A stretch of DNA of 32,000 bases from Nonlabens ponticola (GTDB taxonomy: Bacteria > Bacteroidota > Bacteroidia > Flavobacteriales > Flavobacteriaceae), in assembly GCF_003966335.1 (NCBI RefSeq), contig NZ_CP034549.1, forward strand, positions 2,310,001 to 2,342,000, written 5' to 3'. Both the position numbers and the translations under genes were made by a program. Under the pieces are notes generated by a model that was not told the origin of the DNA, ran no database searches, and saw nothing but the letters and a program-made list of their open reading frames with translations. The stretch's first letter is position 1, and each line of letters starts with the position of its first letter. This document shows positions 1 to 32,000 of the stretch, one piece after another.

Positions 1-1426
1 TTCTAAAAATGCCGCCACCACTATTATTAATGACGATAATTTTCATGTCTCGCGGTATGTAGTTATTCCATAGAGCGTTTGAATCGTAAAAAAAGCTCAA
101 ATCTCCTGTGATTAAAAAGGTCCTATTCTTAACAGCTGTTGCCGCACCTATGGCTGTACTGGTACTACCATCGATACCACTCGTACCGCGATTTGAAAAT
201 ACCGTATGACTTGCATTCATTGGAAAAAGCTGTGCATACCTGATGGTGCTGCTATTACCCAATTGCAAAGTGATATCGTCAGGTAGCGCATTGAATAAAA
301 GTTCAAAAACCTTAAGATCACTCCACGGTATCTGTGCCAGATAATCAGGGCGCTTACTCAAATATGTGCGGAATTTGCCTAACCACTGCTGCTGGTAGTC
401 ACTAGAAATAGTATTCTCTGGTAATTTATGAATCCACTCACTAGGAGCTATCTTGATGTGTGCGGCTAGTTTGAAGAAGGTATCGTAAGCACGACGACGA
501 CCTATATGATAATGTATCCTCGTCTCAAACCTGCGCAAATACTGTTTAACCTTTTTGCTCACGATCATGCCTCCTATGGTAATCACAAGGTCTGGTTGTA
601 GCGCAGCAATCTCACCATCGTCAAATTCTATAGGCGCGATAAGTGTATCAATTCCCCAAACCAGCTTATCATGTACCACGTTGCTACTTACCTCACTCAT
701 AACGAGAACGCTAGGATCTGCCGTAAGTTTATCTAAATCTTCTTTTGTAAACACTGGTGGATTTAAGGTAGAAAGTATTACTAGTTTGCGGCTGGCACTA
801 CTCCACTGTTCATAAAATTCATCTGGAATAACCGTACGTTCCTGCTTGAGAACGTCCATTACTTTTACATCAAGATTATAATCCTTTATCGTATTATAAA
901 GCGGTTCCTCAAATGGCACATTGATATGCACTGGACCGTATTTTGACAAGCAATTATTGAGAGCTCTATTGATTTTTCGCTCGTTTGTCACAAGATGTTC
1001 TTGATTGCTGGGATCGTTGATGATCTCTAGTTGCGTGTCATAAATGATGTGTTTGCCGTAAACGTTCTTTTGCTGGATAGTCTGCCCATCACCTATATCA
1101 ATTTTATGCGGTGGCCTATCGGCGCTTAAAATAATGAGTTGAATCTCACTGTAATAAGCCTCTGCAACTGCTGGGTAATAATTGAGTAATGCGCTACCGC
1201 TGGTGCATAAACAAGCCACTAGCTCTTGCAGCTGTTGAGCAATACCTAAAGCAAAATGTGCAGCGCAGCGCTCGTCAACAATACTGTAACAGGTGAAAAA
1301 ATCATCTGATGTAAAACCTATCGTTAGCGGCGCGTTGCGAGATCCAGGTGATATCACGATGTGCTTGACGCCACGTTTCTTGAATAATAAGAGAATTTGT
1401 TGGGCGTGCGGTATGCTAGTAGTCAT
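1..1426 (-). CDS. menD: 2-succinyl-5-enolpyruvyl-6-hydroxy-3-cyclohexene-1-carboxylate (SEPHCHC) synthase MenD, truncated at its 3' end by the window edge
   Basis: Minus-strand ORF from ATG at 1424-1426 to the window edge. It is absent from the ORF track because it is truncated. My translation starts MTTSIPHAQQILLLFKKRGVKHIVISPGSRNAPLT and contains the ThDP-enzyme motif GDLSFFYDSNALWN near position 60-130. It lies downstream of menF on the same strand. Confidence 0.85.
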   Translation of the reverse strand, partial: MTTSIPHAQQILLLFKKRGVKHIVISPGSRNAPLTIGFTSDDFFTCYSIVDERCAAHFALGIAQQLQELVACLCTSGSALLNYYPAVAEAYYSEIQLIILSADRPPHKIDIGDGQTIQQKNVYGKHIIYDTQLEIINDPSNQEHLVTNERKINRALNNCLSKYGPVHINVPFEEPLYNTIKDYNLDVKVMDVLKQERTVIPDEFYEQWSSASRKLVILSTLNPPVFTKEDLDKLTADPSVLVMSEVSSNVVHDKLVWGIDTLIAPIEFDDGEIAALQPDLVITIGGMIVSKKVKQYLRRFETRIHYHIGRRRAYDTFFKLAAHIKIAPSEWIHKLPENTISSDYQQQWLGKFRTYLSKRPDYLAQIPWSDLKVFELLFNALPDDITLQLGNSSTIRYAQLFPMNASHTVFSNRGTSGIDGSTSTAIGAATAVKNRTFLITGDLSFFYDSNALWNNYIPRDMKIIVINNSGGGIFR

Positions 1427-1740
1427 TGTGTAAAAATAGTCGAGCCACCTAGAGCAAACGAGCTTTTTATGAAATGACTAACGATTTGAATATTGCAGCT
1501 TTAAGATAATCTTTAGAAGTTTATACATGCTTTTTAGAAAACAATAAGGTTTGTAAGAGATTAAATACATTAGCTTAGTAAGAAAAATCACATGCTTCTT
1601 CCATTCAAATTTATTGCGTTCTATACCGTGATAGGTTTATTGAGATTAGGCTATGGTATTGCTAAGGTTAAAGGATATTTGGGGCACTTATTAATGATTA
1701 TCAAAATATGATCTGAACATTACTTGGTCATCAGTTCCCT

Positions 1741-2778
1741 TCACAATAATCTGGACATAATACGTAGTTTATTTTCAGTTTCCTGGTATTCCGCTATCGG
1801 ATCACTCATCGCGGTGATGCCGCCACCTGCATATAGCGATATTTGATTCGCTTCAATTTTCATACAGCGCAAATTGACAAAGTATTTTGCTTCTTGCCCT
1901 TTGGGCTGTACTATACCTAAATAGCCTGTATAGAAGGAACGATCATAATTTTCATGATCTCTTATAAAATCCAGAGCAAGATCTCGAGGAACTCCACAAA
2001 CAGCTGGAGTTGGATGTAGTAACGCTAGACATTTATCCAGATCCTCATTTCGTACTCGAGCTGTAATATCGGTTTTCAGGTGGTACAATTCACCAGCTTT
2101 TATAGTTTCTACCTTTGATGTTTCAATCTGATCTGTGACTTTGGACAACTGTGATGAAATAAATCTAGTCACCAATTCCTGCTCTTCTTGCTCCTTGATC
2201 GTCCATTGAACAGCTTCTTTATTTTGAGCACTCATAGTACCAGCAAGCGACATCGTTTTGACCATTCCATCCTTGTAGGAAAGAAGTATTTCTGGTGTCG
2301 CACCTAACCAGGTTCCCACGGCTGGATGATGAAATAAATAACAGTTTGCATCAGGATAGTTGTCAAGCAGTCTAGAGAGAATATCCATGATGGAAGATTC
2401 TTGCTGGACAGTCACTTTTCGTGATAATACGACTTTCTGTAATTCACTATTTTGAATGTGCTGTACGGCTCGATTTACCAGCTTTATATGGCTGTGCTTG
2501 TCCTCAACATCAAGTTTTACTGTGGTACTTGTGTCAATCACACCACTTAAACTCCACCTAAACTCCTGAATGACATCACCTCTAATTATGATCTGGTTTT
2601 CAGTATTTTGAAATTTTGAAAAAACCGCATAAGACATTGTGTCAGTAGCTGTTTTATGAAGCTTTTTGTCGTTCTGACTTAGAATCTTCACGCGTGGCTC
2701 GCCTTGTTGACGTAACAGTAAGAAAGGTAAATCCTGTTCGAGTAATTCCTGAGTATATGAGAGTAAGTTTTCGCGCAA
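1741..2778 (-). CDS. menF: isochorismate synthase (menaquinone-specific)
   Basis: 345 aa. Has a chorismate-binding-enzyme C-terminal signature (SFYTGYLG, NLRCM, YAGGGI). Flanked by menI and menD. Start is TTG at 2776-2778. Confidence 0.85.
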   Translation of the reverse strand: MRENLLSYTQELLEQDLPFLLLRQQGEPRVKILSQNDKKLHKTATDTMSYAVFSKFQNTENQIIIRGDVIQEFRWSLSGVIDTSTTVKLDVEDKHSHIKLVNRAVQHIQNSELQKVVLSRKVTVQQESSIMDILSRLLDNYPDANCYLFHHPAVGTWLGATPEILLSYKDGMVKTMSLAGTMSAQNKEAVQWTIKEQEEQELVTRFISSQLSKVTDQIETSKVETIKAGELYHLKTDITARVRNEDLDKCLALLHPTPAVCGVPRDLALDFIRDHENYDRSFYTGYLGIVQPKGQEAKYFVNLRCMKIEANQISLYAGGGITAMSDPIAEYQETENKLRIMSRLL

Positions 2779-2789
2779 GCGGTATAATT

Positions 2790-3209
2790 TTAAGACCCTT
2801 TTTTAAGAGCAATGGTAGTCAGTTTACAAATGGAAATCAGTCTGTTTTCCTCATCAGTAATTCTGATTTCCCAGAGCTGTGTAGTTCGTCCTTTGTGTAG
2901 GAATCGAGCAGTCGCATTTACAAATCCGTCAGCTTTTGATCGGGTATGATTTGCACTAATCTCAAGACCACGAATGGCGAAATTATCGGTATCCAGAAAG
3001 ATATAACTAGCCGCGCTTCCTACAGATTCTGCAAGGGCAACACTGGCGCCTCCATGTAGTACTCCATCGGGTTGATGCACTCTTGAGGTAACTGGCATTT
3101 GGGCTGTGAGATAGTCATCGCCTACATCTACAAATTCAATGGCTAGCGTTTCCATTAACGTGCCTTTACTTATGGCGTTGCACTGCTGTAGTATCTTTTC
3201 TTTGTCCAT
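2790..3209 (-). CDS. menI: hotdog-fold thioesterase, 1,4-dihydroxy-2-naphthoyl-CoA hydrolase type (YdiI/MenI, PaaI family)
   Basis: 139 aa. The core HQPDGVLHGGASVALAESVGS and ANHTRS closely resemble E. coli YdiI/EntH-type thioesterases. It sits 11 nt upstream of menF. Confidence 0.75.
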   Translation of the reverse strand: MDKEKILQQCNAISKGTLMETLAIEFVDVGDDYLTAQMPVTSRVHQPDGVLHGGASVALAESVGSAASYIFLDTDNFAIRGLEISANHTRSKADGFVNATARFLHKGRTTQLWEIRITDEENRLISICKLTTIALKKGS

Positions 3210-3245
3210 ATCTTTATCAAAAATAAGCCATCAACCCCTAAATAA

Positions 3246-3890
3246 ATGACAAAATCAGTCACCTACCAGCATACCAATACCTATGAAGTAGTCAATGCAA
3301 TTACCGACCAGACTAAGAATATTTGGATTTGTGCTCATGGCTTAGGCTATCTCGCCACTTATTTTAAAAAGTATTTTTTACATCTTGACAACAGAGAAAA
3401 CAGCTTTATCGTGCTACAAGCACCATCCAAATACTATCAGGGAAAAGATTTTAAACATGTAGGAGCTAGCTGGCTTACGCGCGTGGATACGCAGCAAGAA
3501 ATAGGCAATAACGTCAACTATATCTATGAGGTCATGCGTGCTGAAAATCTTATGGGCGACCCGCGACTAGTATTTTTTGGTTACTCACAAGGCGTGTCAA
3601 TAATGACCAGACTTATGGCCTTGTACAATCAGCGCATACAAGCTTTAATCATGCATAGCGGCAGCATTCCTGCCGAACTTAATAGTAGCCATGCTTCCAT
3701 TTTCAGGCAACAATGTGATCGTATCATACATATCTCAGGAACCCAAGATGAGTACGTTGATGAGCAGGTAATCAAACGTGAAAACAAGCAAATTGATACA
3801 CTTTTTGGAACTATGGTAGAGATTCATCGTCCCGATATCAATCATAAAGTAGATACTGACCTACTACTACAAATTTCAAAAACATTGTAA
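3246..3890 (+). CDS. alpha/beta hydrolase, phospholipase/carboxylesterase-like
   Basis: 214 aa. Has the nucleophile elbow GYSQG, plus downstream acidic (GTQDEYVD) and His (HRPDINH) candidates for a catalytic triad. Divergent from the men operon across a 36-nt spacer. Confidence 0.7.
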   Translation: MTKSVTYQHTNTYEVVNAITDQTKNIWICAHGLGYLATYFKKYFLHLDNRENSFIVLQAPSKYYQGKDFKHVGASWLTRVDTQQEIGNNVNYIYEVMRAENLMGDPRLVFFGYSQGVSIMTRLMALYNQRIQALIMHSGSIPAELNSSHASIFRQQCDRIIHISGTQDEYVDEQVIKRENKQIDTLFGTMVEIHRPDINHKVDTDLLLQISKTL

Positions 3891-4471
3891 TGGAATTACT
3901 ATTTGCCACGCACAATCCCAACAAGCTCATTGAGGTGCAAGCCATGATGCCTGCGCACGTTAAACTATTGAGTCTTGCCGATGTCCTATTACATGATGAC
4001 ATTCCAGAGACAGCAGACACTATTGAAGGCAACGCTATTCTTAAAACAGATTACATTACGGCACGCATGAATTATCCTGTTTTTGCAGATGATACAGGAC
4101 TCATCGTTCCTGCACTTAATGGCGAGCCTGGTGTTTACAGCGCGCGATACGCTGGAGATCACAAGAACAGTGACGACAATATGAATAAATTGTTGGAGCA
4201 ATTGCAAGGCAAGGATCGCGCGGCCTATTTCCAGACGGTCATATCTTTTAATCAAGAAGGACAACAACATCTTTTTACTGGCGAGTGCCACGGCACGATT
4301 TTAGAAGATAAGCGTGGTGACGGCGGTTTTGGCTACGATCCTATTTTTAAACCAAAAGGTTATGAATTATCATTTGCTCAAATGCCACTAGATGAAAAAG
4401 CACGCATTTCCCATCGTGGGAAAGCGCTTGCCCAACTAATTGATTTCCTAGATCGTCAAGTTAATAAATAG
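3890..4471 (+). CDS. rdgB: non-canonical purine NTP pyrophosphatase (RdgB/HAM1 family)
   Basis: 193 aa. Has FATHNPNKLIEV, the GEPGVYSARYAG segment, FGYDPIF and SHRGKA motifs. Its start overlaps the upstream stop (TAATG). Confidence 0.9.
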   Translation: MELLFATHNPNKLIEVQAMMPAHVKLLSLADVLLHDDIPETADTIEGNAILKTDYITARMNYPVFADDTGLIVPALNGEPGVYSARYAGDHKNSDDNMNKLLEQLQGKDRAAYFQTVISFNQEGQQHLFTGECHGTILEDKRGDGGFGYDPIFKPKGYELSFAQMPLDEKARISHRGKALAQLIDFLDRQVNK

Positions 4472-4518
4472 TAAAACAAGAGTCCAGCCTTTAGACTTGG
4501 CTTATTTTAGTACACTTT

Positions 4519-5301
4519 ATGAAATTTAAAAACACACTTCTCGTTTTTCTTATTGGTTTTTGCATGGCTTTAGGTAGCGCTCAAGGCGAAAGCGATGAAA
4601 TCAACACCTACGTCAATGGTAAAGTCCTCAATGCGTCAAATGATGATATTCTGGACAACGTTAACATCGTGAACCTCAACAAAGTCATAGGAACCATTAC
4701 TAGAGAAGATGGTAGCTTTACCATTAGAGCGTCGGTTAATGACACTCTATATTTCTCTTACATAGGTTATCAAACAATCAACGTGCGTGTCACAGAAGAT
4801 TGGATCAAGTACGGCAATGTAACTGTTGCCATGACAGAGAAAGGTATCGCTTTAGAAGAAGTAACTGTTGTAGATAATGGATTGACTGGATATCTAGAAA
4901 TAGATGCCAAACGTGCTCCTATTTATGCCAGTCGCAGATTTAGCATTAGTGGATTACCAGAGGCCTATGAAGGTGGTAATGCTGGACCAGGCGCAGTGAG
5001 CAAAGTTCTCAACTCTATTTTCAATCCTGCCGATTTTCTTTATAACGTCTTTAGTAAAGAAGGGAAATCTTTACGCAAGGTGCGACAGATCAAGGAACAA
5101 GATGAAATACGCAATCTGCTGCAAAGCAAGTACGATCGTGAAACGCTCGTGAACTTGTTGCAGATAGATAAGATTAGCATTGATGCCATCTTGCGTAACT
5201 GTCAGTACTCCAAGGAATTTATAAAAACAGCCAACGATTTACAGATTCTGGATGCCATCAGTGAATGTTATGAAGAATACAAAGTGCTTAATAAAAACTA
5301 A
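4519..5301 (+). CDS. secreted protein with carboxypeptidase-regulatory-like (CarboxypepD_reg) N-terminal domain
   Basis: 260 aa. Has an N-terminal signal peptide. The NGKVLN...TITREDGSFTIRASVNDTLYFSYIGYQT pattern is typical of this beta-sandwich domain in Bacteroidota. Confidence 0.55.
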   Translation: MKFKNTLLVFLIGFCMALGSAQGESDEINTYVNGKVLNASNDDILDNVNIVNLNKVIGTITREDGSFTIRASVNDTLYFSYIGYQTINVRVTEDWIKYGNVTVAMTEKGIALEEVTVVDNGLTGYLEIDAKRAPIYASRRFSISGLPEAYEGGNAGPGAVSKVLNSIFNPADFLYNVFSKEGKSLRKVRQIKEQDEIRNLLQSKYDRETLVNLLQIDKISIDAILRNCQYSKEFIKTANDLQILDAISECYEEYKVLNKN

Positions 5302-5316
5302 TTAAAAGTCAACCCA

Positions 5317-6393
5317 ATGAATTACATAAAACTAACAGCTGCAAGTTTGCTATTAGCCGCAACGGTAAGTAGTTGCAACAGCGTTAAAAACAACAAACAA
5401 GATCAACCCAATACATCGACATCAACTGATAATACCCAGATGATGGTAAAAGATGCAGATGTGATGAAGTACGCAAATACAATTACAGAAGCGGAACTTA
5501 AAGAACAATTGTACTACTACGCATCTGACGAGATGGAAGGTCGTATGACTGGAACTCCAGGGCAGCGTAGAGCGGTTGACTATCTAATAGGTCAATATAA
5601 AGCGATGGGTGTTGATGGTGGTAACACAGGTGGCACCTACCTTCAAGCCATTCCAGAAGAATTTTTTGGTAGACGTAAAATTACCAGCGAGAATGTCCTA
5701 GCCTTTATAGAAGGATCTGAAAAGCCAGAAGAAATTCTAGTACTGAGTGCTCATCTAGACCATGTAGGTCAAGAAGACGGCGAGATATACAATGGTGCAG
5801 ATGACGATGGTAGTGGTACCATCGCGCTACTAGAAATTGCAGAAGCATTCCAACAAGCTAAAAAAGATGGAAAAGGACCTAAAAGATCTATACTATTCTT
5901 ACATGTAACTGCTGAGGAAATAGGATTGCAAGGAAGCAGATATTATTCGGAAAATCCAATATATCCACTTGCAAACACCGTTGCAGATCTTAATGTAGAT
6001 ATGATAGGACGTATTGATCCAAAGAGAGAGAAAAAGTCAAATTATGTTTACCTGATCGGTTCAGATATGTTAAGCCAGGACTTGCACAATATGAGCGAGA
6101 TGGCAAACAAAAAGTATATGAACCTTGATCTTGATTATACTTACAATGGTAAGGATGATCCTAATAGATTCTACTACAGATCTGATCACTACAATTTTGC
6201 CAAAAACAACGTGCCTGTAATCTTCTATTTCAATGGAACACATGAAGACTATCACAAACCAACAGATACTCCAGATAAGATCGAGTATGATTTATACAAG
6301 CAACGTACACAACTCATTTTTGTAACGGCTTGGGAAATTGCTAATGCTGATAAACGCCCAGCCTTGATTGCAGAGGTAGAGAGCGAAGATTAA
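5317..6393 (+). CDS. M28 family metallopeptidase (aminopeptidase), lipoprotein
   Basis: 358 aa. Has a lipobox-like LAATVSSC. Metal-ligand pattern: SAHLDHVG, GADDDGSG, TAEEIGLQGS, and HEDYH near the C-terminus. Confidence 0.8.
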   Translation: MNYIKLTAASLLLAATVSSCNSVKNNKQDQPNTSTSTDNTQMMVKDADVMKYANTITEAELKEQLYYYASDEMEGRMTGTPGQRRAVDYLIGQYKAMGVDGGNTGGTYLQAIPEEFFGRRKITSENVLAFIEGSEKPEEILVLSAHLDHVGQEDGEIYNGADDDGSGTIALLEIAEAFQQAKKDGKGPKRSILFLHVTAEEIGLQGSRYYSENPIYPLANTVADLNVDMIGRIDPKREKKSNYVYLIGSDMLSQDLHNMSEMANKKYMNLDLDYTYNGKDDPNRFYYRSDHYNFAKNNVPVIFYFNGTHEDYHKPTDTPDKIEYDLYKQRTQLIFVTAWEIANADKRPALIAEVESED

Positions 6394-6415
6394 TAAAGGC
6401 TCAAAATGTTTAAAC

Positions 6416-6447
6416 AAAAAAACGCACCCGATTGGGTGCGTTTTTCT
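6416..6447. terminator. bidirectional rho-independent terminator between convergent genes
   Basis: A-run, then stem CGCACCC (6423-6429), loop GATT, stem GGGTGCG (6434-6440), then T-run. The A/T tracts on both sides extend the stem. Confidence 0.7.
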
Positions 6448-6515
6448 TTCTATAAATTATCGTCATCAAGTTTAGCTTCTTTTGAGCTGACTCAACGAGG
6501 CATGAGAACATGATT

Positions 6516-8030
6516 CTAACTATCCACGCCAGCAAATTCCTGCTGTATAGCAACGCGCAGCCTGCGGTAGTAATCTTCTTCTAGCCAGTCCTTGTAATTG
6601 TTGGTATTGTTGATGATACAATATGAATACCTGCGTATCCGGTCGGCGATGTCGTCCTTGAGCAATTTTGCTAGAATACGAGCATCAAAAACATCCTCGC
6701 TGTTCTCGACACACCATTGCACATGTTGGGCAATAGACTCATCAAGTACTTCCTTTGATTTCCTGTTTTCCTTGGTAATTCGTTTGTAAGCACCGCGTAT
6801 GTCAAATGTAAAGTCTGTGGTATTTGGGAATTCCGCTTTGACACTAGCGGGCATTTTGTACACAAAATTGCGTTCTATCTCTTCATCAGACACAATATTC
6901 TCAACATAGAAATCTGGAGATCTAAATACTTGCTGCCAGTCCACAGGCTCATTCCATAATCCAAAACGGGCAACATTATTACCCAAATCAATAATCTGGA
7001 ATTCCTCTTTATTATCAAGTATGCGTGATCCACGACCTATCATTTGATAGTATAAGGTCAACGATTTTGTAGCACGATTGAGGATGATAGACTCTACGGT
7101 AGGTTCATCAAAACCAGTTGTCAAGATACTTACTGATGTTAAAACGGCGTCTGGTTTTTTCTTGAACCAGCGCAAAATCTCCTTTCGCTCTTCTTTAGAA
7201 TTAGTATTGTCCAGATGGCGTATCTCTATTCCTGCACGACGAAAGGTATCCTCTACCTCAATACTAGTGCGGATACCGTTATTAAAGATGAGAGTTTTCT
7301 TTCCTTTACTCGTTTCTAGGTAAGCCTGTAAAAGCTTGTCCTGCATGGAGTGATCGGTATATAGTTTCTCACTTGATTTCACCGTGTAGTCACCATTCAT
7401 TCCAATGGTTAATCCGCTCAATCCTACATCATATGTGTGTGTCACTGCTTTCGCAAGAAAACCCTTTTCTACCAATGACGTGATACTGTCACCAACTATA
7501 AGCTCGTCATAGTTATCCTTCATGGGCAACTTAAAGTTTGAGCTCAGTGGTGTTGCCGTTACACCCAACATAAAACAGTGCTCAAAATATTTAAACAGTT
7601 TGCGGAAGCTGTTATAATGCGCCTCATCCACTATTACCAGCCCAATATCCTCTAGCTTGAACTTATCGTCCTGAATACGATTGTTGAGCGTCTCTACCAT
7701 GGCTACGAAACATTGATAATCCTTCTGATCATCCAGCTCTTTCACCTTGCTATTGACAACCATATTCTTAACGTCAAAGCCAGTAAGCATCTTTGATGTT
7801 TGTTTGCACAACTCAATTCGGTGGGTTAAGATGACAACCTTCTTCTTTTTCTCTTTGAGATAGCGACGCACAATCTCAGAAAAAATCACTGTTTTACCAC
7901 CACCAGTAGGCAGTTGATATAGCAATTTGTAGTCGTCTGCCTGATGATTGATACGCTCAAAAATATCTTTGAGATCACGATCCTGATAGTCATAAAGGGA
8001 TTTGATATCAGTGGCTTTTACGTCTGTCAT
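6516..8030 (-). CDS. superfamily-2 DEAD/DEAH-box helicase (ResIII/RadD-like) with uncharacterised C-terminal region
   Basis: 504 aa. Motif I is LPTGGGKT, motif II is VIVDEAH, motif III is GVTATP, motif VI is QMIGRGSR. The last ~130 aa have no motif I recognise. Confidence 0.8.
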   Translation of the reverse strand: MTDVKATDIKSLYDYQDRDLKDIFERINHQADDYKLLYQLPTGGGKTVIFSEIVRRYLKEKKKKVVILTHRIELCKQTSKMLTGFDVKNMVVNSKVKELDDQKDYQCFVAMVETLNNRIQDDKFKLEDIGLVIVDEAHYNSFRKLFKYFEHCFMLGVTATPLSSNFKLPMKDNYDELIVGDSITSLVEKGFLAKAVTHTYDVGLSGLTIGMNGDYTVKSSEKLYTDHSMQDKLLQAYLETSKGKKTLIFNNGIRTSIEVEDTFRRAGIEIRHLDNTNSKEERKEILRWFKKKPDAVLTSVSILTTGFDEPTVESIILNRATKSLTLYYQMIGRGSRILDNKEEFQIIDLGNNVARFGLWNEPVDWQQVFRSPDFYVENIVSDEEIERNFVYKMPASVKAEFPNTTDFTFDIRGAYKRITKENRKSKEVLDESIAQHVQWCVENSEDVFDARILAKLLKDDIADRIRRYSYCIINNTNNYKDWLEEDYYRRLRVAIQQEFAGVDS

Positions 8031-8058
8031 TTGTGGAATTTTCTGATTTTGAGATTTG

Positions 8059-8066
8059 CAAAAATA
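8059..8066 (-). promoter_or_regulatory. candidate Bacteroidota -7 box (TATTTTTG) for the helicase gene
   Basis: Matches TAnnTTTG on the minus strand about 29 nt upstream of the ATG at 8030. No clear -33 TTTG. Confidence 0.3.
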
Positions 8067-8157
8067 GGCATTTTAAATGCTTTGATCGCTAGCCAGGTCA
8101 GGGCTTTGGTTAATTTTTATTGTTTAGAATTTAACAGGGTACAGCTATCGATATTCC

Positions 8158-8165
8158 TAATTTTG
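8158..8165 (+). promoter_or_regulatory. candidate Bacteroidota -7 box (TAATTTTG)
   Basis: Matches TAnnTTTG 18 nt upstream of the ATG at 8184. No clear -33 element. Confidence 0.3.
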
Positions 8166-8183
8166 TAATCCCAGAATTCAATC

Positions 8184-8798
8184 ATGCCCTTGTTTAAAGA
8201 AAAATTTCAGCCAAAAAGAGCTCACCGCTACTACAAAGTCACTGGTTTCTACTCCTTTATATTCGAGAGCATCAAGAAATCCATGCCACCTGTGCTTGTT
8301 GTTGTGGCTTTACTTGCGGTACTACATTTTACCTATGATGGTGGCATTCCTGCGTTATTGGATCTTGCTGTAGAGAGTTTACCTGGATACGGCGTACTCG
8401 CTTTTTTCTTTTTATCAGAGTCAATTCTGGGTCTTATCCCACCAGAATTATTTATCGCCTGGGCAGGAAAAACCGCTCATCCAGAACTCAACCTATTCAT
8501 GATAGCGCTATTGTCCTATCTAGGTGGTATGTGTTCTTATTTTTTGGGTCGCTGGTCGCTGTCTATTCCTAGCGTCCATGAATACCTAGAAGTAAAGATG
8601 GCCAAACAATTGATCATGGCTCGCAAATACGGTGGTATCCTTATTGCTGTGGGCGCATTGTTGCCACTGCCCTTTTCAGTAGGTAGTCTGGTGGCTGGTA
8701 TGCTGCGTTACCCGTTTAAATCCTGGGTAATTATTGGTTTACTGCGCTTTTTGCGTTTTGCCATCTATGGCGCTGCAATCTTCTCGGTAGTTTCCTAA
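8184..8798 (+). CDS. integral membrane protein, YqaA/DedA-like (VTT domain)
   Basis: 204 aa with several hydrophobic helices. The GLIPPELFIAWAG and GGMCSYFLGRW segments resemble the DedA/YqaA family. Confidence 0.5.
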   Translation: MPLFKEKFQPKRAHRYYKVTGFYSFIFESIKKSMPPVLVVVALLAVLHFTYDGGIPALLDLAVESLPGYGVLAFFFLSESILGLIPPELFIAWAGKTAHPELNLFMIALLSYLGGMCSYFLGRWSLSIPSVHEYLEVKMAKQLIMARKYGGILIAVGALLPLPFSVGSLVAGMLRYPFKSWVIIGLLRFLRFAIYGAAIFSVVS

Positions 8799-8868
8799 AT
8801 TCAACTTGTTTACATCAATTATAGTAACTATAGTGCCTTTAATTAATGGCAATGATTGTTGTGTTTCA

Positions 8869-8882
8869 GCTTTCGCGAAAGC
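8869..8882. repeat. copy 1 of 14-bp perfect palindrome GCTTTCGCGAAAGC (intergenic)
   Basis: Exact match read directly. The flank GTAATC on the right gives + polarity. Confidence 0.95.
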
Positions 8883-8918
8883 GTAATCACGACCATCTAA
8901 TAAAAATATAGCAGGTAG

Positions 8919-8932
8919 CTTATCATGATAAG
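8919..8932. repeat. unrelated 14-bp perfect palindrome CTTATCATGATAAG
   Basis: Self-complementary over all 14 nt. Lies in the same convergent intergenic gap. Confidence 0.9.
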
Positions 8933-8960
8933 GTCTCACGCATGAGTTACGCGCAATAAA

Positions 8961-8986
8961 AAAGCCTCCTAAAACTAGGAGGCTTT
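8961..8986 (-). terminator. rho-independent terminator of the OmpA-family gene
   Basis: Stem AAAGCCTCCT (8961-8970) pairs with AGGAGGCTTT (8977-8986), loop AAAACT. On the minus strand it is followed by TTTT (8957-8960). It lies 20 nt past the stop at 9006. Confidence 0.65.
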
Positions 8987-9005
8987 CTATTATTTATTTC
9001 AGGAA

Positions 9006-9878
9006 TTACTTGCCTGCTTTAGCGTTTTGCTTTGCCTGCTCCATTCCTTTCTCTACCATATCAAAGAATTGATCTAGCTTAGGAAGAACGATGATGCGTG
9101 TACGTCTGTTTTTTGCGCGACCTTCGGCAGTATCGTTACTCGCTACAGGAATGTAGTAGCTTCTACCTGCTGCCGTCATGCGTGATGGTGCCACGTCAAA
9201 GTCTTCTTGTAGGATGCGAGTAACCGCAAGTGCACGAGCTGTACTCAATGCCCAGTTGTCCTTGAATTGTGGCGTATTGATAGGCTGATTGTCCGTGTGA
9301 CCTTCTACCATGATCTCAATCTCTGGCTTGTCGTTCACCACTTTGGCAACTTTACCTAGTACGTTTTTAGCATTATTGTTTACCGTCGCGCTACCGCTAG
9401 GGAATAACAACTTGTCACTGATGGATACATAAACAACACCTTTCTCAACATTGATGCTTATGTCCTCATCGTTCAAGTTACCCAATGAACTCTTCAAACT
9501 AGTAACGAGTGCTAGTGTCACACTGTCTTTTCTAGTGATCGCATCGTTAAGTGTCTTGATTTGTAAATCTTTCTCGCGTAGGCTTTCTAGAGACTTCTCT
9601 AGATTTTCAGCACCTTTTTTAGAAAGTGTTGTCAACTCTCCAGTATTATTGATCAATGACTGGTTGTTCGCGCGCAAGTCTGCTACTTGAGCTTGAAGTG
9701 CTTGCAATCTTGCCTCGTTAGCTTTTTCTTCAGCCTCACAAGCATTGAGTCTTACGGTTGCTGTATCAAGTAACTCTTGAGTACGTTGTTGTTTTTCTAG
9801 AGCTGCGTCTAGATCTTTTTTTGATGCACATGACACTGCAAGTAGTGCAGATAGTGCGATAAAACCAAGTTTTTTCAT
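9006..9878 (-). CDS. OmpA-family (OmpA/MotB C-terminal domain) lipoprotein with N-terminal coiled coil
   Basis: 290 aa. Lipobox LAVSCAS. Has a heptad-rich Q/E/L/A region. The OmpA_C signature is present (GHTDNQPI, NWALSTARALAV, NRRTRI). Confidence 0.85.
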   Translation of the reverse strand: MKKLGFIALSALLAVSCASKKDLDAALEKQQRTQELLDTATVRLNACEAEEKANEARLQALQAQVADLRANNQSLINNTGELTTLSKKGAENLEKSLESLREKDLQIKTLNDAITRKDSVTLALVTSLKSSLGNLNDEDISINVEKGVVYVSISDKLLFPSGSATVNNNAKNVLGKVAKVVNDKPEIEIMVEGHTDNQPINTPQFKDNWALSTARALAVTRILQEDFDVAPSRMTAAGRSYYIPVASNDTAEGRAKNRRTRIIVLPKLDQFFDMVEKGMEQAKQNAKAGK

Positions 9879-9904
9879 TGTAGAATATTAATTAAAATAT
9901 GAGC

Positions 9905-9912
9905 CAAAAGTA
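9905..9912 (-). promoter_or_regulatory. candidate Bacteroidota -7 box (TACTTTTG) for the OmpA-family gene
   Basis: Matches TAnnTTTG on the minus strand about 27 nt upstream of the ATG at 9878. Confidence 0.3.
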
Positions 9913-9960
9913 TGAAGATTGCAACAGGTGAATGGCATATTAACAGATTTTTTTATCACA

Positions 9961-10965
9961 TCACAGTTGCTCAAACTTCTTGTTACCCTTGATATAGTAT
10001 TGATATACGATGGATGTGACTTCTCTAGAACGAGATGGTTTAAGATATAGTGCTTTGAGATGTTCCCGCTTTTTTAGAGATGCTCCCAACCTATTATAAA
10101 AATGAAAATGTGCTTTTAAGACGGCTGCAAGTTGTGCCGGCTGCGCAGCAATTAAAAATCTTAGGCCAGCTATACCATCAAGTATCATGCGCAAGAATAA
10201 GCGCAGCCATACATAATTGCCATAGTCATTCTTTACAATGGTGGTCAAACTGTTTCTAAAGTTCAAATAAGTTTTCCTAGGACTGCTCGCGGCAAGCGTT
10301 GCAGCACCTAGATGATAAACGATGGATGACGGTATGACCTTAATATCATGACCTTGATTGCGCAGTCGCCAGCACAGATCAATCTCTTCTTGATGGGCAA
10401 AAAAACTCTCGTCAAAGCCTTGTAGATTTATAAAAAGCTCTCTTCTTATAAATAAAGCCGCACCAGTTGCCCAATCGATAGACAACTCATCATCATACTG
10501 ACCTTGATCTTTTTCTACCGTGTCAAAAATGCGACCTCGACAGTAAGGATAGCCTAATTTATCAAGAAAGCCACCGCTAGCGCCTGCGTATTCAAACATG
10601 GACTTATCACGATCTGACAAAATTTTGGGCTGGCAAGCCGTCATAGATCTATTCCGTGCAAATGCCTCAAGAACAGGCTCACACCAGTTTGAGGTAACCG
10701 CAACATCGTTATTTAATAGACAAACGATATCTTCCTCGCAATGCTCCATCGCATAATTGTAACCACCTGCATATCCTAAGTTCTGCGGAATCTCGATAAT
10801 TTTCACTGCTGGATAATTGGATCGCAACCATTCCAGACTGTTGTCTTTCGAGGCATTGTCTGCGACGTAAATTCTATGTGGCGTACTATGCTCCACCACA
10901 CTAGGTAAATATTCTTCCAGCAGTTGCCTGCCATTCCAGTTAAGTATGACGATACCTAGATTCAT
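9961..10965 (-). CDS. family 2 glycosyltransferase
   Basis: 334 aa. N-terminal pattern IVILNWNG...YVADNASKD...LLNNDV is GT-A fold with a DxD-like motif. Its ATG overlaps the upstream stop (ATGA). Confidence 0.8.
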   Translation of the reverse strand: MNLGIVILNWNGRQLLEEYLPSVVEHSTPHRIYVADNASKDNSLEWLRSNYPAVKIIEIPQNLGYAGGYNYAMEHCEEDIVCLLNNDVAVTSNWCEPVLEAFARNRSMTACQPKILSDRDKSMFEYAGASGGFLDKLGYPYCRGRIFDTVEKDQGQYDDELSIDWATGAALFIRRELFINLQGFDESFFAHQEEIDLCWRLRNQGHDIKVIPSSIVYHLGAATLAASSPRKTYLNFRNSLTTIVKNDYGNYVWLRLFLRMILDGIAGLRFLIAAQPAQLAAVLKAHFHFYNRLGASLKKREHLKALYLKPSRSREVTSIVYQYYIKGNKKFEQL

Positions 10966-11408
10966 AGTACGTATTCAGGTAAATCTTCTATGAAACTATA
11001 TTTCTCATTCTTGTAATCCATCTGGCAGTAGTAATGCGACAAGCCGTTTGTGATCATGAGATAGTTTGCTTGGGTAATAAGATTGTATCTCGCGATTTGA
11101 TCAAAAACTTCTTGAGAAATATTGATGCTAGGTGCTTTACACTCTACTATTGTGTCAATACTGCCGTCCTTATTATATACCACAATATCGTATCGCTTTA
11201 TGGTTCCTGCGACTATCAACTGTTTCTCGATATTTATGAGACTTAGCGGTACTCTTTTATATTCTTGCAGCCAATTAATTACATGTTGACGTACCCATTC
11301 TTCTGGTGATAAATGCACGAACTTTTTGCGCACCTTATCAAAGATTAAGCGCCCTTTTTCTGTACTTTTAACCCTGAATTGCGCAGACGGTAGTCGCAGT
11401 GCCTCCAT
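10962..11408 (-). CDS. stand-alone HsdR N-terminal-like PD-(D/E)xK nuclease-fold protein
   Basis: 148 aa. E61...D74...E89-C-K91 (YDIVVY...IVECK) fits the PD-(D/E)xK pattern of the type I restriction HsdR N-terminal domain family. Confidence 0.6.
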   Translation of the reverse strand: MEALRLPSAQFRVKSTEKGRLIFDKVRKKFVHLSPEEWVRQHVINWLQEYKRVPLSLINIEKQLIVAGTIKRYDIVVYNKDGSIDTIVECKAPSINISQEVFDQIARYNLITQANYLMITNGLSHYYCQMDYKNEKYSFIEDLPEYVL

Positions 11409-11441
11409 ACGGCAATATTACAAAAACCACCACGGCTCTAC

Positions 11442-12449
11442 ATGAGTGATCTCCAGAATATTCTATCAGATATCAAGAGCAAGAAGTTTGCTCCTATATA
11501 TTTCCTGCATGGTGATGAACCCTATTTCATAGATCAGATAAGCAACTTGATCCAAGAAGAAGTCCTGACCGAGGCTGAGCGTGGATTCAATCAAATGGTA
11601 TTGTACGGCAAGGACGTCACCGTTGATGAGATTGTGGAGAATGCCAAACGTTTCCCGATGATGGCGCAATATCAGGTCATCATTGTTAAAGAGGCACAAC
11701 ATCTTGCTGCAAAGTTATCTGCCATGGAACAGTATGCTGCTGCACCATTGGAAAGCACGATACTTGTCCTCAATTTTAAATACAAGAAACCAGACGGCAG
11801 GAAAAAGGTTTTTAAACATATCAAGAAAAATGGTGTTGTATTTGACAGCAAACCCATCTATGATAACAAGATGCCTGCATGGATAACCAATTATCTTAAG
11901 GTAAAAAAGTACAGCATTGATCCTAAAGCCGTCCAGATGCTGGTGGAATTTCTAGGGAATGATCTGGGTCGAGTAAGTAACGAGCTAGAAAAACTGATGA
12001 TTGTCCACAAACCAGAATCGCCTATCACACCACAAGTTATTGAGGACAATATAGGAATCTCAAAAGATTACAACAATTTTGAATTACGAAAGGCCCTAGG
12101 CATGCGTGATGTGGTCAAGGTGCATCGCATCATCAATTATTTTGCTGATAATCCCAAGGAAAATCCGCTGGTATTGACCACGGCACAAATGCACAACTTT
12201 TTTGTACAGCTGCTCAAAGTACATGCACTCAAGGATCGGTCACCACGCAGCGTTGCTAAGGCTGCTGGCATCAATCCGTTTTTTGTGCAAGAACTATTGA
12301 CTGCCGTGCGCAATTATCCCATGAAATATTGCAGTCGTGCGATCAAATTGATACGCGAGATGGATGTTAAGTCAAAAGGTGTCGATGCCATCAACATAAG
12401 TCAAGCTGATTTACTCAAAGAAACTATGGTAAAAATCATGGCTACATGA
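11442..12449 (+). CDS. holA: DNA polymerase III subunit delta
   Basis: 335 aa. N-terminal segment FAPIYFLHGDEPYFID and overall length and pattern are typical of HolA. Confidence 0.8.
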   Translation: MSDLQNILSDIKSKKFAPIYFLHGDEPYFIDQISNLIQEEVLTEAERGFNQMVLYGKDVTVDEIVENAKRFPMMAQYQVIIVKEAQHLAAKLSAMEQYAAAPLESTILVLNFKYKKPDGRKKVFKHIKKNGVVFDSKPIYDNKMPAWITNYLKVKKYSIDPKAVQMLVEFLGNDLGRVSNELEKLMIVHKPESPITPQVIEDNIGISKDYNNFELRKALGMRDVVKVHRIINYFADNPKENPLVLTTAQMHNFFVQLLKVHALKDRSPRSVAKAAGINPFFVQELLTAVRNYPMKYCSRAIKLIREMDVKSKGVDAINISQADLLKETMVKIMAT

Positions 12450-13453
12450 GCAATTTTAAAGCATGGATCAGCGCGGCACGACCACGCACACTGCCGTTGA
12501 GCATTAGCGGTATCATACTGGGTAGTTGTTATGCTTATGGTTACAACGCTTTCGCGAAAGCGGTATTATTACTAGGTTCTCCGCAAACAAACGACGTCAT
12601 AAATCAACCCATTTTATTTGTAAAATTCAACTGGTGGATACCTGTACTAGCTTTGATTACCACTCTAGGTTTTCAGGTGCTGTCCAATTTTGCAAACGAT
12701 TATGGCGATGGCGTTAAAGGTACCGACAATGATGACCGTATTGGACCAATGCGTGCCATTCAAAGCGGCTTGATAAGCGCAGTACAAATGAAAAGAGCTA
12801 TGATTATCACGGCTTGCCTTACAGCTGTGAGCGCTATTAGTTTGATTTATGTGAGTTTAGGGTTGGAACAATTGATCACATCGCTGTTCTTTCTTGTGCT
12901 AGGCGTTGCCGCAATATGGGCCGCCATAAAATATACGGTAGGCGATAATGCTTATGGCTATCGTGGATTGGGTGATGTATTTGTTTTTATCTTTTTTGGC
13001 CCGGTAAGCGTGATCGGTGTTTATTACTTAATCGCGAGCCAACTTGAATGGTTGTTGTTGTTGCCATCATTGACCATTGGTTTGTTGAGTGTTGCCGTGC
13101 TCAACCTGAACAACATGCGTGATATCGAGAGCGATCGCAAGGCAGGAAAGAATACCATTCCCGTAAAAATAGGTATCACAAATGCCAAAAGGCTTCACTA
13201 CTCATTCATAGCCATCGCGCTGATTTCAATTATTGCATACATTTTTATAATAATTAAAACTTTAGGCAATGTGGTTGGTGATACAGAATGGCTATGGCTT
13301 CCTATCCTGGTTTTACCCATGTTGCTTGTTCACATCATCACAGTTTATCGCAATAAAGTTCCAGCACTACTCGACCCAGAACTTAAAAAAGTTGCACTCT
13401 CCACCTTCTTTATCGCGATCCTAACAATTATCGCAACAGCGAGAGTTTACTAG
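12446..13453 (+). CDS. menA: 1,4-dihydroxy-2-naphthoate polyprenyltransferase
   Basis: 335 aa polytopic membrane protein. Has the UbiA-family Asp-rich motifs NDYGDGVKGTD and NNMRDIESDRKAGKNT. Its ATG overlaps the holA stop (ATGA). Confidence 0.9.
   Translation: MSNFKAWISAARPRTLPLSISGIILGSCYAYGYNAFAKAVLLLGSPQTNDVINQPILFVKFNWWIPVLALITTLGFQVLSNFANDYGDGVKGTDNDDRIGPMRAIQSGLISAVQMKRAMIITACLTAVSAISLIYVSLGLEQLITSLFFLVLGVAAIWAAIKYTVGDNAYGYRGLGDVFVFIFFGPVSVIGVYYLIASQLEWLLLLPSLTIGLLSVAVLNLNNMRDIESDRKAGKNTIPVKIGITNAKRLHYSFIAIALISIIAYIFIIIKTLGNVVGDTEWLWLPILVLPMLLVHIITVYRNKVPALLDPELKKVALSTFFIAILTIIATARVY
12548..12561. repeat. copy 2 of GCTTTCGCGAAAGC (inside menA, read as AFAKA)
   Basis: Exact match. Corresponds to codons 35-39 of menA. 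Right flank GGTATT. Confidence 0.95.
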
Positions 13454-13633
13454 CTTTTAAAGAATTAAGTAATTATCATATTCTCAGTATTATGCACGCA
13501 TAATGAATTATTATTGATATTAGGATAATATATTCATGATTTGTTAGGTTATCTGCATTTAAAATCATTATATTTAAATTCACTAAAATCATTCTTATTG
13601 CAACAAATTACTCTACAATAAACTTATCGTACT

Positions 13634-13837
13634 ATGGCTAGAGCAATGTTTGAATACACCCTAACGGTGCTGGAAAAAATGACTTTTGACACCAATTTAT
13701 TTTGCAAGGAATTGCAAAAAGCGATGGATCGTCTACTTCCATTTGAAATATCAGAACTACAGATATGGCTGCAAGGAATCGTTTTGCAACATCCACAATT
13801 AAATGTGTGTTTACCTGAGTATAAAATGACACAATAG
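13634..13837 (+). CDS. hypothetical small protein (67 aa)
   Basis: ORF only. Predicted soluble and helical. Lies in an AT-rich gap. No motif recognised. Confidence 0.3.
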   Translation: MARAMFEYTLTVLEKMTFDTNLFCKELQKAMDRLLPFEISELQIWLQGIVLQHPQLNVCLPEYKMTQ

Positions 13838-13881
13838 TAGTCACTAGTAGTGATTAAAACCTCACCTTCATTAACAGTAAT

Positions 13882-14079
13882 ATGAAGTTCATTACCATCA
13901 TCGGTTTCGTAATCATTATCACCATACTGATGATCATATTCACATACTTATATAAAAAACGCCATCCTGAAAAGAGATGGCGTTTGAGTATTATCAATAT
14001 TTATAATTGGCAGGCAATAACTCTAGGAGTTATGTGTGTTATCGCCGGTCTTATTTTGATATTTAAGATCTTAATTTAG
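13882..14079 (+). CDS. hypothetical small membrane protein (65 aa, two hydrophobic helices)
   Basis: ORF only. Two ~20-aa hydrophobic segments are separated by the basic loop KKRHPEKRWR. Confidence 0.35.
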   Translation: MKFITIIGFVIIITILMIIFTYLYKKRHPEKRWRLSIINIYNWQAITLGVMCVIAGLILIFKILI

Positions 14080-14087
14080 TTCAGTTA

Positions 14088-15026
14088 CTATTTCTTAGAG
14101 AGCGGACTTATTATTTCCACATTACTAAAAGTAATAGCACCTTTTATCACGCCTGCGATAACTTCTTGCAGCGCGTCAATAATCTGCATCTTTAGACCAG
14201 ACTTGTGATAGATTAAACTTATCTCTCGTGCTGGTGATGGATCTTCAAAATGTCTGAGGTTTTTAGCTTTTGCCTCACTTAAATCTAGCGTATTCAAGTA
14301 AGGCAACAACGTGGTGCCCAGACCTTCATCAGACAGTTTGATAAGCGTTTCAAAACTACCGCTTTCTAGCATAAATCGTTCCTCGTCAGCATCTCTTGAG
14401 CTGCGACATAGGTTAAGCACACTATCCTTAAAGCAATGACCATCTTCTAATAACAACAGTTCATCTGTATTGAGGTCATCTACCTTGATCTTGCCTTTAC
14501 CATTCAATGAGTTTTTAGGATCATAACTCACAAAAGGCTCAAAGTACAATACGCGTTCCTTGATAAAATCATTTTCTAGCGGTGTCGCTGCAATCGCGGC
14601 ATCAATACTGCCTTCCATCAGGCCGTCTACAATATTTTCTGTAGTTAGTTCCTCGATGCGCAGACGCACTTTAGGATAACGGTTGATAAAATTGGTCAAG
14701 AACATAGGCAACAGTGTTGGCATCACCGTAGGTATCACGCCTATTTTAAAATCACCTCCAATAAATCCTTTCTCCTGATCTACTATATCTTGAATACGGT
14801 CACTCTCATTAACTATATTATGCGCTTGCTGTACGATCTTGCGACCAGTTTCTGTCAACTCAATCGGCTTTTTAGTACGATCAAATATTTGCACATCCAG
14901 CTCGTCTTCTAGCTTCTGGATTTGCATGCTTAATGTAGGCTGGGTAACAAAAACCTTGTTAGCCGCCTTAGTAAAATTTTGATATTGTGCTACCGCAAGA
15001 ACATATTTAAGTTGCGTGATGGTCAT
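14088..15026 (-). CDS. oxyR: LysR-family hydrogen peroxide-responsive regulator OxyR
   Basis: N-terminal LysR HTH (LKYVLAVAQYQNFTKAANKVFVTQPTLSMQIQKLE). Has the OxyR redox Cys pair in LLLEDGHCFKDSVLNLC. Divergent from tpx. I prefer the ATG at 15024-15026 over the TTG at 15042-15044 used in the ORF track. Confidence 0.8.
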   Translation of the reverse strand: MTITQLKYVLAVAQYQNFTKAANKVFVTQPTLSMQIQKLEDELDVQIFDRTKKPIELTETGRKIVQQAHNIVNESDRIQDIVDQEKGFIGGDFKIGVIPTVMPTLLPMFLTNFINRYPKVRLRIEELTTENIVDGLMEGSIDAAIAATPLENDFIKERVLYFEPFVSYDPKNSLNGKGKIKVDDLNTDELLLLEDGHCFKDSVLNLCRSSRDADEERFMLESGSFETLIKLSDEGLGTTLLPYLNTLDLSEAKAKNLRHFEDPSPAREISLIYHKSGLKMQIIDALQEVIAGVIKGAITFSNVEIISPLSKK

Positions 15027-15181
15027 GATAGATATTTTCTTCAAAATTAATTAATAGTATCGATTGGACTTATACCATTGCAAAGTCTTTATGATATATT
15101 CTTCCTTTTTAATTTAACATTATTCCAACTTAAAGGCAGGTGCTGTATGATACTTTAGTAAACAACCACAAAACAAACGAC

Positions 15182-15682
15182 ATGGCAACTATTACATTAG
15201 GAGGCAACGAGATACATACTAGCGGCGATTTACCCAAAGTGGGCAATAAAGCACCTGACTTTGAATTGACCACCGCAGATTTGAAATCAAAAACACTCGA
15301 GGACTTTAAAGGCAAACGAGTGATCATGAATATCTTTCCTAGTATTGACACAGATACTTGTGCGACATCTGTACGCAATTTCAACAAGCGCGCTACCGAG
15401 CTTGATAATACCACGGTACTTTGTATTTCTCGAGACACACCTTTTGCACAAAAGAGATTTGCCAATGACGAGGAAATCAATAACATAGTGAATTTGAGTG
15501 ACGTGCGCGATGGTTCTTTTGGTAAAACTTATGGACTAGACATGGTAGATGGCGCGATGAAAGGTTTTCACTCACGAGCAGTCGTGGTTTTGGATACAGA
15601 TGGTACCGTCATATATAATGAGCAAGTTCCAGAAATAGCTGATGAGCCTAATTATCTAGAAGCGCTCAAATCGCTGTTGTAG
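15182..15682 (+). CDS. tpx: thiol peroxidase (atypical 2-Cys peroxiredoxin)
   Basis: Peroxidatic Cys lies in FPSIDTDTCA and the resolving Cys in VLCISRDTPFAQKRF. The start MATITLGGNEIHTSG at 15182 matches the usual Tpx N-terminus. The track ORF begins further upstream, at 15140. Confidence 0.9.
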   Translation: MATITLGGNEIHTSGDLPKVGNKAPDFELTTADLKSKTLEDFKGKRVIMNIFPSIDTDTCATSVRNFNKRATELDNTTVLCISRDTPFAQKRFANDEEINNIVNLSDVRDGSFGKTYGLDMVDGAMKGFHSRAVVVLDTDGTVIYNEQVPEIADEPNYLEALKSLL

Positions 15683-15683
15683 A

Positions 15684-16061
15684 TTGAGTTTCCTTAAATT
15701 TTCATCTGGCAGAGTACGAGCGGTAGGCTATGCCTTCAAAGGAATGGTTGCACTAATCAGGCGAGAACCTAGTGTAAAGGTTCAGGTCTTTTTAACCGTT
15801 CTCGTCATCGCTGCTGGATTTTATTTTGAAATTACCGCAACTCAATGGATGTTTCAACTGTTGGCAGCTGGCTTGGTATTATCTGCCGAAGGTTTAAACA
15901 GCGCAGTAGAAGCTATTGCAGATTTCATCCATCCAGATTATCATTTGAAGATTGGACATATTAAAGACATCGCCGCTGGCGCTGTCTTTTTTGCTGCCAT
16001 TTTTTCAACCATCATCGGCTTGATCATCTATGTCCCGTACATCCTAGCCCTATTTGATTAG
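15684..16061 (+). CDS. dgkA: diacylglycerol/undecaprenol kinase family protein
   Basis: 125 aa with three TM helices. Has the SAEGLNSAVEAIADFIHP motif. TTG start lies 1 nt after the tpx stop. Confidence 0.75.
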   Translation: MSFLKFSSGRVRAVGYAFKGMVALIRREPSVKVQVFLTVLVIAAGFYFEITATQWMFQLLAAGLVLSAEGLNSAVEAIADFIHPDYHLKIGHIKDIAAGAVFFAAIFSTIIGLIIYVPYILALFD

Positions 16062-16110
16062 TCTGTCGATAACCTATTACCAATGCAATAGATTCTCGGT
16101 GCAATATTCC

Positions 16111-16118
16111 TATTTTTG
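16111..16118 (+). promoter_or_regulatory. candidate Bacteroidota -7 box (TATTTTTG) for ftsK
   Basis: Matches TAnnTTTG 17 nt upstream of the ATG at 16136. Confidence 0.3.
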
Positions 16119-16135
16119 TCCGTTCACTTACCAGT

Positions 16136-18547
16136 ATGGCTCGTAAAAAATCAACCAAATCCAAAACGGTCAAAAAGAAGTCGCCTATCAAGGCGGTTAC
16201 CTCTTTTAAATTGACTCGATTGCAAGAGGTCATTGCTGGTAGCTTCCTAATTATATTAGGGCTTATTCTTGCACTTAGTTTTACTTCTTTTTTACTCACA
16301 TGGCGCGAGGATCAAAGCATTTTAGGTCGTTTAGGTGAACGAGAACTAGTTGCTGGCAATTGGCTCAGCAAGTTGGGTGCATGGTTGGGCGATGTCTTTG
16401 TTTATGACGGTTTTGGTATTGCTGCCTACTCCATTGCAATCTTGACGATTATTACCGGACTCTACTTATTTGCAGCAAAGAGTGAGGTGATCTCGCTTTC
16501 GCGAAAGCGGATATCCAAATTATGGATTTGGGGACTGTTACTCATGGTTTGGGTAAGTGTCTTTCTAGGTTTCTTTCATGAGCGCAACGCATTATTGGGC
16601 GGCAAGGTAGGATACGAACTCAATGACTTTTTACAGGACTACATAGGACTGATAGGCGCAATACTGGTGATGGCGCTGACTGCCATCATATATATGGTGA
16701 TGCGATTAAAGTTGACACCAGAAAAAATAAGCAACTATTTCAAATCAAAAGCTGCCGACATAAAAAGTGATTTTAAAGATGATGAGGCACCAGCTACAGA
16801 GATTACTGAGCTGGAAGAAGACTGGAAGTCAAACACCGTAGAAGGTAAGGAAACACCACTTACAGTAGAGCCCGCAGATGAACCAACTGTGGTAGAGACA
16901 CCAAAGCCACCTCAACCAATCATAAAATCCATCCCAGCAACAGATGATGATCTAGGCATGGAAATCCAGCAAATTGCTGATGAAGAAGAAGTGATAGACA
17001 GTAAATCAAGCAAGCTAGTAGAGGATTTTGGTGAATTTGATCCAACGTTGGAACTGAGTAATTTTCAATTTCCGCCTATTGATTTATTGAAGGATTACAC
17101 TCAAGGTCGCACGCTCACGATTAATGAGGAAGAACTACAGGCAAATAAGGACCGCATTGTCGAGACGCTTAAAAATTATAAAATTGGAATTGCCAAGATC
17201 ACAGCAACCATTGGCCCAACCGTGACATTGTACGAGATTGTTCCTGAAGCTGGTGTACGTATTTCCAAAATCAAAAATCTTGAAGACGATATTGCCTTAT
17301 CGCTGGCCGCGCTAGGAATCAGGATCATCGCGCCTATTCCAGGTAAAGGAACCATAGGTATCGAGGTGCCTAACCAGAATCCATCGATCGTGTCCATGCG
17401 ATCTGTCATTGCTTCGCCTAAATTTCAAAAAGCGGAAATGGCACTGCCTATCGCTTTTGGTAAAACTATAAGTAATGAGACGTTTGTCGTCGATCTAGCC
17501 AAAATGCCTCACCTACTCATGGCTGGTGCTACCGGACAAGGTAAATCGGTAGGTTTGAACGCCGTGCTCACCTCACTACTCTATTCAAAACATCCCGCTG
17601 AAGTCAAGTTTGTACTCGTAGATCCCAAAAAAGTAGAGCTTACCTTATTCAACAAAATTGAACGTCATTATCTAGCCAAGTTACCTGACAGCGAGGACGC
17701 GATTATCACAGATAATTCCAAAGTGATCAACACGCTCAACAGCTTGTGTATCGAGATGGACCAACGATACGATATTCTCAAGGAAGCGATGTGTCGCAAT
17801 ATTAAGGAGTATAATGCCAAGTTTAAGGCACGCAAACTCAATCCAGCAAACGGCCATAAATTCCTACCATATATCGTGCTGGTTGTTGATGAATTTGCAG
17901 ACCTCATCATGACTGCTGGTAAAGAGGTAGAAACACCTATCGCGCGACTGGCGCAGCTGGCTCGTGCCATAGGTATTCATTTGATCATCGCCACGCAGCG
18001 ACCATCTGTTAATGTGATTACGGGTATGATTAAGGCAAACTTTCCTGCGCGTGTGTCCTTCAGAGTGCAACAAAAGGTGGATTCTCGCACCATACTTGAC
18101 AGTGGTGGCGCAGACCAATTGATAGGACGTGGTGACATGCTTTACACGGCTGGTAATGAGATTATCAGGATACAATGTGCATTTGTGGACACGCCCGAGG
18201 TTGAAAAGATTACAGACTTTATTGGCTCTCAAAAAGCTTATCCAGATGCACACCTTTTACCAGAGTACGTGGGTGAAGAAGGTGGCACAGCAATTGATAA
18301 TATTATAGAGGAGCGCGATGCAAAATTCCGTGAGGCGGCAGATATCATCGTGATTGCACAGCAAGGAAGTGCCTCGTTGTTGCAACGCAAGCTCAAGTTA
18401 GGTTACAATCGTGCTGGTAGAATTATCGACCAGTTAGAGGCCGCAGGAATTGTAGGCGGTTTTGAAGGCAGTAAGGCACGACAGGTGCTTATTCCAGATT
18501 TGGCCTCGCTAGAAGTATTTTTAAATGAAGAAAAGAACAGACCATAA
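16136..18547 (+). CDS. ftsK: DNA translocase FtsK
   Basis: 803 aa. Has an N-terminal membrane domain and an acidic/Pro-rich linker. Motor motifs are Walker A GATGQGKS, Walker B VLVVDEFADL and ATQRPS. The C-terminal gamma winged helix is present (LLQRKLKLGYNRAGRIIDQLE). Confidence 0.95.
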   Translation: MARKKSTKSKTVKKKSPIKAVTSFKLTRLQEVIAGSFLIILGLILALSFTSFLLTWREDQSILGRLGERELVAGNWLSKLGAWLGDVFVYDGFGIAAYSIAILTIITGLYLFAAKSEVISLSRKRISKLWIWGLLLMVWVSVFLGFFHERNALLGGKVGYELNDFLQDYIGLIGAILVMALTAIIYMVMRLKLTPEKISNYFKSKAADIKSDFKDDEAPATEITELEEDWKSNTVEGKETPLTVEPADEPTVVETPKPPQPIIKSIPATDDDLGMEIQQIADEEEVIDSKSSKLVEDFGEFDPTLELSNFQFPPIDLLKDYTQGRTLTINEEELQANKDRIVETLKNYKIGIAKITATIGPTVTLYEIVPEAGVRISKIKNLEDDIALSLAALGIRIIAPIPGKGTIGIEVPNQNPSIVSMRSVIASPKFQKAEMALPIAFGKTISNETFVVDLAKMPHLLMAGATGQGKSVGLNAVLTSLLYSKHPAEVKFVLVDPKKVELTLFNKIERHYLAKLPDSEDAIITDNSKVINTLNSLCIEMDQRYDILKEAMCRNIKEYNAKFKARKLNPANGHKFLPYIVLVVDEFADLIMTAGKEVETPIARLAQLARAIGIHLIIATQRPSVNVITGMIKANFPARVSFRVQQKVDSRTILDSGGADQLIGRGDMLYTAGNEIIRIQCAFVDTPEVEKITDFIGSQKAYPDAHLLPEYVGEEGGTAIDNIIEERDAKFREAADIIVIAQQGSASLLQRKLKLGYNRAGRIIDQLEAAGIVGGFEGSKARQVLIPDLASLEVFLNEEKNRP
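16495..16508. repeat. copy 3 of GCTTTCGCGAAAGC (inside ftsK, read as S-LSRK-R)
   Basis: Exact match. Spans codons 120-125 of ftsK (ISLSRKRIS). Right flank GGATAT. Confidence 0.95.
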
Positions 18548-18548
18548 A

Positions 18549-19199
18549 ATGATAATGACAAGAATCTACTTAATGATGTTTATGTGTTTTGCTTTCGCGA
18601 AAGCGGTATCAGCACAATCCTCGACTGCAGATAAATTGCTCAACGAGGTAGCAACCAAGTATAAGGCTTATGACAACGTAGTATTCACCTACAAAGGCAA
18701 TCTCAAAAATGAGCGAGCCAAATTTGATACCGACATCCAAGGCGAGGCAAAATTGAGCGGCAATATGTACAATGCCACCTATAACGGTACTACCTATATG
18801 TATGACGGTTCAAAATTATATACAATCAATCGCGAGGACGAGCAAGTAACCATCACAAAACAAGTAAGCGACGGTTCACAGATGATCAATCCATCGAATA
18901 TTATGACGTTTTATGAAAAGGGTTATACTAGAGAAATGGACATCATCCAGAATGTAAAAGGTCGCAAGATCCAGTACGTTAAACTGACGCCCATCAAATC
19001 TGATAGTGAATACAAGAATATTTTACTAGGTGTTGATGCAAATACCAAGCATATCTATAACGCTATTATTACAGAGCGCAGTGGTACCATCATCACGTTT
19101 ACTCTAAAGTCTTTCAAGCCTAATGAGACACTGCCTAAAAACAGTTTTATCTTTGATGCGTCTCAATATGATAATTGGGATATAGAAGAGATGGACTAG
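18549..19199 (+). CDS. lolA: LolA-like outer-membrane lipoprotein carrier protein
   Basis: Signal peptide followed by a ~190-aa beta-rich domain. The position immediately after ftsK is conserved in Bacteroidota. The start is ambiguous: ATG at 18549 lies just after the ftsK stop, while ATG at 18525 overlaps ftsK by 23 nt. Confidence 0.65.
   Translation: MIMTRIYLMMFMCFAFAKAVSAQSSTADKLLNEVATKYKAYDNVVFTYKGNLKNERAKFDTDIQGEAKLSGNMYNATYNGTTYMYDGSKLYTINREDEQVTITKQVSDGSQMINPSNIMTFYEKGYTREMDIIQNVKGRKIQYVKLTPIKSDSEYKNILLGVDANTKHIYNAIITERSGTIITFTLKSFKPNETLPKNSFIFDASQYDNWDIEEMD
18591..18604. repeat. copy 4 of GCTTTCGCGAAAGC (inside the lolA-like signal peptide, read as AFAKA)
   Basis: Exact match. Right flank GGTATC. 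Confidence 0.95.
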
Positions 19200-19200
19200 A

Positions 19201-20646
19201 TTGAAAATACTGGATAGATACATATTGACACAATTTATAAAGACGTTCTTGAGCGTCTTTATTGTGTTAATGTTTATTCTCATCCTGCAAGCCATATGGC
19301 TTTACATTAAGGATATTGCTGGTAAGGATATTGATACGGTTACCATCTTGAAGTTCATGATGTACACGATACCTGTCATCGTGCCGCTAGCGTTGCCTCT
19401 TAGTATATTATTAGCATCCATCATGGTTTTTGGTAACATGGCAGAAAACTATGAGTTTGCCGCTATGAAGTCTAATGGTATCTCACTACAACGTGCGATG
19501 CGATCCTTGACCATCGTCATTTTCTCATTGGGAATTACATCGTTTGTTTTTGCAAATACGGTAATTCCTTGGGGAAATCTCAAACAAAGAAACCTGCGTA
19601 GAAATATTGCTAAAGTCAAACCAGCAATGGCGATAAGTAAGGGCTCTTTTAATCAATTAGGTGATATCAACATCAAAGTAGCTGACAAGACTGGTGATGT
19701 AGGACAATACTTGACTGATGTTATTATACACAAGAAAAACCCGAAACGCTCGGGTAATTTTACTACGATAAAAAGTGCCACAGGTGAATTAAAAAGTTCA
19801 CTAAAGTCAGACATTATCCAGTTAGTGCTGGAAGATGGTAATTACTATGAGGATCTTTTTGTTACTGATAATAAAAAACGAGCCAGCTCGCCATTTTTAA
19901 GAACTGAGTTTGATACCTATACGCTTAATGTGGATGTCTCAGAACTTAATGATGTGGATATGGATAACGAGAGCGTTACCGATGATCATCAAATGCTTAA
20001 AATCAATGAGCTGAAAACACAAATCGATTCTTTCTCATCAGATTATAATGAGAACTTAAAGGTCTATCATTCAAACCAGCATGAAAAATGGTCGCCAGGT
20101 GGACTTGATGATACAATTTCAAAATACCTTGACAGCACAGAGACTACAGAGCCTATTTTTGAACGATTAACAGTCTATGACCAGCGACGCACCGTCGATG
20201 GAGCTTCCAATAAAGTAAAGCAACAGCAGGCAGCGTTGGTAACTAGAGGAAAACAGTTGCAACGGGAACGGGTACGACTCAATAAATATGAGATTGAGAT
20301 TCATAAAAAATATGTGCTGGGCGTTGCCTGTATCATATTGTTCTTTATTGGTGCACCGTTAGGAGCAATCATACGTAAAGGTGGTATGGGCTTACCACTA
20401 GTAGTTGCAACCATCTTCTTTCTTTCGTACCATTTTATAGGGATTTTTGCAGAAAAAGCCGCTGCCGAAGGTGCTTTTCCTGCCTGGATTGGCGCCTGGA
20501 TGAGTACGGCTATTATTTTCCCGATAGGAATCTTCCTTACCTATCGAGCCACTACTGATCAAGGCTTCTTTGACTTAGGTGGAGCCATCAATGGACTCAT
20601 GGATAGGTTTAAAAAGAAACCAAAATCCGTAGCGACCATTTCATAA
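19201..20646 (+). CDS. LptF/LptG-family (YjgP/YjgQ) permease
   Basis: 481 aa. N-terminus MKILDRYILTQFIKTF is typical of the family. Three N-terminal and three C-terminal TM helices flank a large loop. TTG start. Confidence 0.8.
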   Translation: MKILDRYILTQFIKTFLSVFIVLMFILILQAIWLYIKDIAGKDIDTVTILKFMMYTIPVIVPLALPLSILLASIMVFGNMAENYEFAAMKSNGISLQRAMRSLTIVIFSLGITSFVFANTVIPWGNLKQRNLRRNIAKVKPAMAISKGSFNQLGDINIKVADKTGDVGQYLTDVIIHKKNPKRSGNFTTIKSATGELKSSLKSDIIQLVLEDGNYYEDLFVTDNKKRASSPFLRTEFDTYTLNVDVSELNDVDMDNESVTDDHQMLKINELKTQIDSFSSDYNENLKVYHSNQHEKWSPGGLDDTISKYLDSTETTEPIFERLTVYDQRRTVDGASNKVKQQQAALVTRGKQLQRERVRLNKYEIEIHKKYVLGVACIILFFIGAPLGAIIRKGGMGLPLVVATIFFLSYHFIGIFAEKAAAEGAFPAWIGAWMSTAIIFPIGIFLTYRATTDQGFFDLGGAINGLMDRFKKKPKSVATIS

Positions 20647-20650
20647 TCCA

Positions 20651-20658
20651 TATCTTTG
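20651..20658 (+). promoter_or_regulatory. candidate Bacteroidota -7 box (TATCTTTG) for ribBA
   Basis: Matches TAnnTTTG 22 nt upstream of the ATG at 20681. Confidence 0.3.
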
Positions 20659-20680
20659 TAATTCAACGCAAAGTAAGGTA

Positions 20681-21826
20681 ATGACAACAGCTACAGCAGG
20701 TGCGGCCATCAAGTTAGACCGCATCGAAGACGCTATTCAAGATATTAAGGACGGTAAGGTAATCATCGTGGTAGATGATGAAAATCGTGAGAATGAAGGT
20801 GATTTTCTCGCCAGTGCACAAAGTGTAACGCCACAAATGATCAATTTTATGGCAACGCATGGTCGTGGATTGATCTGTTGTCCTATCACGCCACAGCGAG
20901 TCAAGGAACTGGACTTGAACATGATGGTCAATAACAATTCTGACCCTATGGAGACGGCGTTTACCGTATCTGTGGATTTGCGAGGTCATGGTGTCACTAC
21001 CGGTATTAGTGCCAGTGATAGAGCACTTACCATACAGGCAATGATAAATCCAGAGACGCAACCGCACGACCTGAGTAAACCTGGACACATATTCCCACTC
21101 AAGGCAAAAGATGGTGGCGTGCTAAGACGCACTGGCCATACTGAAGCTGCAATTGATTTTGCACGATTGGCAGGACACAAACCAGCTGGTGTTATTGTCG
21201 AGATCATGAATGAGGACGGCACCATGGCGAGATTGCCGCAATTAATTGAAGTTGCCAGAAAACATGATCTCAAACTGGTAAGCATCGAGGATCTCGTGGC
21301 CTATCGCATGAAACACGATAGTCTCATTGTAAAAAAAGAGGACTTTGAACTCAAGACGCGCTTTGGAACATATAGATTGAGAGCCTATCAACAAACTACT
21401 AACGATCAGATACATCTAGCTTTGACATTGGGCGACTGGAACAAAGAAGACACGGTTTTAACAAGAATGAATAGCACCCAAGTGAACAATGACCTCTTCT
21501 CTACCCTAACGAGTGAAGCTGATCGCAAGCTGGATGCCATGTTTGAGCGTTTAAATCAAGAAGGTAAAGGAGCCATCGTATTCATCAACCAGCAGTTTGA
21601 ACCAGAAAATATGCTGGGTAGATTAGAAGAATTAAAGGATCTGCAACTCAATGGCAAGGTAAAAGCGCCACGCCGCAATCTTGATAACAAGGACTATGGT
21701 ATTGGCGCACAAATTCTGCATGACTTGGATATTACCAAGCTCAAATTGATGACTAATAGCGAGCAAAGTAAACGCATAGGCATGATAGGCTATGACCTTG
21801 AAATAAAGGAGATTGTTAGTTATTGA
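20681..21826 (+). CDS. ribBA: 3,4-dihydroxy-2-butanone-4-phosphate synthase fused to a degenerate GTP cyclohydrolase II-like domain
   Basis: The RibB half is intact (DDENRENEGDF, HGRGLIC, TAFTVSVD, PGHIFPL, RRTGHTEA). The C-terminal half aligns to GCHII (DYGIGAQILHDL) but lacks the three zinc-binding cysteines. Confidence 0.85.
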   Translation: MTTATAGAAIKLDRIEDAIQDIKDGKVIIVVDDENRENEGDFLASAQSVTPQMINFMATHGRGLICCPITPQRVKELDLNMMVNNNSDPMETAFTVSVDLRGHGVTTGISASDRALTIQAMINPETQPHDLSKPGHIFPLKAKDGGVLRRTGHTEAAIDFARLAGHKPAGVIVEIMNEDGTMARLPQLIEVARKHDLKLVSIEDLVAYRMKHDSLIVKKEDFELKTRFGTYRLRAYQQTTNDQIHLALTLGDWNKEDTVLTRMNSTQVNNDLFSTLTSEADRKLDAMFERLNQEGKGAIVFINQQFEPENMLGRLEELKDLQLNGKVKAPRRNLDNKDYGIGAQILHDLDITKLKLMTNSEQSKRIGMIGYDLEIKEIVSY

Positions 21827-21842
21827 GGATTATAATTTTTTA

Positions 21843-21856
21843 GCTTTCGCGAAAGC
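21843..21856. repeat. copy 5 of GCTTTCGCGAAAGC (intergenic, ribBA-murQ spacer)
   Basis: Exact match. Right flank GTAACA. Confidence 0.95.
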
Positions 21857-21869
21857 GTAACATATATAA

Positions 21870-22685
21870 ATGTCACAGCACAACTACACAGAACAGGATT
21901 CCAGACATCATGATCTCGAATTGAAGTCTACTGGCGAGCTATTGGAAGCTATCAATGCCGAAGATCAAGTTGTCGCTAAAGCCATTCAAAAAATCCTTCC
22001 TGAGATTGAAAAGCTAGTAGACGCGATTGTGTTAAGAATGAGAGATGGCGGCAGATTGTTTTACATAGGTGCAGGCACGAGCGGTCGATTGGGAATACTA
22101 GATGCTAGTGAGTGCCCACCGACTTTTGGCGTTTCGCCAGACAAGGTCATTGGGATTATTGCAGGTGGTGATCAAGCGATTAGAAATGCCGTAGAAAATG
22201 CAGAAGATGATCAAACCCAAGCACTAAAAGATCTTGAAAAGCACGACATTAACACGAAGGATATTGTCATAGGCATTGCCGCGAGCGGTCGCACACCTTA
22301 TGTACTTGCAGGAATTAAGGCTTGTAAGGACCGCAAGATTCTTACTGGCGGTATAACCTGTAATCCTGAAAGTCCACTTGATCTCGCAGCCCAGCATTCT
22401 CTAGTTGCTGTCGTCGGCCCAGAATTTGTTACCGGTAGCAGCCGCATGAAAGCTGGAACAGCCCAAAAAATGATATTGAATATGATATCTACTAGCGTCA
22501 TGATAAAATTGGGACATGTTAAAGGTAATAAGATGGTGGATATGCAATTGAGCAATGACAAGCTGGTTGATCGCGGTGCTCGTATGATCATGCAAGCCAC
22601 AAAAATGGATTATGAAACCTCGCAGAAAATGCTCAAAAAATACGGTAGCGTGCGAGGAGTCCTGGATCATATAGATTTGTGCTAA
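21870..22685 (+). CDS. murQ: N-acetylmuramic acid 6-phosphate etherase
   Basis: 271 aa. SIS-domain signature LFYIGAGTSGRLGILDASECPPTFGV and TGSSRMKAGTAQK. Confidence 0.9.
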   Translation: MSQHNYTEQDSRHHDLELKSTGELLEAINAEDQVVAKAIQKILPEIEKLVDAIVLRMRDGGRLFYIGAGTSGRLGILDASECPPTFGVSPDKVIGIIAGGDQAIRNAVENAEDDQTQALKDLEKHDINTKDIVIGIAASGRTPYVLAGIKACKDRKILTGGITCNPESPLDLAAQHSLVAVVGPEFVTGSSRMKAGTAQKMILNMISTSVMIKLGHVKGNKMVDMQLSNDKLVDRGARMIMQATKMDYETSQKMLKKYGSVRGVLDHIDLC

Positions 22686-22918
22686 TGAAACAAGCATCAA
22701 CAGACCGTGAGATTTTGGGTAAAGGTGTCAAACGTTTATTACTGGCACTACCCTTTTTCATTTTGGGACCAACGCTGATCTTTATAGGAGCTGGAAGTGA
22801 GCATCCCATTATTTTTTTAATGCCTGGAATAGCCTTTGCAATTCTGGCTGTCTATTTTATGTTTTCGGGAATCAATACGATTCTAGACTCCATGTTCAAA
22901 ACCAAAAAAACTAGATAA
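22685..22918 (+). CDS. small membrane protein (two TM helices), function unknown
   Basis: 77 aa from the ATG at 22685, which overlaps the murQ stop (TAATG). The track ORF starts at GTG 22679. Confidence 0.5.
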   Translation: MKQASTDREILGKGVKRLLLALPFFILGPTLIFIGAGSEHPIIFLMPGIAFAILAVYFMFSGINTILDSMFKTKKTR

Positions 22919-23721
22919 TGAAATCGACCTACCTACTACTTTGCCTACTGTGTATCGTGACCGCATGTAAGACTGAAAATAAAAAGGAATCAGATAATTC
23001 CATTGAGACTACCCAGCAAGTCACAGCATCGATGAGCCCTGCTAGAGAATTAGTGAATAACATTGAGAGAGCTCACGGCGCAAATGCCTTTGCAGATCAA
23101 GAGATGGTTTCTTTTGATATCAACCTAGACTTTGGCGGTAAGGATCGACTGGACGGCACCATCTATATGACGACAGATTCAAAATATGCGCGTATTGAAA
23201 AAACTAATGGTGATGTGTTACTGTATGATGGCAATAAGGTGTGGTTATCGCCTAAAGATGCTAATCAGCAAGGCGCGAGATTTGATATATTTACCTGGAC
23301 TTACTTTTTTGCCTTGCCGTTCAAATTATCAGATGATGGTGCTCAAGTTGAAATGATGGAACCGCAGGATGAGATGAAACGCGTGCATCTAAGCTTTGAA
23401 AGTGGTACTGGCGATGCACCTGATGATTGGTACGATCTATACGTGGACGATCAAAACATATTACAATATGCAGGTTACATCGTCACCTATGGCGGCACAC
23501 CAGCTGAAAAAGCTGTGGAAAACGCACACGCCATAGGCTATCAGAGTTACAAAAATATTGAAGGTGTGCAGATAGCTCATGATTGGAAATTTTATAATTA
23601 TGATGATAATGTTGATACTTCAAACATCATTGGTGAAGCAAGTCTTAAGAATGTAGAATTCCGTCCAGTAGCACCTAGCTTGTTTAAGAAACCCGACAAC
23701 GCCGTAGAAATAAGTTTGTAA
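22918..23721 (+). CDS. hypothetical lipoprotein
   Basis: 267 aa. Lipobox LCIVTAC. Its start overlaps the upstream stop (TAATG). No catalytic motif recognised. Confidence 0.6.
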   Translation: MKSTYLLLCLLCIVTACKTENKKESDNSIETTQQVTASMSPARELVNNIERAHGANAFADQEMVSFDINLDFGGKDRLDGTIYMTTDSKYARIEKTNGDVLLYDGNKVWLSPKDANQQGARFDIFTWTYFFALPFKLSDDGAQVEMMEPQDEMKRVHLSFESGTGDAPDDWYDLYVDDQNILQYAGYIVTYGGTPAEKAVENAHAIGYQSYKNIEGVQIAHDWKFYNYDDNVDTSNIIGEASLKNVEFRPVAPSLFKKPDNAVEISL

Positions 23722-23799
23722 CTACTTGAGTGCATAAGTATCAATAGCATTGCTGGCAATAAGCAAATCAAAAATGAGTTTTTATAGCAACTCTATCAC

Positions 23800-25491
23800 A
23801 TGAATAAATTCTTAGCTTTTATAATATGTCTGATACTATCAGCTAATGTATTTGCACAGACTGAGCAGCCGCAAGACTCGTTGATCAAAATAAGCTCTGG
23901 TTTTACAACTATTAATGAGAAACTTTTCCCAGGTGCTGTAGTGTACTTGCGTAATGATGCAAAACAAGTCTATGCAAAACATCAAGGAATAGAGATGTAC
24001 TGCGATCGCGCTGTGTTCTATGAGAAGAGCAACTTTATAAAAGCCATTGGGAATGTACGTATGATTCAAGGTGACAGCATACGCATGAACTCTAAATATG
24101 CGGAGTACAACGGTAATTCAAAACTTGCCTATGCCGCTGGACAGGTAAATATGAAAAGTCCAGAATCAACTTTATCTACTGATACCCTATATTTTGATCG
24201 CGCGAGACAGCAAGCCTTTTATCGCAGCGGCGGCACAGTAAAAGATACAGCAAGCACATTAAAAAGTCGTGTAGGTCGATACTATTTGAACGACAAAAAG
24301 TATGTTTTTCTAGATGATGTAGTCGTAACTAATCCGGAATATGTCATCAATTCCAACCATCTCAATTTTTATAGTGAAACAGGTCACACTTATATGTATG
24401 GTCCATCAACTATCACAGGCGCTACGAGTAAGGTCTATTGTGAGCGAGGATTTTATGATACCAGAGCCGATGAGGGCTATTTTGTCAAGAACAGTAGCAT
24501 TGATTATAATGATAGAAATGTAAAAGGCGATAGCCTTTATTTCAATCGCAACAACAGTTTTGCCAGCGCTACCAATAATATTGAAATAACTGATACCATC
24601 AACAACAGTGTCATACGTGGCCACTATGCAGAGGTCTATAGGGCTAAAGATTCGGTTTTCATCACAAAAAGAGCCGTCGCCATATCAGTTCAAGAAGCTG
24701 ATAGTGTCTATATACACGCAGACACCTTACTAGTAACAGGTAAAGAAAATGATAGGCTTGTTAGAGCCTATCCAGACGCTCGATTTTATAAAAGTGACTT
24801 GAGCGGCAAGGCAGATAGCATCGCGTCCAAGCAAATTACTGGATTGACTAAGATGATTAGAAAACCAATTATGTGGAGCGGCCTAAGCCAAATAACAGGT
24901 GACAGCATACATCTGCAATCTAACACTGTGACAGAGCAGATTGACTCCTTGCGAGTATTCTATAATGCCTTTATTGTCGATCAGGATTCTAGCGGTGGCT
25001 TTAATCAAATAAAGGGTAAGGAACTTATCGGTTTGTTTGAAAACAATGAGATGACCGTAGTCAATATCGACAAGAATGTTGAGAATTTGATCTATGTACG
25101 CAACGATACAGATGAATTAATAGGTATCAATAAAGGCACCAGTGGTAGAATGCAGATAGAGTTTGAAGAAAGCGAAATGGTCGTCATCACTAACTTTGAT
25201 CAACCGCGAGACATCACTTATCCATTAGAGGAAATCGCAGAAAATGCCCGAACGTTACGCGGTCTTGATTGGCGTGGCGATGAGATGCTCAGGAGCAAGG
25301 AAGATCTTTTTAAAGGCAAGCCTTTACCGCAACTAATACAAATTCAAGGATTGCCATTGCCCGAGGTTGAAGAGGCGTTTTTCACCAAAGAAAATCAAGA
25401 GCAGCTCAACAAGAACTCGTCGCTCTCAAAAGAAGATCTTGAGAACCGCGAGGAAGATGAGTTAGAAAACATTCAGGATCCAGATAATTGA
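23800..25491 (+). CDS. OstA-like (LptA/OstA N-terminal-type beta-jellyroll repeats) periplasmic protein
   Basis: 563 aa. Has a signal peptide and repetitive beta-rich sequence with a recurring D-S/T-L-Y/I-hydrophobic pattern. The C-terminal tail is acidic. Confidence 0.5.
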   Translation: MNKFLAFIICLILSANVFAQTEQPQDSLIKISSGFTTINEKLFPGAVVYLRNDAKQVYAKHQGIEMYCDRAVFYEKSNFIKAIGNVRMIQGDSIRMNSKYAEYNGNSKLAYAAGQVNMKSPESTLSTDTLYFDRARQQAFYRSGGTVKDTASTLKSRVGRYYLNDKKYVFLDDVVVTNPEYVINSNHLNFYSETGHTYMYGPSTITGATSKVYCERGFYDTRADEGYFVKNSSIDYNDRNVKGDSLYFNRNNSFASATNNIEITDTINNSVIRGHYAEVYRAKDSVFITKRAVAISVQEADSVYIHADTLLVTGKENDRLVRAYPDARFYKSDLSGKADSIASKQITGLTKMIRKPIMWSGLSQITGDSIHLQSNTVTEQIDSLRVFYNAFIVDQDSSGGFNQIKGKELIGLFENNEMTVVNIDKNVENLIYVRNDTDELIGINKGTSGRMQIEFEESEMVVITNFDQPRDITYPLEEIAENARTLRGLDWRGDEMLRSKEDLFKGKPLPQLIQIQGLPLPEVEEAFFTKENQEQLNKNSSLSKEDLENREEDELENIQDPDN

Positions 25492-26669
25492 AGGAAGATT
25501 TCTTTAAATATCAAGCACCTACTACTCCATTTGCCAGCGGTCTAGAAATAAGTCATGCTAGCGGCAGCAAGATTTATGACAAGCACGGCAAGGAATACAT
25601 AGACATGGTAGCTGGTGTTAGTGCCTTACCACTAGGTCATAGCCATCATGCAGTCGTCAAAGCTATACAACAGCAAGCAGAGAAGTATCTTCATGTAATG
25701 GTTTATGGCGAGTTTGCGCAAGAACCAGCCGTACGTTTGTGCAAGATGCTTAGCAATAGTATGCCCGATCCATTAGAAATGACCTATCTGGTCAACAGTG
25801 GTACTGAGGCGATTGAAGCTTCCTTAAAACTCGCTCGCAGGATTACAGGTAGATCTCAAATCGTGGCCATGCACAATGCATATCATGGCAACACGATGGG
25901 ATCTTTAAGCTTGATGGATTATGAGGAACGCAAGGCGCCGTTCAGACCTTTGATTCCTAATATTAAGCACATAAATTATAATTGCCTGGCACATATTAAT
26001 CAAATTACCACAAGTACAGCAGCGGTAATTGTAGAGGCAATTCAAGGTGGTGCAGGATTTATAAAGGGTGACAAACGCTGGTTCCAGCAGCTCGCAGCCC
26101 GTTGTAAAGAGGTGGGCGCCATGCTCATTCTTGACGAGATACAAACAGGTGTTGGACGCACAGGTACTTTCTGGTATTTTGAACAAATGGACATTGTTCC
26201 TGATATGGTCGTTAGCGGTAAAGGACTAGCTGGTGGCTTACCCATCGGCGCCTTAACGGCAAGCACACAGCATATGGAGCATTTTAAGGTCGCACCCATG
26301 TTAGGTCATATCACAACTTTTGGTGGTAATCCAGTGATCGCGGCTGCAGCCTGTGCAACCGTGCAGGAAATTATTTCACGTGATTTGATGAATGCTGTTA
26401 TGGATAAAGAATTACGCTTTCGCGAAAGCTTACAATCCAAACACATCAAGGAAATACGAGGAACTGGTCTCATGCTAGCCATCATATTGCACGACGACCG
26501 ATTCACTTCTCAAATAGTTGACGAGTGTAGAGAAAGAGGTGCCATATTCTTCCTGCTGCTATTTGAAAAACGAGCTATAAGAATCACTCCAGCTTATACA
26601 GTAGGTGATGAAGATTCTACTAAAGCAATCAATATTTTGCTAGAAGTGATTCACAAATTTTACGACTAA
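25488..26669 (+). CDS. class-III PLP-dependent aminotransferase (acetylornithine/GABA aminotransferase-like)
   Basis: 393 aa. Motifs NSGTEAIEASLKLAR, ILDEIQTGVGRTG, and the PLP lysine in VVSGKGLAGGLP. The TTG start overlaps the upstream stop. Confidence 0.85.
   Translation: MKEDFFKYQAPTTPFASGLEISHASGSKIYDKHGKEYIDMVAGVSALPLGHSHHAVVKAIQQQAEKYLHVMVYGEFAQEPAVRLCKMLSNSMPDPLEMTYLVNSGTEAIEASLKLARRITGRSQIVAMHNAYHGNTMGSLSLMDYEERKAPFRPLIPNIKHINYNCLAHINQITTSTAAVIVEAIQGGAGFIKGDKRWFQQLAARCKEVGAMLILDEIQTGVGRTGTFWYFEQMDIVPDMVVSGKGLAGGLPIGALTASTQHMEHFKVAPMLGHITTFGGNPVIAAAACATVQEIISRDLMNAVMDKELRFRESLQSKHIKEIRGTGLMLAIILHDDRFTSQIVDECRERGAIFFLLLFEKRAIRITPAYTVGDEDSTKAINILLEVIHKFYD
26416..26429. repeat. copy 6 of GCTTTCGCGAAAGC (inside the aminotransferase gene, read as R-FRES)
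   Basis: Exact match. The conserved flank (GTAATT) lies on the opposite strand, giving minus polarity. Confidence 0.95.
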
Positions 26670-26773
26670 AGGCGGCAATTTTAAGCTGTTTATAAAATGT
26701 TGACAAGAGAATTGCGTGAATCGTCGAGACTTTGGCAAATATTTTGACCTTAGTAACAAGCAGTATTCAAAAT

Positions 26774-28171
26774 ATGGCAAGTATGGACTTTGACTTAAAT
26801 AATGAAGGCGGCTATAGCATCGAGAAGTTTGAGTCTATGCTCAAAACTAACGAGGTTGGCTTTTTTGACAGTGATGAATTTGAGCAAATTATCGAGCATT
26901 ATTTAGAGTCTGGAAAAATGGCCAATGCCCGTAAAGCCATACACCTGGCGCTGGCACAGCATCCATCATCTATGAACATTCAATTGCTTCATGCAGAGAT
27001 GTTGGTGTTTGACAACAGGTTTGATGATGCTCATGAAGTTTTGAATACATTACACGAGGTACAGCCAACCAATTCAGAAATATTTATTCAAAAAGCAAAC
27101 ATATTCTCTAAGACAGAGCGTCATGATCTAGCCATTGATTTATTGAAAAAAGCCTTAGATCTGACTGACGACAAGGCAGATGTTTATAATCTCATAGGTA
27201 TGGAATTTCTTTTTATAGAAGATTATTCTAACGCCAAGGTCAATTTTATGCAGTGTCTAGAGATTGATGACACAGACTATAGCGCGCTCTATAATATTAT
27301 GTATTGCTTTGATTTTCTAGGTGAACACCAGCAGGCGATTGATTTCCTCAACATGTTTCTTAATGAAAATCCTTATAGTGAAGTGGCATGGCATCAAGTA
27401 GGCAAACAATATTTTGACTTGAAAATGTATGAGAAGTCACTTGCGGCTTTTGAATTTGCTATCATCAGTGACGAGCATTTTGTAGGTGCTTATCTAGAAA
27501 AAGGAAAAGTGCTGGAGAAACTAGGGCGATATAATGAAGCCATCGAGAATTATCAAATCACGCTGACACTAGACGATCCTACCTCGTTTGCTTATTTGAG
27601 GTTAGGTAAATGCTACCAGAAATTGGGTGTTGATGAGTTGGCGATAAAGTTTTTTAAAAAGACTATTACTGAGGATCCATTATTGGACAAAGGATGGATT
27701 AGTATTATAGATTACTACAGCCGTAAACTTAACTATCCAAAGGCACTCACCTACGCTGAAAAAGCAACAGAGGTAGATGCAGAAAATGCCCTGTATTGGA
27801 TACGTTATGCAGATTTAAACAAGCGTCTTAACTTCTTCGAAGAGGCTGAATATGGTTATAGACGTGCTATTGAGCTAGGTAATTATGAAGAGCAAACCTG
27901 GTTATCGCGTGCTGATATATTGCTCGCACTAGGTGAGTATCGAGCAGTGATCTCAAACTTAAACCACGGTCTTGAGTTTTACCCTGATCATGTAGAGATG
28001 GTGTATCGACTCGCTGGGATTTACTTTACCTTGAATCAACTTAATGAGGCAAGGTTTCACCTGCAAAATGCGCTAAAGACAGATCCTGAATTTATCATCA
28101 TCCTTGAGGAACTATATCCAGCAGTGTATGAGATGGACGAAGTTCAAGATCTTATCGCTAGTCTAAAGTAA
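26774..28171 (+). CDS. tetratricopeptide-repeat protein
   Basis: 34-aa TPR-like repeats occur throughout (A/Y/L/G pattern). I prefer the ATG at 26774 (MASMDFDL). The track ORF starts at TTG 26732. Confidence 0.7.
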   Translation: MASMDFDLNNEGGYSIEKFESMLKTNEVGFFDSDEFEQIIEHYLESGKMANARKAIHLALAQHPSSMNIQLLHAEMLVFDNRFDDAHEVLNTLHEVQPTNSEIFIQKANIFSKTERHDLAIDLLKKALDLTDDKADVYNLIGMEFLFIEDYSNAKVNFMQCLEIDDTDYSALYNIMYCFDFLGEHQQAIDFLNMFLNENPYSEVAWHQVGKQYFDLKMYEKSLAAFEFAIISDEHFVGAYLEKGKVLEKLGRYNEAIENYQITLTLDDPTSFAYLRLGKCYQKLGVDELAIKFFKKTITEDPLLDKGWISIIDYYSRKLNYPKALTYAEKATEVDAENALYWIRYADLNKRLNFFEEAEYGYRRAIELGNYEEQTWLSRADILLALGEYRAVISNLNHGLEFYPDHVEMVYRLAGIYFTLNQLNEARFHLQNALKTDPEFIIILEELYPAVYEMDEVQDLIASLK

Positions 28172-28902
28172 TGTTGTTTTTTTTTAAGAAATATTTTGTC
28201 GCAGATCTATTGCATGACGCAGTTGACATGCATAACCACGTTTTGCCGGCAATCGACGATGGTTCACCAGACATTGATACTACTGGCGAGATGCTTGATC
28301 TATATGCGCAATTAGGGTTTTCAAAGATCTATGCAACACCACATACGATGGAAGATTATTATTCCAACGACGTGAAAAGTATTAGTGATTGTTATAAAAA
28401 AACGATAGACGCTTTGAAAAATCATGAACATGCATCGCTTTTATCCCAACCTGCCTCAGAGTATATGATGGATGCATCGTTTGAGAAGTTGTTAGATCAG
28501 GGTAACTATATGACACTGCCTGATGAACATTTACTATTCGAATTCAGCTACTTTCAAAAACCCATACAAGCGGAAGAACTCATCTTCAAAATGCAACAAT
28601 TAGATCTAAAACCAATATTAGCGCATCCTGAACGATATCGCTATTTGAAGATTCAGGATATAATTGATTTAAAAAATAGAGGCTGTAAACTGCAACTTAA
28701 CTTGTTGTCTTTATCAGGACATTACGGTAAGGACGCCTTCGAAAAAAGTAAAAACTTACTACAAAACGGCAAGTTTGATCTGGTAGCGACAGATGCTCAT
28801 AAGCCAGCACATCTAGAAAAGATTAAAGAATTGATGGTTAAGAAGTCTATACACAACGATCTTAAAAGATTGCTTGACGTACAATCAGATGTTTTCAAAT
28901 AG
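28171..28902 (+). CDS. cpsB: PHP-family manganese-dependent protein-tyrosine phosphatase (CpsB/YwqE type)
   Basis: 243 aa. Motifs DMHNHVLPAIDDGS, TPH, LAHPERY and ATDAH. The start overlaps the TPR gene stop (TAATG). Confidence 0.8.
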   Translation: MLFFFKKYFVADLLHDAVDMHNHVLPAIDDGSPDIDTTGEMLDLYAQLGFSKIYATPHTMEDYYSNDVKSISDCYKKTIDALKNHEHASLLSQPASEYMMDASFEKLLDQGNYMTLPDEHLLFEFSYFQKPIQAEELIFKMQQLDLKPILAHPERYRYLKIQDIIDLKNRGCKLQLNLLSLSGHYGKDAFEKSKNLLQNGKFDLVATDAHKPAHLEKIKELMVKKSIHNDLKRLLDVQSDVFK

Positions 28903-28908
28903 CATTTT

Positions 28909-31326
28909 TTATTTCAGCTTTACAGCTTTGAGAAACTTGACCCAAGCACTGTCTTTATCAACTCCATAGCTGTAAGCATACTTGTTACCATACCCAAAGT
29001 TGGCCTGCTTAACATTGTTAAGCACCATTGCTACATTATGAAGCTTATTAGCCTTGATAGTGTCTGAGGTATATTCTAATAATGACTTTTCAGTATAATT
29101 TGCGCGGGCAACATATACGGTAACATCAGCACGTTCACTAATTAACAAAGTATCCGTCACTAACATGGATGGCGCAGAATCGATAATAACTACATCATAA
29201 TTATCGCGACCGTATTGCATTAATTCATCTACTCTAGGACTAAGCCATAATTCTGCTGGGTTAGGTGGTATGGCTCCAGACAGCATGATATTTAAATTTT
29301 CATTTGCATCACTGGCGTAGACAAGCTCTGAAGCATGGTATTGTTGACTGGATAAATATTCAGTAACGCCTTTTAGACTTTTACTTCCTTTACTAAGGTA
29401 TCTATGCAATTGAGGATTGCGGATATCACCACCTATCAATAGTACGTTCATTCCAGAATTTGCCATTGTCATAGAAAGATTAAAGGATACTAATGTTTTT
29501 CCTTCCCCTTTTACCGTAGACGTGACTATTATGATAGGGGTCTTACCATCTGAACTCATATTTAACGCAGATAGTTTGAACTGTAAGTTAGTACGTAAAA
29601 TCCTGAAGGATTCTGCTAGAACAGATCTATCATTTTTATTTATGCGGTCTGATTCATCACTAGAAAGCTTAGGGATTTCACCAATGAACGAAGTGTCTGG
29701 TAATTTTTTGGTTACATCTTTTCTGTTTTCAATTTTATCATTCAATAAATTAGAGAGATAAATGAATGCAAAAGGTATAACTAGACCTAAAATAACGGCA
29801 CCGCCTAACACGATTTGAGTTTTAGGCGACACTGGACTATTTGAAACCCAAGCCCTATCAACGATTTTGGCCTTAGGAGCAGTCACGGCAAGCGATATTG
29901 CAGTTTCTTCTTTCTTCTGTAATAAAAAAAGATAGATAGACTCCACAATAGTTTGTTCACGCTCAATTCCTCTAGCTATTCGTTCGGTAGTAGGCACTTC
30001 ACTAATCCTATTGGATATTCTATTTCCTTGAGCATTAAGGCGATTCAGCCTAGTTTCTAATGACCTTATATAATTACTCAATGAAGATTTAATCGCTGTA
30101 CGCAATTTTTGTATTTCAGCTTGTAAATCCTGAACCACTGGATTCAAGTCTGTTGCAACCTCGCTTGCTCTTATATATTGTAAAACAAGTGTGTTGTACT
30201 GATCAATTGTGTTATTGATAGAAGCACTAGAGAGAATCTCATTTGCTGGTAACAACTCTTGATTATCTAGATTTTCTATAAAATTATTTAGATCTGTGGC
30301 AATTTGGAGTTGTGTTCTAGCTTCAATTTCGCGTGTCAGGTACTCTGCGTTATTTGTCAAGTTTAAGGCAGTTTCGGCCTGTATATCAGTCAAATTATTA
30401 GAATCCTTGAAACTCTCTTTGCGATATTCTACTGAGTCTAGCGAAAGTGCCACGCTGGCCAGACGTTCATCAATAAAATTGACCGTATTACGGGCAACAA
30501 TATTCTTATCTTCCGTAGCGTCCTTATTATATTCAATAGCCAATTGATTTAAAATATCAGCAGCTTTTGCTGGTACTGGGTCTTGAATACTCAAATTGAT
30601 TACACTTCCTCGAGCCACTGCTGCCTCAACATTCAACAGACTTGCATACTTTCTTGCGACGTCCTCGACAGATGCTACTTGGACCTTATAAACATCTTCT
30701 GGGTAAGATCTAGACTGCGTTACAACTGTATCATTTTCTTTATTATCAATTTTAGATAACGTAGGTACGAAAGCCACTTCAGTTCCTTTATAGTAAAATG
30801 ATTCACCAAATTTTACACTATTAGAATAGTTGTTTTCCTCGTCGACAAGATTGATAATAGTATCAGATGAAATCTTGGCCTTAAAGCTAAAACTCTTAAA
30901 GTTTTTTGGTGATCTTAAATCATTGGCTACAATTAATTGGAACGGTAGATTTCCATAAGCCTCAGACGTTTTAAAATTACCTTCTCTAAAATAGGATACT
31001 CTCAAATTGAGTTGTTCAACTACATTTGCCATCATTCTTCTAGATGTCAAAACTTCAATCTCATTTTCTACGGTATTGAAGCTGTTACCTAAAACTCCTA
31101 AATCTCCCAAGGCACCTAGTTCTGAAACACCACCTGCTCTAGTATCCTTGATAAGGATAGAAGAGTCAGCCTTATAAATTTCAGTGGTATATCTTAAATA
31201 AACAAGAGCAATAGATAATAAGAGTAAAACACATAATAAAAATAACCACCATTTTTGAAGGTAAGGTTTCAATTGTTCCTTCAGGTCTGTATTTTGTTCG
31301 CTAGTGATACTACTATAGTTTTCCAT
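28909..31326 (-). CDS. wzc: polysaccharide co-polymerase / tyrosine autokinase (Wzc/GumC-type)
   Basis: 805 aa. Two TM segments flank a large coiled periplasmic domain. Walker A is TVKGEGKT and the Walker B-like segment is VVIIDSAP. The C-terminal Tyr cluster is YGNKYAYSYG. Confidence 0.9.
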   Translation of the reverse strand: MENYSSITSEQNTDLKEQLKPYLQKWWLFLLCVLLLLSIALVYLRYTTEIYKADSSILIKDTRAGGVSELGALGDLGVLGNSFNTVENEIEVLTSRRMMANVVEQLNLRVSYFREGNFKTSEAYGNLPFQLIVANDLRSPKNFKSFSFKAKISSDTIINLVDEENNYSNSVKFGESFYYKGTEVAFVPTLSKIDNKENDTVVTQSRSYPEDVYKVQVASVEDVARKYASLLNVEAAVARGSVINLSIQDPVPAKAADILNQLAIEYNKDATEDKNIVARNTVNFIDERLASVALSLDSVEYRKESFKDSNNLTDIQAETALNLTNNAEYLTREIEARTQLQIATDLNNFIENLDNQELLPANEILSSASINNTIDQYNTLVLQYIRASEVATDLNPVVQDLQAEIQKLRTAIKSSLSNYIRSLETRLNRLNAQGNRISNRISEVPTTERIARGIEREQTIVESIYLFLLQKKEETAISLAVTAPKAKIVDRAWVSNSPVSPKTQIVLGGAVILGLVIPFAFIYLSNLLNDKIENRKDVTKKLPDTSFIGEIPKLSSDESDRINKNDRSVLAESFRILRTNLQFKLSALNMSSDGKTPIIIVTSTVKGEGKTLVSFNLSMTMANSGMNVLLIGGDIRNPQLHRYLSKGSKSLKGVTEYLSSQQYHASELVYASDANENLNIMLSGAIPPNPAELWLSPRVDELMQYGRDNYDVVIIDSAPSMLVTDTLLISERADVTVYVARANYTEKSLLEYTSDTIKANKLHNVAMVLNNVKQANFGYGNKYAYSYGVDKDSAWVKFLKAVKLK

Positions 31327-32000
31327 TATCGAGTTGTGAACAAGATTACTAGTGATATTACAGTTGAGGCAATAGAAAGATATAAAGCATTATTCTTATC
31401 AAATGAAGCAGCATTAGCCTGGGTACGATTTTGACCTACATAAAGAACATCATTTTGTTGCAGATAGAATAAATCACTGTCAAGGACATCAGTTTGAGTA
31501 AGGTCAATGGTATGACTCTCTTGCACTCCATTTACATCTCTCAATAAGAGAACATCTTGTCTTTTACCGTATAGGGTAAGATCTCCTGCCAGACCCAAGG
31601 CTTGCGGCAATGTCAAACGTTCATCGGTGACAAAAAATGTTCCTGGTTGCGACACTTCTCCCAAAATGGTGATTTTAAAATTTGCAAACCTTATAGTAAG
31701 AACTGGATCTACGATGTATTTTTTGTATTCTTCCAGTAGCTCAGATTCTAATTGAAATCTTGTCTTACCGGCAACTTTCCACATACCTAATTCCGGCAAA
31801 TTGATATAACCTTTATTATCCACCAAATAGTCCAGCAATTTAGGCTGTCCATTTATGCTTGACAGGTCTGAATCTTCAGCTGATGGTGCGATTCTATTAT
31901 AACGGTTTGCCACACTCATGTCTGAACTTGTAACGATGATAGATAATCTATCATTGTATTTTATGATAGATTCATAAATCGGAGGTTCAAATTGCTTCTG
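31326..32000 (-). CDS. wza: polysaccharide export outer-membrane protein (Wza family), 5' end outside window
   Basis: The frame stays open from 31919 to the window edge (QKQFEPPIYESIIKYNDRLSIIVTSSDMSV...). Has an SLBB-like ITILGEVSQPGTF segment. Its stop overlaps the wzc start (TAATG). Confidence 0.8.
   Translation of the reverse strand, partial: QKQFEPPIYESIIKYNDRLSIIVTSSDMSVANRYNRIAPSAEDSDLSSINGQPKLLDYLVDNKGYINLPELGMWKVAGKTRFQLESELLEEYKKYIVDPVLTIRFANFKITILGEVSQPGTFFVTDERLTLPQALGLAGDLTLYGKRQDVLLLRDVNGVQESHTIDLTQTDVLDSDLFYLQQNDVLYVGQNRTQANAASFDKNNALYLSIASTVISLVILFTTR

Follow-up and report, generated by a model that had tools for sequence, protein, structure and literature searches.

The 14-bp perfect palindrome GCTTTCGCGAAAGC of Nonlabens ponticola is best explained as a genomic word that is specific to its lineage, is actively maintained and belongs to the class of USS and HIP1. 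Six exact copies occur in the 32-kb stretch of DNA analysed here (hereafter the window), where about 1e-4 are expected. The copies are held identical at orthologous sites amid diverging DNA, are spaced more evenly than chance and share a flank signature that is symmetric in composition.

Copies in the window

A recount confirmed the coordinates of all six copies (Table 1). The expectation under Markov models (orders 1-5, fitted to the window after masking of the GCTTTCGCGAAAGC copies) is 1e-5 to 1e-4 exact occurrences per 32 kb, which excludes chance as the sequence-only reading had maintained. Dinucleotide shuffles of the window gave 0.07 matches even with up to two mismatches permitted. The window contains no one-mismatch variant and a single two-mismatch variant, GTTTTCGCGCAAGC, with the usual GGTA flank after it.

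As had been noted before, the copies lie both between genes (two) and within them (four). Those in the UbiA and lolA genes encode AFAKA, located ahead of the Pfam domain in the former and at the signal-peptide end in the latter, while the ftsK copy encodes S-LSRK-R and the aminotransferase copy (R)FRES.

Table 1. Positions of the palindrome and related features in the window
Feature	Position	Strand	Context
GCTTTCGCGAAAGC, exact	8869..8882	.	intergenic; convergent VTT/DedA-like 8184-8798 (+) and OmpA-family 9006-9878 (-)
GCTTTCGCGAAAGC, exact	12548..12561	.	in UbiA prenyltransferase gene 12446-13453 (+), codons 35-39
GCTTTCGCGAAAGC, exact	16495..16508	.	in ftsK 16136-18547 (+), ~codon 120, 4TM region
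GCTTTCGCGAAAGC, exact	18591..18604	.	in lolA 18525-19199 (+), codons 23-27
GCTTTCGCGAAAGC, exact	21843..21856	.	intergenic; 17 nt past ribBA 20681-21826, 14 nt ahead of murQ-like SIS gene 21870-22685
GCTTTCGCGAAAGC, exact	26416..26429	.	in class-III aminotransferase gene 25488-26669 (+), codons 310-314
GTTTTCGCGCAAGC, two mismatches; relic or proto-copy	2767..2780	.	start of chorismate-binding gene 1741-2778 (-)
Extended element, example, ~54 bp	8849..8902	.	core plus ~20-nt flank on each side; other copies alike

Lineage range and density

GCTTTCGCGAAAGC is a lineage-wide feature of Nonlabens and Dokdonia, and the guess of Flavobacteriaceae in the sequence-only reading was right for this N. 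ponticola window. A scan of 185,579 species genomes returned at least 120 hit blocks, and among the matches listed 91 of 120 belonged to Dokdonia, Nonlabens or Flavobacteriaceae; in these listed matches the 91 blocks often held two or three copies per 8 kb and other taxa single matches. Copies were sampled at about 1 per 5-7 kb (about 1 per 6.9 kb from zero-truncated counts in the 91 related blocks), a density that in the 2.87-Mb genome fits the earlier prediction of hundreds of copies and would amount to some 400-500. Six syntenic Nonlabens loci contained 19 copies in 127 kb, the anchoring site having been removed beforehand, and 21 kb of Mesoflavibacter contained none.

The peak is sharp: 652 kb of related loci hold 144 exact copies against 13 one-, 14 two- and 18 three-mismatch variants, a ratio of about 11:1 between exact copies and one-mismatch variants, and 71% of copies form the 16-mer CGCTTTCGCGAAAGCG. 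Two lytic Nonlabens phages (35.7 kb each) carry no copy. Three copies lie in a prophage-like region (L176), which means that GCTTTCGCGAAAGC does not strictly mark chromosomal against foreign DNA.

Placement, origin and conservation

About 70% of copies are intragenic, with all three reading frames used (59/23/22). The 29% found in non-coding DNA, which makes up 10.6% of bases, represent a 2.8-fold enrichment (P=2e-10), and convergent gene pairs hold no excess of the intergenic copies. Several copies lie at signal-peptide ends, where AFAKA suits the A-x-A context of signal peptidase.

Copies arise in place by substitution, as indicated by indel-free comparisons of AT3, CpsB, OstA and hypA/B. 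The aminotransferase reads RFRES with the copy versus LIRQH in outgroup genera in a gap-free alignment, and the copies in CpsB, OstA and hypA/B likewise align without gaps to motif-less orthologues, some of which hold intermediate near-matches such as GCCTTCGAAAAAAG. Two ftsK copies adjoin variable-linker sites at which the genera differ in length by 6 codons (18 nt), leaving a small probability of a rare insertional origin.

Across species the motif is 100% identical and its flanks 53-71% identical, and 93% of orthologous pairs with 60-70% identical flanks keep it exact. Comparison between relatives, which the sequence-only reading had called for, gave 14/14 identity at orthologous sites amid flanks of just 55-70% identity, and the lolA copy is common to six Nonlabens species and two Dokdonia genomes at the same position. 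Moreover, the ftsK copy at 16495 is present at the identical position in five Nonlabens species, the aminotransferase copy is exact in 7/7 Nonlabens species and in locus L091, and the copy at 21843 is kept in L091 despite ~72% identity of the neighbouring DNA. Synonymous positions within GCTTTCGCGAAAGC are frozen, whereas adjoining ones vary.

Spacing and flanks

The copies are spaced more evenly than chance. The five gaps in the window have a CV of 0.26 (P=0.007), which overturns the earlier statement that spacing was not regular. Only 2 of 53 within-block gaps in the 91 related blocks fall below 1 kb versus 14.6 expected, and the minimum gap between copies is 856 bp versus ~43 expected.

No longer common repeat surrounds the six window copies, which share only 1-4 nt beyond the core. 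The earlier description of the flanks as divergent was thus correct for shared sequence but not for composition, since a significant symmetric signature of ~20 nt is common to the copies. The ~20 nt upstream of the core are C-poor and T/G-rich, and the ~20 nt downstream are G-poor and A/C-rich. This signature is symmetric about the core yet strand-specific, CACA being favoured over TGTG on the same side, and flank "dialects" differ between genera.

Comparison with known systems

Among the earlier proposals, an uptake-signal-like sequence gives the best fit, the tested sequence-level hallmarks of USS and DUS being found here except for asymmetry and paired-terminator copies. Like the USS of Haemophilus/Pasteurellaceae and the DUS of Neisseriaceae, GCTTTCGCGAAAGC occurs in hundreds of near-exact copies common to related species and genera, uses every reading frame with a bias to tolerated peptides and permissive protein regions, is enriched in intergenic DNA, is spaced more evenly than chance, is highly conserved amid diverging DNA and rare in foreign DNA, and combines a sharp core with weaker extended flank preferences and genus-specific flank dialects. 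Lineage range, density, sharp peak, placement, substitution origin, conservation, even spacing and absence from phages have all been described for USS/DUS (PMC2817400, PMC2397512). In contrast, GCTTTCGCGAAAGC is a perfect 14-16-bp palindrome rather than an asymmetric, non-palindromic 9-12-mer, lacks inverted pairs forming terminators, shows strand-specific C/G depletion in its flanks and occurs in Bacteroidota, a phylum other than that of the USS/DUS hosts.

HIP1 (GCGATCGC) of cyanobacteria is likewise a hyper-abundant palindrome in coding and non-coding DNA, spread by substitution without indels, conserved past codon conservation and non-randomly spaced, with a suspected role in transformation; other highly iterated palindromes of cyanobacteria are comparable. 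Its substitution origin, conservation and quasi-periodicity have been described (PMC5861425). The two words differ in sequence, phylum, length (14-16 bp for GCTTTCGCGAAAGC versus 8 bp) and density (~150-200 versus 300-2700 per Mb). One-off variants are common for HIP1 but rare for GCTTTCGCGAAAGC, and no cognate methyltransferase was identified for GCTTTCGCGAAAGC, unlike HIP-type words. No earlier report of such a palindrome in Bacteroidota was found in the searchable literature.

Alternative explanations

The exclusion of CRISPR, IS ends and ordinary MITEs by the sequence-only reading was upheld. More generally, a miniature mobile or insertion element (REP/BIME, MITE, RPE-like in-frame insert or short homing patch) is largely refuted and very improbable. 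REP/BIME and MITE-like repeats resemble GCTTTCGCGAAAGC as short palindromic sequences in many copies, and the two ftsK copies coinciding with 18-nt length differences would suit insertion; however, the gap-free alignments with motif-less orthologues, some holding near-matches, the lack of target-site duplications and of anything shared past the core and 1-4 nt, and copies that are mostly intragenic, unclustered, without a stable hairpin and conserved in the core only all speak against it. Hairpin signalling in RNA or DNA (by a terminator, attenuator or small RNA) is refuted as a general explanation, as is an origin as the side effect of selecting for a peptide, for instance AFAKA; both retain hardly any probability. 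A 5-bp hairpin can form, but at -2.1 kcal/mol it is no better than in shuffles; no flank-to-flank pairing was detected copy by copy, nor any T-tract 3' of GCTTTCGCGAAAGC, an Rfam search of the window returned no match, and the terminator-like hairpin of the convergent genes around 8869 lies apart from the copy, at 8961-8986. The absence of enrichment between convergent genes also disfavours a terminator. The fit of AFAKA to the A-x-A context at several signal-peptide ends does not account for the use of three frames and intergenic DNA, or for frozen synonymous positions beside variable ones.

That the copies form an array of sites bound by a dimeric protein of the nucleoid, of segregation or of chromosome architecture, kept by purifying selection on their spacing, is possible but rather unlikely. 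This is the structural hypothesis proposed for HIP1, whose periodicity has been interpreted likewise (PMC5861425), and it accords with the perfect palindromy and symmetric flank preferences, even spacing with a minimum distance of ~0.85 kb and exact conservation at orthologous sites. Strong selection for a chromosome-structuring protein array would also produce the same sequence-level features. It is loosely like the Noc (NBS), SlmA (SBS), MatP (matS) and ParB (parS) arrays, which are 12-16-bp palindromes scattered over the chromosome, genes included, implying a dimeric reader. These arrays number ~10-100 sites, which are degenerate and restricted to parts of the chromosome, whereas GCTTTCGCGAAAGC would have 400 or more evenly spaced exact copies with 14/14 identity and few one-mismatch variants, and no homologue of Noc, SlmA, MatP or ParB was implicated. 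Furthermore, with hundreds of sites backing each other up, selection on any one should be weak, but individual copies have lasted across genera, and a duplex-binding architectural protein leaves the strand-specific flank bias unexplained. In the methyltransferase or repair ratchet that Elhai put forward for HIP1, a methyltransferase, orphan or part of an R-M system, would recognise TCGCGA or the full word, and methyl-directed or very-short-patch-like repair bias would convert near-matches. This is improbable, although the CG-rich palindromic core is like Type II sites (TCGCGA being the NruI site), 160/216 TCGCGA hexamers in related loci fall within TTTCGCGAAA, and HIP-type words in cyanobacteria correlate with cognate methyltransferases (PMC4390886). 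A specificity of 14-16 bp far exceeds typical methyltransferase or Vsr recognition, a purely mutational process predicts no even spacing, and the many one-off variants expected are rare in fact. Outside the word TCGCGA occurs at the expected rate (5 versus 4.7), giving no sign of restriction or repair acting on the hexamer. It is similarly doubtful that the word acts like Chi, in both directions, as a recombination or "self" signal, or that it marks programmed breaks. After end processing at the word, the 3' single strands left on both sides would be its C-poor, T/G-rich flanks, a composition preferred by RecA; the ~20 nt 5' of the core have on each strand the polarity expected of 3' tails entering the word from either side. 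Chi of E. coli, reported in GT-rich islands about once per 5 kb, is similar in 5' context and density, and like GCTTTCGCGAAAGC it is a host-specific word missing from lytic phage. Known Chi sites are nevertheless short (5-8 nt), asymmetric and orientation-biased; they are read in single-stranded form and exceed expectation by only a few-fold, and none is known to be a long palindrome. Nor is Chi known for exact single-position conservation or mutual exclusion within 1 kb, and resection tracts are far longer than the ~20-nt skew.

A putative uptake or recombination word

The preferred reading, plausible but tentative, is that GCTTTCGCGAAAGC may be the site recognised by a two-fold symmetric protein taking part in DNA uptake or in recombination, with biased gene conversion maintaining it. 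A putative homodimeric DNA-binding protein would recognise the palindrome as a duplex, and the flanks would be read afterwards, on one strand only. The protein would serve a process favouring word-carrying DNA fragments, most plausibly uptake followed by homologous recombination; near-matches mutating to the exact word would spread in the population, and intact alleles would replace damaged copies. One copy per recombining fragment would suffice, leading to even spacing, and copies would settle where the peptide is tolerated, namely in intergenic DNA, signal peptides and linkers.

The sequence-only reading did not choose among its three hypotheses and passed over the even spacing, the signature in the flanks and the conservation at orthologous sites. 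Two further suggestions of that reading survive in part. A binding site for a dimeric protein is implied by the palindromy of GCTTTCGCGAAAGC and is compatible with an uptake word, but the specific analogy to Noc and ParB is weak, such arrays having few sites and a degenerate sequence. The lack of indels contradicts a self-propagating insertion element; spread by gene conversion is a possibility that forms part of the uptake-drive model.

Against an uptake role, a 14-16-bp palindrome carries more information than uptake seems to require, and nothing established in USS/DUS corresponds to the strand-specific skew of the flanks. The literature searched yielded no competence, uptake bias or receptor in Nonlabens or Dokdonia, and no reader protein for GCTTTCGCGAAAGC was found. 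Within Flavobacteriales, Riemerella columbina prefers its own DNA in natural transformation (PMC7965970), and HIP1 has lately been linked to transformation (bioRxiv 10.64898/2026.06.24.733823). In a phylum without such a report in the searchable literature, GCTTTCGCGAAAGC resembles the uptake tags of Neisseria and Haemophilus as well as HIP1.

Occurrence of the palindrome in the window

As the sequence-only reading had described, the perfect 14-bp palindrome GCTTTCGCGAAAGC, with the central hexamer TCGCGA, is present in six exact copies in the window; two lie between and four within genes. The excess over chance claimed there also holds. Markov models of order 1–5, trained on the window with the copies masked, predict only 1e-5 to 1e-4 exact copies per 32 kb (6 vs ~1e-4), and dinucleotide shuffles of the window give 0.07 matches with two mismatches allowed; together they rule out chance or base composition as the source of the word. 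One-mismatch neighbours are missing from the window, and a single two-mismatch match, a relic or proto-copy, was found. No longer repeat surrounds the window copies, whose sharing ends at the core plus 1–4 nt, in agreement with the first reading. The irregular spacing that it reported was not sustained, the five gaps of the window being even instead (CV 0.26, P=0.007).

Exact copies, the near match and associated features (window coordinates; the prefix L marks loci from related genomes in their own coordinates)
Feature	Position	Context	Peptide or sequence
Exact copy	8869	Intergenic, convergent pair VTT-domain gene / OmpA-family gene	
Exact copy	12548	Within UbiA gene, codon 35	AFAKA
Exact copy	16495	Within FtsK gene, ~codon 120	LSRK
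Exact copy	18591-18604	Within LolA gene, codon 23	AFAKA
Exact copy	21843	Intergenic, ribBA / murQ-like gene	
Exact copy	26416	Within class-III aminotransferase gene, codon 310	RFRES
Two-mismatch relic or proto-copy	2767-2780	Chorismate-binding gene start	GTTTTCGCGCAAGC, usual GGTA flank
Hairpin	8961-8986	Between convergent VTT-domain/OmpA-family genes; strong 11-bp stem, A and T runs beside	AAAGCCTCCTAAAACTAGGAGGCTTT
Copies at signal-peptide ends	18591-18604 (window), L026:4855, L057:5241, L071:7055, L089:1667, L100:6347, L103:3355, L110:157, L244:8341	End of N-terminal signal peptide	AFAKA

Exact copies are missing from the window's first 8.8 kb and from 28000-32000, where GC falls to 0.36-0.37 over Wzz/capsule-type polysaccharide genes. 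The window also encodes, at 10962-11408 on the minus strand and head-to-head with holA, a stand-alone 148-aa protein with an HSDR_N_2 domain only, the domain found at the N-terminal, nuclease-like end of R subunits in type I restriction systems; it has no evident link to the palindrome.

Lineage range, density and spacing

One genome per species was scanned for 185,579 species. Among the matches listed, 91 of the 120 blocks came from Dokdonia, Nonlabens or other Flavobacteriaceae MAGs, often with 2–3 copies per 8 kb, and the remaining taxa showed isolated matches only. Zero-truncated counts on the blocks among these listed matches gave a density of ~1 copy per 6.9 kb. Six syntenic 21-kb Nonlabens loci held 19 copies in 127 kb with the fetching site left out, and the window itself carries one copy per 5.3 kb, so that the sampled Dokdonia and Nonlabens DNA contains about 1 copy per 5–7 kb overall. 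Hundreds of copies per genome are a reasonable extrapolation from this sampled density. The word is thus common to Dokdonia and Nonlabens, whereas a Mesoflavibacter locus had 0 copies in 21 kb.

Isolated copies were also seen in Aquimarina (L071:7055, L110:157, L110:1090), Altibacter (L107), Leeuwenhoekiella (L112, L030) and Flavobacterium sp. (L101), at least some of those from other Flavobacteriaceae genera having typical flanks; two uncultured Aquimarina genomes share a copy in a 405-aa protein, within its signal peptide. In the Nonlabens ulvanivorans locus (L121, 34% GC), 21 kb contain 2 copies only, vs 3–6 in its relatives, and erosion of the word in this species of higher AT content is possible.

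The copies avoid one another. Within the blocks among matches listed, only 2 of 53 gaps were shorter than 1 kb vs 14.6 expected, and the smallest measured 856 bp vs ~43 bp expected.

Placement relative to genes and peptides

Intergenic DNA holds 29% of the copies vs 10.6% of non-coding bases (P=2e-10). The genes beside these copies are arranged in tandem in 26 cases, divergently in 9 and convergently in 5. A terminator role was rejected, as there is no bias towards convergent genes and the pair near 8869 has a separate terminator-like hairpin, which is probably the real bidirectional terminator and lies 80 nt downstream of the palindrome as an element of its own. A terminator/promoter scan called just the 12548 copy, weakly. 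No Rfam family matched in the window, and a known RNA family was set aside on that ground.

Coding copies are read as AFAKA in 59 cases, with 23 and 22 in the other two frames. A peptide-driven origin is ruled out by the use of all frames and of intergenic DNA. The first 35 codons contain 22 of 95 coding copies vs 12% expected, a 2-fold enrichment (P=0.002), and many AFAKA copies close a signal peptide at the N-terminus (...FAFAKA-QSQQ...), A-F-A there agreeing with the A-x-A rule of signal peptidase. The signal-peptide end tolerates the word and is also compatible with its flank composition.

Core sharpness and strand-specific flanks

In 652 kb of related DNA, 144 exact copies were counted vs 13, 14 and 18 variants with one, two and three mismatches, respectively, and 71% of the copies extend to the 16-mer CGCTTTCGCGAAAGCG. 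The core is identical in both genera, and the following positions differ. Dokdonia favours GTA[ACT] after the core, preferring TA[ACT] at positions +2 to +4, where 58% of copies have T at +2, and Nonlabens favours G[GAT]AA with [GAT]AA at these positions, a mild 'dialect' difference.

Beyond the core, ~20 nt upstream are T/G-rich and TTGTG-like with C reduced to 7–9% vs 18.6%, and ~20 nt downstream are G-depleted, A/C-rich and CACAA-like. This symmetric composition surrounds intergenic copies and copies in all three coding frames, and it is therefore a DNA-level signature and not a codon effect. It is strand-specific as well: although CACA and TGTG form almost the same duplex, each side of the core carries just one of the two orientations. 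On each strand, T and G are raised and C and A lowered 5' of the core. Such a skew would be expected if a 3' tail that ends at the core were left exposed and its strand underwent C-to-T and A-to-G changes; selection for GT-rich tails preferred by RecA would give it equally well. Motif-bearing alleles had less upstream C and less downstream G in 3 of only 4 independent presence/absence sites, a hint from a small sample that the skew may go along with the word.

The left and right arms within a copy showed no excess complementarity beyond positions 1–2 when compared with the arms of other copies, and the 14-mer hairpin reaches only -2.1 kcal/mol, no better than shuffles. With arms not matched copy by copy and a weak energy, the word does not appear to be a structured hairpin, and a copy-specific extended hairpin is ruled out by the same comparisons.

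Origin and persistence of the copies

The window's aminotransferase matches that of Nonlabens ponticola at 100% identity. It aligns to word-less orthologues without a gap, the protein reading KELRFRESL in all Nonlabens vs KEQLIRQHL in Olleya, Mesoflavibacter and Winogradskyella, and the exact 14-mer is kept in 7 of 7 Nonlabens species and at a further related locus (L091) with CGC arginine codons, which are uncommon in AT-rich genomes such as that of the 34%-GC N. ulvanivorans locus. The copies in CpsB, OstA and hypA/B likewise show no indels against orthologues lacking the word, some of which carry partial matches such as GCCTTCGAAAAAAG. The gapless alignments indicate that insertion is not the general mechanism of birth. 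Membership of a longer repeat, IS or MITE is rejected by the same lack of indels and by the short extent of sharing around the core. Two ftsK copies at different positions, the one at 16495 in Nonlabens and L113:4937 in Dokdonia, adjoin 6-codon (18-nt) length differences that sit in variable linker regions between the genera, and they provide the only hints of what could be an insertion-like origin.

Some sites are common to several species: the ftsK site to 5 Nonlabens species, the degT site to 3 species, and the lolA signal-peptide site to 6 Nonlabens species and 2 Dokdonia genomes. N. ulvanivorans retains a decayed lolA copy, GCTTTTATAAGT, that has lost 6 nt by deletion. In the ribBA/murQ spacer of N. 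agnitus (L242), orthologous to the window copy at 21843, 39 nt of unrelated sequence were observed instead (GCTTTTTGTAAACGCAGTGAACAAAAGTTTATATTGAGC, given in the orientation of the window alignment). Between species the word shows 100% identity, against 53–71% in the 60 nt on each side. In an all-against-all comparison, it was exact in 93% of orthologous pairs with flanks 60–70% identical, whereas simple arithmetic gives ~0.2% for all 14 positions under neutrality at 65% identity per site. Judging from these alignments, the positions of the word are old.

Foreign DNA and the central hexamer

The lytic Nonlabens phages P12024S and P12024L (35.7 kb each), which are related to each other, contain 0 copies with up to two mismatches vs ~5 per phage predicted from host density. 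The prophage-like contig IMGVR_UViG_2617271332_000001, encoding a head maturation protease and an endolysin, carries 3 exact copies in 11.3 kb (4210, 7851 and 10955) with typical flanks. A scan of a viral collection returned mostly single matches without the flank signature, apparently by chance, together with a few low-GC viral contigs with 2–3 copies.

Outside the word, TCGCGA is neither avoided nor enriched in the host (5 vs 4.7 expected), and thus no sign of restriction at the hexamer was obtained. It is missing from both phages; the zero in P12024S vs 2.9 from shuffles is not significant. Avoidance or enrichment of TCGCGA itself by restriction was set aside on these counts.

Comparison with known systems and interpretation

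The features of the word match the published profile of the uptake signals (USS/DUS) of Pasteurellaceae and Neisseriaceae (PMC2817400, PMC2397512). They include copy numbers far above composition, a biased occupation of all three frames, permissive protein regions and intergenic over-representation, spacing more even than random, a conserved word with diverging flanks and birth without insertion, presence in related genera with absence from a neighbour lineage, lack of copies in lytic phage, and weaker preferences that extend into the flanks. USS and DUS are asymmetric words that often form inverted-pair terminators, and competent cells favour DNA bearing them through a specific receptor; the present word is a perfect palindrome without terminator context, and in its palindromy and its 28–32 bits of information it stands apart from the uptake signals known so far. 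The published profile of HIP1, the highly iterated palindrome of cyanobacteria, also matches apart from copy density and exactness (PMC4390886, PMC5861425), with a palindrome over-represented in coding and non-coding DNA, spread by substitution and conserved beyond codons. The word differs from the HIP1 octamer GCGATCGC in sequence, length (14–16 bp) and phylum. A sub-palindrome inside HIP-type words is the target of a cognate DNA methyltransferase. A link between HIP1 and the efficiency of transformation has lately been described (bioRxiv 10.64898/2026.06.24.733823), and Riemerella columbina, of the same order, prefers its own DNA in natural transformation (PMC7965970).

We tentatively read the word as a recognition site for a symmetric dimer acting in DNA uptake or recombination. 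A population-level bias would restore intact copies, and molecular drive, in which DNA is taken up with a bias and then recombined, would be such a bias; it would also explain why a second copy brings no gain within ~1 kb. The exact persistence of hundreds of redundant sites fits a population-level bias more easily than selection on each site. This persistence argument, the feature set and the R. columbina precedent are what favour uptake or recombination. A dimeric reader is implied by the symmetry of the putative site, in keeping with the dimeric-protein and uptake-signal ideas of the first reading. A fuller version is possible and slightly less likely: the word would be the first specificity signal for uptake or recombination in Bacteroidota and the first palindromic one, read in the duplex by a symmetric dimer, with a later single-strand step having shaped the C-poor and G-poor flanks.

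An array that organizes the chromosome, of the Noc/SlmA/MatP/ParB type, would equally use a palindromic site of 12–16 bp. These arrays comprise tens of degenerate sites confined to chromosome regions, and the copy number and exactness of the word argue against membership. Chromosome architecture is a less likely alternative to the uptake reading. A palindromic Chi-like or break-site signal is improbable: Chi is an asymmetric word of 5–8 nt with an orientation bias relative to replication, and the word is a 14-bp palindrome without orientation. A ratchet of methylation and repair is about as improbable. REP/BIME elements and MITEs are extragenic, length-changing insertions with stable imperfect hairpins of 20–40 nt, whereas ~70% of the present copies are genic, and indels, a stable fold and arm covariation are all lacking.

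A full-text literature search returned no description of the word; the literature on uptake sequences in Flavobacteria/Bacteroidetes, Dokdonia palindromes and TCGCGA methylation held nothing on it, and nothing was found on competence in Dokdonia or Nonlabens.

Significance

Hyper-abundant, exactly conserved words are well described in few lineages only, namely Pasteurellaceae, Neisseriaceae and cyanobacteria, and each has raised questions on uptake, self-recognition and genome maintenance. The present example differs from these in phylum (Bacteroidota), sequence, length and symmetry, and in its added strand-specific flank signature. It carries the phenomenon into a further phylum and in a form unusually rich in information, a perfect 14–16-bp palindrome at ~1 per 5–7 kb in two marine Flavobacteriaceae genera, and its flanks may record a single-strand step of the underlying process. 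For annotation, the word accounts for the recurrent AFAKA, RFRES and LSRK peptides and the rare CGC, GCG and TCG codons in these proteomes. If the uptake reading is true, it would open marine flavobacteria to practical genetics and would let one test independently whether molecular drive can build such words by itself. Placing the 16-mer on donor DNA would then make Dokdonia and Nonlabens, including proteorhodopsin model strains, naturally transformable in practice.

Follow-up and report, generated by a model that had tools for sequence, protein, structure and literature searches.

The question raised by this locus is why a single 14-base palindrome, GCTTTCGCGAAAGC, recurs so often in the window, the whole 32,000-nucleotide stretch of Nonlabens ponticola DNA that was analysed. 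Six exact copies are present, compared with none in 100 dinucleotide-preserving shuffles (Table 1). Four lie inside genes and two between genes, and the coding copies cover all three phases (AFAKA twice, LSRK and FRES); these counts and phases, already given in the initial annotation, were confirmed by exact counting and against the ORF table and Pfam. The only other window site within two mismatches, GTTTTCGCGCAAGC, may be a decayed copy, with about 0.07 such sites expected per shuffled window.

The initial annotation further proposed that the palindrome can accumulate because it is harmless to reading frames. The premise is correct: the sequence is its own reverse complement, so that AFAKA, LSRK(R) and (R)FRES are its sole products, and TAA, TAG and TGA are absent in every register. 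However, 8576 of the 16384 possible 14-bp palindromes (52%, or 40% when weighted for 40% G+C) are stop-free in all registers. Because half of all such palindromes share it, the property is trivial and explains nothing specific.

Table 1. Palindrome copies and related features in the window, with exact copies at orthologous positions (L numbers denote compared genomes, followed where available by the start of the copy).
Feature	Positions	Strand	Context	Exact orthologous copies
GTTTTCGCGCAAGC, two-mismatch relative	2767..2780		5' end of isochorismate-synthase-like ORF (1741-2778, -)	
Exact copy	8869..8882		Intergenic, between convergent VTT-domain gene (8184-8798, +) and OmpA-family gene (9006-9878, -)	L121 560, L124 538 (same intergenic region; flanks 38-39% identical ungapped)
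Extended element, example	12518..12591		Core plus ~30 nt per side	
Exact copy	12548..12561	+	Phase 0, AFAKA, codons 35-39 of UbiA/MenA-type prenyltransferase (12446-13453)	L121 4245, L124 4207
Exact copy	16495..16508	+	Residues L121-S-R-K-R125 of FtsK (16136-18547), loop between TM helices, 4TM region	L122 7922, L123 7927, L124 7906, L125 7914
Exact copy	18591..18604	+	Phase 0, AFAKA, signal-peptide end of LolA-like protein (18525/18555-19199)	L121, L122, L123, L124; Dokdonia L113 3059, L043 1303
Exact copy	21843..21856		Intergenic, 16 nt past ribBA stop (20681-21826), 13 nt ahead of SIS/MurQ-like start (21870)	L121 13266, L123 13318, L124 13297, L091 6957 (same intergenic region; flanks 24-35% identical ungapped)
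Exact copy	26416..26429	+	R310-F-R-E-S314 of class-III aminotransferase (25488-26669), inside conserved helix	L121, L122, L123, L124, L125, L091 (6 of 6 other covering genomes)

Comparison with related genomes showed that single sites are held exact at fixed chromosomal positions across long divergence. In five other Nonlabens-group genomes, and at some positions in Dokdonia, the orthologous core is identical at 14 of 14 bases with flanks 24-77% identical, and the state of a position is all-or-none. For example, N. dokdonensis (L123) carries unrelated sequence at the position equivalent to 12548 (5 mismatches and a 3-bp length difference); the 21843 copy is absent in L122 and L125, and the LolA-like copy is missing both in BBFL7 (L125) and in the outgroup Hyunsoonleella (L126), where the gene is shorter by 6 nt in this region. 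The FtsK copy of L121 (7917) differs by one synonymous mismatch, CGA to CGG. Because it is letter-perfect at the same positions across species, the palindrome is, as judged from these alignments, a selected DNA signal rather than something that coding sequence carries along harmlessly.

The coding copies had been described as sitting in permissive places. This holds for LolA (signal peptide), for FtsK (TM loop, where the Nonlabens group has a lineage-specific 6-aa insertion directly upstream of the copy, relative to Dokdonia and Hyunsoonleella) and for MenA (a loop of variable length that follows the first hydrophobic segment), but not for the aminotransferase, where the copy is a substitution in a conserved helix, with no indel relative to solved acetylornithine/succinylornithine aminotransferases (aligned residues wFvErL and lFkElL). 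Orthologue alignment, suggested initially as a way to tell insertion from substitution, indicates that copies arise by substitution, with no consistent insertion.

Members of Nonlabens, Dokdonia and related marine Flavobacteriaceae carry one copy of the palindrome every 4-7 kb or so (a zero-truncated Poisson estimate gives about 1 per 6.6 kb), densities that are approximate since the sampled loci were mostly selected for carrying the motif; five syntenic loci picked independently of it contain 24 copies in 103 kb. By extrapolation there would be several hundred copies per genome. The sample holds 167 exact copies, compared with 0.001 expected per 745 kb from composition (iid), together with 14 one-off and 15 two-off sites, a ratio that is approximate for the same reason. 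Neither the half-sites alone nor TCGCGA alone are enriched. Among 120 genome-collection stretches, 85 belong to Dokdonia, Nonlabens or unnamed Flavobacteriaceae, and many of these contain 2-3 copies per 8 kb; each of the 29 stretches sampled outside Flavobacteriaceae contains just one copy. In a complete Dokdonia chromosome, palindrome blocks are found at 0.88, 1.38, 2.15 and 2.82 Mb. Copies are also present in (pro)phage structural genes. The cultured Nonlabens phage P12024S (35.7 kb) contains no copy, even at two mismatches, so at least some DNA can replicate in these hosts without the tag. A search of the accessible literature did not retrieve the literal 14-base sequence.

The sites avoid proximity to one another. 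Only 4 of 52 spacings are shorter than 1.5 kb, compared with 20.4 expected (P<5e-5), and the spacing is strongly over-dispersed, far more even than random, with a mode of 2-5 kb. With respect to genes, 34% of copies are intergenic compared with 10.6% of bases, a 3-fold enrichment, but not the overwhelmingly intergenic distribution envisaged as a refutation of the initial reading. Gene ends are not preferred over gene starts. All three phases are used, as first described, but unequally, with 49 non-redundant coding copies in phase 0 and 19 and 22 in the others.

The target of selection is the DNA sequence itself rather than the peptides. In the sample, 50 of the 51 occurrences of AFAKA are specified by the exact palindrome, a single DNA spelling, and therefore selection is on DNA rather than peptide; the palindrome likewise encodes 21 of 26 LSRK and 19 of 21 FRES peptides. 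It does so with codons that are rarely used: TCG for 8% of Ser, GCG for 15% of Ala and CGA for 17% of Arg. The coding copies are a by-product, placed where the protein tolerates AFAKA, LSRK or FRES, with intergenic sites and phase 0 preferred.

The conserved unit is larger than 14 bases. The motif extends to a 16-mer, C-GCTTTCGCGAAAGC-G, and each of the six window copies has a G/T-rich, C-poor left flank and an A/C-rich, G-poor right flank. Across 285 non-redundant flanks of the family, read outward, G occupies +1 in 81% and A occupies +3 in 68%, and G falls to 2-8% at +4 to +18 (16% at +8) compared with a background of 19%. The flanks are dyad-symmetric and G-depleted for ~20-30 nt; the depletion is ~1.6-2-fold at all three codon positions, amino-acid-changing ones included. 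This signature accompanies copies in genes, between genes and in (pro)phages; chance copies of the palindrome in unrelated genomes lack it. The arms show no arm-to-arm covariation, and the hairpin is weak (-4.3 kcal/mol, 5-6 bp, no better than shuffles), which together favor recognition of duplex DNA or sequence rather than structure.

The palindrome is thus very probably a selected DNA-level recognition site. The 14-mer would be the core of a dyad-symmetric recognition element consisting of C-GCTTTCGCGAAAGC-G and ~20-30 nt of flank per side, with the strand reading away from the core depleted in G. Because the two-fold symmetry is perfect and the exactness all-or-none, the site is probably bound by a highly specific, likely dimeric factor. 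HIP1, USS/DUS and Chi offer an analogy, by which the site would most likely serve as a 'self-DNA' tag in DNA uptake and/or homologous recombination. GT-rich single-stranded DNA is preferred by RecA; the GT-rich, C-poor sequence lying 5' to the palindrome on either strand may be DNA of this type, and its presence on both strands would explain flanks that are symmetric yet strand-asymmetric. To our knowledge, competence is undocumented in Nonlabens or Dokdonia, which counts against uptake. The known USS, DUS and Chi sequences are 5-12 nt, non-palindromic and less exact, differences that also speak against an uptake or Chi role. The full proposal, a selected, iterated, dyad-symmetric element with a self-tag function in uptake and/or recombination, is therefore put forward tentatively, and the uptake/recombination role taken by itself is held with the same reserve.

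A duplex, two-fold symmetric site would suit a structural chromosome protein equally well. The palindrome might be bound by a nucleoid-associated protein, or by a ParB/Noc-type clamp loaded at the 16-bp palindrome and spreading a few kb, in which case regular spacing would cover the chromosome evenly. The perfect 14-16-bp dyad and its high exactness resemble parS and Noc-binding sites, and the 2-5 kb spacing mode, the conserved in-gene positions and the lack of a site in the lytic phage P12024S are all compatible with such a function. Periodicity has been used to argue for a nucleoid role of HIP1 (PMC5861425). However, parS/Noc sites number from a handful to ~70 compared with the estimated several hundred here, their TTTC/GAAA half-sites are 4 bp rather than 2 bp apart, a pure duplex binder would not predict strand-asymmetric flanks, and host chromosome structure gives no obvious reason for copies in (pro)phage structural genes. 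This explanation is somewhat unlikely.

A neutral mutational or repair bias, such as VSP-like correction to a methylase site or template-switch perfection of quasi-palindromes, is improbable. The core does hold CGCG and TCGCGA, typical methylase targets, the all-or-none state of orthologous positions would follow, and patch synthesis starting at the site could have left the symmetric skew of the flanks. Known biases, however, cover 4-6 bp rather than 14-16, the unenriched TCGCGA and half-sites outside the full palindrome are not expected from them, and repulsion between sites cannot come from bias; the same-host-genus phage without a copy or near-copy and the G-depletion at amino-acid-changing positions also oppose it.

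A role in RNA or single-stranded DNA structure (hairpin terminator, attenuator, Rho-entry site or processing signal) is very unlikely. Palindromy, intergenic enrichment and the rut-like, G-poor, C-containing sequence downstream on either transcript would be consistent with it, but the hairpin and covariation results are unfavorable, no U-tract follows the palindrome, gene ends are not favored over starts, in-gene copies occur in both orientations at conserved positions, and there is no Rfam match.

The initial model of a functionless repeat that persists merely by being harmless in any phase and orientation is scarcely credible. Stop-freeness and the use of all three phases agree with it, but half of all 14-bp palindromes are stop-free; orthologous copies stay exact though synonymous and intergenic flanks have diverged, and no source of new copies is evident. 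Conservation and spacing already contradict it, and scarce variants, rare codons and peptide spelling also count against it. Equally hard to credit is in-frame insertion of a miniature mobile element of the type of Rickettsia palindromic elements, MITEs or REPs. In three cases, the gene with the site exceeds its site-lacking orthologues in length (FtsK, 18 nt; lolA, 6 nt; menA, 3 nt). Against this, the aminotransferase copy and the HSDR_N_2 copy of N. dokdonensis (compared with two orthologues) involve no indel, positions are stable across genera, target duplications are absent, copies share flank composition but not sequence, and a 14-16-bp unit is not a multiple of three, so that insertion is already largely refuted. 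Selection on AFAKA, LSRK and FRES can be dismissed: although AFAKA suits the AxA signal-peptidase site in LolA, the AFAKA count, a single spelling of 64 possible, refutes it, one DNA sequence underlies three unrelated peptides, one third of copies are intergenic, and outgroup orthologues lack the peptides, contrary to the conservation in distant taxa that the initial annotation had considered.

The 14-base palindrome of Nonlabens and Dokdonia can be set beside several known systems. Rickettsia palindromic elements, REP/BIME and MITEs are likewise repeated palindromic DNA, and RPEs are tolerated in frame in genes, but these elements are 35-150 bp, inserted and with shared flanks (REP and MITE intergenic), whereas the palindrome is 14-16 bp, at least two copies arose without length change, and flanks share composition only. 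The ParB-family parS and Noc-binding sites are also highly exact 14-16-bp perfect palindromes with TTTC...GAAA half-sites, often in genes; they differ in half-site spacing and in copy number, which is 10- to 100-fold higher here, and the palindrome gives no evidence of ori-proximal clustering.

Chi (RecBCD/AddAB) has a similar density (~1 per 5 kb in E. coli), exact recognition, a location mostly inside genes and a GT-rich character that matches the GT-rich stretch 5' of the site. Chi is, however, 5-8 nt, asymmetric, co-oriented with replication and read as single-stranded DNA, whereas the palindrome has no orientation, and we know of no Chi of 14-16 nt.

The comparison with uptake sequences made initially is apt. 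The USS/DUS of Haemophilus and Neisseria are likewise clade-specific, with a core and biased flank, coding and intergenic copies, a frame preference dictated by which peptides are tolerated, enrichment between genes, even spacing and homologous positions in related species. They differ in being 9-12 nt, non-palindromic, ~5-fold denser (~1 per kb) and accompanied by many one-off copies, and their uptake specificity was shown experimentally, whereas the role suggested here is a proposal from sequence. On uptake sequences, PMC7965970 cites Mell and Redfield 2014.

HIP1 (GCGATCGC) of cyanobacteria, a different phylum, is 8 bp rather than 14-16 bp and occurs once per 0.4-3 kb, the palindrome at ~1 per 5 kb being roughly 10-fold sparser. 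HIP1 also differs in that one-off variants are common, a dyad-symmetric G-depleted 20-30-nt flank is not reported, and no methyltransferase has been identified for the palindrome. In other respects, HIP1 is likewise an exact palindrome, vastly over-represented across the genome, within and between genes in all frames, conserved orthologously, spaced non-randomly and in some cases lengthened symmetrically by the adjoining bases (PMC4390886, PMC5861425); its sites are conserved and quasi-periodic (PMC5861425). HIP1 raises natural transformation and has been described as uptake- or Chi-like (bioRxiv 10.1101/2024.09.10.611283; 10.64898/2026.06.24.733823). The closest known counterparts are HIP1 and uptake or Chi-type self-recognition sequences. 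The palindrome is a clade-wide, highly iterated element that may mark DNA as 'self' in uptake or recombination.

The 14-bp palindrome GCTTTCGCGAAAGC occurs in six exact copies in the 32-kb window (see table), separated by five intervals of 2.1–4.6 kb, and is absent from 100 dinucleotide-preserving shuffles of the same sequence. No exact copies are found in 1–8868 and 26430–32000. The palindrome is stop-free in every register and, being its own reverse complement, can encode only three peptides, and the four coding copies lie in the phases assigned to them by the initial annotation, as confirmed against the ORF table and Pfam. These properties had been taken to make the palindrome harmless in any phase, and hence able to accumulate in genes. 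The properties themselves are real, yet they explain little. Stop-freeness is ordinary, because 52% of the 16384 possible 14-bp palindromes (40% when weighted for host base composition) are equally stop-free, and passive tolerance is a highly improbable explanation. The phenomenon behind the stop-freeness is considerably more interesting: a DNA-level, dyad-symmetric and highly exact site is maintained at fixed, mutually spaced positions genome-wide in one clade.

Table. Copies of the palindrome and related features in the window, in syntenic loci and in IMG/VR contigs
Sequence	Position	Feature	Context	Basis
Window	2767–2780	GTTTTCGCGCAAGC, two-mismatch relative	5' end of isochorismate-synthase-like ORF (1741–2778, minus)	
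Window	8869	Exact copy	Intergenic	
Window	10962–11408, minus (spot at ~11.2 kb)	Unrelated sequence of the same length	HSDR_N_2 gene	Alignment
Window	12548	Exact copy, AFAKA, codons 35–39	UbiA/MenA-type prenyltransferase	ORF table and Pfam
Window	16440–16495	6-aa TM-loop insertion	FtsK residues ~103–120	
Window	16495	Exact copy, L-S-R-K-R, codons 121–125	FtsK, within 4TM region	ORF table and Pfam
Window	18591	Exact copy, AFAKA	End of LolA-like signal peptide	ORF table and Pfam
Window	21843	Exact copy	Intergenic	
Window	26416	Exact copy, R-F-R-E-S, codons 310–314	Class-III aminotransferase	ORF table and Pfam
L121 (Nonlabens-group locus)	7917–7930	Decayed copy, CGA to CGG	ftsK orthologue	
L123 (N. 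dokdonensis locus)	1560	Exact copy	HSDR_N_2 gene	Alignment
L215 (IMG/VR contig)	191, 6705, 11185	Copies		
L148 (IMG/VR contig)	437, 6530	Copies		
L179 (IMG/VR contig)	4210, 7851, 10955	Copies		

The window has only one further site within two mismatches, at 2767, possibly a decayed copy. In its longest version, the lolA ORF begins at 18525, overlapping the ftsK stop; the identical public LolA protein (214 aa, MTRIY...) begins at 18555, and its signal peptide is of the conventional kind, with AFA-KA or VSA-Q at its end. The region at 28–32 kb has a lower G+C content (36–37%) and contains capsule or exopolysaccharide export genes (Poly_export in the window, the Wzz/GNVR tyrosine-kinase type in syntenic loci). 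Such export loci are often exchanged horizontally.

A search of bacteria and archaea, with each species represented by one genome, gave at least 120 stretches with the palindrome. Among the matches listed, at least 33 are from Dokdonia and at least 24 from Nonlabens, including strain BBFL7 (hand tally from titles), and at least 28 are from unnamed Flavobacteriaceae or 'uncultured bacterium' MAGs of similar G+C; other Flavobacteriaceae genera account for at least six, and unrelated phyla for at least 29, the latter always with a single copy per stretch, as by chance. The 8-kb Flavobacteriaceae blocks contain one to three copies, and a zero-truncated Poisson fit gives approximately one copy per 6.6 kb. 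Five syntenic Nonlabens-group loci, retrieved via LolA homologues and not via the motif, contain 24 copies in 103 kb, compared to none at the syntenic locus of Hyunsoonleella, the outgroup. The window LolA shares 60–81% identity with Nonlabens proteins, and the window is Nonlabens-like. Blocks with the palindrome lie at 0.88, 1.38, 2.15 and 2.82 Mb of a complete Dokdonia chromosome; therefore, the motif is spread around the genome. A density of about one per 4–7 kb implies hundreds of copies per genome, or several hundred in a genome of ~3 Mb.

Each of the six window copies recurs with 14/14 identical bases at its orthologous site in two or more other genomes. All six other genomes that cover the aminotransferase position share that copy, and the lolA copy extends to Dokdonia. 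The 96 nt surrounding the coding copies are 54–77% identical to the window in the Nonlabens-group loci and one further genome (L091), and the flanks of the Dokdonia lolA copies (L113 and L043) are 33–34% identical; the corresponding 96 nt around the intergenic copies are 24–39% identical and essentially unalignable. Across 745 kb from Flavobacteriaceae, exact copies number 167 (0.001 expected), alongside 14 variants with one mismatch, 15 with two and 18 with three, the last being near chance by a rough estimate; most of these loci were retrieved for containing the motif, so that densities and exact-to-variant ratios are approximate, with the retrieval bias limited by the five syntenic loci and the zero-truncated fit. 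Outside the full palindrome, the half-site CGAAAGC is not enriched in the 745 kb, and TCGCGA and CGCG are neither enriched nor avoided.

The peptide scan proposed in the initial annotation found 51 occurrences of AFAKA in the sample, compared to 0.19 expected from amino-acid composition. Fifty of these 51 are spelled by the exact palindrome, and the remaining one by a synonymous variant with one mismatch. The codons used include rare ones (TCG, 8% of Ser; GCG, 15% of Ala; CGA, 17% of Arg). At the ftsK site of L121, the sole decayed orthologous copy seen, a synonymous change keeps LSRK and breaks the palindrome. The spelling is the decisive test: selection on the peptides is excluded by this near-uniform encoding of AFAKA and by the retention of LSRK without the palindrome. 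The recurrent AFAKA, LSRK and FRES peptides of these proteomes are by-products of the DNA signal, which should be kept in mind in annotation.

Alignments bearing on whether the copies arose by insertion or by substitution, a question raised with the initial annotation, differ from gene to gene. The aminotransferase copy shows no indel relative to solved homologues and is located in a helix with a general F..E.L pattern. The perfect copy in the HSDR_N_2 gene of N. dokdonensis also shows no indel relative to the window and to another Nonlabens-group locus (L124), both of which have unrelated sequence of the same length between well-aligned flanks; in the window, 10 of the 14 bases mismatch the palindrome (hand count on the alignment). 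The insertion model is rejected for these two copies. The site-bearing ftsK, lolA and menA genes are longer than their site-lacking orthologues by 18, 6 and 3 nt respectively, with the differences located in variable loops or the signal peptide. A Nonlabens-group insertion in FtsK, relative to Dokdonia and Hyunsoonleella, is found just upstream of the palindrome (see table). The copies show neither a consistent insertion unit nor target duplications nor shared flanks, which makes a mobile-element origin unlikely. Orthologous positions are all-or-none, being either perfect or unrecognisable, with nothing intermediate observed at HSDR_N_2.

Intergenic copies represent 46 of 136 non-redundant copies (34%) in the sample, where genes are simple longest-ORF calls and intergenic bases make up 10.6%. 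Enrichment is of similar size (~2.5–3-fold) before gene starts and after gene stops; within genes, copies are mildly favoured towards the 5' end and depleted towards the 3' end. Since only this general enrichment on both sides is observed, a promoter or terminator role is rejected, and no transcription-unit logic is apparent from the placement of the copies. Use of all three phases holds for the 90 coding copies as a whole, with a clear departure from equal use (AFAKA 49, FRES 19, LSRK 22). Kyte-Doolittle hydropathy at the coding copies is −0.03 upstream and −0.39 downstream, a weak trend of ~2 SE, and a rule placing them at hydrophobic-to-polar boundaries is not retained. The copies are remarkably evenly spaced: only four of 52 within-block spacings are shorter than 1.5 kb, compared to 20.4 expected (P<5e-5, simulation), and the smallest is 856 bp.

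The sequence preference extends well beyond the core, as seen in a profile of 285 non-redundant flanks read outward from either core end. A G occupies position +1 in 81%, which makes the 16-mer CGCTTTCGCGAAAGCG the usual form of the element; T or G follows at +2, and A stands at +3 in 68%. Between +4 and +18, G is reduced to 2–8% (16% at +8) from a background of 19% and recovers only by approximately +30 to +35, with A and C raised meanwhile. On the top strand, the left flank is thus G/T-rich and C-poor, and the right flank A/C-rich and G-poor. This pattern is alike in coding, intergenic and (pro)phage copies, with G depleted at all three codon positions, and is absent from chance copies in unrelated genomes. 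The dyad-symmetric, G-depleted flanks constrain the mechanism, and could not be matched to any described system. Copies with a G/T-rich left and an A/C-rich right flank are also found in L071 and L110 (Aquimarina) and in L101 (Flavobacterium sp. LPB0248). The element may be distributed more widely than Nonlabens and Dokdonia, at lower density.

The two arms match no better within a copy than between copies, and folding energy is ordinary, which rules out a longer hairpin. The hairpin of the palindrome is weak (−4.3 kcal/mol) and no better than that of shuffles. An intrinsic terminator or structured RNA is likewise rejected, as there is no covariation, no Rfam match in the window and no T-run in the flanks. 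From the lack of arm pairing, the weak hairpin and the lack of an Rfam match, the element looks like a two-fold symmetric recognition sequence rather than a structure.

IMG/VR viral contigs with portal, prohead-protease-like and capsid genes contain two or three copies per 11–12 kb, a density like that of the hosts, with the C...G extension and G-poor flanks. Some copies are inside ORFs adjoining the portal and capsid genes, and one is inside an S49 peptidase gene. These contigs may represent prophages or temperate phages. No copies, even at two mismatches, are present in the cultured Nonlabens phage P12024S (35.7 kb), where at least five would be predicted at host density. Therefore, it is unlikely that all DNA replicated in these hosts receives a blanket mutational imprint.

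The palindrome is very probably a selected DNA recognition site. A highly specific, probably dimeric factor would recognise it, and the site could serve as a self-DNA tag in uptake and/or homologous recombination, as HIP1, USS/DUS and Chi suggest by analogy. This assignment to uptake or recombination is plausible but tentative. The symmetric flank pattern would, speculatively, follow from a single requirement, that on each strand the DNA 5' of the site be GT-rich and C-poor. Single-stranded DNA of this kind is preferred by RecA. A more specific proposal, which is on balance doubtful, is that the 16-bp palindrome and its GT-rich 5' flanks together form a self-recognition signal for uptake and/or RecA-dependent recombination, an orientation-free counterpart of USS or Chi with a dimeric reader. 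If true, it would explain the exactness, the even spacing, the positional conservation, the presence in temperate-phage-like DNA, and flanks that are symmetric about the site and strand-asymmetric. In the main alternative, a chromosome-organising protein would bind or load at the site; the even spacing and perfect dyad fit this reading equally well, and it is a serious candidate, although rather unlikely to be correct. Passive tolerance, repair bias, a mobile element, RNA structure and peptide selection are each very improbable.

There are few recognition motifs iterated genome-wide (HIP1, USS/DUS, Chi), and understanding of their biology is only partial. Neither such a motif nor a self-recognition signal for uptake or recombination has, to our knowledge, been reported from Bacteroidota. 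Dokdonia and Nonlabens are among the marine Flavobacteriaceae that serve as model photoheterotrophs, and an exact, evenly spaced and positionally conserved palindrome of 14–16 bp is a sharply defined and easily synthesised probe for a binding factor. It can be used for testing sequence-specific uptake or recombination in Bacteroidota, could make for better genetic tools, just as HIP1 aids transformation in cyanobacteria, and could act as a taxon marker in metagenomes. The searchable full-text literature contains no relevant match to the palindrome as a 14-, 12- or 10-mer, and nothing on palindromes in Dokdonia or Nonlabens.

Among known systems, RPE, MITE and REP elements do not fit the palindrome: there is no insertion signature, the flanks share composition only, and the arms do not pair beyond the consensus. 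The palindrome does not match the TGTTTCAC-GTGAAACA or TATTTCCC-GGGAAATA consensus of parS and Noc sites, from which it also differs in half-site register (a gap between TTTC and GAAA of 2 bp, compared to 4 bp) and in number (hundreds implied, compared to up to ~10 ori-proximal sites or tens per chromosome). It is not a Chi site, because a sequence that is its own reverse complement cannot be oriented; the GT-rich 5' flank on each strand is suggestive only. A clade-specific excess, an extended flank consensus and even spacing are shared with USS and DUS, but the palindrome is not a canonical USS or DUS. The sole indirect precedent for preferential uptake is a preference for own DNA in transformation in Riemerella columbina, also of the Flavobacteriaceae (PMC7965970). 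The likeness to HIP-type motifs includes a short exact palindrome in genome-wide excess by orders of magnitude (six in the window, none in shuffles), copies both within and between ORFs, and a core conserved beyond its flanks (14/14 compared to 24–77%). HIP1, which is both conserved and quasi-periodic (PMC5861425), varies together with genes for DNA uptake (10.64898/2026.06.24.733823) and raises natural transformation, an effect likened by the authors to those of uptake sequences and Chi (10.1101/2024.09.10.611283). The HIP literature consulted covers cyanobacteria alone, and the palindrome differs from HIP1 (GCGATCGC) in sequence, length and phylum; it is a HIP analogue, not HIP1 itself.
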